Source: a virus. From it: a stretch of 64,000 bases of DNA. The position numbers and the translations under genes were made by a program. The notes below the pieces were generated by a model that did not search any database, was not told the DNA's origin, and worked only from the letters and a program-made list of their open reading frames with translations. Where the stretch lies: the IMG/VR virus record IMGVR_UViG_3300044732_000737, positions 1 to 64,000 of that record; one strand, given 5' to 3'. Positions 1 to 64,000 of the stretch are shown here, piece after piece (the stretch's first letter is position 1; each line of letters starts with the position of its first letter).

Positions 1-216
1 TGCTTGAGTAATACGAGCAATAGTACTATCTTTGCTTTCCATAGGAAATGGACGAAGGTAAACGTCCAGATCTTTAGCTACCTTACCTAAAGCCCAATCT
101 CTGGGTGCTCCGCCTAAAAGACAAGAGTCGGGATCAACCATATGCAACAAATTTAATGCTGCATTTGCACATGTCTTTTGTGATTCAATAGTTTTAACCA
201 AGGATAAGTTATCCAT
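1..216 (-). CDS. Nucleotidyltransferase of CCA-adding/poly(A) polymerase head type, N-terminal part (truncated by window edge)
   Basis: Not in the ORF track. Translated manually from ATG at 216: MDNLSLVKTIESQKTCANAALNLLHMVDPDSCLLGGAPRDWALGKVAKDLDVYLRPFPMESK..., containing the hhGGxxRD...DhDh signature. Confidence 0.7.
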   Translation of the reverse strand, partial: MDNLSLVKTIESQKTCANAALNLLHMVDPDSCLLGGAPRDWALGKVAKDLDVYLRPFPMESKDSTIARITQA

Positions 217-229
217 AAAGTCTTTCAGA

Positions 230-2107
230 TTAGTGTACATCATACCAATTATTACCAATTTTAGATTCACCGTCCATAATTTCCACACCAAATAACTTAG
301 GACCGTCTTGGAAAGCTTTCTTAGCAATCTCAGCAGCTCTTTCAGCATATTCAGTAGGGACCTCAAATTCAATCTCATCGTGATAAAATATCAAGGGATT
401 GAATGGTATGTTTTCCTCTTGGAGTCTCACATAAGTAAGAGCAGTAGCTGCTTTACATGTAATAGCCTCACAACTCTGTAATAGATAATTGAGAGACTTA
501 TGGGCAGACTCACAAGGAATCTTACGACCATCTAATGCAGGGATCCAAGGATTACCGTGGTTCTCTGTCTTGTTATAGACTGCATTAATACGTTTAATTA
601 ATGAAGCTAGTCCTGGAATACGCTTTGCAAACTCAGCCTTAATTTTATTGCCTAGTTTAGCATTACGAACACCAGTTAAAATTAAAGAAACCTTCTCACC
701 ACCAGCACCAAACAAATAAGCATAAATGAATGGCTTTGCTAACTTACGAGAAATAGTTGGATCTTTAATAATCTTGGGAAAGTTTGCCTGTTCTTCAGTC
801 ATTACTGCTGTAAGCACATCAGCATTCTTTTGGTGTACATCTCCATTTAAAACTTCATTAGTATATTCATCATTCTTTAGATAATGACATAAAGCTCTAA
901 ATTGATTACCAGAAGAATCAGCGCCAATGATTGTATAGCCAGGAGTGGCAACAAATAACTTTCTAATATCTGCACCCCACTCGGAATCAGCACCTGGAAC
1001 ATTGACAATACCGCTATGTCTAGCACGACCAGTTGGAGTAGAGATAGTAAAACAACTACCATGTAATCGATTATTCTCATCTAAGTTCTCCATCCATCCA
1101 GACAGAATAGAATGTCTAGATCGAGTAGTATAGTATTTATCAATTAACATACCTACCTCACCTAATTTTTCAAGTGAACTAGTTGTTAGCTTTTCAGAAA
1201 CTTTAATAAACTCGTTTCCTTGCTTTTTCCAGTTCCAATCATCAGGCACCCATCCGATTTTATGTAGATAAATTTTAACCGAATCAATATTGCCTAGATC
1301 AGGCTGTACATACTCAAATCGTTGATAAGGGCCCTCTACCAGACGTACATCCCTGCCATTAGTAGCATCAATATTAAAATATCGAGCAGTAGTGGCATCG
1401 TAGTTACCGTTCTTAATCCATCGTGGTATCTTAGGTTCTTTATCCAAGACTTTAGTTTCAACACTGAGTCTCGGCTCAATAATTGACTGAACTTCTGCCA
1501 TCTGAGCTTCCATGTCAGCCAATAGTTTTGTAGCAGCGTCTTTATCAAATTGCCATCCTATATATTCTGCATCAGCACAAAACTGTGCAGTTAGATGCTC
1601 GTTTTTAATAGAGGTCTTAAGATATTGTTTCTTTTCAAACATACCTTTTAGTTCTTTGTTAATGAACTTAAAAACTCTTACGTTAATTTTTACGTCTTCT
1701 CTACACCGATGTAGCATCTCTGCTGAGTATTGACTCCAGTCTTCATGCTCAACTTTAGATTGCCCAAGGTACTCACCCCATACAGCTAGAGAATGCTTTC
1801 CATTAAATCGATCATAGTCAACTACCTGAGACAATAGCATTGTATCATATAGTTTAATCTCTTTATTGGGAGCCCAATTGTATAGTTTTCGGAGAACAAG
1901 TAAATCATAGCCAATAATGTTATGGCCAATTAAACTTGTTGCTTTCGATAGGTGTTGTAAGCCTTGTTCTAAGCTTGGATATTGAGAGTCATAATCAGTA
2001 AAGATTAACTCCTCACCTGTAACAGTGTCATTTGTTACGATCATCCAGACTTTACTTACGGTGTCTAGTAGACCATCGCTTTCGATGTCAAATACTAGAT
2101 TACTCAT
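230..2107 (-). CDS. DNA polymerase family A (T7 gp5-like) with 3'-5' exonuclease, no 5'-3' exonuclease domain
   Basis: ExoI FDIESDG, ExoII GHNIIGYD, TPTGR, motif A GADSSGNQFR, motif B RKLAKPFIYAYLFG, NYLLQS, motif C YHDEI. Confidence 0.97.
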   Translation of the reverse strand: MSNLVFDIESDGLLDTVSKVWMIVTNDTVTGEELIFTDYDSQYPSLEQGLQHLSKATSLIGHNIIGYDLLVLRKLYNWAPNKEIKLYDTMLLSQVVDYDRFNGKHSLAVWGEYLGQSKVEHEDWSQYSAEMLHRCREDVKINVRVFKFINKELKGMFEKKQYLKTSIKNEHLTAQFCADAEYIGWQFDKDAATKLLADMEAQMAEVQSIIEPRLSVETKVLDKEPKIPRWIKNGNYDATTARYFNIDATNGRDVRLVEGPYQRFEYVQPDLGNIDSVKIYLHKIGWVPDDWNWKKQGNEFIKVSEKLTTSSLEKLGEVGMLIDKYYTTRSRHSILSGWMENLDENNRLHGSCFTISTPTGRARHSGIVNVPGADSEWGADIRKLFVATPGYTIIGADSSGNQFRALCHYLKNDEYTNEVLNGDVHQKNADVLTAVMTEEQANFPKIIKDPTISRKLAKPFIYAYLFGAGGEKVSLILTGVRNAKLGNKIKAEFAKRIPGLASLIKRINAVYNKTENHGNPWIPALDGRKIPCESAHKSLNYLLQSCEAITCKAATALTYVRLQEENIPFNPLIFYHDEIEFEVPTEYAERAAEIAKKAFQDGPKLFGVEIMDGESKIGNNWYDVH

Positions 2108-2660
2108 TTAAAATTTTTTCTATGTCTTTAATTTTGATTGGTTGATTATTGTTTTTAGTATAAGCAAGTAGGAATTTTAAATACCACAATGCTTTACCTA
2201 ATTCTTGTTGTTCAGCATCTTTACCACCTAAACGGTCTAAATACTTTCGTACTTGTAGTTCAACTGCAGCCTTGAAACAAGCAGGATCTCTAAAGCTTGG
2301 TAAATACTGCATAGTCTCTAGCCATTGTAAATCCATTACATAACCCTGATAATGGCTAGGGTTAATAGCGTCTTTCTTTGCAGGATTCTCTTTTAAATAT
2401 TTCATTAATTGATCAACTTCCCATTCATCATTACCATCTTCTGCAGCCCATTGCTTTAACAGTTTACGATATTCCAGAATGGCTTGAACTGTGTTTAATT
2501 CTTTAGAACGGTTCTTTGCGCTAGTAGGCCAAACACATTTAATAGTAAAGAAGTTTTCATTATTTTTCCATGCCTCTACAGCATTCTCAAAATCGTTAAA
2601 TGTTCCTACTACGCCTCTTTGGTCGTCATAAGAGTATACTTCATAAACTGGTGTATACAT
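2100..2660 (-). CDS. Protein with C-terminal DUF3310-like domain
   Basis: DAINPSHY...KYLDRLGGKD...ELGKALWYL pattern. Confidence 0.75.
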   Translation of the reverse strand: MYTPVYEVYSYDDQRGVVGTFNDFENAVEAWKNNENFFTIKCVWPTSAKNRSKELNTVQAILEYRKLLKQWAAEDGNDEWEVDQLMKYLKENPAKKDAINPSHYQGYVMDLQWLETMQYLPSFRDPACFKAAVELQVRKYLDRLGGKDAEQQELGKALWYLKFLLAYTKNNNQPIKIKDIEKILNE

Positions 2661-2661
2661 T

Positions 2662-2826
2662 TTAATCCTTTACCTCATATTTTTTGCCTTCTTCGATTGC
2701 CTCTTTAAGCATATGAATAAAAGCATAGTTTAATAAATACTCTCGTGCTTCGTTGTCTAAATCTAAAACTACATTAGCACTACCGTCTTCGTTTTCTTTT
2801 ACTGTAGTTACTGTAAACTTTATCAA
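2662..2826 (-). CDS. Small hypothetical protein (54 aa, TTG start)
   Basis: Manual translation MIKFTVTTVKENEDGSANVVLDLDNEAREYLL...; fills the gap between neighbouring genes exactly. Confidence 0.6.
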   Translation of the reverse strand: MIKFTVTTVKENEDGSANVVLDLDNEAREYLLNYAFIHMLKEAIEEGKKYEVKD

Positions 2827-3101
2827 TATACATCTCCGTTTTCTTTAATTTTAAGGTCTTCATACGGTGCCGCTACTCTTCGATAAAACTCAATTTTAGC
2901 GCCTTCTAAAGCACCTACAATATCATTGATAGCTTGGTAGTTACCTTTATCTGTACGGTTGAAGTAATCTCGTACAATAGAAGTAATAACAAAGTTTAAT
3001 TCTCCTGGAGTAGTACACAAATCACCTACTTCCGCTACACTTTTTGTGTGTAAAAACTGTTTAAAGTCTTGTCTAATATATGGCATTAATTTTCTTCCCA
3101 A
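2823..3101 (-). CDS. Conserved phage hypothetical protein (likely start MPYI at ~3086)
   Basis: PGELNF...GALEGAKIEFYRRVAAPYEDLKIKENGDVY pattern common in phage replication regions. Confidence 0.7.
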   Translation of the reverse strand: MGRKLMPYIRQDFKQFLHTKSVAEVGDLCTTPGELNFVITSIVRDYFNRTDKGNYQAINDIVGALEGAKIEFYRRVAAPYEDLKIKENGDVY

Positions 3102-3277
3102 AGGCTTGCATGATAAACCTTAACTTTTAATTTTGGATAGTGAGCTTTAACATCTCTCACTTTAACTGCTACTTGTTTTAAACTAGTAAAAACGCACTCC
3201 TGAGTTGCTTTACTAATAGGCACGTTATGCTCTATAGTTTCATCATCAGGATCTACGTAAGTAACAAAGAATGGCAT
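3086..3277 (-). CDS. Hypothetical protein
   Basis: Stop/start-coupled ORF within the operon. Confidence 0.6.
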   Translation of the reverse strand: MPFFVTYVDPDDETIEHNVPISKATQECVFTSLKQVAVKVRDVKAHYPKLKVKVYHASLWEEN

Positions 3278-3690
3278 TAATCGATATACTCCGTAATAAT
3301 AGTATCACATGCCTTTTCTACTGTTGATCTCCACTCTGTGACTAATGACTCAAAAAATGGGTGAATAGTAGAGGCATCTGCTTTAAATGCAATTACTGGT
3401 TTACGTAGTACATAAGAAGCATAGAATACTTCCATGGCAGTACCGTGTTTAGCAACTGTAGGATTATCTAAGTTAACAAGAATCAGGTCTGACTCTTGAA
3501 TATCACGAAGATCTAACTCAAATATCCTTTTCATATATTTAGGTTTAAAGTCATGAACCCTACGAGTAGGATCAAGAACTTTTTGATCTGCTTGCTTAAG
3601 TAATTGAGTAGCAATATCACGCCAACCTTTTGCATCTTCAACAGAGACATGCTCCATTGGACCTGCTAAATAAATTGTTCTTTGTTTCAT
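3277..3690 (-). CDS. Nucleoside 2-deoxyribosyltransferase-like protein
   Basis: IYLAGPM...WR...VLDP...DLRDIQESD...GTAMEVFYA motif set. Confidence 0.8.
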   Translation of the reverse strand: MKQRTIYLAGPMEHVSVEDAKGWRDIATQLLKQADQKVLDPTRRVHDFKPKYMKRIFELDLRDIQESDLILVNLDNPTVAKHGTAMEVFYASYVLRKPVIAFKADASTIHPFFESLVTEWRSTVEKACDTIITEYID

Positions 3691-3691
3691 T

Positions 3692-3991
3692 TTATAACTC
3701 GTTTAAAATACGCATATAATTTGCTGTATACCAAAGACCACCTTGACTTTCAGGCCGTTGATGTTTTGTATAGTCTTGAATTTCAATCTTACACCATACT
3801 CTACCTTTAGGGCTCAAGTGTGGTGCATTAGGTGTAGAACAGCAATGCCATCCCGGACGATAGGCATAACCTACAGTAGGGTGAGACTCTGCTCCATAAA
3901 GAACACCTGATTGTATCTTCTGTTTCCGATTAATAAACAATGGTCCATAAGTACCATCTTTTCTTTTCTTAAAAAGTTTATATGCAATCAT
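3692..3991 (-). CDS. Conserved phage hypothetical protein
   Basis: Coupled ORF with HPTVGYAYRPGWHC motif. Confidence 0.65.
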   Translation of the reverse strand: MIAYKLFKKRKDGTYGPLFINRKQKIQSGVLYGAESHPTVGYAYRPGWHCCSTPNAPHLSPKGRVWCKIEIQDYTKHQRPESQGGLWYTANYMRILNEL

Positions 3992-4278
3992 TATGAATTA
4001 TATGTTAACCAGTCGGGTTCCATTGTTACTAAATGTTGGATTAACCCAATGTTTTCTACTACAGTAATTTCAGAAACTTCTTTGAGAAACTCTCGTTCAC
4101 TCATTGGAGTTTCGATTGTACAAACAGTAAAATCTTTATTGTATGAAAAGTCATCTCCAAGTTTACATAGGAGAAGCATTTCAAATTCACTAATAGGATC
4201 AGTGAATGTCAGCGTGTATTCAGAAGTAACCAAGAACTGCTCCGATGAAGGGTACAAAGACACCGATAATACGGCCAA
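3991..4278 (-). CDS. Hypothetical protein (true start probably downstream of 4278)
   Basis: ORF track; its 5' end overlaps the membrane-protein ORF 4220-4399. Confidence 0.5.
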   Translation of the reverse strand: MAVLSVSLYPSSEQFLVTSEYTLTFTDPISEFEMLLLCKLGDDFSYNKDFTVCTIETPMSEREFLKEVSEITVVENIGLIQHLVTMEPDWLTYNS

Positions 4279-4399
4279 TAATCCAACCTAATGGAGTATC
4301 AGCATTCATTGCTAGTATAGCTATAAAGTTTGCAATCCATCCGTAAATAGAAGCTACTACAACAGCTAAACCAACTACACTTGCAATAGTATTTGCCAT
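4220..4399 (-). CDS. Small membrane protein (59 aa)
   Basis: Manual translation MANTIASVVGLAVVVASIYGWIANFIAILAM...GRIIGVFVPFIGAVLGYF, with AAGGAAA RBS. Confidence 0.7.
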   Translation of the reverse strand: MANTIASVVGLAVVVASIYGWIANFIAILAMNADTPLGWIIGRIIGVFVPFIGAVLGYF

Positions 4400-4414
4400 T
4401 TAATTTCCTTTGAT

Positions 4415-4438
4415 AAAATAGGAGACCGAAGTCCCCTA
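4415..4438 (-). terminator. Intrinsic terminator after SSB (cUUCGg loop)
   Basis: TAGGGGAC-TTCG-GTCTCCTA-TTTT on the minus strand. Confidence 0.75.
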
Positions 4439-4445
4439 AATTTAA

Positions 4446-4949
4446 TTAATAAGGATTGTCATCCTCATCATCACCACCGTCAGCATCTGCTACACGAACG
4501 ATCTCTGTCTCAGTCATTTCAAACTCATCATCAGATGCTTTTGGAATGTATTCGTTGAGCTTAGTAATTTGAACTGCCATCAACATAGATGCAATCTTAC
4601 CTTCATCACCATACTCATATTGGAAAATACGAACATTACCTACTGAACCGTTACCGATGCTCATTGGGTTAATATCATTTAAACCACCATCAATAACCTT
4701 TACAGGCTGATTGACTTCACCATCTTTCTTTTTAGACTTCTTGCGAAGAGTAACAGAATAAAATACTTTACCGTCATCATCTTCTACAGTCTTAGGCTTC
4801 AAGTTGAGTGCGGCCCACTCATTCTTAACTTTCTTGTCTCGAGTTCGAATCTGAACTTCCCATGTAGGTTGCTCTTTATTAAACTTAGCATTTGGTTTCT
4901 TGGGATCAAGACGTGGGTAGAATAACTCAACATTTTTTAAAATAGCCAT
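4446..4949 (-). CDS. Single-stranded DNA-binding protein (T7 gp2.5-like)
   Basis: IGNGSVGNV...LMAVQITKLNEY and an acidic C-terminal tail ending in an aromatic residue (DDEDDNPY). Confidence 0.85.
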   Translation of the reverse strand: MAILKNVELFYPRLDPKKPNAKFNKEQPTWEVQIRTRDKKVKNEWAALNLKPKTVEDDDGKVFYSVTLRKKSKKKDGEVNQPVKVIDGGLNDINPMSIGNGSVGNVRIFQYEYGDEGKIASMLMAVQITKLNEYIPKASDDEFEMTETEIVRVADADGGDDEDDNPY

Positions 4950-5019
4950 AGCTTTTTAGTTCCTTACTTTTAATTTCCAATTAATAAAAGGTATACATCA
5001 CAAAATGCATACCATTGTG

Positions 5020-5036
5020 CTTTAGCGTACCCTGGT
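5020..5036 (-). promoter_or_regulatory. Putative phage RNAP promoter (variant ACCAGGGTACGCTAAAG) upstream of SSB
   Basis: Intergenic copy of the 17-bp repeated motif, immediately after the RNAP gene. Confidence 0.8.
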
Positions 5037-5041
5037 AAAAC

Positions 5042-7210
5042 TTAACAAAAAGCATAATCCGAGTACACGATCTGTCCTACATCAAGATTACCCCTCTCAG
5101 GAATAAGGTCTTCACAGTGAAGTTCAGACAATAATTTCTCTAAGGGTTTGGCTTTATAGAACTCTACAAACTGTTCTCTTACTCTATAAAACAAATCATC
5201 CATACGTCCCGGTAAAGTACCGAAAGAATCATGGACAACAGTCATTTCATATGGTGCAGACACTACAGTCATTGTCAAGTGAGCAGCATCGAAACTATGA
5301 ACGATGTTTGGTGCAGCACCTGTCTTTTGGGAATCTTTGTTAATAGTTGCTTCTTCCCAAGTCTGAAGTTGAATCTTTAATTCTTCTTCTCCGTACTTCA
5401 ACTTAGTACGTACAATAGATGGCTTACGATATGCCTGAACTACTGGGAAGTTAGTTACAGGTGTAGTCCATTTTAAAAACACTTCTTTTTCATTAGATCT
5501 TTGTGCAAGATTTTGAAACATACGAAGCATTGTGGCTGGCCCTTTAAGTTTCTCATAACAAGTCTCAAAGACCAAGTCACCTAGCAAAGCACCCCAGAGG
5601 TGTTCCTTGTCACGGAGATACTCAGACATATCACGGGTATCATCAATAATCTGTTGACCCATGCCGTATGCAGTACCACCGTAACCGAGAGTCATTACAT
5701 TTCTCTTTACTACTTTACGCTGATCTTTTGGATTATCAATGTTAAGCCAGTAAATAGGAAATAACTTTTCTCGTATAGCTCGATTCTGATTACGCCATTC
5801 TTGAGCAGCAGCATAAGCTAAGGCCTTCTGCTCTGTCTTGTCTGGTGCATCAAAGTAAGCCTTTTGAAGTTCCTTAGCTTTACTGTAAACTGAATCGAAT
5901 TGATTACGTTCTTCATCAGTAAGCTTATCTGCCATTTCCTGTAAATGTTGCCATACATATTTTGCAATATACATGTACACATCACCAGGAAGATCTTGAG
6001 GGACTAAATTAACTAATGGTGCAATGTCTTCATCTTGAGACATAGCTACTAGGTGCTGAACACCGTTATTAGAGCCATCGATATACACTGGAAGTGCACA
6101 CTGATAGTCTTCTAACTTGTTACCTAGCATTAGCCATTCTTTGATTTTCCTTAGTTCATTACAAGCAGCTAAGAAAGAGAATGGAGCATCGGTATCAATC
6201 CAACCTTGGTTAATAGTTGGTTTCTCTGCATAAGATAAGAATAAATTAATGTTCTCATCTACGAACTCAGCCCTCTGCTTTAGCGTCACCTTGTCGTTAC
6301 CAAAAGAATTGGCAGTATGTACCTTTAGCCAGAACAAACCATTTTCACCGAGAGGTGTGGCCTGATCTAGTAATAGTAGACCTTTTGCGTTATCGCTAGA
6401 CTGCTCGTGTAAAAATGCAGTGTTGACATACACTCGACCACGAAAGTCAAAGTTATACACATGATAGAAGGCATTATCTAGGTGAGTTAAAGCTAATTGT
6501 TCAATAGCTTCTGCTTCAATTAGCAATGACTTTCTTTTCTCTTCATCAATCTCAGAGTGTAGTTTGAAAGGACTAGTCGGATTCTCTTTATGGAGGAAAT
6601 GCTGATATACTTTGAATACATCTTTATTGATCCGCCATCCAGTAGCCTGTAGCTTATTCAGAATATCATACAAGGTTTGCTTGTCGTTATTCTTAAACTG
6701 AGCTAATGCTGTAGAATGACCTTTCTTAATAATTGGTACACCTAAGTTATTGTAAGCAGAGTCCCAGGGTGTTGCTTTTTCTCTAAGAGGAAATATATCA
6801 ACTTTAGTTTGATCTATTAAACTCCAGAGATCTTTAATTGCTTTCCAATCTTTTACTTGAAAGAAATAAGCTTGATATTTACTTTTCTTGCCGTTCTTGT
6901 ATGTGTACTTTAATCTAAAAGAAAGAACTCCACATTCAATATAAGCAATACAAATAAACCAGCCAACCTGTGCATCAGAGATAGTATCGTTAGGTAAGTC
7001 AAGTGTTTGTCTAACCCTTCTACCAATGGTAGCGATAATGTCTACTAATGTACCTTGTCTCTCAAGTCCACGTAATATATGAGGATATGAGATGTCTACT
7101 AATGTTTTTGCATCATAATCCTTTAAATAGTGAGTGTAGATATTCCGGTCTGCACGTAAATTTTCTTGCCGTTTACTAATATCACTTACTAATTTATTTA
7201 ATATCGTCAT
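5042..7210 (-). CDS. Single-subunit (T7-like) DNA-directed RNA polymerase
   Basis: DFRGRVY, motif A DGSNNGVQH, motif B RKVVKRNVMTLGYG, AAPNIVHSFDAAH, motif C VHDSFG, C-terminal YAFC (T7 has FAFA). Confidence 0.97.
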   Translation of the reverse strand: MTILNKLVSDISKRQENLRADRNIYTHYLKDYDAKTLVDISYPHILRGLERQGTLVDIIATIGRRVRQTLDLPNDTISDAQVGWFICIAYIECGVLSFRLKYTYKNGKKSKYQAYFFQVKDWKAIKDLWSLIDQTKVDIFPLREKATPWDSAYNNLGVPIIKKGHSTALAQFKNNDKQTLYDILNKLQATGWRINKDVFKVYQHFLHKENPTSPFKLHSEIDEEKRKSLLIEAEAIEQLALTHLDNAFYHVYNFDFRGRVYVNTAFLHEQSSDNAKGLLLLDQATPLGENGLFWLKVHTANSFGNDKVTLKQRAEFVDENINLFLSYAEKPTINQGWIDTDAPFSFLAACNELRKIKEWLMLGNKLEDYQCALPVYIDGSNNGVQHLVAMSQDEDIAPLVNLVPQDLPGDVYMYIAKYVWQHLQEMADKLTDEERNQFDSVYSKAKELQKAYFDAPDKTEQKALAYAAAQEWRNQNRAIREKLFPIYWLNIDNPKDQRKVVKRNVMTLGYGGTAYGMGQQIIDDTRDMSEYLRDKEHLWGALLGDLVFETCYEKLKGPATMLRMFQNLAQRSNEKEVFLKWTTPVTNFPVVQAYRKPSIVRTKLKYGEEELKIQLQTWEEATINKDSQKTGAAPNIVHSFDAAHLTMTVVSAPYEMTVVHDSFGTLPGRMDDLFYRVREQFVEFYKAKPLEKLLSELHCEDLIPERGNLDVGQIVYSDYAFC

Positions 7211-7306
7211 TATTATTCTGTTTTATCTTTTAAGAATTTGAGAAGATTGTTTGATACTTGTTTTCCGATTAAAACCCCGAATAAGAGTAAGAGTGTTGTA
7301 ATTATA

Positions 7307-7336
7307 ATTATACTCCAATTTGATTAAAAAAGTGAA
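7307..7336 (-). promoter_or_regulatory. Possible sigma70-type promoter upstream of the RNAP gene
   Basis: TTCACT-18 bp-TATAAT, followed by a second TATAAT. The AT-rich context weakens the call. Confidence 0.35.
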
Positions 7337-7368
7337 CTCTGCCGCCCCCCGAAGGAGACGGCAAGTTC
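7326..7368 (-). terminator. Hairpin/terminator with cUUCGg loop upstream of RNAP
   Basis: GAACT-TGCCGTCTCC-TTCG-GGGGGCGGCA-G-AGTTC-ACTTTTTT. Confidence 0.7.
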
Positions 7369-7510
7369 GGTTCATTTTCGTAATAGCTCCAGTAAAGTGA
7401 AAGATACGCTCGAAAGCAGGATAACGATTGCTAAAAACAAAATGTATTTTGCAAACAAGGTAATAGCTGTAACTGCAAAAGCAAATATACAGATATACCA
7501 AATGCTCATA

Positions 7511-7699
7511 CTAATCATTTCTTTCATCCTTTTTCCTTATTTTTAAATGAGAGAATACCACACCAGCAATACCCCATAAGGTAGTCATCACTAACAATGT
7601 AATTAGCGTCTTAACAATGGTTGATAAGACAACTAAAGAATACATTGAAGTAAGTAAACCTATAAAGGATATCACTGCTAGGATGGATAACGAAATCAT
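7511..7699 (-). CDS. Small membrane protein
   Basis: Two hydrophobic segments; AGGAAGG RBS. Confidence 0.6.
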   Translation of the reverse strand: MISLSILAVISFIGLLTSMYSLVVLSTIVKTLITLLVMTTLWGIAGVVFSHLKIRKKDERND

Positions 7700-7795
7700 T
7701 TAACTGGCCTTCCTAAATAAGCTAAAACAAAAGCTACTGTATATGTAACTGCATAGTACATAATAGGTAACAAGAAAAAGCTCAAGATTGACATT

Positions 7796-8029
7796 TTATT
7801 TCCTAATAGTGTTAACATGACCGATTTGTTTAAATCGTTGATTAACTAGTCGCATTGGATTGGCTTTCCAATGATCAAGTTCTTCACCGATTTTATTGAA
7901 GAATTCCAGACTATGTGGTTCATGGCGAACTTTAGCATAGTTGAAAATCTCTTTACTGACTTGGTAGACATAGCCTTCCTCATCAGCAATCTTTACATCA
8001 GAATAGGCAGGTGGACATTTAGTACACAT
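7796..8029 (-). CDS. Hypothetical early protein
   Basis: Tightly packed minus-strand ORF with GGAG RBS. Confidence 0.6.
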   Translation of the reverse strand: MCTKCPPAYSDVKIADEEGYVYQVSKEIFNYAKVRHEPHSLEFFNKIGEELDHWKANPMRLVNQRFKQIGHVNTIRK

Positions 8030-8030
8030 T

Positions 8031-8285
8031 TTAAACTCCGAGTTTTTTATCTACAAAGACTAAGTCTTCAATAGCTTTGAAAATCCTACGAAAGTCTTCA
8101 GCAGACTCTGTAAGGACAGAAGCTACAGTTTCTCCACTCATGTATGCTGATTTAACATCATACAAAGAAGGAGACACTACAGCCTGCAAGAAGTCGTCAT
8201 ATACAGTTACTTCAACAGAGTCGAAGGCATTGTACTGAACAGCTTCTATAGTATAATCACCAGCTTTTAAAGTTAGTCTAGGCAT
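8031..8285 (-). CDS. Hypothetical early protein
   Basis: Tightly packed minus-strand ORF. Confidence 0.6.
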   Translation of the reverse strand: MPRLTLKAGDYTIEAVQYNAFDSVEVTVYDDFLQAVVSPSLYDVKSAYMSGETVASVLTESAEDFRRIFKAIEDLVFVDKKLGV

Positions 8286-8287
8286 AA

Positions 8288-8581
8288 TTAATTCTCAAAT
8301 ACTTGATCGTAAATTGTACTGAATTCAATAATAGAACCATCAAGCTGAACTTCATTACACATTCTCTCAATTAGATCTTTAGAGTAACTTGTAGCATAAA
8401 TTGCTGGTATACCCTTAGTGTCATTTGAGAAAATATATGTGAGGCCAAACTCTTCTAATGATTCAATTACTTCTTGTGCTGTAGTTCCAAAGTTATCCCC
8501 ATAAAGAGGATTCAACAGTAAGTACCTAGGCATAGACTTTCCTTTATCAAGTTCTTTGATTCGATTTGAGTTACTATTCAT
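8288..8581 (-). CDS. Hypothetical early protein
   Basis: Tightly packed minus-strand ORF. Confidence 0.6.
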   Translation of the reverse strand: MNSNSNRIKELDKGKSMPRYLLLNPLYGDNFGTTAQEVIESLEEFGLTYIFSNDTKGIPAIYATSYSKDLIERMCNEVQLDGSIIEFSTIYDQVFEN

Positions 8582-8905
8582 ACTATTACAATCTCCACTA
8601 GTTCTGGAAGATATGCTTCAAGATCTTTTAGATTAGTTGTCTTAGTAATCAAGTAACCGCTTTTCTTAGAATACACGTAGTACATTACTTCAGTCATTTT
8701 AATTCCTTTGTTGATTAGAACAGAGCGTCAAGACCGTGCAGTACCAAAGCTAACAAACCCATTGAAACTGCAACTACTGTAACAGCATCCATAAGCTTTT
8801 CATTTACTTTCATGATTTTCCTTTTTGAGTTAATAAGATTAGAGTCCTATCTTTTAAGATATTCTTCTATTATAGATACGTCATTTTTCTCACTTTTTTT
8901 TTGAT

Positions 8906-8935
8906 AAAAAAGGCCACCCTTTTTACGGGGTGACC
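8906..8935 (-). terminator. Intrinsic terminator ending the structural operon
   Basis: GGTCACCC-CGTAAAAA-GGGTGGCC-TTTTTT right after ORF 8943-9176. Confidence 0.85.
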
Positions 8936-8942
8936 ATTAACT

Positions 8943-9176
8943 TTAAGCAGGTACTGGTTGAGTCTCTGCTGGTTGCTCTTCTGATAAAGCTTTCTTAAGC
9001 ATATCAAAGAACGTGTTACGACCTACTTGGAGTTGATCCAAGTTGAATTTAGAGGAGTCGATTTTGCGATCTAAGTCTGCAACATGGTTTAACAACATTT
9101 GCTGTTGTTGACTCATGTCCTCATACTTGTATTCTACGCCATCGATATTTACAGGGGTCTTTTCATTTTTTCCCAT
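8943..9176 (-). CDS. Small coiled-coil protein of the tail-fibre locus
   Basis: IDGVEYKYEDMS...HVADLDRKI...QLQVGR pattern; last gene of the late operon. Confidence 0.7.
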   Translation of the reverse strand: MGKNEKTPVNIDGVEYKYEDMSQQQQMLLNHVADLDRKIDSSKFNLDQLQVGRNTFFDMLKKALSEEQPAETQPVPA

Positions 9177-9250
9177 TTTAATTTCCTTTTTAAATTGTCA
9201 CTAAATGTCAGGTAGTGACTTCCTGTTATATTTGTTTGATTATCTTTTAA

Positions 9251-9850
9251 TTAGAGGTAACCATTAGATAGTCCAATAGTAATACCAGTTCGTGTAGTTA
9301 ATACAGGTGAACCTGAAGAGCTTGAAGATATTTCTACAGTGTATGTAGCGGTTATTTGGTTAGCTGGACTTTGAAAGATAACGATTTCTCTACCTGAGTT
9401 TAATTGAAGCCAGCCAGTAGAAGCGGTAGATGCAGCATCTGCTCCAGGACCTCCTGTTGCTGTTTTCGTAAATCGAATCCAATAATTTGATCCTATACCG
9501 CTAGTAGTTGGGTTACCCCAAGTTTGGCCAAGGGATTGATATCCAAAATCATAACCATACTGATCCATAGTTCCATTAGCATTCCACCGAATACCTGCGC
9601 CAGCTGTTTCTCCGAAGGAGTAAAACACATCATCAATAAAGTAACCATTACCAAAACCGCTTGAATAAGCTACTGTAAAGTTCGCTTTACCCCAGCCATC
9701 GCTCATTGAAATAGTTGTGCCACTTCCAGTCTTTTGAAACAAAGATCTAAGAGCAGAATCATTCATATCAATGGTAGCAGTGGCTGATCGTCCAAGTTCA
9801 GTGTTTACTTGGTTTAATGATATAGTACTGCCAGATCCTGGAAGTGCCAT
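9251..9850 (-). CDS. Putative tail-fibre tip adhesin / virion protein
   Basis: N-terminal MALPGSG..ISLNQVNTELG...TISMSDGWGK module followed by a Gly/Ser/aromatic beta-rich domain; lies downstream of an S74 fibre. Confidence 0.55.
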   Translation of the reverse strand: MALPGSGSTISLNQVNTELGRSATATIDMNDSALRSLFQKTGSGTTISMSDGWGKANFTVAYSSGFGNGYFIDDVFYSFGETAGAGIRWNANGTMDQYGYDFGYQSLGQTWGNPTTSGIGSNYWIRFTKTATGGPGADAASTASTGWLQLNSGREIVIFQSPANQITATYTVEISSSSSGSPVLTTRTGITIGLSNGYL

Positions 9851-9852
9851 AA

Positions 9853-10203
9853 TTATGCCTCAGTAGGTGTTGCTTCTGGGGCAGGTGCCCAAGGCATTGG
9901 GGTAGAAACCAAAGCAGCTTTTGCAACTTCTTTCCCTAACACATATTCAATATGTGCTTTGATAGCAGGAATGCGCTCATCTGTAGCTTCAACCCAAGCC
10001 ATAACAGCAGTTTCTGTTAGACTAGTCAATGGTACAAAGTTAGCAGAATCAGGATCACCAAGCTCGGTTGTCTGTGGTAATTCAAACTTCTGACCAGCCT
10101 CTTCACCGATTAGTGTCCATTCAACTTGTTTCACTGTGTTTTCTAATCCGTTAACTGTAGCAGTACGGATACCGTTAATTTTAATTGTAAATGCAATTGC
10201 CAT
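9853..10203 (-). CDS. Tail-fibre accessory protein (paralogue 3)
   Basis: FVPLTSLTETAVMAWV...MPWAPAPE, similar to 15068-15433. Confidence 0.7.
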   Translation of the reverse strand: MAIAFTIKINGIRTATVNGLENTVKQVEWTLIGEEAGQKFELPQTTELGDPDSANFVPLTSLTETAVMAWVEATDERIPAIKAHIEYVLGKEVAKAALVSTPMPWAPAPEATPTEA

Positions 10204-10205
10204 AT

Positions 10206-10553
10206 TTACTCCTGTTTAGCCAATTCTTGACTTATAATGTTTTTAAAAATCTGTATTAATTCTTCAGGTATTGAATCATCAAGCCATTCCAAAATAATTT
10301 CATTTGTAATTTGATCATACGGTATATAATTGTTTTGATCAAATACTGAAGGTGTTACAGTAACTTCACCTGTAGAGGGGTTAGTTGTTTCAATTGGTTT
10401 TAATTCAAAAGGAATAACTCCCTGACAAAACGAAGAATTACCTGATTCATTTGTACCTACATAATCATAATGAATATGAGAAATAATATCAGGTATTCCA
10501 TATACTTTGGTACGACTTAATTGTCGGACATTAAATGTGTATGTGATATTCAT
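10206..10553 (-). CDS. Tail-fibre accessory protein (paralogue 2)
   Basis: MNITYTF...YIPYDQITNEIILEWL, similar to 15068-15433. Confidence 0.65.
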   Translation of the reverse strand: MNITYTFNVRQLSRTKVYGIPDIISHIHYDYVGTNESGNSSFCQGVIPFELKPIETTNPSTGEVTVTPSVFDQNNYIPYDQITNEIILEWLDDSIPEELIQIFKNIISQELAKQE

Positions 10554-13500
10554 GAGTTAACTTTCTTTTCTAATTCTTCTATTTTAGAGTTTAATTTTTC
10601 AACTGTAGAAGTTAATTCTTTAATAGCTTCAATAAACAAACCAGCCATGTTACCATATTGAACACCATACTCATCTACATCTTTTGCATAAGTAACTGCT
10701 TCGGGTAAAACTTCATTTACTTCTTGGGCAATTACTCCAATTTGACGTTTGTTAGTATCAACTTTATCGTCATTTGTTTCAATACGTTTGTAAAATACAC
10801 CACGTAATTTGTTAACAGTAGCAAGGGCGTTGTCAACAGTTACAATTTCTCTTTTCTTACGAACGTCTGAATAAGCAACTACGTTACCTGTTGAATAGAT
10901 ACCGCCATCTACATACATAGCATATGCTGAACTTGTTGATGATGTTCTTACACCAAGGCAAGCATTACCTACAGACCAATAATAGACCCAGTATGTGTAG
11001 TTATATAGACCACCGTTTCCACCGCTATCAAACATACCAATAGTTGCGTTGTTAGAACTTGGGAGTCTTATTCCGGAATAACTATTTTTAATTCCAGACA
11101 ATTGCATTGGTCCGTATGTGCTGTCGTTTGCATGCCAATGTGGTGTGCCAGATGAGTTAGGCCAATAAGTACCATAATTACCATCCATTTGAATCCAGTT
11201 GTTTGGACGGAAATAGCCACCTCCGGCTAATGTTAACTGATACAAATATGAAACACCATTTGGATTTACGTAATAACCTGTGTCAGCGTAATCGTAAAAA
11301 ATTGGGGATCTGAAAGAACCATCACTAGCAACCTGAGAAAAAATACCGCCAGATGCGCCATTGCCAAAGTTAACAGCGGTACCTGCATAGTAGTTGAGAT
11401 ACATAGCATTACCAGCTTTTGCATCTAAGTGCAAATTACCATCTGTGGTTGTAACACTTGCGTAGGCGGTATTCCAATTACCATTCCCACCAACAATAAG
11501 ATACTGCCCCCAAGAAACGTTAGGGCCAAACAAAGCACCGCCACGCATACGCAGTGCTGTATTACTTGTACTGTTAGGGTCTATATAGTAACCAGTATCA
11601 TTTCTGTCATAAAAAATAGGTGCTCTAAGATCATCCGGTACTGAATTAATATTACCTGTATGAAGCATCTCTACCCAGCTTCTTGGAGTTGCCCAAGAAC
11701 TTCTCCAGAAGAATCTATTATCCGCTTCTCCGGCACATACCATTTGGAAACCGTACACATTTGCGCTATTTTGATGGTTATAATGACATCCCTGCAAGCC
11801 CACGTAGTGGGAAGACAAACCACCAGCAGGTGCACTTCCAGGGTTACTCCAACTATCAATATAACCAGAGCCCCAATTAGAAAAGATGGTAGTTAAATCA
11901 ATTGTACCATTACCCATTGTACCATTACGATAATTTGCTGAACCAGCGTATCTAGCTGCATAGGGCGAGTTTGCTGACATTGCATTCATGTCATTGTAAC
12001 TCATAGTGAATTCACTAAGCTTATACAGATTAGATGTACTATTTGGATCTACAAAATATCCAGTGTCTTGCTGATCATAAAATAAATTAGCTCGCATGTC
12101 ACTAGTATTTATCTGACTGCCGCCATTTACTTGTATTTGGGCATTAAAATAAAAATTACTCAGGCTAGTATAAATATGAGCATGGCCACTATTTGCAGGT
12201 CCAAACTGAATCCAACCATAAGGTGTGGTATTACGCATACCCCAGTCACCCGCATGGATGTAGTACCCGCCATCGCCAAAGTCAATACTAGATTGTCTAC
12301 TTCTACCTGCAGGGTCTGTAAAGTAGGCTGTGTTATTATTGTCGTAATAAATTGGCGCTCTGACATCTCCTGCATATAAAATATTTTCTACACGGACATT
12401 GTTATCACCCTTGGCAATAGAAAATACTTCTGTTCCACTATAGTATTTAATAGAATTGTTATAAAAACGTATACCACCGTAATTATAAGCGGCACCTATC
12501 TTAATACCAGTATGCCAATCTAAAGTTAATTTTGTGTAATTACCACCATAATTTTCTAATGTGGTTCCAATAGAATATCCTTGAATATCACTTTCATTAT
12601 GGCTATTAAAGAATAATGTACCTTGTCCAGCAGTGTCGTATACTGTTCCACTAGTATATCCTAAATCAAGGGATTTTAATTCACTTTTACTATTTGGGTC
12701 TACGTAATAAGTAGTATCATTGCTGTCGTAAAATATTGGTGCACGCAACGAGCTAGATGCTTGACCAGTACCGCCACTTAATGTAAATGTCCAATTACTG
12801 CCATAGCCATAGTTATCAAAATTATAGGAATTGGCATTAAAGTAACGATTTCCACCGCTAGTATAATCTCGAGAACCCCATGAGCCAACGCTACCTGCTG
12901 TGCCACCTAGATGCAAAATACCTGCAAAATGTGAGTCGCCTGCTATTGATAAACGTGTATCAGGTGTTGCACCGCCTAGACCTAAACTATAAAGTCTAGA
13001 GTTACCATTAGGGCTTGTGTAATAACTAGTGTCGTCGCTGTCATAAAAGATTGGTGCACGAGACGAGTTTATCGAAAGCGAGTAATCGCTCATTAAACGG
13101 AAAGTTTCTGCGCTACCAGTACCCATTCGTACCCAAGCGTTGCCGCCAGCTACAAGGCTACTACCTCGAGCAAACAAATTCAAACTATTTGCGTCTGAAA
13201 CAATCGTAATACCTTCTGGAGTATATGGAGGGAAATTATCCCCTGGGCCTTTAATTAAAAAGTAACCAGCATCTGCAGCTGTTGATGAGCTTGTACTTTT
13301 AGAAAAGAAAAATCCTGCATATCCACCATCAGATGGTGCTTGAATACCTAAGTCATAATTTCTACGTACTCCTGAAGACACTCCTGTCCAAGGAACGGAG
13401 CCTGCGGAACCAGCGCTACTAGCAGAACCAGTAACGTTAATGCTCCAAGTACCAGATGCATTTGACTGCACAGCACTAGTAAAATGAGCAATACTTGCTT

Positions 13501-15037
13501 TACGATAAAAACCGTCACTGCCTTGTGTAGTAATCACCTGTGAAACAGGAGCGTTTTCACTATTGCCAGTATTACTATTAATATAATTAAAGTAAGAATA
13601 CCCATTACCATCTCTAGTTGGGATAGTGTTTGCACCTACTGCGTCTTGAGCTGGTTTATTTCCTAAATTGTTAGAGTTAGAAGCTGTCGTAGCAGTAGCC
13701 GAATTGCCGCTAATGCTAATACCCCAAGTACCAGAAGCACCGCCACCTGTTAATGTTGGGGCGTAGGAGTTGTAATTACCTGCGGTAAGTACTTGGCTGC
13801 CATTCTGTGTAATTGCGCCAAGAGTATTAAATGCGCCATTGTCGGTAAACCTAAACCTTTCAGTTGGTGTACCAGATACATTTGTCATGAAGCGCAAAGA
13901 CCACCCAGTGTTATCACCAAACTGAATATAGTTTGAGAATGGGCTGGTTGAGTTGGCAAAAGATAAATTACCAGTCAGCGTACCGCCAGCTAATGGCAAG
14001 TACGTACTAGCCGCTGATGCAGAAGTCAAATACCCTGACAACGCAGCACTGGTAATATACCCGCTAGGATTACTAGAGTTATAAGGCGTATATCCCAATG
14101 CAGTAGTAACCATTCCAGAGGTAATACCTGAAATATAACCGCTAGGATTAGTAGCATTATATGGAGTAAACCCAAGAGCAGTAGTTACATTTGAACTAGT
14201 AATGCCTGTAATATATCCATTAGGGTTAGTACTGTTATAAGGTGTAAATCCAAGAGCAGTCGTAACTTGGCTTGATGTAATGCCAGTCAGATATCCACTT
14301 GGATTAGTAGCATTATAAGGAGTAAACCCTAATGCACCAGTAACATCTGCTGAACTTAAAGTAATAGCACCAGTGCGAGTATTAAAGCTAGTCACACCAC
14401 CAACAATATTAATAACACCTGTGGTTGAGTTGTATGAACCAGCACCAGTAACGCTAATAGATGCCCTAGCACGAGCATCCGTGAAATAAAGATTTGTTCC
14501 CTCTACAATACCTGAAGTACTGGGGGTTGTATAACTAAACACACCTGTTGCAGAGTTATAGCTTAGGTCACCAGAGGCACTAACCGCACCTCTAGCTAAA
14601 GTATCCGTATATTGTGTAATAGTAGTGCTAATAGCACCAGTAGTAGAATTATAACTAATCCCAGTACTGGCACTTAGAGCACCTCTAGCACGAGCATCTG
14701 TATAGTAAAGGTTAGTACCCTCACTAATTCCTGATGTCGAAGGAGTTGTATAGCTGAAAACACCAGTTGCTGAATTGTAACTGAGGCTTCCAGAAGCACT
14801 TACAGATGCCCGAGAACGAGCATCCGTAAAGTACAAGTTTGTATTTTCTATAATGTTAGCAGTTGTGGGCTTATTTAGAAGATCTGAGTAAGATCCGCTT
14901 GTAGCTACAGCATGTAAGCCTAGAGCGGCCTTAGCATCAGCTTGGGAGCTTCCGCCAGTACCGCCATAAGCAATGCCTAGTATACCACTAGAATCTGTGC
15001 CCTCTGCTAATTTAGATAAATTACGTGGTATACTCAT
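10550..15037 (-). CDS. Long tail fibre 2 with C-terminal intramolecular chaperone (peptidase S74) domain
   Basis: ALGFTPYNxTNPxGY and RAPIFYDxxDTxYY repeats; C-terminal YSDVRKK...LRGVFY...GVIAQEV...QYGNMAGLFIEAIKEL plus coiled coil. Confidence 0.9.
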   Translation of the reverse strand: MSIPRNLSKLAEGTDSSGILGIAYGGTGGSSQADAKAALGLHAVATSGSYSDLLNKPTTANIIENTNLYFTDARSRASVSASGSLSYNSATGVFSYTTPSTSGISEGTNLYYTDARARGALSASTGISYNSTTGAISTTITQYTDTLARGAVSASGDLSYNSATGVFSYTTPSTSGIVEGTNLYFTDARARASISVTGAGSYNSTTGVINIVGGVTSFNTRTGAITLSSADVTGALGFTPYNATNPSGYLTGITSSQVTTALGFTPYNSTNPNGYITGITSSNVTTALGFTPYNATNPSGYISGITSGMVTTALGYTPYNSSNPSGYITSAALSGYLTSASAASTYLPLAGGTLTGNLSFANSTSPFSNYIQFGDNTGWSLRFMTNVSGTPTERFRFTDNGAFNTLGAITQNGSQVLTAGNYNSYAPTLTGGGASGTWGISISGNSATATTASNSNNLGNKPAQDAVGANTIPTRDGNGYSYFNYINSNTGNSENAPVSQVITTQGSDGFYRKASIAHFTSAVQSNASGTWSINVTGSASSAGSAGSVPWTGVSSGVRRNYDLGIQAPSDGGYAGFFFSKSTSSSTAADAGYFLIKGPGDNFPPYTPEGITIVSDANSLNLFARGSSLVAGGNAWVRMGTGSAETFRLMSDYSLSINSSRAPIFYDSDDTSYYTSPNGNSRLYSLGLGGATPDTRLSIAGDSHFAGILHLGGTAGSVGSWGSRDYTSGGNRYFNANSYNFDNYGYGSNWTFTLSGGTGQASSSLRAPIFYDSNDTTYYVDPNSKSELKSLDLGYTSGTVYDTAGQGTLFFNSHNESDIQGYSIGTTLENYGGNYTKLTLDWHTGIKIGAAYNYGGIRFYNNSIKYYSGTEVFSIAKGDNNVRVENILYAGDVRAPIYYDNNNTAYFTDPAGRSRQSSIDFGDGGYYIHAGDWGMRNTTPYGWIQFGPANSGHAHIYTSLSNFYFNAQIQVNGGSQINTSDMRANLFYDQQDTGYFVDPNSTSNLYKLSEFTMSYNDMNAMSANSPYAARYAGSANYRNGTMGNGTIDLTTIFSNWGSGYIDSWSNPGSAPAGGLSSHYVGLQGCHYNHQNSANVYGFQMVCAGEADNRFFWRSSWATPRSWVEMLHTGNINSVPDDLRAPIFYDRNDTGYYIDPNSTSNTALRMRGGALFGPNVSWGQYLIVGGNGNWNTAYASVTTTDGNLHLDAKAGNAMYLNYYAGTAVNFGNGASGGIFSQVASDGSFRSPIFYDYADTGYYVNPNGVSYLYQLTLAGGGYFRPNNWIQMDGNYGTYWPNSSGTPHWHANDSTYGPMQLSGIKNSYSGIRLPSSNNATIGMFDSGGNGGLYNYTYWVYYWSVGNACLGVRTSSTSSAYAMYVDGGIYSTGNVVAYSDVRKKREIVTVDNALATVNKLRGVFYKRIETNDDKVDTNKRQIGVIAQEVNEVLPEAVTYAKDVDEYGVQYGNMAGLFIEAIKELTSTVEKLNSKIEELEKKVNS

Positions 15038-15067
15038 TAAGTACCTCTTTTGGTTTTGTTGTTAACC

Positions 15068-15433
15068 TTATGCGGGTGTTGGAGCAGGTGTCTCTGGAGC
15101 AGGAGCCCAAGGCATCTGGGCCTCGGTTACTGGATTGTGCTTCTCATCAATCTGCTTTTGAATTTGAGCATTTACGTGCTCTTCGTAACCGCCAACAACT
15201 ACTGCTTTAATCCAGTTCAGAATGATCTCTTCAGTCAGCTCTGAGAATGGAATAAAGGTTGAACCTTCAGGCATGGTTGTTGAAGTAAATGGGGTTGCTC
15301 CCGAGAAAGTACCCTCGTGTCCGTCCTCATCTACACCAGTCTTGGTCCAGTAAGTTTGAACAACAGCGCTCTGATGAGCACCTTCGGTTTTTGTCTTTAA
15401 GGAAGTAACTTTCCATGTGTATGTAACGGCCAT
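15068..15433 (-). CDS. Tail-fibre accessory protein (paralogue 1)
   Basis: MAVTYTWKV...FIPFSELTEEIILNWI...MPWAPAPE; directly after fibre 1. Confidence 0.7.
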   Translation of the reverse strand: MAVTYTWKVTSLKTKTEGAHQSAVVQTYWTKTGVDEDGHEGTFSGATPFTSTTMPEGSTFIPFSELTEEIILNWIKAVVVGGYEEHVNAQIQKQIDEKHNPVTEAQMPWAPAPETPAPTPA

Positions 15434-15464
15434 AATTTTCTCCTAAAATTGGCTATAGTAAAAG

Positions 15465-18400
15465 TTAGCGGTTTGCTAACAAGGATTTGACTAGTGATTT
15501 TAATTCATCTAGTTCTGATTGTTGTTGTTGTAGTTGTGAACGTAATGTTGTGACTTCAGTGTCTTGCTCTTTGATGGCTTCTACCAAGAGACCTACCATA
15601 TTGCCATAAGCAACATTTCTTAAGCCATCTTCATCTTGTTCTACAACTTCAGGTAAAACCTTTTCAACTTGTTGAGCAATTACACCAGAGTATCTACGGG
15701 TTTTGTCGTCTAAGTCGTTTCTAGTATAAGTTACGCCTTGAATCAGTTTTACTTTACTTAAAGCATTATCAATTACTTGAATATTTTCTTTTAGTTTAAT
15801 ATCTGAATAAGCTGTAACATTTCCTGTAACGATTAAGTCGTTGCCATTAAAGTAGCCCGAGCCATTTATGTTTCCAGTGTTTCCTGAAATATATGCATCA
15901 ACTGCAGTATATCCGTTTACTGAATGGAACACAATTCTTCCAGTAGCAGCGATTCGAACACGATCATGAATTGTTGAAGTGTCTGGATCGTTACCTTTAA
16001 AGATTAACAATTCGGATTGGTCAGCAGCTCCCCACAATCTGTCAATAATTGCTGCGTGGTCGTAAGCACCTGCACCATCTCCACTGTTTCCATAGAAACG
16101 AATAGCATTACCTGTAGTACCTCCATCAGCTGGGGAAATTTGAATACCGCCAATGCGAGAAGTACCGGCTGGATCTACATAATAACCAGTGTCGGGGCTG
16201 TCGTAAAAGATTGGTGCACGGAAAGAACCACTAGCAAAGACATTACCACCAGTATCAACACCTGCAACAGTAGCGGTTGCGGCTTCAGAATAAAAGTGGA
16301 AACTTTCATTGCCAACTAAAACATTAGCCATCCTTTTGCCGACATACCAACCACTACCAGAACCTCCATTGTAACGAACCATGGCCTCATAGCCATTACC
16401 TGGGTTAATGTATAAGTATTTATCACTAGATCCAACAATAGTTAGATTAGAAAACGATGCTATTGGATTATTGGTTGTAAAATTTAAAGAACTTCCATCC
16501 CAATACATACCCCTACGAGAACCCCAAGAATTGTCGCCACCCATTGACCAGAAACCGTTGTTTTCACCAGCAACATAACAACCATCGACCAAAATACCCA
16601 TCTGATTAGCATTTGGCAAACCATTACCAAAAGCGATTTCGCCTCCGTTAACAGCAAGACCACTCCAACGAGAGCCTGGTAGCCCAGAACCATACCACCC
16701 ACCACCAATAGGGAGAGTGTAACTGGTGTAGTTATCTGCATGCAGGACTTGATTACCACCTTGCGTTAAGGCTCCTACAGAGTTCACAGTACCTGTTGGC
16801 GAAATTGTAAGTCGGTTGTTCCAGCCACCACTAGCATCTGGATCTGCAACTGCTGGGGCATCATAGGTTTGAAAGCGAATTGCGGGGGCACGAAGGGTAA
16901 TGTAGTCCGGACCTGCTCCCCCAGTTGCGTTGTCATTTGAATGGAACAGCAAAAGCTCAGTAATCTCATTTCCAACGTTGGGATCACCTGCTGGAATAGT
17001 GCGAGAAATAATATATGCATTTGGGTCGCCCGGAGTTGGGCCAATTCGTATCCCATCAGAGAACGTAGTACGTCCAGAAACTGTTCCACCAGTTAAAGGT
17101 AATGCGTAAGAATTGTAATTACCTGCATGAAGTGCGGTATTCCCGCCAATAGTGACTGATCCGGTATCGGTTGCCAGTGCGCATCCCCCGTATGTCGAGA
17201 GACCATATGATGGTGCACTGCGAGACCCCCATCCGGCAGGTGATCCAATGTGCACTCGCTCGTAGATGTGAAGAAAATCTCCGCTCTGACTACCAACAGC
17301 ACGGCCACGAATTGTACCTACGGAAATTGCGTTATCATCGGTGCGAGAAAAAGTTGCTGTTCCTGTAACTGTACCTCCACTCAAAGGCAAGGAATAAGAG
17401 CTGTAATTACTAGCAGTGAGCATAGTATTTCCACCCCATCTAGGGGCTTGACCAGCTTCAAGTTTAAAAACGTCAGCTGTAGTACCAGCGTCAGCACTTC
17501 GAATAATAATATCAAACACACCAGCTATAGAACTTGCTGCTGATTTGTAGGCCCTAAAGTATGCTCGGTGGTGTAAACCATCTGTGTCGTTCTGTTGAAA
17601 ACCAAGCTGAATTCTTCCACCAGACGTGTAATTCTGGAAGGTAATGTGCTCAGTGCTTGCTGTATCAAAACGAAGATATTGGATGCCACCAGCAGTTAAT
17701 GGTAAGGCGTAAGAATTATAGTTACCTGCGTGAAGAATTTGGTTGCCATTGTTTGTTACAACACCTGCTTTAGTCAGTCGCAAAATATTGTCAATTTGCG
17801 CTCCACCATTATTAGCTCCAAACACGAGGTCGTCACTACTATCAAGAGCGGTAAATCCAACATACCAGTTTCCGTCATCTCCTGCACGGTTACGTCTCCA
17901 TCGCAGTCCACCCCAAGTTGATGTGCTAGGCATTTGAAAAGCAAGGCCCTCTGCCCAACTTGAAGGTACAGGTGTAATACTTAGATTGCCACTTAAAGAA
18001 CCGCCTGTTAAAGGTAATTTTGAGCTATCTGTTGCAGATGTTGCTGTAGCTGCGTTACCCGTAATGTTAATATTCCAAGTACCAGAGGCTCCATTACCAG
18101 TCAGTGTAGGAGCATATGAGTTGTAATTACCATCATGAATAAACTGACGCCACGCTTGCCAATTTGCACCAGATTGTCTGCGGAACCATACACGATCATC
18201 ATAAAAATTTACATCTATTTGTGCGCCCCATACTGCTGCACCTTCAATACCTCCCCAAGAAAGATAGTGGTGGTCACCATCTGCAGGTTGGTTATAAGCT
18301 CCGCCAGAGGGGATATAATTTGTTCCAGCAGTAAAGGTATCAACTGCTGTAGACAACGCATTGAAATTACTATTTGTAGTACGCACTGCGTTAAGACTAC

Positions 18401-21400
18401 GAGCTTTGTAATCTTGACTATTACCTGCATGGAGAACTTGACTACCTCCTTGAGTAAGAGCGCCTGTTATGTTAACATTACCAGAGCCATCAATCCGGAT
18501 ACCAGTCGAATTGCTATCACGCCCAAACCACGCATAACCATCATATGCATCAATATACGCTGTGCCGTTAGTGTTTTGCCCAACTCGCAATTGATTGTTG
18601 ATACGTACAAGACCAGATACTGTTCCACCACTTAGTGGTAATGCATAAGAGTTGTAATTCCCAGCATGAAGGATGTTGTTATTATTAATAAAAGCAAATG
18701 AGCCATCAGCAGCGATACGTGTTGACAAACTGCCATCAGCCTTACGCAACAATAATTCACCAACATTCGTAGAAAACCAAATACCTGAATAATTTTCGTA
18801 TCCAGAAGTTCTTGAGTATACACCCCAGGAGCTAGAATCCGTAGTAGTAAGAACAGGGCCAGTTAATGTACCACCAGATAATGGTAAATAGGAGCTTAAC
18901 GCAGAACTTGTAATATACCCGCTTGGATTAGTAGCATTATAAGGTGTAAAACCTAAAGCAGTTGTTACATTAGAGCTAGTAATCTCACTCCTAATTGTAG
19001 CAGAACTCTTATTTTCTACACTACCTAAACCAACATCTGAGTTGTTTAAAGTTACAACACCTGTCTTACCAGCAACTGAATCTACAGCACCACTAGTAAT
19101 ATAAATGTAGGTAGTTCCAGACCAACGATAAGTTTTGTTAGTGTCTAACGCTACATAAATCTTTCCAGTAGTTCCTGCCCCGGGAAATGAAGCTAAGTTA
19201 GTGTACTCAAGTACATCATCGACATAGCTAGGCAATTGACTTGCAGGTACTAAGCCTGATCCATCAAGACTAGCATAGCCATTGGCATTACCTTTGTTAG
19301 CAACATTTTCAGGAGTGTACCCTAATGCTGTTGTTACATTGCCAGAAGTAATTCCAGAAATGTAGCCATTTGGGTTAGTACTATTATAAGGTGTAAATCC
19401 AAGGGCACCAGTAACATCGCCTGAAGTCAAACTAATTGCACCTGTACGAGTATTAAAACTTGTCACTCCCCCAACAATATTAATTACGCCAGTACCAGAA
19501 TCATAAGACCCTGCGCCTGTAACTGATATTGCAGAACGAGCACCAGCAGTAGTAATATAGTTAGATGGGTTAGTAGCAGGGTATGCACCAAGATTAGTTA
19601 AGGCACCACTTGCTGTAGTAGCTCCTGTACCGCCATTAGCGATTGGTAGCGTACCGGTTACATTTCCAACATCTACTAAGGACCAAGAAGTTTCTGTACC
19701 ATTTGTATTTAGAAACTTATTTGCATTAGTTGTTTGAGAAGGTAATAAACTGGCTTTTACTGCAGCAGATACAGTTCTAATATTATCTACATGCAAATAC
19801 TGTGGATGGTCATCATCACTGAGACCTGATAAGTTAGAATGGTCATTTACAGCAGCAGCAGAGACACCTGCAGATTGTACAGCCCTAAGGTCGTAGATTT
19901 CTCTTAATCTTGCATTTGGAGTATTCTCATATCCATCATTTCCCTGGAAAATAAGTTTATATAAAGGTCTAAACTCAAGAGAGGGGAAGTTAGTTAATAT
20001 CAGTTCTTCAAACTTTGCAGATTGAGCATTAGATAATGTAGTTAAGTTTGATTGACTAATAATAGCCATAACTGGATGGTTAAGGTTATTAGTTGCAATA
20101 ATCCAAGAACAAGTATAATCATTGTTAAGTACATCTGCTGTTAGCCACACTCCTCCAGAATAATAGTTATACTGAGGTCTGGCAGTACCCTGTTTTAAAG
20201 GGTAGTCTGTCGCAGTATCTAAAATCCATTCGGAAGCACCACTAAGACGCAATACAGGAATCTTTGCAGGAAACAATAGATTTTGTGTCCAGGTATTTTG
20301 AGTAGGTGTTGCTGTTGAAACAACATTAATTTCTAAGTCTTCATCAAAGAATGTACCACTCTCAATACTAATCTGTGCATCTGAATTAAGGTCACCTGTA
20401 CCAGATAGAGTATAACCATTTGCTGCAAATCCACTAGCAATAACTGCTCCACGAGTTCTATGTAAGTACTCATGAGTAGCCCAATCTAGGGTTGTACCAT
20501 GTCTTTCATCAGCAAAGTATGCAGCTTGTCCAGTTGTTGCATTCCAATAAACATAAGATACTGGAGTATCAGTGTCCCAAGTAAAGTAGGTAGTTTTATA
20601 AGATAATACACCTAAGCTACTATAGTAAATATAATACAAGGCTGTTGTATTAGGTAAAGTTATTGTTTGTGCAGTTGAAACTACATTCTTAACACCTTTA
20701 CACCATACTTCAAAAGAACCACCTACTGGACTAATTGTAAATACTCTAGTAGTTGAATTAAATGAAATACTAGAATCATTTTTATTAACAAAACCAATTG
20801 GCTCTTTAGTCGCTGAAACAATATTGTCAATTAGAGCACCTTGAGCAGCAGTAGCATAAGCTGTGCTGTCTGTTGTAGCCGCAGTACCCAATCCAAGATT
20901 AGTTCTTGCGCCAGCAGCTGTAGTGGCTCCTGTACCTCCCGATTCAATATCAACAGTACCAATAATGTTTTCAGCAAGTACTTGACCAACACCATAAACA
21001 TTATAAACCAAGGCATCAACTGCCGCTCCTGCACTAGCAGGTACAGTTAGTGTAAATGAAGTTTCATTAGTTGCTGTGTAGTCTGAAGTTTTTAACAATA
21101 CACCGTTAACATAAACTTGAATTGAGCCTAGTGGATAAGTTACATTGAATATAGTTTGTCCAGCAGTAGCCGTAAAGCTTGTGCGTGTGTAGGCGCTTGT
21201 AGGTAAATTAACTGTTGCCCAATAAGCTGCTGTACCATCAGTTCTCAGGAACTTATCAGCATGAGTGGCCTGTGGAGGCAAAGCATCTACAGTAGCCCAA
21301 GAAGCATTTGTTCCGTCTGTTGTTAAGAATTGTCCATTATGAGTTGCCTGTGTAGGTAACGCATTAATTGTTTTATTTTTCCATGTACTAGTGGCTGATT

Positions 21401-24395
21401 CATATTCTAGAATCTGGCCATTAGTGGCCGAAGTAATTGTTACATCTGTTAAGCCGTCTAAGTTATATCCGTTAGCTAGGGCTGAAGTACCAAGACCTAG
21501 ATTAGTTCTTGCTGTTACAACGTTAGTTAGGTCTGAAAGATTATTACTACCAAGTAAGTAACCATCACCAGACATATAAGCGGCAACCCATGCAGTACCC
21601 GTATAAACTCTCATTCCTTGAAGAGTAGTATTAAAGTACAATGCACCAACAACTAAGGTGTTACCATCGTTGTCTAATGTTGGATTAGAAGCTTTTTCGC
21701 CTAGATATTTATCGTCAAAATTGTCAAAAGCAGCTAGAGCTTGATCACGAGCAGCTTCAGCGGCAACTTTAGCAGATCCTGCAGCAGTGGCACTATTAGC
21801 CGCACTGGTAGCAGATGTATCCGCATTAATAGCTGAAATATTTGCAGCACTTGCAGAAGTACTAGCGGAAGAAGCAGAAGCTGCAGCATTACTAGCTTGG
21901 GTACTCGCAGTTGTAGCTGAGGTACTTGCATTACTAGCGGAAGTACTTGCAGCTGTTGCTGAGTTACTAGCATTAGTTGCTTGTGTACTCGCAGTATTAG
22001 CCGATGCAGTGGCACTAGTAGCAGAATTAGCCGCACTAGTAGCAGAGGCGCTTGCCTCATCAGCTTTAGTGCTTGCCGTATTTGCATAACCAGTAACTGT
22101 AGTAACTGTGTTTGCAGCAGCAATAGAACTTGCTAAAGCATTGTCTGCATAGATCTCTGCGTTAGATTCAGAGGTATCAGCAGAGCTAGCTGAAGTAGCG
22201 GCATTAGACGCATATGTGTTTGCAGCACTAGCACTGGTAGCCGCATTAGTCTCACTAAGGGCAGCAGCATTAGCAGAGTTACCTGCAAGAGTTGCACTTG
22301 TGCTAGCTGAAGCAGAACTTGTATTTGCACTTGAAGCTGAGTTAGCAGCATTAGTTGCGCTAGTTGCGGCATTAGCGGCACTTGTAGTTGCACTACTTGC
22401 GGCACTGGTTGCTTCAGCAGCTTTAGTAGTTGCTGTTGCGGCTGAACCACTAGCGCTTGTTGCAGAGACACTTGCTTCACTAGCTTTAGTTGTTGCAGTA
22501 GCCGCAGCAGTTGTGGCGATACCTTCGCTTAATGCAGATGAGGTAGCGCTTGCTGCAGAGTTAGTAGCACTTGTAGCCGCATCATTGGCGCTTGTAGAAG
22601 CTTCAGCAGCTTTAGTAGTTGCTGTATTTGCGCTAGCAAGAGCATTCGCTTCAGAGGTATCTGCGTTCGCTTCAGAGATACCAGCATTAGTAGCTGAGGT
22701 AGCGGCACTAGCGGCTGAGTTAGCAGCATTAGTCGCTGAATTAGCAGAAGCTAAAGCGCTATTAGCTGAATTAGTAGCTGAGGTAGCACTTGCTGTTGCG
22801 CTATTAGCAGAGTTAGTTGCTTGTGTAGTTGCTGTAGTTGCACTTGTTGCAGCATTAGTAGCACTTACTCCAGAGGCCGAAGCATATGAAGAAGCTAAGT
22901 CAGCACTTGTTGCAGCAGCATTCTTATAGTTAAGAGCATAGTTTTCAGATGCACTAGCATTGATCTCAGAGCTCTCAGCAGCATTCTCAGAAGCCAAAGC
23001 AGCATCAGCACTTGCATCAGCGGCATCAGCAGAGGAGGCAGCTTCAGCGGCTTTATTAATTGCTGTAGTAGCATAGCTCTGTGAAGTGGCAGCACTAGAA
23101 GCAGCTTGAGAAGCACTTAATGCGGCATTCTGAGAAGCTGTTTGTGCAGTAGCATCATAGAACTGCCAACCAGTAGATGTATAAACTTTTAACTTATTCT
23201 CTACGCTATTAAAGTACTCAGCACCAATCATTACTGGGTCACCATTACCGTCTAAGGTAGGGTCAGCATTAAGTTCGCCTAAATAGGTACTTCTAAAGGA
23301 TGCCAAACTAGCTTCAGCGGCAGCCTGAGCAGCGGCAGCATCAGCGGCACTTTGAGCAGCTTCAGCGGCTTTTAATGTGGCTGTACTAGCTGAGGTAGAT
23401 GCAGAGGTAGCACTAAGAACTGCTTGAGCAGCACTTGTAGACGCTTCTGTAGCTTTAGTTGAAGCAGTAGCAGCGCTATTAGAAGCTTCAGAGGCTTTTG
23501 TTGTAGCAGTTGATGCACTAGCGCTTGCTGAGTCTTTCGAAACTAAAGCATCAGCCTGACTAGCAGCAGCTGCAGTAGCACTATTGGTAGCACTTGTAGC
23601 CTGTGTAGTAGCTGTAGTAGCTGAAATAGCAGCTTGGTTAGCGCTTGTGTTAGCACTTGTAGCACTGTTAAGAGCAGACGTTGCACTAGATGCGGCATTG
23701 TCTTCACTGTTGTCTGCATTAGTAGCGCTTGTAGCAGCACTTGCAGCACTTAGACTTGCGGCTAAGGCCTGAGAGTTTGCATTGGTAGAACTTGCTAAGG
23801 CAGAAGAGGCAGATGCTTGAGCTTCATTACGATACAGTAAAGCATTAGCTTCTGAGCTTGCAGCAGCATCTTCACTAGCTGCAGCATCAGCGGCAGATAA
23901 CTCAGAGTCAATAGCACTATCTTCTGAAGCATCAGCCCAATTACTTGCTTCCAGGGCGCTAGCCGCAGCATTAATAGCACTTTGTGCAGAGTTGTTTGAC
24001 TGAGCAGCGGCAGTAACTGCACTTTGAGCGGCAGCATTAGCGCTTGCACTAGCAGCACCTGCACTAGTAGAGGAGTTACTTGCGCTTGTAGCAGAAGCAG
24101 TAGCACTATTACTAGCGGATGTAGCTGAGGTAGCTGCAGCAGCAGCAGACGCAACAGCTAAGGCTGACTTTTCAGCAATTGAGGCTAGCTCGTCAGAAAA
24201 TTCTTGAGCAGTACCTGTGTATCCATTTTGAACAGCAATTTCATATGCGCTGTAACCTTGTGCACCTTGACCCCCAGTACGAGACAAGGACATTATGTAG
24301 TCAACTGTCTGTACCGTTAAAATATTATTTTGAGTTGTTAAGTCTAGTGTAATCGCATTAGGATTAACTGTAACTTCATAATTTTGTGTAGCCAT
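15465..24395 (-). CDS. Giant tail fibre 1 (2976 aa): Ala/Ser/Thr-rich shaft, modular C-terminal half, peptidase S74 domain
   Basis: About 840 aa of SAT/SAA low-complexity repeats; LHAGNYNSYALPL linkers; C-terminal YSDIKLKENI...GVIAQQV...VAYGNMVGLLVEAIKEQ. Confidence 0.9.
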   Translation of the reverse strand: MATQNYEVTVNPNAITLDLTTQNNILTVQTVDYIMSLSRTGGQGAQGYSAYEIAVQNGYTGTAQEFSDELASIAEKSALAVASAAAAATSATSASNSATASATSASNSSTSAGAASASANAAAQSAVTAAAQSNNSAQSAINAAASALEASNWADASEDSAIDSELSAADAAASEDAAASSEANALLYRNEAQASASSALASSTNANSQALAASLSAASAATSATNADNSEDNAASSATSALNSATSANTSANQAAISATTATTQATSATNSATAAAASQADALVSKDSASASASTATTKASEASNSAATASTKATEASTSAAQAVLSATSASTSASTATLKAAEAAQSAADAAAAQAAAEASLASFRSTYLGELNADPTLDGNGDPVMIGAEYFNSVENKLKVYTSTGWQFYDATAQTASQNAALSASQAASSAATSQSYATTAINKAAEAASSADAADASADAALASENAAESSEINASASENYALNYKNAAATSADLASSYASASGVSATNAATSATTATTQATNSANSATASATSATNSANSALASANSATNAANSAASAATSATNAGISEANADTSEANALASANTATTKAAEASTSANDAATSATNSAASATSSALSEGIATTAAATATTKASEASVSATSASGSAATATTKAAEATSAASSATTSAANAATSATNAANSASSANTSSASASTSATLAGNSANAAALSETNAATSASAANTYASNAATSASSADTSESNAEIYADNALASSIAAANTVTTVTGYANTASTKADEASASATSAANSATSATASANTASTQATNASNSATAASTSASNASTSATTASTQASNAAASASSASTSASAANISAINADTSATSAANSATAAGSAKVAAEAARDQALAAFDNFDDKYLGEKASNPTLDNDGNTLVVGALYFNTTLQGMRVYTGTAWVAAYMSGDGYLLGSNNLSDLTNVVTARTNLGLGTSALANGYNLDGLTDVTITSATNGQILEYESATSTWKNKTINALPTQATHNGQFLTTDGTNASWATVDALPPQATHADKFLRTDGTAAYWATVNLPTSAYTRTSFTATAGQTIFNVTYPLGSIQVYVNGVLLKTSDYTATNETSFTLTVPASAGAAVDALVYNVYGVGQVLAENIIGTVDIESGGTGATTAAGARTNLGLGTAATTDSTAYATAAQGALIDNIVSATKEPIGFVNKNDSSISFNSTTRVFTISPVGGSFEVWCKGVKNVVSTAQTITLPNTTALYYIYYSSLGVLSYKTTYFTWDTDTPVSYVYWNATTGQAAYFADERHGTTLDWATHEYLHRTRGAVIASGFAANGYTLSGTGDLNSDAQISIESGTFFDEDLEINVVSTATPTQNTWTQNLLFPAKIPVLRLSGASEWILDTATDYPLKQGTARPQYNYYSGGVWLTADVLNNDYTCSWIIATNNLNHPVMAIISQSNLTTLSNAQSAKFEELILTNFPSLEFRPLYKLIFQGNDGYENTPNARLREIYDLRAVQSAGVSAAAVNDHSNLSGLSDDDHPQYLHVDNIRTVSAAVKASLLPSQTTNANKFLNTNGTETSWSLVDVGNVTGTLPIANGGTGATTASGALTNLGAYPATNPSNYITTAGARSAISVTGAGSYDSGTGVINIVGGVTSFNTRTGAISLTSGDVTGALGFTPYNSTNPNGYISGITSGNVTTALGYTPENVANKGNANGYASLDGSGLVPASQLPSYVDDVLEYTNLASFPGAGTTGKIYVALDTNKTYRWSGTTYIYITSGAVDSVAGKTGVVTLNNSDVGLGSVENKSSATIRSEITSSNVTTALGFTPYNATNPSGYITSSALSSYLPLSGGTLTGPVLTTTDSSSWGVYSRTSGYENYSGIWFSTNVGELLLRKADGSLSTRIAADGSFAFINNNNILHAGNYNSYALPLSGGTVSGLVRINNQLRVGQNTNGTAYIDAYDGYAWFGRDSNSTGIRIDGSGNVNITGALTQGGSQVLHAGNSQDYKARSLNAVRTTNSNFNALSTAVDTFTAGTNYIPSGGAYNQPADGDHHYLSWGGIEGAAVWGAQIDVNFYDDRVWFRRQSGANWQAWRQFIHDGNYNSYAPTLTGNGASGTWNINITGNAATATSATDSSKLPLTGGSLSGNLSITPVPSSWAEGLAFQMPSTSTWGGLRWRRNRAGDDGNWYVGFTALDSSDDLVFGANNGGAQIDNILRLTKAGVVTNNGNQILHAGNYNSYALPLTAGGIQYLRFDTASTEHITFQNYTSGGRIQLGFQQNDTDGLHHRAYFRAYKSAASSIAGVFDIIIRSADAGTTADVFKLEAGQAPRWGGNTMLTASNYSSYSLPLSGGTVTGTATFSRTDDNAISVGTIRGRAVGSQSGDFLHIYERVHIGSPAGWGSRSAPSYGLSTYGGCALATDTGSVTIGGNTALHAGNYNSYALPLTGGTVSGRTTFSDGIRIGPTPGDPNAYIISRTIPAGDPNVGNEITELLLFHSNDNATGGAGPDYITLRAPAIRFQTYDAPAVADPDASGGWNNRLTISPTGTVNSVGALTQGGNQVLHADNYTSYTLPIGGGWYGSGLPGSRWSGLAVNGGEIAFGNGLPNANQMGILVDGCYVAGENNGFWSMGGDNSWGSRRGMYWDGSSLNFTTNNPIASFSNLTIVGSSDKYLYINPGNGYEAMVRYNGGSGSGWYVGKRMANVLVGNESFHFYSEAATATVAGVDTGGNVFASGSFRAPIFYDSPDTGYYVDPAGTSRIGGIQISPADGGTTGNAIRFYGNSGDGAGAYDHAAIIDRLWGAADQSELLIFKGNDPDTSTIHDRVRIAATGRIVFHSVNGYTAVDAYISGNTGNINGSGYFNGNDLIVTGNVTAYSDIKLKENIQVIDNALSKVKLIQGVTYTRNDLDDKTRRYSGVIAQQVEKVLPEVVEQDEDGLRNVAYGNMVGLLVEAIKEQDTEVTTLRSQLQQQQSELDELKSLVKSLLANR

Positions 24396-24396
24396 A

Positions 24397-24834
24397 TTAT
24401 GCCTCTGTTGGAGAATATCTTACTTCAATTAGACCCCTAAAAGGTTTCCACACTTGTTTACGAGTACCAATACCAGTATCACGAATTTCTAAATCAATAA
24501 AACCGTATACAGGTTTGTTTGGTGTTGGTTGTGTTGCCCAGCCAGTAATTAATGTTTCTGGAATAACCATGATAAACTGGTTATTAGTGTCAGCTGTATC
24601 CAATAAAGGAATAGTTACAACTGCGCCACCTGGTCTTACTGAATCAGGAATAGCTCCTGATCCATCATTATTCGCTTCTACGACTTTACTAAAAATTTCA
24701 TAATCAGAAATGTTAGTAAGCCAAGATAGGGTTAAGTTTAAGTGTATCTGTTCACCCTTGATAACAGATACTAATACTGCACCATCATCAGATATCAAAT
24801 CTTTTGATGCAGACGTAATTTTACTTCTTGCCAT
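24397..24834 (-). CDS. Putative fibre-attachment/baseplate-upper-like virion protein
   Basis: Beta-rich 145-aa ORF immediately upstream of fibre 1, ending GFIDLEI...PFRGLIEVRYSPT. Confidence 0.5.
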   Translation of the reverse strand: MARSKITSASKDLISDDGAVLVSVIKGEQIHLNLTLSWLTNISDYEIFSKVVEANNDGSGAIPDSVRPGGAVVTIPLLDTADTNNQFIMVIPETLITGWATQPTPNKPVYGFIDLEIRDTGIGTRKQVWKPFRGLIEVRYSPTEA

Positions 24835-24870
24835 TTTTGTTCCCTTCTCGATCCTCAGATGGAGTTCAGG

Positions 24871-25329
24871 TTAATCAATTGGATAAATTAAACTTTTGTT
24901 TCTCTTTATCCAGCCTTGTTTGAGTAACACTCGATTGAATGTTTCATAGTTATCTAGTTCACTAGACGTAACTACTAGACGAATATTCTTTTCTCTAGCA
25001 GCCTCTATCATTGCTTCATGGACAAGAATTAATGCTTTTACAGCAGAATATCCAGATAAGCTACAATGGTAATATAATTGATACAATACTTTTTCTCTAG
25101 AATGAAGGTATGGTCTAGTTGCTTTTGCAGCTATCCAACCAACTAGTTCATCATTGTATTTAACAATCCTGAAGAAATCACCACGTTTAGCAAGAGCTAT
25201 CAGGTTTTCCCTACAGTAAACTTCATCTATTTCGATTTCATTTGATTCATAATGACTAAATAATTCTAATGAAATATCTAGGCATTTATCGATTTCTTCT
25301 AATGTTCTTATTTTATCTATTAATATCAT
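24871..25329 (-). CDS. GNAT-fold (acyltransferase-like) protein
   Basis: Pattern ELVGWIAA...LYYH...ALILVHEAMIEAAREKNIRLV...RVLLKQGW resembles the GNAT core. Confidence 0.55.
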   Translation of the reverse strand: MILIDKIRTLEEIDKCLDISLELFSHYESNEIEIDEVYCRENLIALAKRGDFFRIVKYNDELVGWIAAKATRPYLHSREKVLYQLYYHCSLSGYSAVKALILVHEAMIEAAREKNIRLVVTSSELDNYETFNRVLLKQGWIKRNKSLIYPID

Positions 25330-25364
25330 ATATAATATATTACCTAGGGGAGCCTAGGATCTCT

Positions 25365-25381
25365 CTTTAGCGTCCCCTGGT
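25365..25381 (-). promoter_or_regulatory. Putative phage RNAP promoter ACCAGGGGACGCTAAAG(AGAGA)
   Basis: Intergenic copy of the repeated motif, upstream of the GNAT and fibre genes. Confidence 0.85.
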
Positions 25382-25388
25382 AAATTGA

Positions 25389-25814
25389 TTAATTTGGTTT
25401 AGTTGGCCAAATAACATCAAAAGGATAACCTGATTGTGTGGTTATATCCCTAAGCTCTTGACGATAATTTGTCCAAGCTGTTTGTTTTTCTACACTTAAT
25501 GGATTATTAGGTAATTGAGTCCAGTCAGAACTTGATAACAGCATATATCTCTTTCTTTTAACCTCAATTTCTTTTAGCTGAGAGTTTTCTACCCAAGAAA
25601 AAGTTGCATCATTCCAAAAACAGGAGTTTGATGGTTTTTCTGATTTCTTTATAACTGCACCATCCTGAAAATAATGAGTATCAGGTGCGCATAAACTATC
25701 TGTTTCTAGGAATATATCTTCTGGATATTTTTGCTTTGTTACTTCAAAGGAATCTTCATCTAGTCCATAACCTTGTTGTAAAATGTTTTTAGATATTCTT
25801 GCATAAAATTTCAT
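25389..25814 (-). CDS. Tail (fibre) assembly chaperone
   Basis: RYMLLSSSDWTQLP...WTNYRQELRDITTQSGYPFDVIWPTKP signature. Confidence 0.85.
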   Translation of the reverse strand: MKFYARISKNILQQGYGLDEDSFEVTKQKYPEDIFLETDSLCAPDTHYFQDGAVIKKSEKPSNSCFWNDATFSWVENSQLKEIEVKRKRYMLLSSSDWTQLPNNPLSVEKQTAWTNYRQELRDITTQSGYPFDVIWPTKPN

Positions 25815-28800
25815 TAGCGTCTCCGAATAAATGCACTTAAAACAATGTTTTGAAAAGCGTAAGAACCACCATTACCAAAACCACCTGCTAATCCATAGGA
25901 ATAACCATTTAAACTTAAAGTCTGAGTACCACTTGTACTAACTGTTGCTGTTGCTCGAATAACTTTAGAAGATACCCAGCCCTCTAAAGCTGTGATAGGA
26001 CTAGTGTCACTTATGCCGCCAAGGTTTGTAATATTAGAACTCTTTGTTTCTGTAACAACAACTCCATTAAACTGAAGTTGAGCTCTTAAAACAGAAATGT
26101 AGGTGTACTCATCCCAAATATAGGGATAAAGTGTATTAACCCTAGGATCAAAGGTTGCTTCAAGTAATACCACATCTCCTGCATTAGCATAAAATGAGAT
26201 TGATGCAAAAGTATCAACGAGAGGCCCGTATACAGAACCTTGCCACCATCTATGGAAACCATTATAAGAACCATATGCGGCTGTTGTAACAGCGTTAGTA
26301 TTGATATTTCCAGTAGCAACTACATTACCATTAAGCGTCATTTGACTGCCATTATAGCTAATGTTAGTAGAACTATTACCTAAAGCAAAAGTACCAGTGC
26401 TATTTAGTATGCCACCTGATCCAGTCATTGAAGTACCAGATACAGCAGGAGAACCTCCTACTTGAAGAGAATTTGTAAATACAGTACCACTGTTGATTTT
26501 ATCAGCGGTAATCGTATTTGCAGCAATTTTACTTGCATCAATAGTTCCAGCGCCAATATTTCCAGCAGTTAATATGCCAACCTGAGCCGTACCTATAGCT
26601 GCGCCTGAAATGTATGTAGAAACATTACCGCTTGTAATTGTGTTTAGAGTAGCAAACCCACCAGCACCAAGAGTACCTAATGTTATATTACTATTTAATA
26701 TACCAGCAGGAGCATTTACTAAATCTGTTCTAACAGCGCCTAAACCACCAGCGGTAACTACGCCACCACCAGCACCATATAAAGTACCATCTGAACCAAT
26801 TGAAATAGCACTATTAGCTACCGCTGTACCATTTCCAGTTCCAATACCATTAATGGTGTTCCCTGAAACACTAATTGCAGAATTGGCAACTGCAGTGTTA
26901 TTACCAGTCCCAATACCAGTAATATTACCACCAGACACAGCTATTGCACTATTAGCAACTACTGTTCCAGTACCCGTACCAATACCTGAAAGTGCTCCAT
27001 TAACAATATTAATTTCATTATTAGCTACTACTGTTCCAGTACCTGTACCAATACCATTAATTGAGCCACTAGAAATAGTAATAGCTGAATTAGCAACTAA
27101 TGTCCCAGTACCTGTACCAATACCGCTAATAGCACCACCTGAAATAGTAATTTGGCTATTTGCAACAGCGGTGCCTGCACCAGTAGAGGTACCACGGATT
27201 ATACCTGAAGCATCTACAGATGTATTATTGGCTGCTAAGACCCAGCTACCAGAAATTTTCTGGTATAACTGGAAAATATCTGTTGCATAAAAGATATCAC
27301 CATCTGCACCAGTAGGTCTACTTGCAATTGCACCTTGTGTAAATACATTTTTAGTTGCATCTAATGCACCTGAATAACCAAGACCACTAATTGTTACTGT
27401 ACCACCCCCAGCATTATTAAGTGTACCATTACTACTTAAGCTGATATTACTATTTAATATTCCAGCAGGAGCATTGCCTAGGCTAGTCTGTACTGCGTTA
27501 ATACCAGTAGCTGTGACTCCACCTGATGCAACAGGTCCACCAGAAACACTTAATGTGCCATTAGAATTGAGAGTTAATCCGATATTATTGTTTAAGATGC
27601 CAGCAGGAGCATTACCTAAGCTAGTTTGTACTGCGTTAATACCAGTAGCTGTAACTGTACCTCCACCTGCCCCAGACAAAGTACCATTTGATGCAATAGA
27701 TATATTACTATTTAACCATCCTGATGAAGCTGTAATTCTTGAAAAGTCAAGATTAGTCCCTGATCCAAAGATCACATTACCTGAAGCATCTTTAATTGTA
27801 AGTCCACGAGTATCAATGTTACTTGGTACTACAACTTGCCCATTAAGTGTTATAACACTACCGTTATAAGTAATATTATTATTAGTATTACCAACGGCAA
27901 ACTGACCATTTGAGTACACAACTGCACCTGCACCAGTCATTGTTGTACCGCTAATTTCAGCTGTACTAGATTTGATTGTACCAGATACTGTTAGATTACC
28001 TGTATTAGTTGTGATAGCTGATAGGCTACCTACTTTTAAAGCGGACAAATAAGGTACATTCCAAATAGTGTTATTTGTTACTGGATCATAAACACCATCA
28101 GATTGATAAACAGATTCACCCGCACTAATAACTGGAGGAGTAGCTTGCCATACTGTATCTGCACCCCATGATCCATTTGCAGGATACGAATTAATACCAG
28201 AGGTAGTAATGGTAGAGGGTGTAGAAGCCAAAGAAGTTAATGTTGTTTTACTATAACAAATTCTAGCAGAGGCACCTTGTTGTCCAGGAGAACCAGGAGA
28301 ACCGTTAGTGCCATTTGTACCAGCATAACTTATAGCAACTATACTGGCGTTAGTCCAGTTAATTTGAGTACTTGTAGTAGTTGCACTATCGGATATATTT
28401 ACACTTGCAGCCCATAAGGTAAATCCTGGACTAGGCGGATTCTGAATTGTTGAATTCCAATCCGTAGGTACATTATTAAATGAAGATGTTGCCCAAGTAT
28501 AAGTAGATGATCCTACTGGCCCTGCAGGTAAAGAGGCTGCCCAGCGATAAACTGTAGGTCTAGCTACTTGTAGTCCAGGAAGTCCTGTTGCACCATTTGA
28601 TGTAATTGATGCTATAGTAACTCCACTTGACCAGTCTACAACGGTATCAACTGTGCCTCCAGCAGCTGTGATTGACTTTGTAGCAGTCCAAAGTTGAATG
28701 CCTGAAGTTCCTGGATTTGTAGAAATATAAGTCAGCCAGTTATTACCTCCCGCATAAGCGGAATTTGTTCCTGTAGTCCAATTATACGCAGAAATATTAT

Positions 28801-31651
28801 TTGGGTTTCCGGGTTGAGTTGGAGACCATTGGTATAGTGTAGCTGTTGCATATTTAGCTCCAGGATCTCCTGGGTCTCCTTTAACTCCAATTCCAGTTGC
28901 ACCAGTTATTGCCTTTGATAAAGAAATTTCCTTTGAAAGAATAATGTTATCAATACCTAGAGTTAAATAAATAGTTGCATATTGATCATTAATTGCAGTT
29001 ATAGTAACTACGCCTTGAGAAATAGTAGCATTACAACCTACTGGATTAATTGAGTATGAAATTTCTGCTGGAGGCACTACATTTAAACCTCTGTAAAGAT
29101 ACATCTCTACAGTTTTAGGTAGTTGACCAGCTAAGGGAACTCCATCTTTATTACAAGTAAAGGTTAACGAATCATTTGATAAAACTATTGCATAAGGTAA
29201 GGCATCTTCTGCAGGTATTAAATTTGTCAACGCAGTTGTTGCCATGTTAGATAATCTACCTGCCTTGGACAACGCCCTTACACCAAAAATTGTTTTACTT
29301 ATTCTTAGTGCTGGAAGATTAAAGGTAGTATCTGTAGTTCTACCTAGCTCAGTCCATATAATTTGGTTGTTTACATCTATATTGCCTGGAATATAATAGT
29401 AGGTAATATAAGAGTCTAATGCACTTGTATCTACGCCAGTCCAAGATAATCGACCTGAAGAGTTTAAGATTTCAGTGTCTTGTTGTGTATAGGATAAGTT
29501 AGTAGGAGTGCCAAATACAAAGTTGTAAATGTTAGGTGTTTTGATATATTCGTTATCGTTAACATTCCATGCCAACTGCGTAGAGTCAAACCTAGTAGCA
29601 TTAACTTCACAAACACCTTCTTCAGTAATCTTTACTTCATTTACTCGTAAATAAAGATCAGTACCTACTCCTAGATTTAGAGTAGTACTATTTAGCTTTA
29701 TAAAGTCACCTGGCTCTAAAAATTTGTCTTTGATTACATATTTAAATTGTATACCAAACGCACTACGGCTAACACGAACTAATTCTTCAGCCTTAGCTAG
29801 TGCATGGTAGTAGTCTGTAACACCATCAGCAAAGATATCTGTCTCTAATTCTAATCCGTTATCCTCGGCTTTCATTGCATTGTAGATAGCCGCATCATTA
29901 ACAATAGTCAAAAAGCTAGTATAGTTTTCAGATCTAGTAGTCCAAAAGATAAATGCACCTTTACTGATTTTAACGGCAACACCTTTAGAGCCAACGTTAT
30001 CATCAGTACCTTGTACTCGAATACGATACTCTGTATTTGCAGTTAAAGCAAAACTACCCGTCTTAGTAGTATTAAAATTTCCATGACTATCAGAGTAAAC
30101 TGGAGTACCATTAGCAGTAGTTACTGTAATTGTACAATTATTATCCGCTGTAAATTCAATATTAAAAGTCCCAGTTTCTTTTACAAAGAACTTCCATGTT
30201 TGGTCAAAGGAAGAACCCGAACCCGACCATACCGCATATTTCTTAAGAAGATTACCACCTGCATTATCAGGCCAACCTTTGTCTTCTGCTACTGGATATT
30301 TAAATCCACCAATACCTCTTAGAGATGTACCTGAAACTTTTGGAGGCCAAGATACTGTATCTTCTTTGAAGTTTTCGGATTCATTGTGGAACCTTACAGT
30401 ACATTGATTTAGTCTCTCACTAGAGCTTGGCCAATTAATATTGACTGTGTTATCTAAGATTAAATCAGAATCTGTTAAGTTTGCAGCAATAGTTATTGCT
30501 TCATTATTTGCAGGATATTGCAAATTAAGTTTATATTTTCCACCTGACCATACCAATCTGGCATCACCCATTGTAGAAAGAATAATCTCTACATTTTCTC
30601 TTAATGGCTTTTGAGTATCAATAATTGCATTACACTCGTATAACCTTACATCTCTAGAAGCAGCTAATGGGGTTATTCCTTCTGCTCCAGAGCTACCATC
30701 TGTAGGGAAATAAACCTTACCACCAACAAGCGCATCCTGTAATACTACTTGATCGCAAATTACTTTTGCATTGTAAAAAGATTCTAAGTCTATCAAAGAG
30801 ATATCCATACCCTTGCCAGAGGTTTTATCTAGTAAATAGTCTAGTAAACACAAAGCAGAATTGTTAGAATAATTTAGTGTCGGTGTTAAAGCGTAAGTAT
30901 AATTATCTACTGTACCTGACCTAATAATATTCTTTATCTTTTTACCTTCAATAAAAAACTGTAGCATAGGTACGCCATTAAATGCAGGATTATCCCTATC
31001 TAATTTTACTACAACAGAAGCGTATGCAATACCTACAGTATTTTTTACTTGTGTAAATACAGAATTAACTCTTTCAGGATTATTAGCCGACATTACACTA
31101 TCTGCAATGGCAGAATCACCGTAGTGTAAATCAATACGAGTTCCCGAATTTAGTTTAGTCTCTGTATAAATATTTGGGTTTTCAGCATCTCCACTATCGT
31201 ACGTGGTAGTAGCAGATGAATTTAAGTCCGGATCATCAGAATAGCGGGACTCATCATAGACAACATCATACACATTGCTAATTGGACCCTGACATAAGGC
31301 CTGTTGGAAAAACAAAAATTCATTGTTCTTTCCATTTATATTGTTATTAAATCCAGGATTAGTAATTACTTTATCGCTATTAGGTGTTGTATATACATAA
31401 TTGCTAGCTACATTATGGTAGGATCTAACCCCACCTACCTTTGCTCTTCCGTAAACAATAGGTAAGGTGACACCCTCTCCTTCCACTACAAGCTCATAAC
31501 CTTTTCTTGCTTCTGCAGCTGCTTGGGCTGCTTTCTTCATTTTTCTAGCTTGAACAATTTGATATGAGATTGATGCAATTGTAATCCATGTGCTTACTGT
31601 TAAACTAAAAATTTTGTAAGCTAATATCTCTGCCATTATACCTTCCCCCAT
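25814..31651 (-). CDS. Tail tip / central tail fibre (lambda J-like) protein
   Basis: LPIVYGRAKVGG, NSALCLLDYLL, YECNAIID, FN3-like region, collagen-like GDPGDPG, Gly/Thr-rich repeats; position after distal tail genes. Confidence 0.85.
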   Translation of the reverse strand: MGEGIMAEILAYKIFSLTVSTWITIASISYQIVQARKMKKAAQAAAEARKGYELVVEGEGVTLPIVYGRAKVGGVRSYHNVASNYVYTTPNSDKVITNPGFNNNINGKNNEFLFFQQALCQGPISNVYDVVYDESRYSDDPDLNSSATTTYDSGDAENPNIYTETKLNSGTRIDLHYGDSAIADSVMSANNPERVNSVFTQVKNTVGIAYASVVVKLDRDNPAFNGVPMLQFFIEGKKIKNIIRSGTVDNYTYALTPTLNYSNNSALCLLDYLLDKTSGKGMDISLIDLESFYNAKVICDQVVLQDALVGGKVYFPTDGSSGAEGITPLAASRDVRLYECNAIIDTQKPLRENVEIILSTMGDARLVWSGGKYKLNLQYPANNEAITIAANLTDSDLILDNTVNINWPSSSERLNQCTVRFHNESENFKEDTVSWPPKVSGTSLRGIGGFKYPVAEDKGWPDNAGGNLLKKYAVWSGSGSSFDQTWKFFVKETGTFNIEFTADNNCTITVTTANGTPVYSDSHGNFNTTKTGSFALTANTEYRIRVQGTDDNVGSKGVAVKISKGAFIFWTTRSENYTSFLTIVNDAAIYNAMKAEDNGLELETDIFADGVTDYYHALAKAEELVRVSRSAFGIQFKYVIKDKFLEPGDFIKLNSTTLNLGVGTDLYLRVNEVKITEEGVCEVNATRFDSTQLAWNVNDNEYIKTPNIYNFVFGTPTNLSYTQQDTEILNSSGRLSWTGVDTSALDSYITYYYIPGNIDVNNQIIWTELGRTTDTTFNLPALRISKTIFGVRALSKAGRLSNMATTALTNLIPAEDALPYAIVLSNDSLTFTCNKDGVPLAGQLPKTVEMYLYRGLNVVPPAEISYSINPVGCNATISQGVVTITAINDQYATIYLTLGIDNIILSKEISLSKAITGATGIGVKGDPGDPGAKYATATLYQWSPTQPGNPNNISAYNWTTGTNSAYAGGNNWLTYISTNPGTSGIQLWTATKSITAAGGTVDTVVDWSSGVTIASITSNGATGLPGLQVARPTVYRWAASLPAGPVGSSTYTWATSSFNNVPTDWNSTIQNPPSPGFTLWAASVNISDSATTTSTQINWTNASIVAISYAGTNGTNGSPGSPGQQGASARICYSKTTLTSLASTPSTITTSGINSYPANGSWGADTVWQATPPVISAGESVYQSDGVYDPVTNNTIWNVPYLSALKVGSLSAITTNTGNLTVSGTIKSSTAEISGTTMTGAGAVVYSNGQFAVGNTNNNITYNGSVITLNGQVVVPSNIDTRGLTIKDASGNVIFGSGTNLDFSRITASSGWLNSNISIASNGTLSGAGGGTVTATGINAVQTSLGNAPAGILNNNIGLTLNSNGTLSVSGGPVASGGVTATGINAVQTSLGNAPAGILNSNISLSSNGTLNNAGGGTVTISGLGYSGALDATKNVFTQGAIASRPTGADGDIFYATDIFQLYQKISGSWVLAANNTSVDASGIIRGTSTGAGTAVANSQITISGGAISGIGTGTGTLVANSAITISSGSINGIGTGTGTVVANNEINIVNGALSGIGTGTGTVVANSAIAVSGGNITGIGTGNNTAVANSAISVSGNTINGIGTGNGTAVANSAISIGSDGTLYGAGGGVVTAGGLGAVRTDLVNAPAGILNSNITLGTLGAGGFATLNTITSGNVSTYISGAAIGTAQVGILTAGNIGAGTIDASKIAANTITADKINSGTVFTNSLQVGGSPAVSGTSMTGSGGILNSTGTFALGNSSTNISYNGSQMTLNGNVVATGNINTNAVTTAAYGSYNGFHRWWQGSVYGPLVDTFASISFYANAGDVVLLEATFDPRVNTLYPYIWDEYTYISVLRAQLQFNGVVVTETKSSNITNLGGISDTSPITALEGWVSSKVIRATATVSTSGTQTLSLNGYSYGLAGGFGNGGSYAFQNIVLSAFIRRR
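26800..27200 (-). repeat. Tandem 23-aa (69-bp) repeats ANSAIxxSGxxIxGIGTGxGTxV within the tail tip protein
   Basis: At least five consecutive units visible in the translation; boundaries approximate. Confidence 0.8.
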
Positions 31652-32232
31652 TTAAGTTGTAAAACTCCTGAGCCTTCATAAATTTGGTCAAAGGCAGTAT
31701 CCGAGGAATCTCTAGATGCAGATGCATCCTTTGTTGTATAAAAAGGTTTAGTCATATCCAAATCATTCATTGGGCTTGAACAGCCAATATTTAAAAGGAC
31801 TTCACCTGTTTCTGCAGTATTTATACTATAGTCTGTAGAGTCAATTGCTCCACGATAAATTGTAATGATATTTGAAATATCTGTCTCTACTTGTTTAGTA
31901 GTTTGATTTACAAAGCCTAATTTTACATCTACGATTTTCCCTATTAAACCAGAATCAATAGTTGCGCCAAATGTAAAATTTGGATCTGCAAAACTAATTT
32001 TAAATAGTTCTCTATCTACAGTAGATGATAGCTTAGGTGTATCAATTCTAACAATCTTACCATCACCTAAATAGGTTGCAATTGGTGTTACACCATTATA
32101 AATTGTTAGCTCTCTAAAGTAAGTAGAGGTCTTATAAGAATTAGTAGGAGATAACACTACCTCTACTAAATAAAAAGCCTCTATTACTGGTTGTGCCAAT
32201 ATATCTTGGACTGTTTGACTGAATTTTATCAT
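31636..32232 (-). CDS. Minor tail protein (tail tip assembly)
   Basis: Position between the distal tail and tip genes; ends DTAFDQI...LKWGK. Confidence 0.7.
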   Translation of the reverse strand: MIKFSQTVQDILAQPVIEAFYLVEVVLSPTNSYKTSTYFRELTIYNGVTPIATYLGDGKIVRIDTPKLSSTVDRELFKISFADPNFTFGATIDSGLIGKIVDVKLGFVNQTTKQVETDISNIITIYRGAIDSTDYSINTAETGEVLLNIGCSSPMNDLDMTKPFYTTKDASASRDSSDTAFDQIYEGSGVLQLKWGKV

Positions 32233-32819
32233 AATTTTTCTAATAACCTTATCTGTCCTGTATCCATTAAGATACCATCACTATAAACCATTCCTGTGAC
32301 TACATCTGTATCATATAAACATTCCATCTGAACATTATCTCCATAAGTCATAGTTCCTGCTACATTTGAAACAAGAGGAGGAAATATCGTTAATACTCCA
32401 TTACCTGTTAAATTAGCAGTAGTCATATAAACTTTAGAATGATTTGAAAACTTTACAAATGTACCTTTAGGTAATAAATTAAAGAGTCCAGTTGAAATAA
32501 CAACTTGACTTTGACCAGCTACCCCTGAAACTGTAGGGATTCCAACAGCTGTTCTAGCTTTAACAACTCCATAGTTTTGGGGTACAATTACTGTCACTGT
32601 TTCAGAATAACCCTTAGTCACTAAATTAACCATTAGGTCTTGAGCATCAGTCGTAAGAGGCTCAAGGCCAGCGTCGATTTCCCAACGTTGAGCACTCCTA
32701 CGGCTAATAAATCGTTTTAGTGATAGGGTATCTGAAACGAAGACTGGCTGATTGCTTTTGATTGTTAGCGGTGCTGTGAATCTTGCAATCACCTCTCCAT
32801 TGTCATAGATACCATACAT
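32229..32819 (-). CDS. Distal tail protein-like
   Basis: Directly after TMP; AQRWEI, GTFVKFSNHSKVYM, IFPPL. Confidence 0.7.
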   Translation of the reverse strand: MYGIYDNGEVIARFTAPLTIKSNQPVFVSDTLSLKRFISRRSAQRWEIDAGLEPLTTDAQDLMVNLVTKGYSETVTVIVPQNYGVVKARTAVGIPTVSGVAGQSQVVISTGLFNLLPKGTFVKFSNHSKVYMTTANLTGNGVLTIFPPLVSNVAGTMTYGDNVQMECLYDTDVVTGMVYSDGILMDTGQIRLLEKL

Positions 32820-32823
32820 AATT

Positions 32824-35800
32824 TTACCTTAATCCTTTCTCTCTATTGTGGGAGTTAACCCCCTCAGCAATAGATGGGAGCATTCTATAAATTTCCGATT
32901 TTGTTTGACGACTAATATCGCCTGTAATATTTAGATTAATTACTTGTTGATTTTGATTAGACATTGCAGAAGCAACTCTAGCTTGTTGGGCCTCATTTAG
33001 GATAACTTCACCTGCATGAGCAAGTACTGGAGTAGCACTACCCATGTTGCCAGGAATAACACCACCAGCAGCAAATCCAGGCAAGAAACTAAAGAAAGAG
33101 CTAAGACCAGAGAATCCTTTACTAAAGAAATCTCCAATACCACTTCCAAAGACCTTCAGTTTATCTGCGAATCCACCTAGTATACCATCTTTATTACCTA
33201 TCAGACCTTCAAGTCCTTGAGTAATTTTTACATACATTGGTTTTGCTTCAGAAGAGCCTAGCTCTCCAAATATACTTGTACCTAAAGATTGACCTAAGCT
33301 TTTACTAATATCCCTAAATAAAAAGTCACCTATTTGATTAGAAAAGTTATCTATAACCGTGTTACTAAAAGCGTCAAAGAATGCTTTACCGGCATTATCC
33401 TTGCCTTTCAAAATGTCAGAGATTAAAGTCTTTCCTTGACCCAAGAAAGCTTGTTGTAATGATTGTTGACGAGATCTTTCGTCAGTAATTTGTCTTTCTT
33501 GTTCAATTAAAACAGCTCTTCTAGCAATTAGTCCTTGTAAAGTTTCACCTTCAAGTAATTGATTGTTACTAATTTTCTCGTTTAGTTTGTCTAATTCAAT
33601 TCTATCTTTAATTAGCTTATTCTTTTTAGCCTCATCAAGACCTAAAATAACGGTAAGATCTAACCCAAGTAATGCAGCTTGTTTGCCTAAAGTATTCGCA
33701 GTAAGTAGTTCTTTTCTTTGTCTTTCAAGATTCTTCTTACGTTGTTCTGCCCTAGCCCTCTCATCTAGATTAGCCTGAGTAGCCCCTTTAGTTTGCAAGT
33801 TCTTGATCTTCTCTTCTTCGTCAATTATCTTCTTAGTCAATGCAAGGATATTTTCTCTTGTTTTTGCATCATAAGATAAATAATCAGCTAAATCAATATT
33901 TAAAGAGGCTAATGCGTCTTTTAATGATAACCCTAGTAATTTACTTGCTTCCTCTGTTTTGGCTTTAATTGTTGCTTTATTCTTAGAGAAATCAAGTAAG
34001 TTAGCCAATAAAGATTTGCTTGGATCATATTTTTGATCTAATGCAGTTTCAATATCTTTAGATATTGCAGTAATTTTACCTATAGTTTCTGCAGAAAGTT
34101 CTCCAAAAGATTTATCTAATAAATCAGGAGAAAACCTAAATAATTCCGTAAATGTATTGTTTAAAGTTTTAGGGCTAACTTTATCATCAAATTCTTTAAT
34201 CTGTTTATCTAAAGTTTCTTTAAATTCTCCAGCCTTAACTAAATCAAGTGGTAACCCAGTTTTACTTTTTGGTAAGCTATTAATATTACTAATAGTAATA
34301 CCAATTTTAGTTAGATCATTAATTACTTCAGTTAAAGGTATTTTAGATTTAATTACATCATCTATCTTTGATTTGACATTTGATTTATTAAGCTGATCTT
34401 CTAAATTCTCTAAGGCAGTCTTTTCTTTCTCTTTTGGCTTAGGTGTAAAACCTTCACGAATTTTTCTAATTTCCTCGGTTACTACCTTACCCCTAGCAGC
34501 AATTTGTTTTCTAACTTTATCTAAATCACCTCTACCCCCTACTGTTGTATTTTCAATTTGTGAGGCTTGTAGTTGTAATTGATTAGCTTCAGTTATTAAG
34601 CTTACTAATTTTTGTTGATCCTTAAGCGGAGCAGAGTAAATTTTACTAAAATCAGATAATGCATTAAAGTTAAGATTAAGCAATGCATCCGCAAATCCAC
34701 TAGAAGCTGCCTTTGCTTGGTTTAATTGGTAAGTAATACCTACAGTCTCTAGTCTAATTCTTTGAGCTAAACTTTCTGCTTTCTTAAAATCTTCACCTAT
34801 TCTTGCTGCTTCTAATTCTTTAGTTAATACACCAACATTTCTAATTCTATCGTATAATGCCGTAAATTGGCGCTCACCTAAGTTTAACAAGTCAACCCAA
34901 TTAACACCAGAAATATTTGCAGTTTTTAATGCTGTTTCTATTTGATACTTAATAGTATCAGAAGCACCTTTTTCTAACTGTAATGAGACATCAATTTTTA
35001 TATCAGAAATTGCTGCATTTATATTTGAGGCTTCAGTTGCATCTTTGGTCTTAAGTAGCTGGGCTTGTAACTGTTTTAGCTTCTCAACTTTATCTTTTAG
35101 TCCAGGAAGATCTTCAACATTAAACACACCGTTTGCATCGTAGGATATTTTTAGAGCATCTAAATTTTCTTTAAGATTTTTAATGTCCCCTTGAAATACT
35201 GTAACTTCAATATTACGAACTTTAACATCTCTAGCACGAGTAGCAACTGCAGCATAATCTTTTACAGCCTTTTCTAATTCTTCTTTTGCCTGTTGGATAT
35301 CTGCTCTCTGTTGAGCCCTTTCTTCAGGAGAAAGAAAGAATCCACGGAATCCTTCTGCATTACGAAGATTTTTGAGTGCCTCATCTCTTGCTTGCGCTGT
35401 TTTATTAATAGAAGCAACAAGTTGTTGTCTTTCTTCTCCTAACAAATCCCCTTTACCAATATCCGCAAATTCTTGAAATGCAAAATCAATTAATGCTGCT
35501 GAGTCAATAATGTCTTGACCTAAATAAGATACATCTGTCCTAATACTATTAGTTAACCTTTTGCTCCAATCACTAAAAATTTCAGCTGATTGATCTCCAT
35601 TTAAAATTAAACCTATTCTTTGACCAAAGTTAGTAAAGAATCCATAAGCAATGTTTGCATCAAATAGTTCATTGAATGGAAATGCAAAGAAGTTATAGAG
35701 CGCATCTAAAGGATAAGCAACCACTCTAGCTAATGCAGAAGTAGCAACCTGACTTACCTCAGCAGCTAATTTTAATATAGACTTCTCAACTTTTGCAGGT

Positions 35801-38800
35801 TCTGCTTTAAAGTTTAAAGTAGCAATTCTAGCATCAAAGGCAATATCTTGCCCTTGGGTTTTGCTAACTCTTTCACTAAACTTTTCATATCTATTTAATA
35901 AAGTTTCTATTTGCTTTGTTGTCTTCTCTGAAACTTCACCAAGCTCTTTTGATTCTTCTTTAGCTGCGCCTATAGATTTTTCTATAGCTTTTGACAAACT
36001 AGTAAACTCACTTACATCTTTTGGATTAATGTATTTTAAAGAAATTTGATCAGAAGAATTATTAAACTTAGTTGATAACTCAGGATTAATTTGTTTTAGG
36101 TTATTAGAAATATTAGTTGCACGTTTGCTAAACTTTTCAAACTGGCTAAATTCTTGAATAGCTCTTGGTATTGCTTCCTTTATACCTGTAGTAAACTCAA
36201 TCAAGGTGTTAGTTGTTTTTCTTAAACCATCACTAAACTTTTCTGTGAATGTGTCCCCATCACCAATAGTATAAATTAAAGCTCCAAATAAAGTAATAAC
36301 CCCAGTTGCTGCTGCTGCAGTACCTGTTAAAATAGGTATGAGTCTAGCTAACCAAGATACTTTATTCGAAGGGCCCATTAGAGCTGCATCTTTTAATAAT
36401 CCAAATTGTTTTAACACAAACTCAAAAGCCTTTGAGACGCCTGCACGAACAGAAGAACTACTTAGTAAAAACCATCCTAGTAAACCGCCTTCTAAAGCAT
36501 AATTAGATACTGTAGCAGCAATGTCCATTACTCCAGCTTTTGCTTCAGTAGTAAATAAAGTAATTAATGCACTTAATGCGATTACTGTACCTGCTTTACC
36601 GAATAATATTTTTCCGATTGCGCCTGTAGTTCCAAAAGTAGCGCCTAAACCCGCTAGTCCAGTAAATTTACCTTTTACAAACTCTAGGAATAAGTCTAGT
36701 TCCGCCTTTATTTTACTAGCTGCATTTAGCCCAGTAGCAGAGTTTAATATTGTATTTTTACTTACATCATTAGCTGCTTCTTTAGCAATACTACTTGCAG
36801 TGTTAACATAACTACCAAATGAATATGTTACTCCATCTGGTTTAGAACCAAGTATGAGGGCTTTTAGTAAGGAATCACCTGTCTTTGTAGCAGATGCAGC
36901 CTTATCTGCAGATTCTTTTGCTGTCTTAGTGAAATTACTAAACATATCTTTATCCATGCCAGCACCAGCCATTGAGAAGTCAGCAGCAGTAAAGCCACCT
37001 TTCATTCCTGCCTTTGGTCCAAAAATAAAATCAGATAAGGATAGTCCACCAGCTAAGAAAGATTTCTTACGTTCTTCATCAGTTACCCTCTTAATACCAG
37101 TAAACAATTTAGCAATTGTTGACTTTGCATTAGTTAGAATAGTTCCAGCAACGGTGCCATTATCAAATAATCTGGCAAACATATTTTGTAATACTGAACT
37201 ACCTGCAGTTTGTGCAGTGATCATTGCTGTAATCTTTAAAAGAATACTCCTGACAGTATCAACTAGAATTTTACCGGCTACATCTCTACCTAAAATTGCA
37301 GTAAGTAAAAGTGGTGTTGCAACAAATGCGGCCTGTACAAAGTTTACTTCTTTTGTAAATACAGAGAGCAAAGCTGTAATACCGGCTACAGCGAAAGCGA
37401 CATCAACCTTATCACCAAACACACGTTTAATAATTGATTCTTGTGTAAGTTTCTGTGTAGCGCTAGAAGATAAGATACCTCCTAATCCTTTGCTAACTTC
37501 TGAAATTTGTTTTGTAATTTGATCAAAACCAACAACTCCAAATATCATTAAAGGTAAAATCCCAGTTTCACCTAATGTTAAAAGATTTAAAATACCTTTA
37601 ATACCATTACCAATAAGACCTAAATCACCTAGGAATTCGTTAATAAAACCTGAGCTAAAGCTTATGATTGCTCCGATAATAGAAGGGATTTCTTCAACAG
37701 CACCTTTTAATAAAGTTGCAAGAGTAGAACCTAAGTTCTTACCAATTTCACCAATGATTGAAAAATCAAAAACAGAGGATAATCCATTTTCTAAAGCAGA
37801 ACCTAAATTCTTTGCTAGATTAATTCCTAATACAGCAACAAAAGTAGATAATGCTGCGGGACTAACTAAAGAGGCAATAATGCCACCAACAACGGCAGTA
37901 GACGCAACCCTAGCTGCTTTTTCTAATGAATCAGAATTAATTGATAACGTGTCTGTAATTTGTCCGCCAAAGTCACCAAAAGAAAAATCTTTCCTTGATA
38001 GGTTACTAAATAAGTTTATTACGGAAGAACTAAAAGCTTTTATTTTCCTGGTACCCTCAGATACTAATTTATCTGACCAGTCCAAAATTCCTTCTACCAT
38101 GTCTGGCCAGTAAGAACGACCAACTACTTTATCGTAAATATCGAAAAATACCGCTTTAACTTTAATTCCAAAGGCACGAATATCAAGATACACATTGTTT
38201 AAAAGTTTAGTATACTTGTCTATTCTTTTTACACTCTCCTCATAATATCCAGCGTACTGTAGCTCAATCCCAAGGTTATGCCTAGCTCGCATTCCAATAC
38301 CTGCAGCCGCCCTAACTAGAGCTGCATTACCTCTTCCAACTTGTTCAGTTGCTGATTTATAAAAACCAGATAAAGAGGAAAATAAATTTGAGGAAAAAGA
38401 AGAACTTAAAGCATCTTTAAATTTAATACCAAAAGTAATAAATAGTCTTAATGTGTCATCAAGTAAAGTTATAATTGAGTTTTTAACTGCCTTTGTAGAT
38501 ACTTGAAACCCTGTTGCAAATTTGTTTATGTTTAAAAGTCCAATTGATGAAACCATTAGCACTAAACTATTTGTAACACTTACAGCAAACTTCTCGGTGT
38601 ATGCGGAAAATCCAGAAAGGCTAAAGATAAATCGGCCAATAGTATTTGACACGTTACCTAATACACCTCCAAATGACCTTCCTAATTCAATTAAATATGA
38701 ACCAACAGATTGTGTTGCTAACTGGAAAGCAATAATAAATTTTTGGAAAATGACTGCGCCTAGTCTGTCAAAGAGTCTTATTATTTCAGATACATAATCT

Positions 38801-40191
38801 CCAATTGCTTTTATTTTGTCAAATCTCACATTGCCAATAACAATTAATTTATTTTCTAAAAGACCTAGACTAGCTAAGAATTCTCTGAATGGCATTAGGA
38901 ATTTAACAATCTCTCGATAGTTTAAGGCATCTAATAATGCTGTACCAATCTCTACGTCACCTGAAAGTATTTTCCACCATCCTTGTAGACTAGTCAAGTC
39001 TGGGTCTTTAATTACTTGCACAAGATTAGCAATATTCTTTTGTAGTTCAGGTATAGATTTTGACAAGGCTATTCTTGATATTGCATCAAAAAAGTCAGAT
39101 TTATAATCTACGCCAAAGAATTGTAATGTTCTTCTAAATACAGCTGCAGTTGCTGTCAATACGCTTTTTAACCTTATAGACTCTTCTGTATAAAGTTTTA
39201 GGAATGCAATATTTAGATTAGCACCTAATTGAAGTTGTAAAAAGGATACAACTGGAATTAATCTTTTAATCTCAATACTTAATTGAGCAAACAATGGAGC
39301 TACTGATCTACCTAAATCTGCTGCAGTATCAATTGTGTTTTGAATACTAGCGGAAATAATAACTGCAGAGGTAACTATTGCATTTCTATTTTCAGCTATA
39401 ATATCTGCTGCTACACTAATTGCTTTAGCTATTCCAGGAGTTGTTCCTGTTTCAGTAAAAATTTCACCTAAAGTTAGTCCCGATATGTTTCTTATTTTTA
39501 ATAAAGATTGACTAATTGTTAATCCTACTTTTTCAAATTCAGCAGAGATTTGTTTAGATTGACTAGATAGTGCATCAAAAATAGCTTCGGTAGTTACTTT
39601 ACCTTCTTGAGCTAAAGCACGAAGCTCTCCAAGGCTTACCCCTAGGCCATCTGCGATAGCTCTAGCGAGTCTAGGTGTTTGTTCAAATACTGAGTTAAGC
39701 TCTTCTCCACGGAGAGTGCCTGACTGTAAACCCTGATTAAGCTGGGTTAAAGCTGCTTTAATAGAGTCTGCAGAACCACCAGAGACAATGCTTGCCTTCT
39801 GAATAGTATCTGTAATTTTTAAAATTTCACTAGAAGGCTTTTTAAGAGATTTTGCTAATCCCGAAAATACTTCTGTCGTTGATTCAATGCTTGTTCTTGT
39901 GTTTTGGGATATCTTAACAAGTTCTTGTTGAACTCGAATAAGCTCGCCCATATTATCTATACTTAATGAAAGTCTAGAATTTAATTGAACAAAAGAATCA
40001 GAGGTTTTCTGCACAACAGCTGCAAAGCTGAATCCTGCAACAACTCCTGCAACGCTCTTAGCGAGAGAGGCAATCGAATCTGCTGTCGATTTTGCTGTAT
40101 TCTCAATACCTTGGACTGACTTATTCAGTTTATTAAGGTCACGCTGGGCCTGTTGAGAATCAGAAGATATCGTAAATTGAATATCTGACAT
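32824..40191 (-). CDS. Tape measure protein (2455 aa)
   Basis: N-terminal tape-measure domain (ALTQLNQGLQSGTLRGEELNSVFEQTP...LRALAQEGK), long helical body, C-terminal GFAAGG...AHAGEVIL. Confidence 0.93.
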   Translation of the reverse strand: MSDIQFTISSDSQQAQRDLNKLNKSVQGIENTAKSTADSIASLAKSVAGVVAGFSFAAVVQKTSDSFVQLNSRLSLSIDNMGELIRVQQELVKISQNTRTSIESTTEVFSGLAKSLKKPSSEILKITDTIQKASIVSGGSADSIKAALTQLNQGLQSGTLRGEELNSVFEQTPRLARAIADGLGVSLGELRALAQEGKVTTEAIFDALSSQSKQISAEFEKVGLTISQSLLKIRNISGLTLGEIFTETGTTPGIAKAISVAADIIAENRNAIVTSAVIISASIQNTIDTAADLGRSVAPLFAQLSIEIKRLIPVVSFLQLQLGANLNIAFLKLYTEESIRLKSVLTATAAVFRRTLQFFGVDYKSDFFDAISRIALSKSIPELQKNIANLVQVIKDPDLTSLQGWWKILSGDVEIGTALLDALNYREIVKFLMPFREFLASLGLLENKLIVIGNVRFDKIKAIGDYVSEIIRLFDRLGAVIFQKFIIAFQLATQSVGSYLIELGRSFGGVLGNVSNTIGRFIFSLSGFSAYTEKFAVSVTNSLVLMVSSIGLLNINKFATGFQVSTKAVKNSIITLLDDTLRLFITFGIKFKDALSSSFSSNLFSSLSGFYKSATEQVGRGNAALVRAAAGIGMRARHNLGIELQYAGYYEESVKRIDKYTKLLNNVYLDIRAFGIKVKAVFFDIYDKVVGRSYWPDMVEGILDWSDKLVSEGTRKIKAFSSSVINLFSNLSRKDFSFGDFGGQITDTLSINSDSLEKAARVASTAVVGGIIASLVSPAALSTFVAVLGINLAKNLGSALENGLSSVFDFSIIGEIGKNLGSTLATLLKGAVEEIPSIIGAIISFSSGFINEFLGDLGLIGNGIKGILNLLTLGETGILPLMIFGVVGFDQITKQISEVSKGLGGILSSSATQKLTQESIIKRVFGDKVDVAFAVAGITALLSVFTKEVNFVQAAFVATPLLLTAILGRDVAGKILVDTVRSILLKITAMITAQTAGSSVLQNMFARLFDNGTVAGTILTNAKSTIAKLFTGIKRVTDEERKKSFLAGGLSLSDFIFGPKAGMKGGFTAADFSMAGAGMDKDMFSNFTKTAKESADKAASATKTGDSLLKALILGSKPDGVTYSFGSYVNTASSIAKEAANDVSKNTILNSATGLNAASKIKAELDLFLEFVKGKFTGLAGLGATFGTTGAIGKILFGKAGTVIALSALITLFTTEAKAGVMDIAATVSNYALEGGLLGWFLLSSSSVRAGVSKAFEFVLKQFGLLKDAALMGPSNKVSWLARLIPILTGTAAAATGVITLFGALIYTIGDGDTFTEKFSDGLRKTTNTLIEFTTGIKEAIPRAIQEFSQFEKFSKRATNISNNLKQINPELSTKFNNSSDQISLKYINPKDVSEFTSLSKAIEKSIGAAKEESKELGEVSEKTTKQIETLLNRYEKFSERVSKTQGQDIAFDARIATLNFKAEPAKVEKSILKLAAEVSQVATSALARVVAYPLDALYNFFAFPFNELFDANIAYGFFTNFGQRIGLILNGDQSAEIFSDWSKRLTNSIRTDVSYLGQDIIDSAALIDFAFQEFADIGKGDLLGEERQQLVASINKTAQARDEALKNLRNAEGFRGFFLSPEERAQQRADIQQAKEELEKAVKDYAAVATRARDVKVRNIEVTVFQGDIKNLKENLDALKISYDANGVFNVEDLPGLKDKVEKLKQLQAQLLKTKDATEASNINAAISDIKIDVSLQLEKGASDTIKYQIETALKTANISGVNWVDLLNLGERQFTALYDRIRNVGVLTKELEAARIGEDFKKAESLAQRIRLETVGITYQLNQAKAASSGFADALLNLNFNALSDFSKIYSAPLKDQQKLVSLITEANQLQLQASQIENTTVGGRGDLDKVRKQIAARGKVVTEEIRKIREGFTPKPKEKEKTALENLEDQLNKSNVKSKIDDVIKSKIPLTEVINDLTKIGITISNINSLPKSKTGLPLDLVKAGEFKETLDKQIKEFDDKVSPKTLNNTFTELFRFSPDLLDKSFGELSAETIGKITAISKDIETALDQKYDPSKSLLANLLDFSKNKATIKAKTEEASKLLGLSLKDALASLNIDLADYLSYDAKTRENILALTKKIIDEEEKIKNLQTKGATQANLDERARAEQRKKNLERQRKELLTANTLGKQAALLGLDLTVILGLDEAKKNKLIKDRIELDKLNEKISNNQLLEGETLQGLIARRAVLIEQERQITDERSRQQSLQQAFLGQGKTLISDILKGKDNAGKAFFDAFSNTVIDNFSNQIGDFLFRDISKSLGQSLGTSIFGELGSSEAKPMYVKITQGLEGLIGNKDGILGGFADKLKVFGSGIGDFFSKGFSGLSSFFSFLPGFAAGGVIPGNMGSATPVLAHAGEVILNEAQQARVASAMSNQNQQVINLNITGDISRQTKSEIYRMLPSIAEGVNSHNREKGLR

Positions 40192-40207
40192 GATTTCTCC
40201 TTAAGTT

Positions 40208-40246
40208 AAAAAAGCCCTTAATATGTTTTTAGGCACATCAAGGGCT
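40208..40246 (-). terminator. Intrinsic terminator-like hairpin upstream of TMP
   Basis: 13-bp stem AGCCCTTGATGTG/CATATTAAGGGCT followed by a T-run. Confidence 0.75.
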
Positions 40247-40255
40247 AGGGAATGG

Positions 40256-40609
40256 TTATTCAATTGTGAAACCATTTTGTAAAATTGTATTTTCAATAAA
40301 GTATGGAGCAGCCTGTCTAGAGTGTCCAGCATTCAAATATACAATATAACCAGCATCATTAGATACTGTGTATTTCTTTCCAAAAAGATTGAAGAGTAAT
40401 GGGGAATACTTAACATTATAAGCTAATCCCGGTGAATTCAAAGTATTTAAACTCCATCTACTTCTTGCATATCCTGTATCGATAGGTGTAGCAAGGACAA
40501 GCTCTTCGACTAGTTTATTTATTCTTTCTTCAGACTCTATATTAACTGTATCACTCATCTTTTTTATAAGTGATCCAAGTAGAGTTTTACTCCCTGTGAT
40601 CTTGATCAT
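40256..40609 (-). CDS. HK97 gp10-like tail completion protein (start MIKITG at 40609)
   Basis: TPIDTGYARSRW...YIVYLNAGHSRQAAPYFIE. Confidence 0.8.
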   Translation of the reverse strand: MIKITGSKTLLGSLIKKMSDTVNIESEERINKLVEELVLATPIDTGYARSRWSLNTLNSPGLAYNVKYSPLLFNLFGKKYTVSNDAGYIVYLNAGHSRQAAPYFIENTILQNGFTIE

Positions 40610-40973
40610 CGATAGATACCTCCCATTTAATATTCTCTGATACTGCAGCTTGTTGCAACCTAGCGAATAATCCAGAGGAAACAAGAGTACGGCTTAACCT
40701 TCTCTCTTCGGCTTCTCGATCAGCTACCTTCTTTATTTGGGCTAAAGAATTAAATAATGCCTCTGGTTTTTGTTTAACACCTTGAGCGGCTAATAACATA
40801 TACGCTCTATTGTCATTTCTCCAACCAATAGGTCTTTCTTTAAAATACAATAGCCAATTTACTAACTCATCATATGGCATTTCACTTGTCAGTTGGTATA
40901 CTGGCATTTTTAAATGAAATGCTAATTCATAGATTTCTAATAAATCAGCAGGAATTGTATTTACTTCTTGACG
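40587..40973 (-). CDS. Tail assembly chaperone extension (lambda gpT-like), reached by -1 frameshift
   Basis: Frame is open from the slippery site (RQEVNTIPADLLEIYELAFHLKMPVYQL...) into ORF 40587-40907. Confidence 0.8.
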   Translation of the reverse strand, partial: RQEVNTIPADLLEIYELAFHLKMPVYQLTSEMPYDELVNWLLYFKERPIGWRNDNRAYMLLAAQGVKQKPEALFNSLAQIKKVADREAEERRLSRTLVSSGLFARLQQAAVSENIKWEVSIDDQDHRE

Positions 40974-41248
40974 TTTCCCAAGCCTGAGAATTCAAGAATA
41001 TCACTAGATAAACGGCTTAGTTCTTCTAGTGGGAATTGTTCAATTTCGTCTGAAGAAAGGCTATCTGCACCTTCTACAGCGTTAGTGATTACGAAAGACA
41101 GTACTTCCATGCTATTATCTTTCTCACCTGCATTTTGTGTAAGTTCTTGGATTGCCATAACTTGTGCTACGGTTAGCTTGTTGATTACAACTTCTTCTCC
41201 AAGAAATTTAACTTTCTTAGTCATTTTCTTACCGATTAAATGTTTCAT
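40961..41248 (-). CDS. Tail assembly chaperone (lambda gpG-like)
   Basis: Position upstream of TMP; EVVINKLTV motif; slippery site at its 3' end. Confidence 0.85.
   Translation of the reverse strand: MKHLIGKKMTKKVKFLGEEVVINKLTVAQVMAIQELTQNAGEKDNSMEVLSFVITNAVEGADSLSSDEIEQFPLEELSRLSSDILEFSGLGNVKK
40973..40979 (-). other. -1 programmed ribosomal frameshift heptamer G GGA AAC
   Basis: X XXY YYZ heptamer in the correct phase, three codons before the stop of 40961-41248. Confidence 0.85.
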
Positions 41249-41265
41249 TTTATATTTCCTTACTT

Positions 41266-41511
41266 TTACTTATTATCACTAAATAGATGTTTGTTGTTCT
41301 CTTGAAAATCATCTAATACCTTGCGTACAGTATGTAACACCGATAATGTTTCCATAATCTCTTTACCTACTTGACTATCCTTATCGAAGTCTTGAAACCT
41401 CTCAAATGATTTACGAATACTAATATCAACACTACGTCTCATATGACGGAATGTAGTTTTCATAACAAATGATTTACTGAATGGTGGTTTATCTTCTTTA
41501 TTATCAACCAT
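41266..41511 (-). CDS. Hypothetical protein between major tail protein and chaperone
   Basis: AAGGA RBS; first gene after promoter 41563-41579. Confidence 0.7.
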   Translation of the reverse strand: MVDNKEDKPPFSKSFVMKTTFRHMRRSVDISIRKSFERFQDFDKDSQVGKEIMETLSVLHTVRKVLDDFQENNKHLFSDNK

Positions 41512-41562
41512 AATTATCCTTAAATACTATATAATACTACCTAGGGGAGGCCTCAGATCTCT

Positions 41563-41579
41563 CTTTAGCGTCCCCTGGT
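41563..41579 (-). promoter_or_regulatory. Putative phage RNAP promoter ACCAGGGGACGCTAAAG(AGAGA)
   Basis: Intergenic copy of the motif abutting the upstream terminator. Confidence 0.85.
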
Positions 41580-41601
41580 AAAAAGGGGAAATTAATCCCC
41601 T
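41580..41601 (-). terminator. Intrinsic terminator after the major tail protein
   Basis: AGGGGA-TTAATT-TCCCCT-TTTT. Confidence 0.75.
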
Positions 41602-41607
41602 AAGCCA

Positions 41608-42159
41608 TTAAGATGCGTTTACAGTTGCTGGACCGTAGAACTGGCTTTGTACAGACAAAGTCAAAGTTGCTTGGTTAGCGTCTGTTAACTGTGGGCTTAC
41701 TAGCAAAGCTTCTAACTTACCAACGAAGTAGAAGTTAGAGTTAGCACCAGCACCTAAACCCAATGCGTTAGTCTCAAGACTAGCTGGCTTGGAGTTCAAG
41801 AGGGAGAACTGGAAAGCATATTGCTTACCGTCACCAACTCTAGCACCTAGACCACCTACAGTTGTAGGATCCCACTCGGAAGGCACGTAGTTAATCGTGA
41901 GTTCGAGGTTAGGAGCGTCAGATTGACCTTGAATCTGCTGTGATGTTGCTGAACCATAAACAGGAACGTTAACAATGTTAGCAGGAGTACCGATTTGTGG
42001 GAACTCACGAACGTTCTTGATTTCTTTGAATGCTGTATCATCAGCAAACAAAGCTACTAATTCTGATAGCGTATCAGCTGAAGTAATATTTGTGATAGCG
42101 GTAGTATTAACTGCGAGAGCAGAAAAGATACCAGCGCCAATTGAAGTAATGTGTGCCAT
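41608..42159 (-). CDS. Major tail tube protein
   Basis: EIKNVREFPQIGTPANIVNVPVYG...IQGQSDAPNLELTINYVP; position in the tail module. Confidence 0.88.
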   Translation of the reverse strand: MAHITSIGAGIFSALAVNTTAITNITSADTLSELVALFADDTAFKEIKNVREFPQIGTPANIVNVPVYGSATSQQIQGQSDAPNLELTINYVPSEWDPTTVGGLGARVGDGKQYAFQFSLLNSKPASLETNALGLGAGANSNFYFVGKLEALLVSPQLTDANQATLTLSVQSQFYGPATVNAS

Positions 42160-42164
42160 GTTAT

Positions 42165-42566
42165 TTATTCTCCATAAGCTTTAAAATTTATTGAATAATC
42201 ACCACGATAAAGAGATTTATCTGCGGGATCAAGGCCAAGCTTTACTAAAGTGCTTGTGCCAAATTGGGTTCCATTTGTCAAAGTCTTCCCTTGAAAAAAT
42301 GAATCTATTGAGTCAGCAATGCTAAACAGTTGAGCATCACCGTTTCCTGCTTTAACAAAAATCGAAAGGATTAGCATCCCAGATAATTTTTTCTTAAGTC
42401 CATGAGCATCAACAGTAGACTTGCCAGGTAATATTGTTATTCTGATAAATGCAGAGGAACTATCAATAGCTCCGCTATAATTATCAGGATAAGCTTTATA
42501 ACCAGTAGCAGTCCAAGCAGAAGATGCAAATACACCATAAACATCTGATTTTAATTTACTGAACAT
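42165..42566 (-). CDS. Tail terminator-like protein
   Basis: Position before the major tail protein; SGMLILSIFVKAGNG...ADSIDSFFQGKT. Confidence 0.7.
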   Translation of the reverse strand: MFSKLKSDVYGVFASSAWTATGYKAYPDNYSGAIDSSSAFIRITILPGKSTVDAHGLKKKLSGMLILSIFVKAGNGDAQLFSIADSIDSFFQGKTLTNGTQFGTSTLVKLGLDPADKSLYRGDYSINFKAYGE

Positions 42567-42567
42567 A

Positions 42568-42912
42568 TTAAACTCCCGCTAAAGAGAGTACAACTATGAA
42601 CTCATCCTTTGAAATAATATTACAACCGTATTCTACGGAATCAATTGTTACCCGAGAGTAGCGACTGAAATTAATTGTTTTATCATTTTTAATTGTAAGA
42701 GAAGTTGTTGTTACAGGAATTCCAGACTCATAAGTTTTAGACATACTTAAAAAACCAATGGTTGTGTAAGCTTGGTCTGTCTTAACTATTGAACCTGTGC
42801 TAAAACTAAATCCACTAACGATTTTATTGTCAAAAGTAACAGATACAGATAGATCTTTTAATTTTTCAAAAGCAGTATCTACGGATCCTTGTACTTTTGA
42901 TTTGAGAGACAT
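42568..42912 (-). CDS. Head-tail joining (closure) protein
   Basis: Size and position. Confidence 0.6.
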   Translation of the reverse strand: MSLKSKVQGSVDTAFEKLKDLSVSVTFDNKIVSGFSFSTGSIVKTDQAYTTIGFLSMSKTYESGIPVTTTSLTIKNDKTINFSRYSRVTIDSVEYGCNIISKDEFIVVLSLAGV

Positions 42913-43410
42913 TTAGTTTGCCCTCCACCATTGGCTAGAGCCTTGGTTTACTAAAAGTGGTTTTAGGTATTTCTTAACAAGACTAGGAACAACGGGTGTT
43001 CTAGTTGTGTCATTATTACTATCTTTCAATGTAATCGTACCAATAGAAATTTCTTCAAAGTTTTGAGATTTATTATCTAACAAATTTTCATTAGACAATA
43101 AATGATGAGCCATTTCTAAAACAGCTTGTTTCATTCTTTTTGGAATTTCAGATTCACCATAAGTAATACTTCGCCCTAATCTAGGATCAAAAGTTGAAGC
43201 CCCTTTACGAGGCCACGCAAGACTCTGTGTGGAACTGACAGCAACACCAATAAATTGATTTTCATCAAGTAAAAGAGTTGCAGTCACTAATGCTGACTCT
43301 TGGTCATCATCCTGAGCATTTATCCATGCACCCGCATCAATACGAGTATCAAAGTATGCTTCAGCTTCGACCATAGTTACATATGTGTTTGTACCTAGGA
43401 CTAGTGCCAT
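42913..43410 (-). CDS. Head-tail adaptor (DnaT-like family)
   Basis: TNTYVTMVEAEAYF...ALVTAT...QSLAWPR...IPKRMKQAVLEMA. Confidence 0.85.
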   Translation of the reverse strand: MALVLGTNTYVTMVEAEAYFDTRIDAGAWINAQDDDQESALVTATLLLDENQFIGVAVSSTQSLAWPRKGASTFDPRLGRSITYGESEIPKRMKQAVLEMAHHLLSNENLLDNKSQNFEEISIGTITLKDSNNDTTRTPVVPSLVKKYLKPLLVNQGSSQWWRAN

Positions 43411-43427
43411 CAGTTCCTCCTAATGGA

Positions 43428-44519
43428 TTAAGCGTGGAGAATAGGTAGAATACCTAAGTTCAATGCGCTCATCTTACGTGCCCATGAACCAGCAGTGGCA
43501 TAATTAGCGTTGCTAGCGAAGGCATTAGTAGCGCCAGCCCAGTCGTAACCCATTGGGTGTACAACGAAACCATAGCGATACCAGATAGCGGTAGAACCAC
43601 CACCAGTATAAGAAGCAGCTGAACGATCAACTTCAACAGGTGTAGGAACAGCAATGTTTGTAAAGCTGATAGCACCTGGCTTGCAGATGAATGTGGTCTT
43701 TACAGAACGGTCATTTACGTTAGCAGAGGCAGACAAGTCACCTTGAGCAACACGGCTCAAGATCAAACGGAACTTACCACCGAACACGGTTTGGAATGTC
43801 AAGTTACCATCGGTAACAGTTGTGACATCAACCAAGTTAGCAGCACGCAACTCAGCCAACACTTCAGGTGAAGTGATCATGTACATGAAGTCTGGCTCAT
43901 AATCCTTAAAGCCCATACCTAGAGCTTGGAATAAACGCTGACCACGAGCAGCACCAATAGCTGTAGCGTCAAACAGCTTACGCTGATCAGATGCAGAAGT
44001 AGCAGCAGCACCAAAGGTACCGGCAGCGTTAATATCTACGAAGCTACCAACACCAGCGCCATCAGCGTCTGTGTCATAACCAACGATACCAGCACCACGA
44101 GAAACTTCGTATGCAGCTACACCTTTAAGTGTGGCGATAACGGCATCAGACTCGTCTTGGCTACGAACTTCAGAGAAGTCACGAGCAATCTTAGAGAGGC
44201 CATCTTGTTGTGAAACAACTTGTTGTAGATTGACTTGCTCAGAACCAAAGGTACGAACTGTCTTAATGTAGTCAGCAATTTCGGTAGACACATCAGTGTA
44301 AGTACCTGCATTGGCGACAGAGAGGCTAGCAACGTTAATGTTAGCTGCCAAAGGCTTGTACCAGCGCATTTGACCAATGAAGCTTTCGCCTGTTGGGTCA
44401 ATACGGGCATCAGTACCAACGATGCCAGTGCTGTTAAGCTTCTTGGCATTTGTGTACATTTCGTCAGCGTATGCAGAAATAGCAATAGCTACGTTTTGGA
44501 ACATTGTATGATTAATCAT
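43428..44519 (-). CDS. Major capsid protein
   Basis: 363 aa, after the scaffold, strongly biased codons, C-terminal PVEVDR...GGG...HPMGYDW...W.RK. Confidence 0.9.
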   Translation of the reverse strand: MINHTMFQNVAIAISAYADEMYTNAKKLNSTGIVGTDARIDPTGESFIGQMRWYKPLAANINVASLSVANAGTYTDVSTEIADYIKTVRTFGSEQVNLQQVVSQQDGLSKIARDFSEVRSQDESDAVIATLKGVAAYEVSRGAGIVGYDTDADGAGVGSFVDINAAGTFGAAATSASDQRKLFDATAIGAARGQRLFQALGMGFKDYEPDFMYMITSPEVLAELRAANLVDVTTVTDGNLTFQTVFGGKFRLILSRVAQGDLSASANVNDRSVKTTFICKPGAISFTNIAVPTPVEVDRSAASYTGGGSTAIWYRYGFVVHPMGYDWAGATNAFASNANYATAGSWARKMSALNLGILPILHA

Positions 44520-44539
44520 TTAAAAAATCTCCTGTGATT

Positions 44540-45235
44540 TTAAAAGGTGAAGCTACCAAGCTTTCCACCTGCGGCAAGTGCTAACACTTCCTCGGTGGTC
44601 ATTTCAGTAATCTTCTTGTTGGGATCGAGTTTGGGAGTACCGTTCATATTGTTACTACCACCCCCTGAATTAGATTTAGGTTTAAATAGGAAGGAATTAT
44701 CTTCATTCTTCACATATTGTCCTACAAAATCTTTGATTGATACACCTGATTTATGAATCCATGCACCAGTCTCTGGATCTTGGATGAGTTGATCGATAAT
44801 ATCACGATAAGCCATTTGGCTAGATCGGTCATTACGGAAATCAAGGTTAGTTAATGCATTGCGAACTGCACCATCTCTAGTGAGTTCAGTTACTTTGCTT
44901 TCGGCCAACGCAAGCTTCTCAGTGAGTTCTGCGAGCTTCATCTCAGCAACTTCTTTATGCTTACCTTCGTCCTCCAAAGCTTTCATCTTACGTTGTTTAG
45001 CTTCATCTTCTAAACGAACACGCTCTTTAACAGCATTGTCACGTTCTTGATATGCTTTATCTAAACTAACTTTAATTTTAGAAAGACGCTCTTCAACCAA
45101 ACGGTTAATCATGTCTTCTGTATCTTTGTTGTTAGTACCGCCTCCACCAGTATCAACCTGATCGGCTTGAAACTCTGGGTTAGGTGTGGTACCATCATCG
45201 AGGAACTCTTTGTTTCCGAACTTATCTACTTTCAT
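44540..45235 (-). CDS. Capsid scaffolding protein
   Basis: Charged coiled coil, FLFKPKSNSGGG, directly upstream of MCP. Confidence 0.85.
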   Translation of the reverse strand: MKVDKFGNKEFLDDGTTPNPEFQADQVDTGGGGTNNKDTEDMINRLVEERLSKIKVSLDKAYQERDNAVKERVRLEDEAKQRKMKALEDEGKHKEVAEMKLAELTEKLALAESKVTELTRDGAVRNALTNLDFRNDRSSQMAYRDIIDQLIQDPETGAWIHKSGVSIKDFVGQYVKNEDNSFLFKPKSNSGGGSNNMNGTPKLDPNKKITEMTTEEVLALAAGGKLGSFTF

Positions 45236-45301
45236 CTTTGTTTTCCTTTGGCACAGCCATTTAATTTTAATTTTTTAGGGTTTAGTTACAAACTTAAACT
45301 C

Positions 45302-48300
45302 TTACGGTCCAATACCATACCAATCCATACCTTTAGGTATAGGAGCTAGTATATCTTTTCTCGTAATTTTGTTGCGAGGATTTAGTAAGCCATCCTCAAT
45401 AGCTTTTTGGCGAAGTCGATTGTATGTTTCATTTGACATACCTTCTTCTTTTAGTGCCAGTAATGTTTTCTCTATTGTCTCACCTTCTAAAGCATCTGCA
45501 TAGATTTCTCTAAGAGCTACTTTGGACTTTGCTGCTTGTCCTATGTTGGTGAAGAAAGCATCGTGAATCGTTGCGGTTTCAATACCACTTTTACGACCCC
45601 ATAAATGAAATCTTCTTACAATAGCGGCATCATTCATGTGGTTACCGTTAACCCCCATGCCAATGCCAGCCCTTTGGAGGCTTGATTTTCCTAGAAGTGA
45701 AGCATCTTCTGCTCGATCTTCGTAAATATTACGGACCATCCTGTTAGCTTCTTTGTCATAGAACTCAATGCTAGTTTGGATTTTAGGTCTGTATCTCTGG
45801 TATAAAGTCTTACCATCAAATGTTACCCAAGGTACATCGACCTTCTGAGTTTCATCAACGTAAGCTTTAGCAGCTTCTTTCCAGAATTGTACGAATTTTT
45901 GAGTTACTGGTGCTCTCTCAGCTAGTCTCCGAGACATAATCTCTGACACTGCCTTGAAGTCTTGAGGACCAATTAGTCCCTTACGAGCATTCATTAACTT
46001 ATCGACAAACGCTTCTACGTCTGGGTGAGAATCACGAGCGTGTGCTAAAAGTTCTTGCCCCACAGAGGTTTCACCTTCAACAACTTCGTTTAACTCACGT
46101 TTTAATTGTTTAAGACCAAATACGACATTTTCAGCTCCTAGCCTATCTGCCTCTTTAATCTTTGCATCTATAATATTAGTTACTCCACGAAGTTCTTCAC
46201 GGGTAACAACAGTATATCCTTTTGTCTCTAACACTGAAGCAAACTTAGCTTCAATATTAGCTGCTTGTGTTGCTTTACCTGCACCATAGAAAGAAACCAT
46301 GTTTTGTGCTTTTGCAGCCTTTTGAAGATCTGTCCACTGAACATTAGCATCTCTCAATCCTTGTATTTTCTGAAACTCTGGATCAGACACTGTATCCATA
46401 GCTACTAAGTCATACAAACGATTTTTTTGTAATGTAGGTAATACGTTTGAGTTGATTGAAATATCTCTATCCCCAGTACTTAATCCGATGATCTGAGCAC
46501 CAGAGGATGAAGCATCATTCTCAATCATTAATTTTGTCTTATATGTCGCTAGTTTATTTACATCAGTAAAGTCACCACCTACATGATCATATATACGAGC
46601 ATACTCAATAGCTAGTCTGGAGATTTTTGGAATCTCTTCTGCCTCAGTAGCTCTGATAATAGGATGCTCTAGAAATTCCCTGATACGCCTATCACGTTGG
46701 GTAGTTTCCCTCATTAGGCGACCTAAACTTAAAATATCTCTTTGATTTCTCATAAAGATTTCCATCCGACCTGCTTGTGTTAACGCCTCAGTAGCTGGAC
46801 CAATCATAGAACCAGTTTGAATCATTAACTCCTGAACAATTTCAGGTGTAACGGCCTCTGCCTTAGCAGTATTCAAGAACGGACGAACAACTTCACCACC
46901 AGTAGGTGTTAAGAAACCTTGATAGTAAACACGACCACGACCATCGATATTAGCAACAACGCTAAATGGCTTTCCAGTATCTCGATGATACTTTACAGTC
47001 TGCATAAAGCTATATCCCTGATCTCCACGAGTCAAAATAAGTTTTCTAAAGTCATTTAAGTCATCATACTTTTTTACATTTCCACGAGGATCTCTAAAGC
47101 GAACAACATCTTCCATAAATCCAGCATACTCATTATCAACCTCATATTTCACTGACATTGTGTGATTAAGCATATCAGCAAAATCACGATCAATTAGTAC
47201 TCTGTCATAATTAGCATTAGCTCTACGTGTAATAATCGGAATACCTGTGTTATTGCCTCTAGCATCAAAATAAGTCTTAGCTCCAGGTCTTACATAAAGC
47301 TTATCTCTATCAGAGTTAATACCAATTCGTTTTGCTAATAAAGCACTACGATTAGCCCTTTGTAAGTTGAGCATATCTTTATTTAAGATCTGAACTTCAC
47401 GACTAACAGTATCTCTCCAAGGACCACTAGCACGACCAGTCTCAAGATCAACAACTGATCTCCTAGTCTTGCCACGCATAAGTACACGGATGTAGCCTTT
47501 GTCTTTTAATGCTGTAAGAATCTGCGATCCATCAGCATGGTAGTCTTGTAGTGTAGGCTTAAAGAATGGGAAGTCTGCGACATTCCAAGATTCTCTTAGT
47601 GTTTTACCTACATTAATTGCCAATGAATCGTAGTCAGTTGACTTACCATCAGCAACAACAGTCAATACCTTTGATAAGGTATCAATTGCTTTCTTGTCGT
47701 TTAAACCGCCCTCTACTAATTGATTTAAATAACTTTGTCTTCGTTTACCGAATAAAAACTCTAAGTCCACAATCTTACGATAGTCTTCTCTTCTGTTTCT
47801 TAAGAATTCATCAATTAATCTTTCACTAGGTACTTTGTCTTTAAAAAAGAGTTTAGCTCCAGGAACATTACTTAACAAGAATTTAACTACTTTGTCTTTG
47901 AAGTTATCAACACCAATTCTGGGAGCACCTCTAAACCAAGTATATACAGGAGTTCTTCCAGTATAATACAAAGATCTAGCTAATGGCCTACCTTCTGTAG
48001 TAGCCCAATTACGAACATAACGTTGATTATCAATATTATTTTCGATAATCTCGTCAAATGTATAGTACTTACCAAAGATCTGAACTTTAGCTGGCTCTCC
48101 AGCGACCCCATAAGAATCAAACTGCTGAGATCTAGCTCTTGATCTACGATCTAAAATACGGCTTGTGTTAACTACAGAATATTGCATTTCACCACGAGTA
48201 ACATTCATAAAGTTAACCCATGGTTGCTTATCGTTATTGTATCGCTCAAAAATAACACGTAGATTCTCTGCAATAGCAGTCTGTTGATTTACAGATACTG

Positions 48301-49738
48301 AATCATCTAAGCTTTCAACGAATTGTTGAATCCATGCTTTTTGTTCTTGATTAAGAGCCTTAGAATTTTTAATAAAGTCTATACGTTCTTGTAATACATT
48401 AAAGTCTGGATCATAAAGTAAAGTAGAACTTTGTTCGCCTGTGAAAGGATCAAAGCTATTGTTACGTTCATCAAACTCATTGTTTGCTCTAATTCGAACT
48501 GATCGTTTACCTGCTAGAGTAGTACCACGATAATCTACTAAAGAAATAGTCTGAGCAGTATTCTCAGTGTCTGCAATATACATTGCCTTTAACTGTTTAG
48601 TAGCCTCTGTATTCCTCATTAGTTCATATGGTCTAGCCACATTAATTGCAAACAGATTAGACTCTGCCTCGGCTACAGCTGACTGCCTAGTTGGGAAGAA
48701 ACTTGTTCTTGCATTATCAAGCTTCCTTAATGCAGCAATGCTTAGTTGTTGACCTTTAGCAGTCGTAAATGCTTTTACATCCAAAATACCTTTCTGTAAT
48801 AGTCCAGCACGCTCCTCACTACCTAGATGTTTAACTTGAACCATCATAGGCTGGCGCTTAAGCCAAGAACCGTAAGTTTCTACTGGTGGTAAACTACCAT
48901 CAACAAGTTTTTCAGAAGTTTCTCTTAGCTTGTTAACCTTTACTCTTGTATCTTTTGCCTCAGCAGCTTTTAATAGTTCTTCTTTGTTCTTTAAAACAGG
49001 AACCATAGAGCTACGGCAATTCCAGTGAAGTGGTGGTCTAAATCTTAGATCATCAATCTTGTATACTTGGCCATCATGGTGTGCACAGACTCTTGAAGTT
49101 CTATTGTCTAGTACAGCAGTAAATCTGTAACCTTTTAAAACCTCTTTATTACGATCCATTACTAAATTAAGCGCTTGTGCTTGTGTATTAGTAATAGCAG
49201 TCCTAACTAAAACCTTAGCCTGAACCTCAGTCAGGGTGGTTGTTTTAATTACATCTGAAATAATTTCTTTTACTGGCTTATTGTCTGCTAAACCAGATTT
49301 AATCTTTCCATCAATCCTAGCAAGTTCACTCGTACCAACAGTATCAAAGTGATCCCTTAAGCTTTTGGATGCTGTAATGTTAGGTCCAATAAGTTTAGGA
49401 ATAGCATCACTACCCCTAGGCTTTTGAACTCTGAAGAATGAACCAGCACTCTTCTCTAAATTGTTAGCATGAAAGCTTACAGAGGCATCTGCATAGTCAC
49501 TAACTGAATTGCTAGCAATCATGTGCAACTCTTTTGTTGCTCGAGTTACCTCTGGCTTTACATCGGCCTTAATGTTCTTTGTTAAGAGTACTCTAAGGCG
49601 CTTTTGATGTCTACGAATGCCCCTACTTACATTAGTGGAGGTCTCCGCTTCATATAGTCTTGTATCAGCTAAGTGCTGTACAATTCTGTCATAAATTTCC
49701 GTATTAATAGGAGTTGGCATATTTCCCCTTGATACCAT
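45302..49738 (-). CDS. MuF (SPP1 gp7 / Mu gpF) minor head protein fused to a single-subunit RNA polymerase (probable start MPTP at 49720)
   Basis: N-terminal: LVRTAIT...YRFTAVLDNRTSRVCAHHDG...PPLHWNCRS...ETYGSWLKRQP. C-terminal: DGRGRVYY, NDASSSGAQ (A), KAAKAQNMVSFYG (B), VNGNHMNDAA, TIHDAF (C). One uninterrupted ORF. Confidence 0.92.
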   Translation of the reverse strand: MVSRGNMPTPINTEIYDRIVQHLADTRLYEAETSTNVSRGIRRHQKRLRVLLTKNIKADVKPEVTRATKELHMIASNSVSDYADASVSFHANNLEKSAGSFFRVQKPRGSDAIPKLIGPNITASKSLRDHFDTVGTSELARIDGKIKSGLADNKPVKEIISDVIKTTTLTEVQAKVLVRTAITNTQAQALNLVMDRNKEVLKGYRFTAVLDNRTSRVCAHHDGQVYKIDDLRFRPPLHWNCRSSMVPVLKNKEELLKAAEAKDTRVKVNKLRETSEKLVDGSLPPVETYGSWLKRQPMMVQVKHLGSEERAGLLQKGILDVKAFTTAKGQQLSIAALRKLDNARTSFFPTRQSAVAEAESNLFAINVARPYELMRNTEATKQLKAMYIADTENTAQTISLVDYRGTTLAGKRSVRIRANNEFDERNNSFDPFTGEQSSTLLYDPDFNVLQERIDFIKNSKALNQEQKAWIQQFVESLDDSVSVNQQTAIAENLRVIFERYNNDKQPWVNFMNVTRGEMQYSVVNTSRILDRRSRARSQQFDSYGVAGEPAKVQIFGKYYTFDEIIENNIDNQRYVRNWATTEGRPLARSLYYTGRTPVYTWFRGAPRIGVDNFKDKVVKFLLSNVPGAKLFFKDKVPSERLIDEFLRNRREDYRKIVDLEFLFGKRRQSYLNQLVEGGLNDKKAIDTLSKVLTVVADGKSTDYDSLAINVGKTLRESWNVADFPFFKPTLQDYHADGSQILTALKDKGYIRVLMRGKTRRSVVDLETGRASGPWRDTVSREVQILNKDMLNLQRANRSALLAKRIGINSDRDKLYVRPGAKTYFDARGNNTGIPIITRRANANYDRVLIDRDFADMLNHTMSVKYEVDNEYAGFMEDVVRFRDPRGNVKKYDDLNDFRKLILTRGDQGYSFMQTVKYHRDTGKPFSVVANIDGRGRVYYQGFLTPTGGEVVRPFLNTAKAEAVTPEIVQELMIQTGSMIGPATEALTQAGRMEIFMRNQRDILSLGRLMRETTQRDRRIREFLEHPIIRATEAEEIPKISRLAIEYARIYDHVGGDFTDVNKLATYKTKLMIENDASSSGAQIIGLSTGDRDISINSNVLPTLQKNRLYDLVAMDTVSDPEFQKIQGLRDANVQWTDLQKAAKAQNMVSFYGAGKATQAANIEAKFASVLETKGYTVVTREELRGVTNIIDAKIKEADRLGAENVVFGLKQLKRELNEVVEGETSVGQELLAHARDSHPDVEAFVDKLMNARKGLIGPQDFKAVSEIMSRRLAERAPVTQKFVQFWKEAAKAYVDETQKVDVPWVTFDGKTLYQRYRPKIQTSIEFYDKEANRMVRNIYEDRAEDASLLGKSSLQRAGIGMGVNGNHMNDAAIVRRFHLWGRKSGIETATIHDAFFTNIGQAAKSKVALREIYADALEGETIEKTLLALKEEGMSNETYNRLRQKAIEDGLLNPRNKITRKDILAPIPKGMDWYGIGP

Positions 49739-49765
49739 ACAATATATGCATCAAGGATGCCCGTA

Positions 49766-51391
49766 TTATACAGTGTTGTCGTTGTCATCGTCCCTATTAT
49801 TAGGGCGCATATTATCTGTGTCTGAGATAGAAGAATCTATGCTCATTGCCTTAGTGTCTACTAGAGGGTCACTCTGGATCTCTGCTATGCCATCTTCATC
49901 GTTGTACTCAGCTGGGAGCACATCATTGAACTTAGCAATAGAAATAAATGTAGAACGTGGAATAATACCTTGCTGGTACCACTCTGTAACTAGTCTCATC
50001 CAGTCTGCGCCTACTGGTGTAGGATTAAAGTCAGCACTTAATGTGAACTTAATATCTGTTGGAAGAACATCAATATTGTATTTCCACTTAAGCATTACTG
50101 TAATAATCTGTCTCATTGTCTCTGAGATACGAGTATTGAGCATACCTAGTTGGGCAGTCTGAGCAGCATTACGGATTTCTAGACTTACGCCTGACTCACC
50201 TGAAGAGCCCTCTGGTGAAAGCATACGAATGCCCATACGAGCCATTTCTTCAATAGTAGCCGCAATAGCTTTTTCCATATCTGCTAAAGCGCCTGTTGGA
50301 GTGTCCAATGCTCTAATGTCGTCTCCAGCACGGAGCTTAATCCATGAGCCAAGACCTGCCTCTACAATAGTTTCAAACTCTTCATCAGTCATATCTGACA
50401 TTACTACTGGAGTGTATGTAGCTGCACCATAAAGTAAGTGATTACGTCGGCTAATCTTGTTGTACAAGGCAATCTCACGATCAATCAATGATTGTAGGAT
50501 TGGTTCAACAGGGTCGATCTGACCATTCAATGGATAGGCAGGAATGAAGTTCATTCTCTCACCGTTCATCAAAGGTACTTCTGTACGTGTCTTTACCCAT
50601 GCTGCATTAGCATTGTCTGTTTGATACTTGGATGTAACATTACCATTAATAACGCTTACAGACTCATTAGTGTCTCGTGTGTAAGTATCTACGACAAGCA
50701 GTCCTGACTCATCTAAATAATAGTGAGTAACAGTGTCTACATAGTCTGGGTGGAATTCATTTTTAGAATAGTCTTCCATGTAGTAACGGAAAAGTAAACT
50801 TGTTAATACTTGTTTGTTAGTATTACGGTCTTGACCCCTACGCCAGTTAATAATGTTCTCTGCTTGAATGAGCATTACATATGGGGACAAAGCCTTGGCC
50901 TCTTCCATAGTGAGAGCGTCTGGATTAGCTACTGTAGGGTAGTCTACCAAACACCAAGCCCTAGAAGACTGTAGCTCTTCCCATATAGCCGCATCTAAGA
51001 AACCATGTAGTGAAGTACCATCAGCACCAAAAGAAGTACGAATCCAGTCTTCAGTTCCTTCAGGAAATACATTCTCTGGAAGCTCAATAGCTGCTTGCTT
51101 ACGTAATAAGCCGCCTACAAGAACCTTAGCATACTGTGCTGTTAGTCCAGGAAGCTCACCCTCAGCACGATAAAAGTTGTACTGTTGCGAACTCATTGTG
51201 GGAGAGAAGGGTAATAGTAAGTTATTGTACGTTACAGTATCAATTGAGTCATCATATGCTCTTGCATGAGTCTGTCCATTAAGAACAGCTCTAGCCCTCT
51301 CCCAGAGAGGCCGCATAGACTCATATGCTGCGTTAGGATCCCCAAGGCTCTTCGTCTTAGCCTTTGATGGGGTCGTTGTTAGGTTTGCCAT
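49766..51391 (-). CDS. Portal protein (DUF4055-type)
   Basis: YNFYRAEG, LVDYP, AENIINWR, acidic C-terminus; directly upstream of MuF. Confidence 0.9.
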   Translation of the reverse strand: MANLTTTPSKAKTKSLGDPNAAYESMRPLWERARAVLNGQTHARAYDDSIDTVTYNNLLLPFSPTMSSQQYNFYRAEGELPGLTAQYAKVLVGGLLRKQAAIELPENVFPEGTEDWIRTSFGADGTSLHGFLDAAIWEELQSSRAWCLVDYPTVANPDALTMEEAKALSPYVMLIQAENIINWRRGQDRNTNKQVLTSLLFRYYMEDYSKNEFHPDYVDTVTHYYLDESGLLVVDTYTRDTNESVSVINGNVTSKYQTDNANAAWVKTRTEVPLMNGERMNFIPAYPLNGQIDPVEPILQSLIDREIALYNKISRRNHLLYGAATYTPVVMSDMTDEEFETIVEAGLGSWIKLRAGDDIRALDTPTGALADMEKAIAATIEEMARMGIRMLSPEGSSGESGVSLEIRNAAQTAQLGMLNTRISETMRQIITVMLKWKYNIDVLPTDIKFTLSADFNPTPVGADWMRLVTEWYQQGIIPRSTFISIAKFNDVLPAEYNDEDGIAEIQSDPLVDTKAMSIDSSISDTDNMRPNNRDDDNDNTV

Positions 51392-52117
51392 TTAAAGTTT
51401 CTCCTCCATAAGCATCCTAACAATCTTCGCAACGATGTCTGAGCGAACAATATCGTCTACACCAAACTCGATGATAGGAATGTCAATGTTATGTTTCTTG
51501 CATAGTTGGACAAATTTAAGAATGTCCTTACCACTGTTAATATCACTCTGGGCAGGATCGCCACAGAGGACCATTTTAGAGTTCTCACCAAGGCGTGTTG
51601 TAATCGCCTTTAACTCTTCAAATGTTAAATTCTGACACTCGTCTACAATGACAAGTGAGTTTTCATAAGATCGACCACGAATAGTTTCTAGTGGTTGGAT
51701 CTCGATTGAACCTTTGTTTACTAAGTACTGATAGAAGCCTAACCCGAAAGACTTCTCTAAAACACTAGTAATAGGCATTAACCAAGGAGCCATCTTATCA
51801 GCGATGGTCCCTGGAAAATGTCCTAAAGATTTTCCCGTAGCTACATTAGCTCTACTTAAAATTATTTTGTCATACTTGCCTGTTAAGAACAAGGATGCTA
51901 CCATAGATGAGGAGCAATAAGTTTTACCTGTACCAGCGCAGCCAATAGTGACAGTGATAGGGTAATGACGAATTGCAGTAAGGAGATTGTCCTGTTTGTC
52001 ATTCTTAGGTTGAACGTGGAATGGCCTTGGGGCCTTAATAACTTTAACATTAGATTGGTAATCCTCAATATGTGATACTTGAGCTTGTTTACGTGGAACT
52101 TTACGGGTTTTTTGCAT
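51392..52117 (-). CDS. phoH: PhoH-family ATPase
   Basis: GCAGTGKT, LGHFPG, RGRSY, IVDECQN, TRLGENSK, GDPAQSD, DIVRS. Confidence 0.95.
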   Translation of the reverse strand: MQKTRKVPRKQAQVSHIEDYQSNVKVIKAPRPFHVQPKNDKQDNLLTAIRHYPITVTIGCAGTGKTYCSSSMVASLFLTGKYDKIILSRANVATGKSLGHFPGTIADKMAPWLMPITSVLEKSFGLGFYQYLVNKGSIEIQPLETIRGRSYENSLVIVDECQNLTFEELKAITTRLGENSKMVLCGDPAQSDINSGKDILKFVQLCKKHNIDIPIIEFGVDDIVRSDIVAKIVRMLMEEKL

Positions 52118-52128
52118 TAGCTAAATCC

Positions 52129-52311
52129 TTACTTCTTTGGTACTTCAGTACCCTCTAGCTTTTTATGAACTTTAATTTCTTTACAGACTTCTTTAGACTT
52201 ACCAGTCTTAGGATCTTTAGTCTCTTTACAGACCTTCTTTGTTGTTGGCTCTGCTGAATAAACAGTAGGAACAACAAACAAAAGGGCAAATAGTAGTGCT
52301 AATTGTTTCAT
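52129..52311 (-). CDS. Small secreted Lys-rich protein
   Basis: Signal peptide plus two Cys (KKVCK...EVCK). Confidence 0.65.
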   Translation of the reverse strand: MKQLALLFALLFVVPTVYSAEPTTKKVCKETKDPKTGKSKEVCKEIKVHKKLEGTEVPKK

Positions 52312-52320
52312 TTTAATCCT

Positions 52321-52767
52321 TTAAATAGGAGGATGATCTGGAGGTGGAGGAGCTAGCTTACCACCATAACCTGTAGTTACTTGCGGTTGTGGAGGTGGCG
52401 AAGCTTGTTGCATAGGTGCATTTTGAGGAGCTGCCATAGGGGTAGCCATAGGCTGACCTGGAGGTGGCCCTGAAGCAGCACCAGCCATCTTCTCTTGACC
52501 TCTTGACCATGCAGTAATACCCAGTACAGCACCCATAGCCATATGGAACAAACCACCACCCTGAAGGGTTAATGGAGCCCACTGTCTAAAGGCATCATTC
52601 TGAACAGCAGTTTCCCAGAACTGTACAATTGTAAACATAATAGGAAACAAGATAAAGTCAGAGGCACATACACACATGTACATTACTGCCATCATTGGAC
52701 GCCACTTTTTCTGGATCCAACTTTCTTCTTCTTTCTTAGGAGCCTCGTCCTTAATTTCTTCTGACAT
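52321..52767 (-). CDS. Holin-like membrane protein
   Basis: WIQKKWRPMM.., two hydrophobic segments, AVLGITAWSRGQEK, Pro-rich tail; lysis-region context. Confidence 0.55.
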   Translation of the reverse strand: MSEEIKDEAPKKEEESWIQKKWRPMMAVMYMCVCASDFILFPIMFTIVQFWETAVQNDAFRQWAPLTLQGGGLFHMAMGAVLGITAWSRGQEKMAGAASGPPPGQPMATPMAAPQNAPMQQASPPPQPQVTTGYGGKLAPPPPDHPPI

Positions 52768-52776
52768 AAGAATTCC

Positions 52777-53325
52777 TTAAATTGTTAGTGGTAGCCACAA
52801 CCATACGGCTTGTGACATTAGCAGTGATGCTACAGCACCTACGCCAATACTGGCTCTAAATAGATTACGATTAACAGCAAGAATAGATGCGGTTAATAAC
52901 ACGATAGCAATCTGGAATAGTGACCCTGCATAAGTATAGAATGGAGAACGTTGTTTAGCTACTGCTCTCTCAGCCTCTAGCTTACGAGCCTTGGCCATAA
53001 GTTCTTTCTTACCTTCGCCTGTAGCAGGTTCAGATTCATACCTGTCAATCTTCTTTTGTAATTCTTCTGCCTTAGCGGTGTTACCTTTGGATAGAGCATT
53101 CTCTTTAGAGATTTCAGCTAGGCGACCTTTGATGTCCTTAGACTGATAGAATGCCCATGTGTTGTTTGCATCGATTGTGTTGTTCAATACCTTAGAACTA
53201 TTAGATCCACCCATAAGAGTGTTAATAGCTAACAATGCAGCAAGCACTGTAATAACCCAGCCAGCCTTATCCTTTAGTAGAGCTTCTCTTTCGCTTCTGC
53301 TTAGAGGTTTCTTTTCTTCTGTCAT
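52777..53325 (-). CDS. DUF4337-like membrane protein
   Basis: AALLAI...ANNTWAFYQSKDIK...LFQIAIVLLTASIL. Confidence 0.7.
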   Translation of the reverse strand: MTEEKKPLSRSEREALLKDKAGWVITVLAALLAINTLMGGSNSSKVLNNTIDANNTWAFYQSKDIKGRLAEISKENALSKGNTAKAEELQKKIDRYESEPATGEGKKELMAKARKLEAERAVAKQRSPFYTYAGSLFQIAIVLLTASILAVNRNLFRASIGVGAVASLLMSQAVWLWLPLTI

Positions 53326-53333
53326 AATGCTCC

Positions 53334-53486
53334 TTAGAAAGGTAGGTATTTGTTGATTAGGCCATTAACGATTCTGTCTGAGAGATCATTTGGTAAATAT
53401 TTAAGGAAGCCTAGGAAATATAAAGCTACAGCACCGTAGCAAAATATTTTAAAGCATAGGTCTGCAGTCTTCTGATACTCGTTCAT
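53334..53486 (-). CDS. Small membrane protein (50 aa)
   Basis: Manual translation MNEYQKTADLCFKIFCYGAVALYFLGFLKYLPNDLSDRIV... Confidence 0.6.
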   Translation of the reverse strand: MNEYQKTADLCFKIFCYGAVALYFLGFLKYLPNDLSDRIVNGLINKYLPF

Positions 53487-53977
53487 CGTCCACACCCACC
53501 TGGAGGACATAGATTGCTAAGTTCGTTAATGCCAACAAACAAGAGAAACAGTACAAAGAACACAGCACCAACAGCAATAGCTATTTGTGTATAGTACTCT
53601 TCATCCTCTTTAGCCCTCTTCTCTGCATCTTTAAGCTTTCGCATAGCAATGGCATCATCACGATCCATCTCAGCTTGGCGAGATTTAATTTTATTCCATA
53701 CATCTATCTTACCTGTCTGCATAAAGAGCATCTTTAACTCTTCCTCAAATGCTCGAGCTTGCTCAAGAGCCATTTCGATTTGCAGTGCAGTGCCCATATT
53801 AGAGCCTTTGCCAGACTGTTTAGCTTCGATCATAGCTCTAGTGGCTACGCTCTTAGCATCAAACATCTTACCGATCATAGGGGCTAACGAGCCCAGATCA
53901 TTGGCTACCTTACTAGCCTTCTTAACCATGCTAATTGCTGATTGTATACCAGCAAGAGCTGTGATTGGATCAATCAT
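53483..53977 (-). CDS. Conserved phage protein with C-terminal TM helix
   Basis: MIDPITALAG...; coupled ORF. Confidence 0.7.
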   Translation of the reverse strand: MIDPITALAGIQSAISMVKKASKVANDLGSLAPMIGKMFDAKSVATRAMIEAKQSGKGSNMGTALQIEMALEQARAFEEELKMLFMQTGKIDVWNKIKSRQAEMDRDDAIAMRKLKDAEKRAKEDEEYYTQIAIAVGAVFFVLFLLFVGINELSNLCPPGGCGR

Positions 53978-54129
53978 TTTCTTTTCCCTTTATCCGTTTT
54001 GTCATTGTTCTTCCACTTTAAACAACTGACCTTACGGTTATAAACGGGTCCCTGCCATGTCCATCTCTCACAGACGGGGGCTTTTGGGTCATAACCAGCT
54101 AACACTAAGGTAAGAAGAATAGTAGACAT
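53974..54129 (-). CDS. Small secreted protein (51 aa)
   Basis: Manual translation MSTILLTLVLAGYDPKAPVCERWTWQGPVYNRKVSCLKW... Confidence 0.55.
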   Translation of the reverse strand: MSTILLTLVLAGYDPKAPVCERWTWQGPVYNRKVSCLKWKNNDKTDKGKRK

Positions 54130-54744
54130 TTACACACCTAGTACATGGAGTGCATGTGCATAGTGCTTTTTACGGTCCTCGATACCAATGGTACCTCCGT
54201 TAATTTTTCTTGTTAATGTCTCTATATCGCCTTGATCTGCCCATTTATTTAAGTTATTAGTTTCCCAGAACCAGCAAGCACTCTGTGCAGCACCTTCAAA
54301 GGTACTCATGTACTCACTAGCTTCCTCTGCGGAAATACCAATAGACTCAGCAAACCAAAAATAATTATCTTTACCTGTTAACTGTATTAGGCCTCTACCA
54401 GAGTACCTATATCCATCTCCTGAAGCCTCATCTCCATTACCCATACGATTAGCGTAGACCTTGTTAGCAATAGCTTCAGGCTTACCTGCGAACTGCCTTG
54501 CTAGTTCATCATTAGGGAAATACTTAGGGAAGATTCTTCGGAGTGTCTCCCAACGATAGTTGAGATTTTCTTTAATCATTGTAAACTCGCCTGACTCATG
54601 AGCACATTGAGCAACGAATGCTGCAATACGCTTCTCGGTATCAATACCATAGTCGGGTAGGAGTTGTTCTAAGGCATGATGCCAATATGTGACATGCTTA
54701 TTACGTGGAATAAGTTGTCTAAGCTGATCTAGTGTTAGTATCAT
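54130..54744 (-). CDS. Endolysin, glycoside hydrolase family 19
   Basis: AAFVAQCAHES, ENLNY, ANKVYANRMGNG, GRGLIQLTG, TRKINGG. Confidence 0.93.
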   Translation of the reverse strand: MILTLDQLRQLIPRNKHVTYWHHALEQLLPDYGIDTEKRIAAFVAQCAHESGEFTMIKENLNYRWETLRRIFPKYFPNDELARQFAGKPEAIANKVYANRMGNGDEASGDGYRYSGRGLIQLTGKDNYFWFAESIGISAEEASEYMSTFEGAAQSACWFWETNNLNKWADQGDIETLTRKINGGTIGIEDRKKHYAHALHVLGV

Positions 54745-55004
54745 TTAAGCGCCTCAAACAGTTTCTTTTGTTGTGTATACCACTCACTCCAACCTTCAAC
54801 ACGGTTAGCACATAAGTGATATTCGGAATAGTTAGTCACAATGGTCTTTGTGAGTTCTGATAGCTCAGGCTTTTCGTCTGCTACCTTTAATTTAGGGCAC
54901 AGAGTAAGTAACTCTTTAGGTGCCTCTGGGAACTTGGCCACTACAGGGACTACTGTAGAGCATCCTGATATTACTAGGGTAGACAATAGTATAAGCTTCT
55001 TCAT
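54741..55004 (-). CDS. Outer-membrane spanin (Rz1-like lipoprotein)
   Basis: Lipobox VISG-C, Pro-rich, CP..L and Y..C patterns. Confidence 0.8.
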   Translation of the reverse strand: MKKLILLSTLVISGCSTVVPVVAKFPEAPKELLTLCPKLKVADEKPELSELTKTIVTNYSEYHLCANRVEGWSEWYTQQKKLFEALK

Positions 55005-55390
55005 TGTGTAGCCGCCTTATTGTGTATTGTAATAACCTCTGGAGGGATCTTACATTGATCATTGTATTTAACAATCTCACGATCAATATATTTGATCTGC
55101 ACATCAGCAGCTTCTTTAACGATCTTCTCTTTAGTTACTATTTTGGTTACTATTTGTGTGTTAACCTCAGACTTCTTAGCCTCTAATGCTGCTATTTGTT
55201 CCTCTAGTGATTTAACCCTAGCTTCCCAGACATTATTACAAGACTTATATCCTGCAATAAATAATGCAGCAAATATTAAACCTACAGCAATAGGTCTATA
55301 ACGGTCAAACTCTTTAACTACAAAACCTAGCAAGCCCACCATAAAGACAATAAACACTAACCACATTGGTATATAGTTAATTAAAAACAT
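55001..55390 (-). CDS. Inner-membrane spanin (Rz-like)
   Basis: N-terminal TM helices, coiled coil, C-terminal CKIPPEVITIHNKAA. Confidence 0.8.
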   Translation of the reverse strand: MFLINYIPMWLVFIVFMVGLLGFVVKEFDRYRPIAVGLIFAALFIAGYKSCNNVWEARVKSLEEQIAALEAKKSEVNTQIVTKIVTKEKIVKEAADVQIKYIDREIVKYNDQCKIPPEVITIHNKAATQ

Positions 55391-55424
55391 TGTAATCCTT
55401 TTGGCTAACGCCAGTTATAAAGAA

Positions 55425-55493
55425 GAGCAGTAGTGGGATTCGAACTCACATTCCAGAGATAACGTCTGATTCTACCTATTGAACTATACTACT
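55425..55493 (-). tRNA. Degenerate tRNA / tRNA-like element (atypical anticodon arm, no encoded CCA)
   Basis: AGTAGTA-TA-GTTC AATAGGTA GAAT-CAGA CGTTATC TCTG-GAAT-GTGAG TTCGAAT CCCAC-TACTGCT. Acceptor, D and T arms recognisable; anticodon stem only 4 bp. Confidence 0.6.
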
Positions 55494-55497
55494 CTAG

Positions 55498-55539
55498 TGA
55501 CGCCTTTTACTGTAGCGACAACAGCCCTAAGGTGGGTTC
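55498..55539 (-). ncRNA. Candidate structured RNA (two hairpins plus pseudoknot) just upstream of the tRNA-like element
   Basis: GAA-CCC ACCTTA GGG-CTGT TGTCGCT ACAG-TAAAA-GGCGTCA; loop 2 can pair with the 3' GGCGTCA. Confidence 0.35.
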
Positions 55540-55582
55540 TTGCTGAATATCTCATGAACTTAATCACTTGACTATCAGATTG

Positions 55583-55873
55583 TTATTTAAATTTGTTTGT
55601 CCACTTAACTACCCATGCCCAATAAGCAGCACTCATTCTGCCCTTCTGGATATCAGCCTTATGTCTAGCATAGAAGGCTTCTCTACGTGCTTGGTAGGAG
55701 TCTGACTCACCATCCTTGGGAGGAGACCCAGTAACACCTTGAGCACCAAAGCGAATAAGCTTAATAGTGTCACCTTCTTTGGCTAACACTGCATGTGAGT
55801 TAGTTGAATTACCTGGGGTTTTCTTTGGTTTGTTATAACCTTCAAAGGTTTCACCACGATATTCAATAGCCAT
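55583..55873 (-). CDS. Conserved phage hypothetical protein
   Basis: GYNKPKKTP...KLIRFGAQG...RREAFYARH...SAAYWA. Confidence 0.75.
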   Translation of the reverse strand: MAIEYRGETFEGYNKPKKTPGNSTNSHAVLAKEGDTIKLIRFGAQGVTGSPPKDGESDSYQARREAFYARHKADIQKGRMSAAYWAWVVKWTNKFK

Positions 55874-55953
55874 AATTATTTCTTCCTACGCTTGTGATAA
55901 GATTCTTCACGCTTTTCATTATCACGTTTCTTTTTATTTGACATAATAATCCT

Positions 55954-57279
55954 TTAAAACATAAAGCCTTTAGTAACTGTCTTAGTACCTGAACGAACAG
56001 GAAATAAGTATTCAACAGCATAACGAAGAGCATCTGTCCAGTGTTCTACGTTCTCTGCCTTAGATATCTGTGCTGTATTTGGATTGTTTTCAACCCATAC
56101 AGTTCTTTCAAGAGACCTAATAGTGTGTTCTGCTCTAGGGTGTACATACATATCGATATCACCATGAGCATTCTTAAACTTACGGTTAACAGCAGCTACT
56201 GAGTCAACAATAGGAGGAGCAGCCTTGTGTGCTCTACAGATAATACCATGACTCTCTAAGATGGAGAAGTCAGTAGCGCCAGCAACAGCACTAGTCTTCC
56301 TAGCTCGTCCTGCAGGGTCTGGATAAGCGAATACTTTATGACCTTTATCCTTGAATTGTCCTTTAAGCTTCTTAGCTAATTGTTCAGTATCGAGAACATT
56401 CTGCATGTCCTCTAAGATATGAATCTGTCCAGCTCTAACAGCAAAGACTACAGCAGCCATAATGCCAATGTTAAAGTCAATAGCCACATGGACATCTTCT
56501 TTGTTTGTTGTCTCTACATTGAAGTATGGTAGATCAGCAGTCACATGAGTCTTACGATCAAACATGTAGAATACCTTAGCGCCAGAGTCCTCAAAGGAAC
56601 ACTCATACTCTCGAGCAAACTTCATAGGGTCAATCAGACGCTTAGTCCTCTCGATCTCTTCCACAGAGAGATATGGGGAGTCCCTATAGGTATATCTAAA
56701 GGTCTTCCAACGGTTGTCCATAGACTCAAAGTTAGTCATGTCGTAGAAGTAATTCATACCCTTAGGTGTACCAATAATAAGAGCCTTATGGTTACCTGCC
56801 CAACGTGTAGTCATAGCAGGTTGAATAATAGATTCCCAAGACTCTTTAAGTCCTGGCTGACCAGTCCAGTCAGAGACCTCATCTCCAACAACAAAGTACT
56901 GACCCGATCCCCGCATCCTCTCAGAGGCTTCATAGGACCATAGCTTAAGCTTCACATTGTTCTGAAACCAGAATGTTCCAGCTGTCTGAGATGACTTCTC
57001 AGCATAATCCTCTAAGCCTAGGTTGTAGGCTAGTAGAGGCCAATAAATATCTAACGACTGTTGGTATGTTGGACAGATAATCGAGACGTTCTTATTAGGA
57101 ACATCTTCAGGCATCTCTAGCAACTCATGAACAGCCATTGTAGCAGCAACACTAGCAAGGTAACTCTTACCAAAGCCTCGTGAAGCTACTGTAGCAGCAT
57201 ATCTAGTGCCACCCTTTTCTGAGAACAAATACTTTAATACTTCAGACTGACCTCTGTGTAATTTAATTTCATTTGACAT
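55954..57279 (-). CDS. terL: Terminase large subunit
   Basis: Walker A SRGFGKS, Walker B VVGDE, GTPKG, FAREYECSF, nuclease DFN...DPAG...HWTDALRY. Confidence 0.96.
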   Translation of the reverse strand: MSNEIKLHRGQSEVLKYLFSEKGGTRYAATVASRGFGKSYLASVAATMAVHELLEMPEDVPNKNVSIICPTYQQSLDIYWPLLAYNLGLEDYAEKSSQTAGTFWFQNNVKLKLWSYEASERMRGSGQYFVVGDEVSDWTGQPGLKESWESIIQPAMTTRWAGNHKALIIGTPKGMNYFYDMTNFESMDNRWKTFRYTYRDSPYLSVEEIERTKRLIDPMKFAREYECSFEDSGAKVFYMFDRKTHVTADLPYFNVETTNKEDVHVAIDFNIGIMAAVVFAVRAGQIHILEDMQNVLDTEQLAKKLKGQFKDKGHKVFAYPDPAGRARKTSAVAGATDFSILESHGIICRAHKAAPPIVDSVAAVNRKFKNAHGDIDMYVHPRAEHTIRSLERTVWVENNPNTAQISKAENVEHWTDALRYAVEYLFPVRSGTKTVTKGFMF

Positions 57280-57486
57280 TTAAACGATCACATCAACCTT
57301 ATCTTTGGTTACGATGTCCTTCTTCTTATTACATTGTCTAAGCTCTTCAAGTTTTTTATTGAACTGAGCTAACTCGTATCGTGCTTGGATGCCTTCTTGG
57401 AAGATCTTGTTGGAGGCTTCTTTTAGTTGCATGATAGCATTTGTATAGTACTCAATGCTGTATTCTGCTGCTGATTGTACTCTCAT
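57280..57486 (-). CDS. Hypothetical protein
   Basis: AAGGAA RBS; coupled to terL. Confidence 0.6.
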   Translation of the reverse strand: MRVQSAAEYSIEYYTNAIMQLKEASNKIFQEGIQARYELAQFNKKLEELRQCNKKKDIVTKDKVDVIV

Positions 57487-57553
57487 ATGTATTCCTTTTT
57501 ATTGTATACGTAACTGTAATAATTTTATCTATTTTATTTCAGTGTATACTTAA

Positions 57554-57952
57554 TTATTCATTTGTGAAGACAATCTTAAGCGGCTTTTTATCTTCAATTA
57601 CTTGTTCACTCTTCTCAGGCACCTGTCTGTAACCATATCGCATGAGCGTATTCATCACACTTGTCTGGATGTTCAAGAGGTTCGCTAAGGCCACTGCAGA
57701 GTACCTTGTTTGGCCACTCTCCATAGCATTAATCTTATCCTGCACCTTGTAGTAGTGATCTACAAGTTTCTCAATAGGGTCAAATCCTAGTGTTTGAAGC
57801 TTCTTAACTGATTCTTTTGAATAGATTGTGGTAGTTCCCTTTGGGCGACCCTGTCCAGGTCTAAGTCCACCACGGGTTCTCTCTGACACATTTGGGTCTT
57901 GAACTACCCCAGTTGAGGTATCTTTGACCTCTTTGTTTGTTGAGGTAGTCAT
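57554..57952 (-). CDS. Putative terminase small subunit
   Basis: RGGLRPGQGRPKG motif and FDPIEKL; upstream of terL. Confidence 0.7.
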   Translation of the reverse strand: MTTSTNKEVKDTSTGVVQDPNVSERTRGGLRPGQGRPKGTTTIYSKESVKKLQTLGFDPIEKLVDHYYKVQDKINAMESGQTRYSAVALANLLNIQTSVMNTLMRYGYRQVPEKSEQVIEDKKPLKIVFTNE

Positions 57953-57958
57953 AATGTA

Positions 57959-58099
57959 TTATTTCTTATTCTTTGGTTTATATTTCTTGGCTAAATCTAG
58001 AGCAATAGCTACTGCTTGAGCATGAGGTTTACCCTCTTTTTCAAGAGTCCTAATGTTAGCACTCACGGTTTTATCACCGTAGCCCTTCTTAAGCGGCAT
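57959..58099 (-). CDS. Small basic phage protein (46 aa)
   Basis: Manual translation MPLKKGYGDKTVSANIRTLEKEGKPHAQAVAIALDLAKK... Confidence 0.7.
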   Translation of the reverse strand: MPLKKGYGDKTVSANIRTLEKEGKPHAQAVAIALDLAKKYKPKNKK

Positions 58100-58412
58100 T
58101 TTTAGCTCCACGTCTGGTTGTGGTTTTAGCAGGGGTCTTTACAACAGGAACAATATTGTTACTGTGTAATTGAATCTTTAGATCAGAGATCATAGTAAGC
58201 AGCTCTTCTTTGTCTCTGAGCAACTTATCAACCTTGCCCTCAAGCTTCTTAACTTCAGACATGAGCAGTTCAGTCAATTGATCGTGAGCTTCTTGTCGTT
58301 GCTTATCTTTGCTATGCAAGTAGGTCCAGAAGGCACCTGTACTTAACACAACAATAGCCATTTGAATAATCGATTCCATTTTAATTCCTTTTAGTATAAA
58401 ATCCATAGACAC
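58089..58412 (-). CDS. Membrane-anchored coiled-coil protein (likely start MESII at 58379)
   Basis: N-terminal TM plus coiled coil; AAGGAA RBS before the internal Met. Confidence 0.65.
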   Translation of the reverse strand: MSMDFILKGIKMESIIQMAIVVLSTGAFWTYLHSKDKQRQEAHDQLTELLMSEVKKLEGKVDKLLRDKEELLTMISDLKIQLHSNNIVPVVKTPAKTTTRRGAKNAA

Positions 58413-58635
58413 TGGGAGACACCTTCTACCTTGAACAGGTAGTGTCTCTACACAAGTGTTACAGAATGATATTTAAATAATATTTTAAAGTACTCTTTAA
58501 AGTACTCCTTTAAAAATATTTTATAATATTATTTTTAATAAACAACAACAATAATTAATGTACCTTAATGCTACCGCTATTAAGTTACTCTTTTAATATT
58601 AACCCCCTAAATCCCCCTTTTGGATAGGATTCTCT

Positions 58636-58652
58636 CTTTAGCGTCACCTGGT
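58636..58652 (-). promoter_or_regulatory. Putative phage RNAP promoter (variant ACCAGGTGACGCTAAAG) heading the packaging/lysis/head operon
   Basis: Intergenic motif copy followed by AGAGA. Confidence 0.85.
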
Positions 58653-58662
58653 ACTTTTTGAC

Positions 58663-58739
58663 AAAAAAAAAAAGAATTACCCCTCCAGAGTACCCTCTAA
58701 CCACCCCCGAAGGAGCAGTCAAAGAGTACCCTGGAGGGG
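58663..58739 (-). terminator. 28-bp G-U-rich hairpin with cUUCGg loop followed by U11
   Basis: CCCCTCCAGGGTACTCTTTGACTGCTCC-TTCG-GGGGTGGTTAGAGGGTACTCTGGAGGGG-TAATTC-T11. Confidence 0.85.
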
Positions 58740-58763
58740 AGGTTTAAGTTAAGCACTTAAGGG

Positions 58764-59246
58764 CTATGCATAGAATAAATGGTTTCCAATTGTAACTGTG
58801 TGAGTTAACTTCTTAGACCATTTGGGTAAGACGTAGTTAGCATGATAGAATAATGACCCCTTTGTAGGATCTTTGAGTCTGCCCTGTAAGTAGTTAGTAG
58901 CAATAGCATGAGCTACTTGGTACTGTGATTTGTTCTTTGGATAGTGGTTCTTTAATAGCTTTACCCAAGAGAATTGGTAGGGTTGATACACAACCTTACA
59001 CACAGAGGAGGGATAGCCCTGAGCCAGTAGTCTGTTTATTGTGACTGCTGCTACTGCTATCTGACCTTTAATAGATTCTCCTCGAGCCTCATGGTAAATG
59101 TTATGAGCTAGACAATCTATATCTTTCTTTCCAAAGGCTAAAATAGGCTTAGGAATAGTGTGAAATACAGCTGATTCAGTTACAGTGCTTGTTTGCATAG
59201 GAAAAAGAATCAGCAACAAAATTGCTAAATTTCTCATAGTTTGCAC
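58764..59246 (-). CDS. Cell wall hydrolase, SleB/Hydrolase_2 family, with signal peptide
   Basis: CLAHNIYHEARGE, GQIAVA, VCKVVYQPYQFSW, DPTKGSLFYH, IGNHLFY. Confidence 0.92.
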   Translation of the reverse strand: MQTMRNLAILLLILFPMQTSTVTESAVFHTIPKPILAFGKKDIDCLAHNIYHEARGESIKGQIAVAAVTINRLLAQGYPSSVCKVVYQPYQFSWVKLLKNHYPKNKSQYQVAHAIATNYLQGRLKDPTKGSLFYHANYVLPKWSKKLTHTVTIGNHLFYA

Positions 59247-59255
59247 CTTCTTTCT

Positions 59256-59272
59256 CTTTAGCGTCCCCTGGT
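59256..59272 (-). promoter_or_regulatory. Putative phage RNAP promoter ACCAGGGGACGCTAAAG(AGA) upstream of the hydrolase
   Basis: Intergenic motif copy. Confidence 0.85.
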
Positions 59273-59277
59273 GGTTT

Positions 59278-59499
59278 TTAGCTTACAAATACTGCTGTTT
59301 TAACTTCTGCTTCAGGATGACTACTAGGCTCAGTCACAAGGTCGTGGGGCCCATAATACCATTCATCGAATACATTTAATGCAATATTACAAGTACCTAC
59401 TCCAGTAATCTCCACTACACCGCCCTCATAGCCAGCTCTCACAATCATAAGATCAGGGTCTAGCTTGCTTAGTTCTGCGATAAGTTGTTTAACTTTCAT
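59278..59499 (-). CDS. Hypothetical protein
   Basis: MKVKQLIAELSKLDPD...GYEGG...WYYGPH, a common small phage ORF type. Confidence 0.7.
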   Translation of the reverse strand: MKVKQLIAELSKLDPDLMIVRAGYEGGVVEITGVGTCNIALNVFDEWYYGPHDLVTEPSSHPEAEVKTAVFVS

Positions 59500-59693
59500 G
59501 GTTGTTTCCTTAATCTGATTAAGTCTTCATACTTGGCTATACCATCCCAGAAGCCATCCTCATAGTCTCTAGAGTGTTTACCAACCAACTCTACCTCTTT
59601 ACGGAGACCTGCACACTTTTCACGTTCATTCAAAATAGCTAGTTTGATAAAGTCCAGTACTTCAATTGTTTCTTGTTCATCTATTGCCCTCAT
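59496..59693 (-). CDS. Hypothetical protein
   Basis: ATGA-coupled ORF. Confidence 0.6.
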   Translation of the reverse strand: MRAIDEQETIEVLDFIKLAILNEREKCAGLRKEVELVGKHSRDYEDGFWDGIAKYEDLIRLRKQP

Positions 59694-59932
59694 GAGTTTT
59701 TCTGCCTAATATAAGCCTCAAGATCCCTAGCAATGAACCAAGTGTCTCCATCATAGTACCTACCAAAGTTATTCACAACTTCCTTTTCAGTTAAACTCTT
59801 CCACTCTGCTCTAGATTCAAAGTGATAGGGTTGACCTGTAGCCTCTATCTCTTGACCTAACCTCTGAACTTCACGCATAACATTCTCTCTTTTAACACGA
59901 TCAAACTCATCATCTTCATCTGTGTGTATCAT
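59690..59932 (-). CDS. Hypothetical protein
   Basis: ATGA-coupled ORF with AAGGA RBS. Confidence 0.6.
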   Translation of the reverse strand: MIHTDEDDEFDRVKRENVMREVQRLGQEIEATGQPYHFESRAEWKSLTEKEVVNNFGRYYDGDTWFIARDLEAYIRQKNS

Positions 59933-59961
59933 TTTATATCTATCCTTTTAAATTCATAAGT

Positions 59962-60312
59962 TTAGCGTCCATCAATAGCCTCCAAGCATTTAGTGTGTTG
60001 ATGTTGGTAGAACTCATTTATACTATTTGCTGATATAGTGTAACCTTTAGGATACCAGACAATATTGTATGCACGAGCCTTTTCAACAGCATCCCTACAA
60101 GCTTTACGCTCTTTGTCTACTGCAGTCTTAACTAGGAGCTTAATGTTTTTATCTATGGCATCGAGTACTGCCTTAGCGGTTTCGTCTACAGTCAAGTCGG
60201 GATTAACTGTCACGCCTGTAGCACTGATCCTTAAAGCCTCAACTGAGGGAGAACCATTAAAGAACACAATACTGTTTGTAACTTGTTTATGTAACTCATA
60301 TACCTCAGTCAT
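59962..60312 (-). CDS. Hypothetical protein
   Basis: Packed minus-strand ORF. Confidence 0.6.
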   Translation of the reverse strand: MTEVYELHKQVTNSIVFFNGSPSVEALRISATGVTVNPDLTVDETAKAVLDAIDKNIKLLVKTAVDKERKACRDAVEKARAYNIVWYPKGYTISANSINEFYQHQHTKCLEAIDGR

Positions 60313-60535
60313 AGTCTAAACCTAGTTGCCTAGCATTCTCAGCCTTCTCTTCTAAGGCATCCTGAGCTTTATCAAACTCTTTATCACGTTCTTTTTGACC
60401 CTTATCACGACCAAAGATCAAATCCCATCTAGCTTCATACTGCTCTTGAGCCACGCTAAATGGCCTTGGCGTAGATCCTTTACTCATATTAGTCCCATAG
60501 TCCTTGATAGTATTTTCCAAATAGCCTAAATCCAT
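60305..60535 (-). CDS. Hypothetical protein (likely start MSKGS at 60487)
   Basis: MSKGSTPRP...YEARWDLIFG. Confidence 0.6.
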   Translation of the reverse strand: MDLGYLENTIKDYGTNMSKGSTPRPFSVAQEQYEARWDLIFGRDKGQKERDKEFDKAQDALEEKAENARQLGLDYD

Positions 60536-60992
60536 TTTGAATTCGAGCCTCGTGTTTTTCTAAACCTTTCATATCAATCTTGAAATTATCATCTATGCCC
60601 GTTACTGCTTCCACATGAAAAGGATAGTCTCTAGATTTAATGAACTGAAAATCAGTTGAACCTGAGTAAAATTGAGCATCATGATTATCATCTAGCTTTT
60701 GAGCAAAAGACCAGATCATTTGATCAAGCACCCAATCCCATCTCTTAAAGTAGTTTGCATCACTCTCCCAAGGATGTTCTGTAGGAGGTGCGCTAGTACT
60801 CTTAAGTTCATCAGGCACATCTTCGTCATCTACCTTAGGGGCTCCGCTTAGCTTCTGTCTAAACTTAACCAATGCAGGGTGAATAATATGCGCTAGTGTA
60901 TGGTCTAAACTCCAAATGTCATAGTTATCAATTGTGACATCGATCTCTCGATCTTGGTCGTCGTAACGGTATTCACCAATTAAAACTTTCAT
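60489..60992 (-). CDS. Conserved phage hypothetical protein
   Basis: WSLDHTLAHII...WDWVLDQMIWSF...GFRLFGKYYQGLWD. Confidence 0.75.
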   Translation of the reverse strand: MKVLIGEYRYDDQDREIDVTIDNYDIWSLDHTLAHIIHPALVKFRQKLSGAPKVDDEDVPDELKSTSAPPTEHPWESDANYFKRWDWVLDQMIWSFAQKLDDNHDAQFYSGSTDFQFIKSRDYPFHVEAVTGIDDNFKIDMKGLEKHEARIQNGFRLFGKYYQGLWD

Positions 60993-61303
60993 GCGTTCCT
61001 TTTTATATGCTTGATTTCAGGTATCTGCCAATGATCGTCAATTACACTAATCATTTTTAAACCCCTTTTATTATCCCACAATACAAATGGCCCTTTTACA
61101 CCAATATTTAAACTCATAATATCAAATACATTTTGATTATAAATACCAGTGTATATTTGATTACTAACCACTGCTCTCATCATACGCCTACCATGTATTG
61201 AAGTATATTCACTTACAAAAGAAATTACAGCTTTATCATAAAGTTCAAATGTTTTAAAACTACCTGAAACATAATCTTTAAATCGTTTTTTCAATTGCAT
61301 CAT
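60989..61303 (-). CDS. Hypothetical protein
   Basis: Coupled ORF. Confidence 0.55.
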   Translation of the reverse strand: MMQLKKRFKDYVSGSFKTFELYDKAVISFVSEYTSIHGRRMMRAVVSNQIYTGIYNQNVFDIMSLNIGVKGPFVLWDNKRGLKMISVIDDHWQIPEIKHIKRNA

Positions 61304-61313
61304 AACTAGTCTG

Positions 61314-61622
61314 TTAAATAAGTTTTACATTAATCAATTCTTGTGTGTTGCCATCAAACTCAAACTCAACATTATCATTCTCCCAATGTTCTGAAGTGCG
61401 AAGAGCAATGTCTTTGCCAACCATCCTCGCTTTTAGTTTAAATTTAAAATTAGGTTTAATTACTGGCTTTAATCGATATTCCGTATTATGGTTAAAAGGA
61501 GGCAAAGCACCTCCAAAAGCAGTTAATGTAGGAATATCAATCCACTCATTAAAACTTTTATATTGAATTACCTTATCTTCAAGATAAGCGATAATTAAGT
61601 CATGATGCGGATGAATTTTCAT
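61314..61622 (-). CDS. Hypothetical protein
   Basis: HPHHDLIIAY...IQY...EYRLKP. Confidence 0.65.
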   Translation of the reverse strand: MKIHPHHDLIIAYLEDKVIQYKSFNEWIDIPTLTAFGGALPPFNHNTEYRLKPVIKPNFKFKLKARMVGKDIALRTSEHWENDNVEFEFDGNTQELINVKLI

Positions 61623-61845
61623 AAAACTCCTGGGTGATAAAATTGTTTCTCATAAGCTGGTTTCTTACATGATCAGGCAAGAAATAAACACCGTCATAGT
61701 CTTTTAATTTCATATCTTCATCAAACCAAAGACCACCTCCGTTTTCATCTCCATAGATCTTGTCCTCAAACCAACCATACTTACCATTTGTATCAATCTG
61801 AATAGTAAATCTATTAGTTGATAAGTCTAAATTGTAACGACTCAA
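61600..61845 (-). CDS. Hypothetical protein
   Basis: YGWFE...GGGLWF...DYDGVYFLP. Confidence 0.65.
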   Translation of the reverse strand: MSRYNLDLSTNRFTIQIDTNGKYGWFEDKIYGDENGGGLWFDEDMKLKDYDGVYFLPDHVRNQLMRNNFITQEFYENSSAS

Positions 61846-62449
61846 CTTCTGCCTCTTCTAATGAAATAACATTGTATATTGTATTAAGTGTCTCATAAGT
61901 ATTATCAGATAACTGTTCAACAATAGCGCTTGATAAGATCCATTGGTTTACTAGATCAGGCCTACCTTCATGGCTAGCACAAATGCCTCTTAAGTGATAA
62001 TTAGAGCTATCATGAGAAGCCTTGTAGAACTCACCTCCAATCCCATTAACCAATATAGCTAATGGTTTCCCTTTACGGAATATTAATTCGTCTTGAAACA
62101 CTTTTGTCAAGTGTGCACGAGCATAGCCCTCATCAATAATCTTTTGAATATGATCTGTAGACAAGAACTTAAGCTTTTTCCATGTAAGGGGCCCTTTACC
62201 TTCTTTACCATATGTACCCCAACGGAACCATTCACGAATCTTAGAGTGAGGATCATCGGTATAAACTGAAAGATCTTCACCATTATCGTCCTCATACCAA
62301 GTACGCCTAATGTACTGTACACCTCCGTCAATCATATACAATCGACCATTGGCATCCACATGCTCCACATAGTCGTGAACATGACATGACTGAAGTACAG
62401 TACCGTCAGGTGTCCTTAAAACATTAGCTAATAATTTACGTTCATTCAT
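61814..62449 (-). CDS. Hypothetical protein (apparent two-domain)
   Basis: TPDGTVLQS...HDY...DGG...WGTYGKEG N-part plus a C-part ending YETLNTIY. Confidence 0.7.
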   Translation of the reverse strand: MNERKLLANVLRTPDGTVLQSCHVHDYVEHVDANGRLYMIDGGVQYIRRTWYEDDNGEDLSVYTDDPHSKIREWFRWGTYGKEGKGPLTWKKLKFLSTDHIQKIIDEGYARAHLTKVFQDELIFRKGKPLAILVNGIGGEFYKASHDSSNYHLRGICASHEGRPDLVNQWILSSAIVEQLSDNTYETLNTIYNVISLEEAEVESLQFRLIN

Positions 62450-62631
62450 TTAACATCTCCACTTTTTACTAACCATTCAAATGTATTCCAAAGTTGTCTA
62501 AACTTTAAATCATAATACTTTGCTAAAGTCTCAATATCATTCTCGTTATCTATTTTTCTTAGATCTTCAATTACATGCATACAAGCAAGGATGTCTTGTT
62601 CAAGATCGAATCTTGTGGTTTCTTTTTCCAT
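62446..62631 (-). CDS. Hypothetical protein
   Basis: RFDLEQDIL...YDLKFRQLWNTFE. Confidence 0.65.
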   Translation of the reverse strand: MEKETTRFDLEQDILACMHVIEDLRKIDNENDIETLAKYYDLKFRQLWNTFEWLVKSGDVK

Positions 62632-62871
62632 ATAATGTATATTCCGTTTGCATTAGATTTAGCCCATTCAAAGGCCGCTTTACGAGTCTTAAAAATTTTA
62701 TCTGGATTTCCTTTTGTTCTACAAATCCATTTCATGATGCTAACATCCATAGGCCAATATTAGCAAATGCATAACCCGTGTATGCAATCGTCATACCCAT
62801 GTTACCTAGGTAAAACTGTTCAGCAGCTACATAGGTGTAGATAGCGCCTGTAAGTGCAATTAACCAACCAC

Positions 62872-63096
62872 TCATTTTATTTCCTCATAGTGTGTCCCAT
62901 TATAGGATTCAATAAATTTCCATTTACGCTCACATGAACTACAACTTAAATTTCCAGTTGTAATATTCAAATCAGCCTGTAAGTTATTACCATTACGATC
63001 ATATGCAGGTAAAGTGTATGCAGCAGTTCTAACAGTGTTAGTAATGTAGAATCTACAGTCACTTCTCAAACAACTTAATAATTCAAAATTTGTCAT
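62872..63096 (-). CDS. Small Cys-containing (possibly Zn-binding) protein
   Basis: C-x3-C ... CSSC. Confidence 0.55.
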   Translation of the reverse strand: MTNFELLSCLRSDCRFYITNTVRTAAYTLPAYDRNGNNLQADLNITTGNLSCSSCERKWKFIESYNGTHYEEIK

Positions 63097-63395
63097 GTGT
63101 GTTCTATTATTTCAATTCCAGCTTCTTTTATAGCTGATAAGCAGATTGGGCAAGGTTTAGCATTTAATGGGTCACCCTGTCTACCATATCTAGCTACAAA
63201 GATTCTGTGTGCTTTACTAAGATCTTTGCATTTAAGAATAGCATGTACTTCAGCATGAAGATAAATCTTATATGGTTCACCAACCTCTTCGGCATGACGT
63301 GCCATTAGAGGGTGGCTCTTCACATAATTGTTATATCCAACTGAGAGTACACGGCCCTTCTTATCATACACGATGGCAGTCAGGGCGTGTCTCAT
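63093..63395 (-). CDS. Cytidine/dCMP deaminase-fold zinc protein
   Basis: SVGYN, LHAEVHAI, AKPCPIC, AGI. Confidence 0.85.
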   Translation of the reverse strand: MRHALTAIVYDKKGRVLSVGYNNYVKSHPLMARHAEEVGEPYKIYLHAEVHAILKCKDLSKAHRIFVARYGRQGDPLNAKPCPICLSAIKEAGIEIIEHT

Positions 63396-63396
63396 A

Positions 63397-63678
63397 CTAT
63401 TTAATATTAGCCTTAATTATAGTTTGCAAATCAACTAAGGTTTTAATTTTCTTCTTAAAGAATCTACGATTAGTCTTTGCATGGTTTAGCATTATAAATG
63501 CATGCTTGCTATCACTACTAGTATCAGCCTTATCTGCTTTTTCATAATAAAAAGATTCAGACCCTTTTATTGTAGCAGCAAATTCCTCAGCAAAGCTAAT
63601 CTGTTCTGCAATAATTTTCTCTAAACGCTGATAATGCTTCTTAGTCAAAGTACGCTGTGTCATTCTTTCTTTCCTCAA
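63397..63678 (-). CDS. Hypothetical protein
   Basis: Packed minus-strand ORF. Confidence 0.55.
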   Translation of the reverse strand: MRKERMTQRTLTKKHYQRLEKIIAEQISFAEEFAATIKGSESFYYEKADKADTSSDSKHAFIMLNHAKTNRRFFKKKIKTLVDLQTIIKANIK

Positions 63679-63922
63679 GTGTTGCTAAGTAATACCCTTT
63701 AATATCATCAATAATATTGTCAACAAGAATGTCTACAATATCAACTCCTTTAAGTGTAGCACTTAGTACACAAACAACTTCTGCATAGTCTGGGTCTATT
63801 TTTAATCCAGTACCCCATTCAGCAGCACCCTTTTCTTCAGGCATGTACTCTATTTCTACCTCTAAATACAGAGGTTTATAATTTGTCTTGTAATAGACAT
63901 TATAAGTAAATTTTTCAATCAT
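63641..63922 (-). CDS. Hypothetical protein
   Basis: GGAG RBS; acidic ORF. Confidence 0.6.
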   Translation of the reverse strand: MIEKFTYNVYYKTNYKPLYLEVEIEYMPEEKGAAEWGTGLKIDPDYAEVVCVLSATLKGVDIVDILVDNIIDDIKGYYLATLEERKNDTAYFD

Positions 63923-64000
63923 CGTGTTAATGCTCCAAGGATAATGTTAATTGCTTGCACAATATGCATTTGTTCCATAGGTTCTAATTGATGCCAAGGT

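Follow-up and report, generated by a model that had tools for sequence, protein, structure and literature searches.

Phages that encode an RNA polymerase (RNAP) of the T7 group together with promoters of its own are a system of an already known kind, of which the phage analysed here is a new member. In T7 and T3, as predicted for this phage, the conserved promoter unit covers ∼23 bp, a promoter lies directly after the RNAP gene (26 nt from it in T7, 12 nt in T3), the RNAP gene itself is served by a different, earlier promoter, and a long hairpin followed by a U-run acts as terminator. The structure of T7 RNAP bound to its promoter has residue R746 reading the template G opposite C-7. The Salmonella phage SP6 (Autographiviridae, Zindervirus) likewise has several co-oriented promoter copies per genome that start with a G followed by purines. 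Two further phages offer parallels: Xp10, a siphovirus with a T7-like RNAP for its late genes, and N4, which uses more than one transcription enzyme (a virion RNAP and then RNAPII) in a timed hand-over. The early promoters of N4 are DNA hairpins and its RNAPII, which is T7-like and of comparably small size, is not known to have either a strong promoter consensus of its own or a long one.

The DNA inspected comes from an uncultured long-tailed phage (IMG/VR record IMGVR_UViG_3300044732_000737; complete record 77,817 bp); the window, i.e. the whole stretch analysed, comprises bases 1-64000 of that record. The phage differs from SP6 in being long-tailed, in its size (78 kb) and in having a second RNAP. 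Compared with T7 and T3, it has only 5–6 promoter-like copies in 78 kb, its second RNAP is fused to a MuF head protein, and its polymerase gene is followed by the replication genes, which occupy the far end of the map. Unlike that of N4, its enzyme for the second stage seems to recognise a consensus that is long and SP6-like. The nearest cultured relatives are the roseophages DSS3_VP1 and DSS3_PM1 (Naomviridae, siphoviruses with dU-DNA), with which it has ∼28 genes in common, among them those for the MuF-RNAP and a Dcd-type deaminase. The paper describing the Naomviridae makes no mention of the polymerase or of promoters, and the literature searched contains no description of promoters for this family.

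A repeated intergenic motif with an SP6-like layout

A scan of the window for ACCAGGKKACGCTAAAG, a motif of 17 bases, returned exactly five exact matches, all on the minus strand and at the five sites of the original prediction; dinucleotide-preserving shuffles (n = 100) gave a mean of 0.00. When mismatches were tolerated, one extra site appeared, with a single mismatch and within the open reading frame (ORF) of the 722-aa RNAP. The mismatch counts were bimodal, with six sites at 0–1, none at 2–3 and background from 4 upward. A pattern scan of the remaining 13.8 kb of the genome found no copies. The 12-mers of the motif rank with the most repeated 12-mers of the genome, and are the sole such set outside coding repeats. 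The minus strand carries all the genes, and coding sequence makes up ∼95.7% of the genome according to our ORF map; all five exact copies fall in intergenic gaps (∼4% of the genome is non-coding), in the same orientation as the genes, as had been proposed. The only ORF overlapping the site that starts at 58636 is a doubtful one of 45 codons with a TTG start.

The conserved unit runs from a T at -17 to about +6, the 17-mer being its core (-16 to +1). This numbering takes the final G as the probable +1, as first suggested; the register was set by alignment to T7 promoters with an annotated +1 (NC_001604) and by pattern matches to SP6 and T3 promoters. The layout is that of the T7 group, with TAAA at -4 to -1, G at +1, and then purines; C-7 is invariant. 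The expected purine run after the final G (AGAGA or AGAAA) was found in four of the five exact copies, while the copy after the RNAP gene continues with CACAA. Over all six copies, the start reads G-AGA in four and G-CA in two.

The upstream part had been thought to resemble none of the T7, T3 and SP6 promoters, but where SP6 is concerned this view does not hold. A degenerate pattern, AGGKGACNCTAWAG, matches eight SP6 promoter-type sites and five sites here, but none in T7. From -13 to +1, the motif is identical to SP6 promoters at 12 of 14 positions (13 of 14 for the GGTG copies), and the whole -12 to -7 block (GGTGAC or GGGGAC) is common to both, including the G/T alternative at -10. The two differ at -6 (G here, A in SP6), at -2 (A here, T in SP6) and at -16 to -14 (ACC here, TTT in SP6). 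The -12 to -7 block differs from that of T7 (2/6 positions). The start region, searched as CNCTAAAGRGA, matched eight sites in T3, three in T7 and four of the copies here. The 12–13 matches out of 14 make orthogonality to SP6 less likely than first supposed, which corrects the idea of a polymerase/promoter pair obviously orthogonal to that of SP6. Judged by its sequence, the predicted pair lies outside the SP6 lineage: its RNAP is no closer to that of SP6 than to that of T7, although the promoter layout is SP6-like.

Table 1. Candidate promoters, terminators and RNA polymerase genes in the window
Feature	Position	Strand	Details
Candidate late promoter copy	59256-59272	-	GGGG variant, start G-AGAAA; 6 nt past the stop codon of a small gene, ∼19 nt upstream of the ATG of the SleB-type hydrolase
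Terminator	58663-58739	-	28-bp hairpin (58680-58739), then 11-U run (58663-58673)
Candidate late promoter copy	58636-58652	-	GGTG variant, start G-AGAGA; 224-nt leader, then operon through terminase, portal, MuF-RNAP and capsid genes
MuF head protein with a fused RNAP domain (T7-type, very divergent)	45302-49738	-	1478 aa
Terminator-like hairpin and T-run	41586-41600	-	directly upstream of the tail-module promoter copy
Candidate late promoter copy	41563-41579	-	GGGG, start G-AGAGA; 52 nt upstream of an 81-aa gene, first of the tail-chaperone/tape-measure module
Candidate late promoter copy	25365-25381	-	GGGG, start G-AGAGA; 36 nt upstream of a 152-aa GNAT-like gene, then fibre genes
Terminator-like hairpin and T-run	8912-8935	-	end of the fibre operon (last late operon)
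Candidate early promoter	8867-8893	-	single-copy motif of a different kind, very conserved
GC-rich 11-bp hairpin and T-run	7339-7364	-	upstream of the RNAP gene
Sigma-70-like TTCACT-18-TATAAT	7307-7336	-	97 nt upstream of the RNAP ATG; follows the preceding hairpin
T7-like single-subunit RNAP	5042-7210	-	722 aa; PF00940, E 3.9e-80; proposed reader of the motif
Candidate internal promoter	6278-6294	-	one mismatch, at -14; start G-CAGAG; inside the RNAP ORF
Candidate middle promoter copy	5020-5036	-	GGGT, start G-CACAA; begins 6 nt past the RNAP stop codon, 71 nt upstream of a 167-aa gene

Conservation of the motif in related phages

Five related genomes (G001-G005) have 5–6 copies each, all of them on the coding strand. 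At ≤2 mismatches the genomes gave 5–7 matches each, 27 of 28 of them on the strand of the RNAP gene, and reversed-pattern controls gave 0 matches. By orthology, the genes that follow these copies are always the same five. For example, the SleB orthologue in G001-G003 has a copy 16–17 nt upstream, and the orthologue of the 107-aa gene in the relatives has a copy matching the 58636 site 205–214 nt upstream. The motif is unchanged at sites whose downstream proteins have no more than 35–42% identity and at sites where the flanking hairpin sequences have changed (the hairpin preceding the tail-module copy is present in each relative, but with a different sequence). Genomes with an RNAP identity of only 63% still agree in copy number, strand and gene context. 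Further, RATAGGKKRCGTTAAAG was recognised as the homologous motif in DSS3_VP1, the RNAP of which is 49% identical to the 722-aa enzyme. It occurs there in 13 plus-strand copies, two of them upstream of genes orthologous to the 81-aa and the 167-aa gene; it differs in this number (13 against 5–6), in its bases at -15/-14 (AT) and -5 (T), and in its G-rich start. The motif thus changes along with the polymerase lineage and is conserved in position across related phages.

The G/T (K-K) variants had been suggested to mark middle and late classes, a proposal only weakly supported: they are position-specific in close relatives, which retain GGGT at the site following the RNAP gene; at the terminase operon, two of the three genomes in which the site was found retain GGTG, but more distant relatives have GGGG throughout. 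Subclade variants also occur at -6 to -2. The split between G-AGA at late genes and G-CA in or just after the RNAP gene is steadier within the close clade.

The internal copy occupies the codons for residues D-K-V-T-L-K-Q of the RNAP. This peptide is the same in all close relatives, encoded by two alternative codon sets. Rare G-ending codons preserve the copy in G000, L008 and L016-L018 (joint codon-choice probability 2.7e-5), while ten other loci encode the same peptide through common codons that destroy the motif. This choice of rare synonymous codons is counted as support for maintenance of the internal copy by selection at the DNA level.

Two phage RNA polymerases and alternative readings of the motif

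Several of the gene labels first given to this region agreed with the family matches: the SleB-type hydrolase is PF07486, the large terminase PF03237 and the RNAP PF00940, and the MuF-RNAP fusion was also borne out. The gene labelled SSB (4446-4949), however, had no family match, and that labelled GNAT (24871-25329) only a weak PHROG acetyltransferase match (E 2.6e-4). The 722-aa RNAP is intact and matches T7 RNAP structures at E 4.6e-62 and weaker; it is 30% identical to T7 RNAP and 26% to SP6 RNAP. Its alignment to T7 RNAP retains the catalytic motifs and the counterpart of R746, whereas ∼70 N-terminal and ∼80 further residues are missing and the AT-rich-loop region is shortened. SP6 RNAP is 150 aa longer. 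The specificity-loop region of the 722-aa enzyme is unlike that of SP6 RNAP even though their promoters have the -12 to -7 block in common; the likeness to SP6 does not therefore stem from a common loop sequence, and is no direct proof of contact. The RNAP domain of the MuF fusion is far more divergent (E 4e-7 to T7 RNAP). The T/DxxGR motif is still present in it, as are motifs A, B and C, and it aligns to the T7 specificity-loop region with the counterpart of T7 R756 kept, but has Ser at the R746 position. Both RNAP genes occur together in every relative found, so co-occurrence cannot tell which enzyme reads the motif.

From these comparisons we infer promoter function, the +1 position, the reading enzyme and its timing. 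The motif is strand-specific, intergenic, conserved and syntenic, and has the start layout of the T7 group, comparative evidence that favours the phage-RNAP promoter originally predicted. The copies are likely to be middle and late promoters read by the 722-aa RNAP, as would be expected in a phage of this type; this enzyme is a better candidate for the reader than the MuF-RNAP. Points against this reading are the compactness of the enzyme and the leader hairpins downstream of +1, which were significant at only one of the six sites. That the fused enzyme is the reader instead, its injected copies starting the units on entry, seems improbable. It has the polymerase motifs and specificity-loop alignment described above, is found with the motif in all relatives, and its gene lies downstream of a copy (that ending at 58652), so its expression would be self-amplifying if it reads the motif. 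However, the copies precede middle and late genes, and there is none ahead of the early genes or of the gene for the 722-aa RNAP, the opposite of what would be expected for the first targets of an injected enzyme. Such a reader would also leave the 722-aa RNAP without any conserved motif. Further, a polymerase so far from the canonical ones would be paired with a motif close to canonical SP6 and T3 promoters, and would present Ser where T7 R746 reads -7.

Readings in which the motif is not a promoter for either phage enzyme appear more remote still. Terminator hairpins located within 10–25 nt upstream of two copies might suggest a signal for RNA processing or for termination, or the motif might be the operator of a phage regulator acting with the host RNAP or a phage sigma factor; we regard this as very unlikely. 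The hairpins lie outside the motif and vary while it stays constant. The 17-mer has no dyad symmetry and lacks the bipartite -35/-10 form (hexamers 16–18 bp apart), no sigma-70-like site fell on the motif copies within the regions scanned for the sigma-70 consensus, and no sigma-factor gene was found among the proteins scanned (a subset of the ORFs). The position-by-position match to SP6 and T3 promoters, in register with the annotated +1, also argues against this reading. The copies could, finally, be functionless remnants of a mobile repeat or of a cassette duplication, since those of the fibre and tail modules are alike over ∼27 further bases of leader. This is scarcely credible: the other copies are alike only over the 17–23 bp core, one copy is upheld by rare synonymous codons, and number, strand and context persist at 63% RNAP identity, with a homologous form at 49%.

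A predicted transcription programme

In the preferred reading, transcription by the 722-aa RNAP would start at the final G of the motif, and the four G-AGA copies would serve four late units: one with just the SleB lysin, one with the terminase-capsid genes including the MuF-RNAP, and those of the tail genes and the fibre genes. The replication and nucleotide-metabolism genes, which run across the ends of the record, would be driven by the copy located 6 nt past the end of the RNAP gene; in this lineage the RNAP-internal copy may add to their expression. Hairpin-plus-U terminators would close the transcription units. Since no SP6-like motif copy lies upstream of the RNAP gene, either the host RNAP or the MuF-RNAP must express this gene first. 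Upstream of it is the one other conserved motif that looks like a promoter, the candidate early promoter, which precedes ∼1.65 kb of small ORFs leading to the RNAP gene and is conserved over ∼35 bp from this clade to DSS3_VP1, where it too has a homologue. The host sigma-70 polymerase and the capsid-borne MuF-RNAP are both candidates for its reader. The result would be a temporal relay like that of T7 or N4.

More tentatively, the relay might involve two RNAPs of the phage's own, each with its own long promoters: the MuF-RNAP on the early motif and the 722-aa RNAP on the SP6-like one. In that case a compact RNAP would have gained the SP6-type -12 to -7 specificity with an unrelated loop and without a T7-style AT-rich loop, and may work on uracil-containing DNA in the dU-DNA relatives; if true, it would provide a new small polymerase/promoter pair for engineering. 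The association of an SP6-type recognition block with a much smaller and distant polymerase bears on the evolution of promoter specificity, and is relevant to the search for compact polymerase/promoter pairs. The proposed map (one early motif, two middle and four late sites, and terminators) is a complete one for a clade of uncultured relatives of the dU-DNA Naomviridae; it is testable, and supplies defined DNA targets for assigning roles to the two phage polymerases.

The terminator between the SleB and terminase units, with a predicted folding energy of -55.1 kcal/mol (z -7.5; 0 of 200 shuffles as stable), ends the one-gene SleB unit 10 nt ahead of the next promoter copy.

Motif copies and the units they head

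Five exact copies of a 17-nt motif beginning ACCAGG(G/T)(G/T), taken as positions -16 to +1 of a proposed phage promoter, were found in the window, each on the minus strand; 100 dinucleotide-preserving shuffles produced no match. As the original prediction had it, all five are intergenic and co-oriented with the genes, even though coding sequence takes up about 95.7% of the genome. All genes lie on the minus strand. A mismatch-tolerant search added one site only (one mismatch, minus strand), within the ORF of the 722-aa RNA polymerase (RNAP). The whole-genome mismatch scan was bimodal: six sites showed 0-1 mismatches, none showed two or three, and the background began at four. The window covers the first 64,000 bases of a 77,817-bp IMG/VR record (G000 for the full record), and no copy was present in its remaining 13.8 kb. 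The 12-mers derived from the motif were among the most repeated of the genome, and, coding repeats aside, no other such set was present. The start sequence was G-AGA in four copies, and G-CA in both the post-RNAP copy and the internal copy. Leader lengths were counted from the final G of the motif (the putative +1) to the next start codon.

Positions of the motif copies and associated features in G000
Feature	Position	Strand	Leader (nt)	Gene or context
Motif copy	59256-59272	minus	~19	SleB-type hydrolase gene (PF07486)
Motif copy	58636-58652	minus	224	107-aa gene, first of the terminase-portal-MuF-RNAP-capsid operon
Motif copy	41563-41579	minus	52	81-aa gene, first of the tail module
Motif copy	25365-25381	minus	36	152-aa GNAT-like gene and fibres
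Motif copy	5020-5036	minus	71	167-aa gene after the RNAP gene
Internal copy	6278-6294	minus		ORF of the 722-aa RNAP
Weak match	77007-77023	minus		Inside the ORF directly upstream of the deaminase gene
Early motif	8867-8893	minus		Preceded by an A-run (8894-8902); directly follows the last late operon's terminator
722-aa RNAP gene	5042-7210	minus
MuF-RNAP gene	45302-49738	minus
Hairpin with T-run	8912-8935			Closes the fibre operon
Terminator-like hairpins	8900-8935, 7320-7364, 4410-4440	minus		Common tail of T-run plus ATCAAA
Terminase-operon leader	58413-58635	minus
Common fibre and tail leader	25338-25364, 41536-41562	minus
tRNA	55424-55494	minus		Between the terminase and the following genes
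Deoxyribosyltransferase-family gene	3277-3690	minus
Deaminase gene	76460-76876 (12460-12876 in locus L137)	minus
Terminal repeat	1-127, 77691-77817

The SleB unit consists of a single gene and is closed by a 28-bp hairpin with an 11-U run (-55 kcal/mol, z -7.5) that ends 10 nt ahead of the next motif copy. A short hairpin with a T-run also abuts the tail-module copy. A conserved RNA hairpin at the 5′ end of every transcript was considered and rejected: only the post-RNAP leader folded significantly (z -2.5), the others doing no better than shuffles.

Several minor features accompany these units. The terminase-operon leader is AT-rich and of conserved length (205-224 nt in all relatives); an 11-mer is directly repeated in it, a 12-bp hairpin immediately precedes the first gene, and a packaging or regulatory site may be located here. 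The fibre and tail copies of the motif have about 27 further leader bases in common, composed of a C-rich box followed by CCTAGGTA, and these are conserved in relatives too; folding of this common leader was not significant. ARAGORN called a tRNA with anticodon UUA, which reads the UAA stop codon. The best of the weak motif matches (four mismatches) starts with G-CAC, as does the post-RNAP copy, and resembles variants that relatives use; it may be a weak internal promoter or a chance match. The terminal repeat of G000 is exactly 127 bp long. This is a common assembler k-mer length, and the repeat may be an assembler overlap marking a circular assembly, not direct terminal repeats.

Conservation of the motif in related phages

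The nearest named relatives of the 722-aa RNAP are the polymerases of the Naomviridae roseophages DSS3_VP1 and DSS3_PM1 (49% identity). IMG/VR contained 34 loci with relatives of this protein (29-98% identity); a DNA-level search of 50,697 phage records with the RNAP gene gave no match, the relatives being detectable at the protein level only. In five related IMG/VR genomes with RNAPs 63-92% identical (G001-G005), the motif matched five to seven times each at up to two mismatches, 27 of the 28 matches lying on the strand of the RNAP gene, and a reversed-pattern control gave none. Each intergenic copy had as its first 3′ gene an orthologue of one of the five genes that follow the motif in G000, the exception being one neighbouring gene in G004. 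The 17-mer was unchanged even where the downstream protein was only 35-42% identical, and it stayed constant while the flanking hairpins differed in sequence. Down to 59% RNAP identity, its upstream half hardly changed in any relative; subclades differed at positions -6 to -2. For more distant relatives (RNAP 46-48% identical), de novo k-mer searches of the available 10-22 kb stretches revealed no clear late motif. DSS3_VP1 has a homologous 17-mer on its plus strand 13 times, with differences from the G000 motif at -15, -14 and -5; two of these copies precede the orthologues of the 81-aa and the 167-aa gene. Neither RNA polymerase nor promoters are treated in papers on Naomviridae and dU-DNA (PMC8323127, PMC12697855), nor does the paper describing the family of DSS3_VP1 mention them. 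Taken as a whole, the sequence comparisons strongly support the motif as a putative phage-RNAP promoter.

The proposal that the variants at the two G/T positions mark promoter classes is weakly supported. Only among close relatives do these variants hold their position: GGGT was kept after the RNAP gene, and of the three genomes in which the site before the terminase operon was located, two retain GGTG there. In relatives further removed, GGGG is used throughout. In the close clade the start sequence separates two RNAP-proximal sites from four late ones, which hints, if faintly, at a middle/late split.

The internal copy lies in a stretch encoding the peptide D-K-V-T-L-K-Q, identical in all close relatives. 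In G000, L008 and L016-L018 this peptide is spelled by five rare G-ending codons that create the motif (joint frequency 2.7e-5, from the codon usage of G000), while ten other loci use common A/T-ending codons that destroy it. Such a rare codon choice for an identical peptide points to selection acting on the DNA sequence itself in some lineages. In L018, a tandem second motif copy is found after the RNAP gene instead.

Resemblance to SP6, T7 and T3 promoters

With the register set from the annotated +1 positions of T7, the motif agreed with the SP6 consensus in 12 of the 14 positions between -13 and +1 (13 of 14 for the GGTG copies); it departs from that consensus at -6, -2 and -16 to -14. The degenerate 14-mer covering -13 to +1 matched the promoter set of SP6, eight sites on the plus strand that include both T and G at -10, as well as five sites in G000; it had no match in the T7 genome. 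The proximal 11-mer matched eight sites in T3, three in T7 and four of the G000 copies. Over -17 to +6, identity was 12/23 with SP6, 11/23 with T7 and 16/23 with DSS3_VP1. As far as SP6 is concerned, the earlier claim of an upstream part unlike the T7, T3 or SP6 consensus was thus wrong. The -12 to -8 block is what separates the T7, T3, SP6 and K11 specificities, and given the SP6 resemblance of the upstream part, orthogonality to SP6 cannot be assumed. The motif adds one more case to a familiar class of element, and the clade that carries it is unusual in its two polymerases.

Probable assignment of the motif to a polymerase, and the early region

The 722-aa protein is a T7-like single-subunit RNAP (PF00940, E 3.9e-80; T7 RNAP structures, E 4.6e-62 and weaker). 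It is no closer to the SP6 enzyme (26% identity) than to that of T7 (30%), and its specificity-loop segment is unlike either, except for an arginine matching T7 R746. Alignment with T7 RNAP indicates that about 70 residues are missing at its N-terminus, along with about 80 others around T7 150-230, and that it is shortened at the place of the AT-rich recognition loop; the latter fits the non-AT-rich ACC at -16 to -14 of the motif. The second polymerase, MuF-RNAP (1478 aa), joins a MuF head protein to a very divergent RNAP domain whose catalytic motifs are intact; it is 21% identical to the 722-aa enzyme. In one relative (L129 3001-5661, IMGVR_UViG_3300034072_000514) the MuF-RNAP match spans 2661 nt versus 1896 nt, pointing to an intron or intein inserted in the polymerase domain.

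Either polymerase might read the motif. Both co-occur in every relative: IMG/VR searches aimed at phages that have only one of the two returned the same clade, with no such phage in it; co-occurrence therefore cannot assign the motif. The reader is nevertheless quite probably the 722-aa enzyme. The motif is close to the promoters of canonical enzymes, and this protein is the canonical one of the pair. T7 R746 reads promoter position -7; its counterpart is kept in the 722-aa RNAP and the C at -7 is invariant, while MuF-RNAP has a serine. Further, neither the early genes nor the 722-aa RNAP gene have a motif copy upstream, and the 722-aa enzyme would otherwise be left without any conserved motif.

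A different element, the early motif, occurs once in G000 and heads about 1.65 kb of small ORFs leading to the RNAP gene. All close relatives carry one or two copies of it at the corresponding location, its inner eight bases invariant except for one C/T position; diverged versions occur in distant relatives, with two copies in DSS3_VP1 directly after the tape-measure gene. It is a candidate promoter for MuF-RNAP or, under some additional constraint, for the host RNAP. It contains a perfect TATAAT, but the upstream block is 13 nt away, not 16-18, and the 'spacer' is invariant, unlike that of a plain sigma-70 promoter; a sigma-70 consensus scan of the coding strand of the early gap (8582-8942) identified no plain promoter of this type. 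A small palindrome following the early motif shows compensating substitutions among relatives.

A second element lies 97 nt before the RNAP ATG; in it, TTCACT-18-TATAAT follows an 11-bp hairpin and its T-run. In relatives L011, L016-L020, L019, L033 and L035, the element just upstream of the RNAP gene consists of two interlocking stems, the outer of which covaries across five lineages and encloses GGGAG-TATAAT; it looks like a pseudoknot or attenuator.

No HD-type dTMP phosphatase was found among the proteins scanned. The genome does encode a nucleoside 2-deoxyribosyltransferase-family protein, and a homologue (PF00383; 37.5% identity) of the DSS3_VP1 dCTP deaminase, the supplier of dUTP for dU-DNA in that phage.

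Follow-up and report, generated by a model that had tools for sequence, protein, structure and literature searches.

Two T7-type RNA polymerases, one of them fused to a MuF head protein, and two promoter classes suggest a transcription relay in an uncultured long-tailed phage

Introduction

Coliphage N4 (Schitoviridae) injects a single-subunit-type RNA polymerase (RNAP) that transcribes early genes encoding a second, T7-like RNAP. The order of use is the virion RNAP gp50, RNAPII (gp15/gp16), and finally host RNAP, and both N4 phage enzymes are distant relatives of T7 RNAP. N4 is a podovirus with a two-subunit RNAPII, and its late genes are transcribed by host RNAP. Thermus phage P23-45, a siphovirus, encodes a virion RNAP fused to the tape measure protein (gp96) and a non-virion RNAP (gp64), and the fused enzyme transcribes the pre-early genes, including the gene of the second RNAP (PMC10770324). 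Two distinct DNA motifs direct the two P23-45 enzymes. Both are two-barrel polymerases related to cellular RNAPs.

T7 and SP6 (Autographiviridae) have a single phage RNAP, which is produced by host RNAP from sigma-70 promoters; these podoviruses carry none in the virion. The first phage promoter lies directly behind the RNAP gene: phi1.1A is located 26 nt after T7 gene 1, and SP6 likewise has a promoter just behind its RNAP gene. Head proteins with enzymatic cargo form a further group. In the MuF-effector fusions (polymorphic MuF toxins and polyvalent proteins), an N-terminal MuF domain is joined to a C-terminal enzymatic cargo that presumably enters the capsid and is delivered along with the DNA; such fusions are considered effectors delivered by the virion (PMC5512222). 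The same survey states that virion RNAP modules are restricted to N4-like phages, and that gp50 relies for its encapsidation on a C-terminal region bearing a metallopeptidase domain instead of on MuF (PMC5512222).

Here we describe a phage with a 77,817-bp (77.8-kb) genome (IMGVR_UViG_3300044732_000737), of which bases 1-64000 form the analysed stretch, called the window. The phage is uncultured and long-tailed, comes from a lake, and has a G+C content of 38%. Its paired T7-type RNAPs, one MuF-fused and one free, together with two promoter sets, suggest a relay in which a capsid-borne enzyme acts first. No paper describing a two-RNAP relay of this design was found in the literature. As in N4, both enzymes are related to T7 RNAP; as in P23-45, there are two motif classes. 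Unlike in P23-45, both enzymes are T7-type and the carrier is a portal-associated MuF protein. The phage shares with T7 and SP6 a related free RNAP and a 23-bp promoter with a -17 to +6 register and a purine-rich start. Its fusion has the architecture of the MuF effectors, with a 920-aa RNA polymerase that is absent from the cargos listed in the survey.

Two RNA polymerases of the T7 type

Across the whole genome, PF00940 matches exactly two proteins, the free RNAP and the MuF-RNAP fusion. The two single-subunit RNAP genes reported in the preliminary description are thus both present (Table 1). The free enzyme scores 270 bits against a PF00940 cut-off of 22 and matches T7 RNAP at E 4.6e-62. 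Motif A (DGSNNGVQH) is located at residue 378, motif B (RKVVKRNVMTLGYG) at 498, and motif C (HDSF) at 660, and the protein ends in YAFC. In the alignment, DGSNNGVQH, RKVVKRNVMTLGYG, IVHSFD and HDSFGT fall at the T7 positions, retaining the residues of T7 motifs A (D537), B (K631, Y639) and C (D812), plus H784. From this sequence evidence, the protein can be assigned to the T7-like single-subunit RNA polymerases. It is the last gene of an early block that spans from about 8900 down to 5042. Five small ORFs of this block had no PHROG match.

Table 1. Positions of the genes and predicted regulatory elements in the window
Feature	Position	Strand	Remarks
Hairpin with T-run; candidate 3' end of the early transcript	4990..5013	-	just after the 5037 promoter
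Class-2 variant TACCAGGGTACGCTAAAGCACAA	5015..5037	-	start lies 5 nt past the stop of the free RNAP gene; heads replication genes
Free T7-like RNAP gene, 722 aa	5042..7210	-	last gene of early block; PF00940 E 3.9e-80, phrog_414 E 1e-130
Early-block small ORFs, several hydrophobic, without known family	7223..8813	-	from the ORF list; between early element and free RNAP gene
Early promoter-like element AAAAAGTGAGAAAAATGACGTATCTATAATAGAAGA, 36 nt	8863..8898	-	TATAAT at 8874-8869; heads early block; conserved in relatives
Strong intrinsic terminator GGTCACCC..GGGTGGCC + T6	8912..8935	-	closes tail-gene unit just before early element
Class-2 promoter TACCAGGGGACGCTAAAGAGAGA, 0 mismatches	25360..25382	-	ahead of distal tail and fibre genes
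Class-2 promoter, 0 mismatches	41558..41580	-	ahead of tail module; terminator 41600-41585 precedes
MuF-RNAP fusion gene, 1478 aa	45302..49738	-	directly downstream of portal gene, upstream of scaffold and major capsid genes; PF04233 and PF00940
Predicted complete T7-type RNAP module, residues about 559-1478: N-terminal domain, palm, fingers, thumb	45305..48064	-	AlphaFold model, Foldseek, VIA
MuF / SPP1 gp7-like head-morphogenesis part, residues 46-437	48428..49603	-	phrog_241 (head morphogenesis) E 6e-52 over 46-437; PF04233 over 148-245
Portal protein gene	49766..51391	-	immediately upstream of fusion; phrog_145 portal E 2.5e-58
Class-2 promoter, 1 mismatch	58631..58653	-	ahead of terminase, portal, MuF-RNAP and capsid unit; long hairpin + T11 precedes
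Class-2 promoter, 2 mismatches	59251..59273	-	ahead of 160-aa gene

The second enzyme forms the C-terminal part of a head protein. Both Pfam matches of the fusion exceed the curated cut-off: PF04233 covers residues 148-245 (E 7.4e-11, 43.2 bits against 29.6) and PF00940 covers residues 1059-1434 (E 6.9e-7, 28.9 bits against 22). No further Pfam domain was found in the protein. GRGRVY is located at residue 933, DASSSGAQI at 1075, QKAAKAQNMVSFYG at 1139 and HDAF at 1392, and the C-terminus is YGIGP. In 20 fusion sequences, down to 51% identity, D932xRGR, D1075, K1143, Y1151/G1152, H1367 and H1392-D1393 are invariant. The Pfam score and these catalytic residues argue for a T7-like single-subunit RNA polymerase. 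The AlphaFold model of the module (pLDDT 79.5, pTM 0.73) matches T7 RNAP at E 1.5e-18 in Foldseek, and in VIA with Z 29.8 and an rmsd of 3.5 A over 522 residues, model residues 125-1037 lying on T7 residues 42-882. According to this model, the module has the T7 RNAP fold in full, with the N-terminal domain present, and the enzyme looks intact, complete and active. Mitochondrial RNAPs reach Z 25-27. N4 mini-vRNAP (2po4) was rejected as the closest structure, with Z 16.8 against the 29.8 of T7 RNAP.

The domain match and the place in the head module beside the portal gene, 27 nt away, assign the fusion to the MuF / SPP1 gp7 minor head proteins. PF04233 matches no other protein in the genome. Because the fusion is the only MuF homologue and is encoded between the portal and scaffold genes, it should hold a capsid role. 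The same MuF-RNAP architecture recurs in no fewer than 300 protein clusters and no fewer than 537 IMG/VR loci. A fusion that is never delivered seems quite improbable: it could have a late role in the producing cell, such as assembly-coupled transcription, or the RNAP could be cleaved off, leaving MuF alone in the capsid. The fusion gene is indeed part of the late unit downstream of the 58653 promoter, and the model contains a low-confidence segment (residues 166-231 of the model, about 605-670 of the full protein) that might act as a linker or be a site of cleavage. However, the late genes already have the free RNAP, and hundreds of clusters retain the fusion intact, at 1450-1600 aa, which suggests that the covalent link to MuF matters.

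The two polymerases are only 21% identical, and the divergent motifs listed in the preliminary description (DGSNNGVQH and DASSSGAQI; YAFC and YGIGP ends) are found at the respective genes. In the phylogeny they fall into separate clades (support 100/99 and 98/98), in agreement with the earlier view that they are not a recent duplication; they represent ancient separate lineages. The free RNAP clusters with T7, SP6 and Xp10 (82/89), and the tree, with its long branches, resolves no link of the fused enzyme to N4. The fusion was rejected as an N4 gp50-type virion RNAP, having an N-terminal MuF and a C-terminal RNAP and a length of 1478 aa against about 3500 aa (gp50, 3500 aa). The earlier phrase "N4-like logic" is fair as a description of how the system may work, but the fused enzyme lies outside the N4 vRNAP family. 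The branching order agrees between the two clades. In both enzymes the predicted specificity loop diverges at a similar rate, which gives no independent link of either RNAP to either promoter class.

Early element

The start of the early block, which had been placed near 8900, is marked by the terminator at 8935-8912 and by the conserved element at 8898-8863. In relatives, the terminator is kept with compensating changes in its stem. The element occurs once in the genome. Across 24 copies from 19 relatives it hardly varies, whereas its flanks diverge. DSS3_VP1 has two copies and the relative G001 three, always upstream of the free RNAP gene, and the element is retained in relatives at 48-49% RNAP identity, including roseophage DSS3_VP1. 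It is bipartite: two conserved boxes are separated by a spacer that is fixed in length and variable in sequence, and an A-tract precedes TATAAT. The GAAGAA after TATAAT is conserved despite differing G+C contents (38% in this phage, 47.5% in DSS3_VP1), and the CTATAAT-GAAGAA end is similar to CTATA-GAAGA, the start region of SP6-type promoters. No conserved hairpin was seen in the element, a difference from N4. By these sequence features it is a promoter-like class distinct from, and more conserved than, class 2.

The main rival to a relay has the early element transcribed by host RNAP, on the pattern of T7, and gives the fused RNAP another role, for example in DNA entry, replication priming or a late function. 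The perfect TATAAT after an A-tract and the two boxes with a fixed-length, variable-sequence spacer are also in the style of sigma-factor promoters, and this counts against the relay. The succession of early block, RNAP gene and first phage promoter is also the layout of T7 and SP6. We nevertheless consider this rival rather unlikely. The upstream box, sTGrGr, is separated from TATAAT by 13 nt instead of 16-18 nt, and there is no TG extension; since this gap is off sigma-70 spacing, the layout counts against sigma-70. Sigma-70-like matches in the window did not exceed the shuffle expectation, and a conserved GAAGAA is what single-subunit RNAP promoters typically show, in contrast to sigma-70 discriminator regions. 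Host transcription also gives no reason why a complete, strictly conserved RNAP is always fused to a capsid-docking protein.

Class-2 promoters

The second class consists of five intergenic copies of the SP6/T7-like 23-mer TACCAGGGGACGCTAAAGAGAGA with 0-5 mismatches, the next best site having 7. All five share the orientation of the genes. The preliminary description had proposed an ACCAGG..ACGCTAAAG promoter motif for replication and late genes. This motif is real: allowing at most one mismatch, it has six matches, every one of them on the minus strand, where shuffled sequence would give 0.01, and its copies head those units. Five of the six are intergenic. The 23-mer shares 12 of 21 positions, in register, with an SP6 genomic promoter, and 12 of 23 with the SP6 consensus. 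It is predicted to be a T7/SP6-type promoter, being 23 bp long, spanning about -17 to +6, intergenic, and purine-rich at the start, and its sequence fits the free RNAP as the reader.

The sequence has drifted by lineage, from TACCAGGGGACGCTAAAG in this phage to ATAGGGTGCGTTAAAG in DSS3_VP1 and ATACTTGACCCTTATGA in G001. The variant TACCAGGGTACGCTAAAGCACAA is found at the equivalent place in more than 15 relatives, and the first class-2 promoter after the free RNAP gene lies at about 200 nt in G001 and at 1.3 kb in DSS3_VP1. This placement behind the RNAP gene agrees with that of the first T7 and SP6 promoters and favours the relay. Between 25382 and 5037, the intergenic regions contain no class-2 copy. 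Counting against a relay, the single 5037 promoter would need to serve about 23 kb of replication genes.

It is hardly to be expected that both RNAPs use these same promoters, with the fusion only jump-starting one programme that lacks a separate early class. The T7-like fold of the MuF-RNAP and the T7/SP6-like CTATA..GAAGA start region at the end of the early element are compatible with such sharing. Yet the enzymes are only 21% identical, with differing predicted specificity loops, and an injected class-2 reader would begin with late structural genes. Moreover, the block with the free RNAP gene is not headed by an intergenic class-2 copy: none lies ahead of that gene within the block, and the sole ACCAGG..ACGCTAAAG copy there (6278-6294) is inside the RNAP reading frame, downstream of the start codon.

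Relatives in Naomviridae

DSS3_VP1 and DSS3_PM1 are roseophages of the genus Noahvirus (Naomviridae), siphoviruses whose DNA contains dU for dT (PMC8323127). They share with this phage the order of portal, MuF-RNAP, capsid, tape measure, small genes, free RNAP, kinase and DNA polymerase, and they have both RNAPs and the same two promoter classes in the same places. They differ in the class-2 sequence (ATAGGGTGCGTTAAAGAGGGGG) and in protein sequence, the identity being only about 49% for the RNAPs, 48.7% for the fusion and 45% for the portal protein. The common gene order and core proteins would place the phage in Naomviridae, and its distance from DSS3_VP1 and DSS3_PM1 suggests a different genus or subfamily. 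In the database records of the two roseophages, the fusion carries no more than the label "head morphogenesis" or "minor head protein-like"; the paper describing them contains neither a virion proteome nor any mention of RNA polymerase (PMC8323127).

Besides DSS3_VP1 and DSS3_PM1, the fusion is present in nine of nine Naomviridae-like records reached via the free RNAP; the RNAP pair is co-inherited. G003, the most distant relative with two RNAPs (33% identity), has neither motif class in recognisable form, which counts against a relay. Among the genes tested in this phage, no dCMP deaminase was found. A nucleoside 2-deoxyribosyltransferase-like gene is located upstream of the kinase gene, in the corresponding stretch.

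Possible transcription relay

The layout of genes and promoters is compatible with the relay proposed in the preliminary description, and we lean towards the view that two RNAPs of the phage's own, acting in sequence, drive its transcription. The MuF-RNAP fusion would be produced late, docked in the capsid via its MuF part, and carried into the cell with the DNA. There, its T7-type module would initiate at the single early element and transcribe an early unit of about 3.9 kb, comprising small genes of no assigned function and then the free RNAP gene. The SP6/T7-like free RNAP would next read the five class-2 promoters. The variant copy behind its own gene would drive the replication genes, and the four consensus copies would drive packaging, head and tail genes, among them the MuF-RNAP gene for the next round. 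Packaging and injection of the fusion, the assignment of each RNAP to its promoters, and the timing are what we infer from this layout.

A more tentative reading, somewhat short of an even chance, extends this to the whole lineage. Transcription would be free of host RNA polymerase across Naomviridae and hundreds of uncultured relatives from lakes, the sea and other sources: an injected T7-type RNAP, tethered to the portal-associated MuF protein, would read a strictly conserved, bipartite early promoter of about 36 bp and give rise to a second T7-type RNAP, which would read lineage-specific 23-bp promoters. If this is true, transcriptional self-sufficiency may be what permits non-canonical (dU) DNA in these phages.

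Two polymerase genes of old, separate lineages

The lake phage carries two single-subunit RNA polymerases, as the preliminary description had stated; both PF00940 matches are real, the motifs quoted for them are all in place, and the whole genome holds no other RNAP match. The free enzyme of 722 aa (PF00940, E 3.9e-80; T7 RNAP, E 4.6e-62) is, judged by its sequence, a clear T7-type polymerase. Its motifs A, B and C and the equivalent of T7 H784 line up with T7 RNAP. The second enzyme, of 1478 aa, joins a MuF / SPP1 gp7 head-morphogenesis part (PF04233, E 7.4e-11; phrog_241, E 6e-52, residues 46-437), which is the only MuF match in the genome, to a C-terminal part that matches PF00940.

The fusion appears to contain a complete, active polymerase. 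D932xRGR, D1075 of motif A, K1143/Y1151/G1152 of motif B, H1367 and H1392-D1393 of motif C are invariant across 20 aligned family members, the most distant at 51% identity. The AlphaFold model of residues 440-1478 (pLDDT 79.5, pTM 0.73) finds its best structural match in T7 RNAP (Foldseek E 1.5e-18; Z 29.8, model residues 125-1037 aligned with T7 residues 42-882), and mitochondrial RNAPs give Z of 25-27. Therefore, residues ~559-1478 of the fusion are predicted to fold as a whole T7-type polymerase, including the N-terminal domain. Membership in the N4 vRNAP family was rejected, since the Z to the N4 mini-vRNAP is 16.8.

The two polymerases share 21% identity. A maximum-likelihood tree places the MuF-fused enzymes in one clade (100/99) and the free enzymes in another (98/98), which adjoins T7, SP6 and Xp10 (82/89); because of the tree's long branches and a MAFFT misalignment at motif B in the MuF clade, neither its deep nodes nor a link to N4 vRNAP should be read from it. 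The view that the pair does not stem from a recent duplication thus holds, and two old lineages are present. The internal branching order is the same in both clades. The fusion is also present in nine of nine Naomviridae-like records reached through the free RNAP, among them the distant relative G003 (33% identity), and it accompanies the free RNAP in the cultured roseophages DSS3_VP1 and DSS3_PM1. With at least 300 protein clusters (1450-1600 aa) and at least 537 IMG/VR loci, the MuF-RNAP design is widespread.

Both polymerase genes are continuous in this phage and often interrupted in relatives. The fusion gene of the relative G001 is split by ~940 nt (L042/L044), both polymerase genes of G003 contain inserts of ~340-500 nt (L043/L045, L039), and an HNH endonuclease gene separates the two halves in EBPR siphovirus 1 (L050). 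These interruptions are probably introns or homing elements.

Genome layout

The IMG/VR virus record of 77,817 bp, whose bases 1-64000 make up the window, has a 127-bp terminal repeat that resembles the overlap of a circular assembly. Of 97 ORFs that are 50 aa or longer and do not overlap, 93 are on the minus strand. Along the path of transcription come first the replication and nucleotide genes (5'-3' exonuclease, primase-helicase, ribonucleotide reductase) and a group of small genes, then the large terminase, PhoH and portal, the MuF-RNAP fusion, the scaffold and major capsid, and the tape measure (2455 aa) with a fibre and two giant tail proteins. The next block consists of small genes and has the free RNAP as its last gene, and a deoxyribosyltransferase-like gene, a kinase-like gene and a family A DNA polymerase complete the order. 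The nearest cultured relatives, DSS3_VP1 and DSS3_PM1 (Naomviridae), have this gene order in common, and both of their polymerases are ~49% identical to those described here.

The deoxyribosyltransferase-like gene lies four genes upstream of the kinase-like gene, whereas in DSS3_VP1 a dCMP deaminase gene is directly upstream of the kinase; this difference may reflect a different nucleotide or DNA-modification chemistry. A tRNA that would read the stop codon UAA is also predicted, and no reading frame within the window needs UAA suppression.

Positions of the features discussed, in order of transcription
Feature	Position	Strand	Remarks
Ribonucleotide reductase large subunit	71145-73214 of the full record (L003:11145-13214)	-	outside the window; C-terminal glutaredoxin domain
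Class-2 promoter	59273 (first base)		ahead of a 160-aa gene
Hairpin, very long, then T11	58663-58739	-	directly upstream of the next promoter
Class-2 promoter	58653 (first base)
AT-rich stretch	58480-58584	-	direct repeat AGTACTTTAAAG x2, then GAGACAC..GTGTCTC hairpin
tRNA, anticodon UUA	55424-55494	-	ARAGORN; between the terminase region and downstream genes
MuF-RNAP fusion	45302-49738	-	1478 aa
Class-2 promoter	41580 (first base)		perfect copy
CCTAGG..CCTAGG hairpin	41525-41558	-	from ~+7
Class-2 promoter	25382 (first base)		perfect copy
CCTAGG..CCTAGG hairpin	25330-25360	-	from ~+7
Strong terminator	8935-8912		closes the tail unit
Early element	8898-8863	-	AAAAAGTGAGAAAAATGACGTATCTATAATAGAAGA
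First ORF past the early element	8715-8813	-	32 aa; hydrophobic peptide
Second ORF past the early element	8578-8697	-	39 aa
Free RNAP	5042-7210	-	722 aa
Class-2-like site	6278-6294	-	ACAAGGTGACGCTAAAG; codons ..DKVTLKQ..
Class-2 promoter, variant	5037 (first base)		…GGGTACGCTAAAGCAC…
Nucleoside 2-deoxyribosyltransferase-like gene	3277-3690	-	PF05014, E 2.8e-12

SP6/T7-like promoters of class 2

The genome contains five copies of the 23-mer TACCAGGGGACGCTAAAGAGAGA, all of them intergenic and on the coding strand; any other site differs from it at 7 positions or more. Its 17-mer form gives 6 matches with at most one mismatch vs 0.01 expected. The 23-mer has 12 of 23 positions in common with the SP6 consensus, and the motif shares 12 of 21, in register, with an SP6 genomic promoter; T7 phi1.1A and phi1.1B were set beside it for comparison. 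In its layout, the motif matches T7 and SP6 promoters in register.

The variant copy starts 5 nt past the free RNAP stop codon and holds the same place in more than 15 relatives. T7 likewise places phi1.1A 26 nt after gene 1, and SP6 has a promoter ~100 nt after its RNAP gene. The motif itself changes between lineages. DSS3_VP1 has ~13 copies of ATAGGGTGCGTTAAAGAGGGGG, which is related to class 2 yet different, and none of them lies in 29404-45934, where its RNAP gene is found. In G001 the motif is AAAAATACTTGACCCTTATGA, unrelated to the class-2 motif and present five times, once ~200 nt after the free RNAP gene.

The sixth 17-mer match (1 mismatch) lies inside the free RNAP frame. It is kept in some close relatives (L006, L014-L016) and missing in others, and may be either a promoter within the gene or a chance product of the coding sequence. 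Several structures accompany the intergenic copies. The long hairpin with T11 sets the late unit apart from the 160-aa gene behind the 59273 promoter, and the CCTAGG hairpins probably form a 5' stem-loop of late transcripts. The AT-rich stretch closely follows the 58653 promoter and precedes the packaging genes, and may serve as a signal for packaging or replication.

The early element and its reader

The early element comes after the terminator of the tail unit and is present in one copy. The block that it heads consists of small ORFs of no known family and the free RNAP gene, with no class-2 promoter ahead of that gene within the block. The first two ORFs are tiny, and several later ones, like the first, appear to be membrane-spanning.

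Across 19 relatives with RNAP identities of 98-60%, 24 copies of the element (consensus A5-sTGrGr-N13-TATAAT-GAAGAAA) are nearly letter-identical, while the flanks diverge. Several relatives have two copies 200-300 nt apart. Two copies in DSS3_VP1 (35790, 36237) lie past the tape measure gene and upstream of the RNAP gene, and three copies precede the RNAP gene of G001. Neither promoter class is recognisable in G003.

The purine-rich bases conserved after TATAAT are similar to those at the start of SP6-type promoters, which argues for a single-subunit polymerase as the putative reader and against the host RNAP using the element as a sigma-factor promoter. The 13-nt spacing is likewise wrong for sigma-70, and a TG extension is absent. 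Reading by the host enzyme is unlikely, yet we keep it in consideration because the TATAAT is perfect and the two boxes are separated by a spacer fixed in length and variable in sequence. Sigma-70 consensus scans gave matches no more frequent than expected from shuffling, and therefore neither back host promoters nor rule them out. A covariation test of promoter-enzyme pairing showed that the predicted specificity loops of both polymerases diverge at about the whole-protein rate, so that it links neither promoter class to either enzyme.

Metatranscriptome contigs from four lake or freshwater RNA runs, compared with 3000-11000, include sequences of relatives that span the early block with the free RNAP gene. 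The contig of greatest depth in each of two runs (8376-8847; 8310-8844) runs into Illumina adapter 22-25 nt past the TATAAT. This is at most a weak hint; such contigs do not reveal RNA ends, DNA carry-over is possible, and contigs elsewhere end in adapter as well. Bacterial genome contigs contained no orphan early element, the matches being one chance match and a near-identical phage contig that had been placed in a lake Phycisphaerales MAG. This 13.8-kb contig (L150, JBIKJV010000357.1), with 96-100% protein identity to 2100-9176, was either misbinned or points weakly to the host, and gives no reliable host information.

A possible polymerase relay

The preliminary description proposed that injected MuF-RNAP transcribes the early block, and that the free RNAP made from it reads the replication and late promoters. 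The genome layout is what such a relay needs. The fusion polymerase would be made late, docked in the capsid, packaged and injected. A single, strongly conserved start signal would serve only the block with the second polymerase gene, and the putative lineage-specific promoters of that second polymerase would stand before all other genes. Packaging, injection, promoter assignment and timing are steps that we infer.

N4, the phiKZ/AR9 jumbo phages and P23-45 are known examples of relays begun by a polymerase that the virion delivers. In the siphovirus P23-45, experiments showed a relay from a virion RNAP fused to a structural protein to a second RNAP (PMC10770324); its enzymes, however, are two-barrel and unrelated to those described here. 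MuF fusions are viewed as carriers of virion-delivered cargo, and a survey of MuF and polyvalent proteins from 2017 has no RNAP among its cargos and confines virion RNAP modules to N4-like phages (PMC5512222). RNA polymerase is unmentioned in the DSS3 paper (PMC8323127) and in the 2025 single-particle paper, which finds Naomviridae abundant yet hidden from metagenomics (PMC12669031). No description of a MuF-RNAP fusion was found in the openly accessible literature searched.

If the relay is true, a T7-type enzyme on a MuF capsid protein would be a third, independent route of a polymerase into the virion, and one that operates in siphoviruses of ordinary size. The two compact polymerase and promoter pairs may become orthogonal expression tools. 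The design includes cultured Naomviridae, and DSS3_VP1 and DSS3_PM1 grow on Ruegeria pomeroyi, which makes the system experimentally accessible. It also offers a testable idea of how phages with unusual DNA may evade dependence on host transcription.

Follow-up and report, generated by a model that had tools for sequence, protein, structure and literature searches.

A MuF minor head protein joined to a complete T7-type RNA polymerase in a long-tailed freshwater phage, probably a transcription enzyme carried in the capsid

The locus described here raises the question of whether a phage that encodes a minor head protein and an RNA polymerase (RNAP) in one gene brings its own transcription enzyme into the cell. 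The gene lies in a 64,000-nucleotide stretch of viral DNA (IMG/VR record IMGVR_UViG_3300044732_000737, positions 1 to 64,000; hereafter the window), which belongs to a complete 77.8 kb phage genome from freshwater, with a G + C content of 37% and a tape measure protein of 2455 aa. Virion RNA polymerases are known from N4-like, crAss-like, phiKZ/AR9-like and P23-45-like phages, and to our knowledge none of them is a T7-type enzyme attached to a MuF head protein. The features analysed are listed in Table 1.

Table 1. Features of the window phage that bear on the fusion gene, the two polymerases and their candidate promoters
Feature	Position	Strand	Basis or remark
MuF-RNAP fusion gene, 1478 aa	45302..49738	(-)	ORF list and translation; PF04233 and PF00940 above curated cut-offs
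MuF / SPP1 gp7-type minor head part, aa 1 to ~475	48314..49738	(-)	PHROG profiles, structure model
Pfam MuF core, aa 148-245	49004-49297	(-)	PF04233
Helical connector, aa ~476-564, without assigned family	48047..48313	(-)	Outside the MuF profiles and the T7 RNAP structural alignment
Complete T7-type single-subunit RNAP including N-terminal domain, aa ~565-1478	45305..48046	(-)	AlphaFold, Foldseek, VIA-align
DGRGRVY, aa 932-938, corresponding to T7 DWRGRVY 421-427	46925..46945	(-)	HMMER alignments to T7 RNAP; R936 invariant
Motif A catalytic Asp D1075, corresponding to T7 D537	46514..46516	(-)	Family profile EnDASaSG versus T7 FDGSCSG; invariant in 36 sequences
Motif B / O-helix K1143...Y1151 G1152, corresponding to T7 K631, Y639, G640	46283..46312	(-)	Invariant columns
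Motif C H1392-D1393, corresponding to T7 H811-D812	45560..45565	(-)	phmmer and profile, IHDAF versus IHDSF; D1393 invariant
Portal gene	49766..51391	(-)	phrog_145, E 2.5e-58; directly 5' of the fusion gene
Scaffold gene	44540-45235		Beyond the fusion gene, portal on the other side
Major head protein gene	43428-44519		Same head module as the fusion gene
Free canonical T7-like RNAP, 722 aa, early region	5042..7210	(-)	PF00940, E 3.9e-80
Class I candidate early promoter AAAAGTGAGAAAA-N7-ATCTATAAT, AT-rich, single copy	8869..8897	(-)	Free RNAP gene 1.66 kb downstream
Intrinsic-terminator-like hairpin and T-run, end of late region	8905..8935	(-)	Sequence inspection; just before class I
Class II T3/SP6-like promoter-like motif TACCAGGKKACGCTAAAG	58636..58653	(-)	Ahead of the terminase-to-head operon with the fusion gene
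Other class II copies	59256-59273, 41563-41580, 25365-25382, 5020-5037		Motif search

The fusion gene was found to be one uninterrupted ORF between the portal and scaffold genes, as an initial annotation of the sequence had described it, and the order of portal followed by fusion gene occurs in the window phage and in 42 related loci. Pfam searches confirmed both parts: Phage_Mu_F matched aa 148-245 with 43.2 bits (cut-off 29.6), covering positions 9-111 of the 112 in the profile, and RNA_pol matched aa 1059-1434 with 28.9 bits (cut-off 22). A whole-genome profile search gave the fusion protein as the sole PF04233 match. The fusion was found in 358 protein clusters at 90% identity (143 representatives at 50% identity) and in at least 539 IMG/VR stretches; the most distant family members also carry MuF, and the cultured dU-DNA roseophages DSS3_VP1 and DSS3_PM1 have the fusion after their portal gene. 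Because hundreds of independent assemblies show the same fusion, a chance ORF and a mis-join can both be dismissed, and the mis-assembly that the initial annotation had wished to see excluded does not account for it. The annotation named no characterised example, and we likewise found no published description of a MuF-RNA polymerase fusion in the literature that could be searched.

The MuF part was identified by several comparisons. The head morphogenesis profile phrog_241 matched aa 46-437 (E 6e-52) and phrog_115 spanned aa 55-476, and the motifs first read by eye are present at aa 210-223 (LDNRTSRVC..HDG), 235-243 (PPLHWNCRS) and 288-297 (TYGSWLKRQP). A structure model of aa 1-570 (pLDDT 85) matched predicted minor capsid and head morphogenesis proteins in BFVD, with E values down to 3e-17 outside its own family, and the MuF-ADP-ribosyltransferase of phage Xp12 was among the structural matches. 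The protein has the arrangement of MuF-cargo proteins, an N-terminal MuF followed by a C-terminal enzymatic domain, with an RNA polymerase as cargo instead of a toxin or host-modifying enzyme.

The remainder of the protein has the fold of T7 RNAP. The AlphaFold model of the polymerase part (pLDDT 82.8, pTM 0.74) gave T7 RNAP as its top Foldseek match (E 5.5e-20), and VIA-align superposed model residues 226-1137, where residue 226 is aa 565, onto T7 residues 39-882 with a Z score of 30.3 and an rmsd of 3.3 Å over 526 aligned residues. N-terminal domain, thumb, palm and fingers are all present. Mitochondrial RNAPs scored Z 26-28, and the N4 mini-vRNAP Z 16.9. At the sequence level, a PHROG RNA polymerase profile matched the fusion protein with E 6e-23 and the family profile matched the T7 RNAP sequence with E 5.7e-18 (HMMER), while phrog_2166 matched only with E 3e-4 over 117 residues; with its 1478 aa, the fusion is not a three-domain protein of about 3500 aa and does not have an N4-type core. 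We conclude that the window phage is a long-tailed phage in which MuF is joined to a complete T7-type RNA polymerase.

All polymerase motifs that the initial annotation had named were located, including NDASSSGAQ at aa 1074-1082 (around nucleotide 46519), KAQNMVSFYG at aa 1143-1152, NGNHMND at aa 1364-1370 and IHDAF at aa 1391-1395 (around nucleotide 45565), and the alignments to T7 RNAP bear out that the equivalents of D537, K631, Y639 and H811/D812 are kept. In the AlphaFold model the motif B helix terminates at the Y-G pair. Across 36 sequences, the most distant with 20% identity, no change is seen at R936, D1075, K1140, K1143, Y1151, G1152, D1370 or D1393, and H1367, the equivalent of T7 H784, is conserved in at least 90% of them. 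The active site is intact, and the polymerase part is predicted to be active. The opposite reading, that it is an inactive relic serving as DNA-binding or structural mass within the capsid, could appeal to the low Pfam score (28.9 bits) and to the position of T7 R627, a contact for the NTP phosphate, which is Q1139 here, as first noted; however, the adjoining K1140 is invariant across the family. We give this reading very little probability, as the catalytic Asp pair, the Lys, Tyr and Gly of motif B, the Arg of DxRGR and D1370 do not vary and the entire T7 fold is retained. Moreover, in one relative an HNH homing-type insertion splits the fusion gene shortly 5' of motif A, as is typical of sites under functional constraint.

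The window phage encodes a second, free polymerase in its early region, with only 21% identity to the fused one; DSS3_VP1 also has both. A comparison of specificity-loop conservation in the fused and free polymerases did not discriminate between them. The class I element, for which no chance occurrence is expected, was found nearly invariant in 112 IMG/VR loci (119 distinct instances), and in all 57 loci that show the free RNAP gene it lies upstream of that gene and in the same orientation, at a median distance of 2250 bp. DSS3_VP1 has two copies. Identity between the free RNAPs of the phages bearing class I goes down to 37%.

An exact -10 hexamer, TATAAT, lies within class I and is preceded by an A-rich tract, so that the host sigma70 RNAP might read it and make the early genes even if the fusion is packaged. 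After ejection the fused RNAP might then be a genome-pulling motor, a maker of replication primers or a reader of other promoters; T7 RNAP and mitochondrial RNAP do pull in DNA or prime replication. We consider this unlikely. Sequence inspection of class I revealed neither a TG extension nor, 16-18 bp upstream, anything like a -35 hexamer, and a scan with the sigma70 consensus gave no enrichment. The part outside the sigma70 hexamer, GTGAGAAAA, and the bases flanking TATAAT are almost identical in the 119 instances, and the element is common to a marine phage of Ruegeria and one from freshwater with 37% GC; such invariance is not expected of promoters tuned to different hosts.

The class II motif gave six matches versus 0.14 expected, with one site before the replication genes and four before late genes, and DSS3_VP1 repeats a homologous motif, GGGTGCGTTAAAGA. 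From their positions, and from the likeness of class II to T3/SP6 promoters, we infer that class I would be read by the fused enzyme and class II by the free RNAP. The fusion gene belongs to the late structural operon that follows these T3-like promoters, and its expression with the late genes is predicted (class II site 58636-58653). This would also suit a late polymerase that is never delivered but stays attached to the portal or procapsid and works in the cell that made it, perhaps transcribing late genes or linking transcription or priming to packaging; binding to the portal alone is no proof of ejection. However, a free RNAP is already there with its predicted promoters before the late genes, and the early element must have a reader in place ahead of all phage gene expression. 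MuF proteins with C-terminal effector domains for delivery have been described, MuF/gp7 proteins reside inside the capsid, and fusions to MuF are regarded as delivered effectors (PMC5512222). A polymerase that stays in the producing cell is thus, in our judgement, decidedly unlikely.

The phage probably packs a transcription enzyme of its own into the capsid. The proposal of the initial annotation, that MuF tags an RNAP for loading into the capsid and for injection to begin early transcription, agrees with the present evidence of a free early RNAP, a near-invariant non-sigma70 element upstream of its gene and a set of T3-like promoters before the late operon. The fusion protein would be made late, alongside portal, scaffold and coat, and its MuF part would recruit a few copies to the portal for inclusion in the procapsid, as with SPP1 gp7. 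At the next infection it would leave with the DNA and initiate at the single class I element, giving transcripts of the early genes including that of the free RNAP, which would then transcribe the replication and late genes from class II promoters. The outcome would be a relay of two polymerases without need for the host RNAP. We regard this loading, ejection and hand-over as reasonably probable, although the size of the fusion protein (167 kDa), given the long tail tube to be traversed, counts against delivery, as does Q1139 against the relay. A more specific version, in which the ejected enzyme reads the near-invariant AT-rich promoter of at least 29 nt on uracil-containing DNA as the genome enters, is put forward tentatively. 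The cultured relatives have dU in place of dT, and an own early polymerase may have been retained on account of such DNA. That the fused enzyme also draws the genome in, as first suggested, is pure speculation.

If the relay is true, MuF would be a general handle for loading and delivering large enzymes, and a wholly host-independent programme of two polymerases would exist in widespread siphovirus-type phages. On the more specific version, a globally distributed long-tailed family, the Naomviridae and hundreds of uncultured relatives, would be independent of host RNAP from the first minute. The relay would also tie all known dU-DNA phage groups (PBS/AR9, phiR1-37 and Naomviridae) to an own early polymerase, and the fused enzyme with class I would be a new compact orthogonal polymerase-promoter pair that could serve as an expression tool. 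The idea is directly testable, since DSS3_VP1 and its host Ruegeria pomeroyi DSS-3 are cultured and a precise candidate promoter is available.

Among known systems, the initial annotation had mentioned the virion RNAP of N4-like phages but had missed the closest precedent, the tape-measure-fused virion RNAP of P23-45. N4 gp50 is likewise a single-subunit RNAP of the T7 superfamily; the phage makes it late in infection, packs it into the capsid and ejects it to transcribe the early genes, as is proposed for the fusion. The N4 early genes also include a second T7-like RNAP, and N4 has few early promoters, grouped where the early region begins. However, gp50 has about 3500 aa with N- and C-terminal domains of its own and no MuF, its polymerase domain is farther from the fusion than is T7 RNAP (Z 16.9 versus 30.3), and the early promoters it reads are hairpins in the DNA, unlike the non-palindromic class I. 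N4 (Schitoviridae) is also a podovirus, in contrast to the window phage with its 2455-aa tape measure.

In the Thermus phage P23-45, the tape-measure-fused RNAP gp96 transcribes the pre-early genes including that of a second, non-virion RNAP, and the two RNAPs use an AT-rich and a GC-richer promoter class (PMC10770324). It shares with the window phage the fusion of a virion structural protein with an RNAP, a second RNAP and two promoter classes, but there the tail tape measure takes the place of a head protein as carrier, and the polymerase is a two-barrel enzyme, not the T7-type right-hand enzyme of the fusion.

SPP1 gp7 and Mu gpF have the same N-terminal domain family and the same gene slot after the portal. 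MuF-effector fusions share with our protein a C-terminal cargo that is thought to be delivered with the DNA; those known, however, carry a toxin or a modifying enzyme (ADP-ribosyltransferases, RNases, RelA/SpoT), and an RNA polymerase as MuF cargo was not described in the literature searched. DSS3_VP1 and DSS3_PM1 (Naomviridae) have a full-length orthologue with 49% identity, as well as a free RNAP, class I, class II-like motifs and a related dCTP deaminase. Their orthologue is annotated only as minor head protein-like and the family paper on DSS3_VP1 presents no virion proteomics and never mentions an RNA polymerase; unlike these dU-DNA roseophages, the freshwater window phage has no YfbR-type dTMP phosphatase. 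Finally, the RNAPs of T7, T3 and SP6 (Autographiviridae) share the fold and the catalytic motifs of the fused enzyme, and class II resembles T3/SP6 promoters, but these polymerases are free, expressed early and unpackaged.

The complete virus record (G000, numbered as the window) is 77,817 bp long with an end overlap of 127 bp and a CheckV completeness of 100%; the window covers its first 64 kb. All genes of the genome are carried on the minus strand. The gene encoding the fusion of a MuF-type minor head protein with a T7-type RNA polymerase (RNAP) is flanked by the portal gene on one side and by those of the scaffold and the major head protein on the other. Upstream are the genes for terminase, lysis and PhoH, and downstream those for the head-tail adaptor, the major tail protein and the tape measure protein. 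Most of the repeated k-mers of the genome come from internal repeats of the fibre genes. The head module includes a scaffold gene and lacks a protease gene. A ClpP-family protease gene was located in the early/middle region, distant from the head module, and its product could be a prohead protease or serve a host-directed function. The tRNA gene, with the anticodon read by ARAGORN, would encode an ochre suppressor. A 13.9-kb contig from Lake Mendota (JBIKJV010000357.1), whose proteins are 96-100% identical to those of window 2100-9176, shows that the phage is of freshwater origin; its placement in a 'Phycisphaerales' MAG is at best a weak hint of the host, and more likely a binning artefact.

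Positions of the main features of the phage genome (window numbering; G000, complete record)
Feature	Position	Strand	Details
Family A DNA polymerase	230-2107	-	
Nucleoside 2-deoxyribosyltransferase-like gene	3277-3690	-	
Free canonical T7-like RNAP	5042-7210	-	722 aa; PF00940, E ~4e-80
Class I element	8869-8897	-	AAAAGTGAGAAAA-N7-ATCTATAAT; AT-rich, single copy
Terminator-like hairpin	8905-8935		closes late region, directly before class I
Giant tail gene	10550-15037	-	1495 aa; Peptidase_S74 chaperone domain at end
Giant tail gene	15465-24395	-	2976 aa
Giant tail gene	25814-31651	-	1945 aa
Giant tail gene (tape measure protein)	32824-40191	-	2455 aa; PF20155
MuF-RNAP fusion gene	45302-49738	-	ORF, 1478 aa
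tRNA gene	55425-55493	-	Rfam 37.4 bits; ARAGORN anticodon TTA
dCMP/dCTP-deaminase-family gene	63093-63395	-	
ClpP-family protease gene	G000 68832-69515	-	
dCMP/dCTP-deaminase-family gene	G000 76460-76876	-	

The initial annotation had read the ORF as a MuF protein joined to an intact polymerase, and the sequence motifs it quoted were all found at the coordinates it gave. The Pfam searches it proposed placed both domains above their cut-offs: Phage_Mu_F (PF04233) matches aa 148-245 and scores 43.2 bits against a cut-off of 29.6, and RNA_pol (PF00940) matches aa 1059-1434 and scores 28.9 bits against a cut-off of 22. With PHROGs, aa 46-437 were assigned to head morphogenesis (E 6e-52) and aa 908-1165 to RNA polymerase (E 6e-23). 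The PF04233 match is the only one in the genome, and the phage therefore has no separate MuF. A model of aa 1-570 (pLDDT 85.2) matched predicted minor capsid and head morphogenesis proteins from many phages in BFVD, as well as the MuF-ADP-ribosyltransferase fusion of phage Xp12. Foldseek comparison of this model with the PDB gave nothing at E ≤ 0.001; a solved MuF structure thus apparently does not exist. Residues ~476-564 form a helical connector to which no family was assigned.

The polymerase half was modelled over aa 340-1478 from a 40-sequence alignment (pLDDT 82.8, pTM 0.74). Foldseek found T7 RNAP as the best PDB match (E 5.5e-20), followed by mitochondrial RNAPs. Superposition on T7 RNAP, also proposed initially, was carried out with VIA-align and gave a Z of 30.3 and an rmsd of 3.3 Å over 526 aligned residues, with model residues 226-1137 corresponding to T7 39-882; the yeast and human mitochondrial RNAPs reached Z 26-28 and the N4 mini-vRNAP Z 16.9. 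From these Z scores and the coverage of T7, aa ~565-1478 make up an entire T7-type enzyme including its N-terminal domain, closer to T7 than to N4. Sequence and profile alignments placed D1075 on T7 D537 and H1392-D1393 on T7 H811-D812. Residues that never vary among 36 full-length relatives, whose identity goes as low as 20%, include R936 (DxRGR), D1075 (motif A), K1140, K1143, Y1151 and G1152 (motif B), D1370 and D1393 (motif C), and H1367 is almost invariant. The polymerase part might be an inactive relic, and the position of T7 R627 is indeed occupied by glutamine, as noted at the outset; this residue, Q1139, stands beside the invariant K1140, and the conservation pattern of the active site argues for an enzymatically active polymerase half. 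We give the relic lower odds than the main rival explanation, which concerns the host RNAP and the class I element.

The fusion is neither an artefact nor rare. The suggested search for the same architecture elsewhere, with the C-terminal part as query, yielded 358 protein clusters at 90% identity, nearly all full-length ones having both Pfam domains, and 143 proteins emerged from an exhaustive comparison with 1.84 billion representatives; the matches of the full-length ones all begin ~330-360 residues in. MuF was found in all six of the most distant homologues checked. At least 539 IMG/VR stretches encode the fusion, and in 42 loci the portal gene is immediately upstream. Since it is present in hundreds of independent contigs, the fusion junction is real. 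Among cultured phages it was found only in the roseophages DSS3_VP1 and DSS3_PM1 (Naomviridae), whose DNA has dU for dT (PMC8323127, PMC12697855), and in addition in the metagenomic EBPR siphovirus 1. In the latter (JF412302.1, 25771-31144) an HNH endonuclease gene lies just ahead of motif A and divides the orthologue into gp47 (1052 aa) and gp49 (431 aa). Motif B is where many of the metagenomic homologues begin or end. No group I intron was detected with Rfam at the gathering threshold in four loci with a longer or split gene. The fusion gene of DSS3_VP1 (gp28, QGH74596.1) is annotated as 'minor head protein-like protein', and the paper describing the Naomviridae nowhere mentions an RNA polymerase. 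The initial annotation was aware of no characterised example, and we likewise saw no MuF-RNAP fusion described in the literature searched on MuF together with RNA polymerase, on the two Pfam families together, and on RNA polymerase in Naomviridae or DSS3_VP1. What gives the fusion its high interest is that it is widespread, goes unannotated and can be tested in a cultured phage.

The window phage has two deaminase-family genes and a deoxyribosyltransferase-like gene, and its Dcd-like deaminase is 38% identical to the dCTP deaminase of DSS3_VP1. Neither a thymidylate synthase (ThyA, ThyX) nor a YfbR-type dTMP phosphatase was found in the genome. The phage may make dU-DNA or other modified DNA by a route unlike that of DSS3_VP1.

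The near-invariant class I element, a candidate early promoter, precedes the free RNAP gene by 1.66 kb, and is present twice at the start of the early region of DSS3_VP1 (at 35811 and 36258). A version with 19 specified bases was found in 112 IMG/VR loci (119 distinct instances), frequently as 2-4 tandem copies. In all 57 loci showing a free RNAP homologue (37-98% identical), class I preceded it in the same orientation, the median distance being 2250 bp. Many relatives have a short inverted repeat (GATAC..GTATC) after class I, from which the transcript could gain a hairpin at its 5′ end. The main rival explanation is that class I is read by the host RNAP and not by the fused enzyme. The element contains a perfect TATAAT, without a -35 hexamer at 16-18 bp and without a TG extension, and its non-sigma70 part is common to a marine Ruegeria phage and the 37% GC freshwater window phage. 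The pattern had 7 matches in 596 Gb of bacterial genomes against ~4 expected by chance; one is the window phage itself, in a Lake Mendota MAG, and the others lack the flanking consensus. A sigma70 and terminator consensus scan of 44-64 kb revealed no enrichment over shuffles. Class I thus differs from a typical host promoter.

The free RNAP shares only 21% identity with the fused one, and DSS3_VP1 carries the same pair. A T3/SP6-like motif, class II, TACCAGGKKACGCTAAAG(AGAGA), occurs on the coding strand at 59256, 58636, 41563, 25365 and 5020 (6 matches versus 0.14 expected). Four sites are ahead of late operons, including that of the fusion gene, and the fifth is ahead of SSB and replication genes; the free RNAP gene itself contains, at 6278-6295, a class II-like site that has 2 mismatches. 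DSS3_VP1 carries repeats of a homologous motif, GGGTGCGTTAAAGA. A k-mer search of the early and replication region found no repeated motif besides classes I and II and the fibre-gene repeats. Specificity-loop conservation equals that of the rest of the protein in both polymerases (0.52 vs 0.52; 0.70 vs 0.70), which does not assign either promoter class to its enzyme.

The interpretation that needs least is a relay of the N4 kind, assembled from other components. We infer that active MuF-RNAP would be made late, enter the capsid at the portal and be released together with the DNA; it would then read class I, leading to production of the free RNAP, which would in turn read class II. Alternatively, the fusion protein may not be delivered and may have a late function instead; we consider this alternative less probable than reading of class I by the host RNAP. 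A complex prediction for the portal and MuF residues 1-345 gave a score of 0.20 (mark, 0.32), which favours neither binding nor its absence. MuF has been discussed as a carrier for delivered enzymes (PMC5512222). On the relay reading, MuF-RNAP would be a variant form among the virion RNA polymerases. For a virion RNAP that is fused to a structural protein and transcribes a second RNAP's gene, the closest precedent is gp96 of phage P23-45; the promoters of that phage's two enzymes likewise fall into an AT-rich and a GC-richer class.
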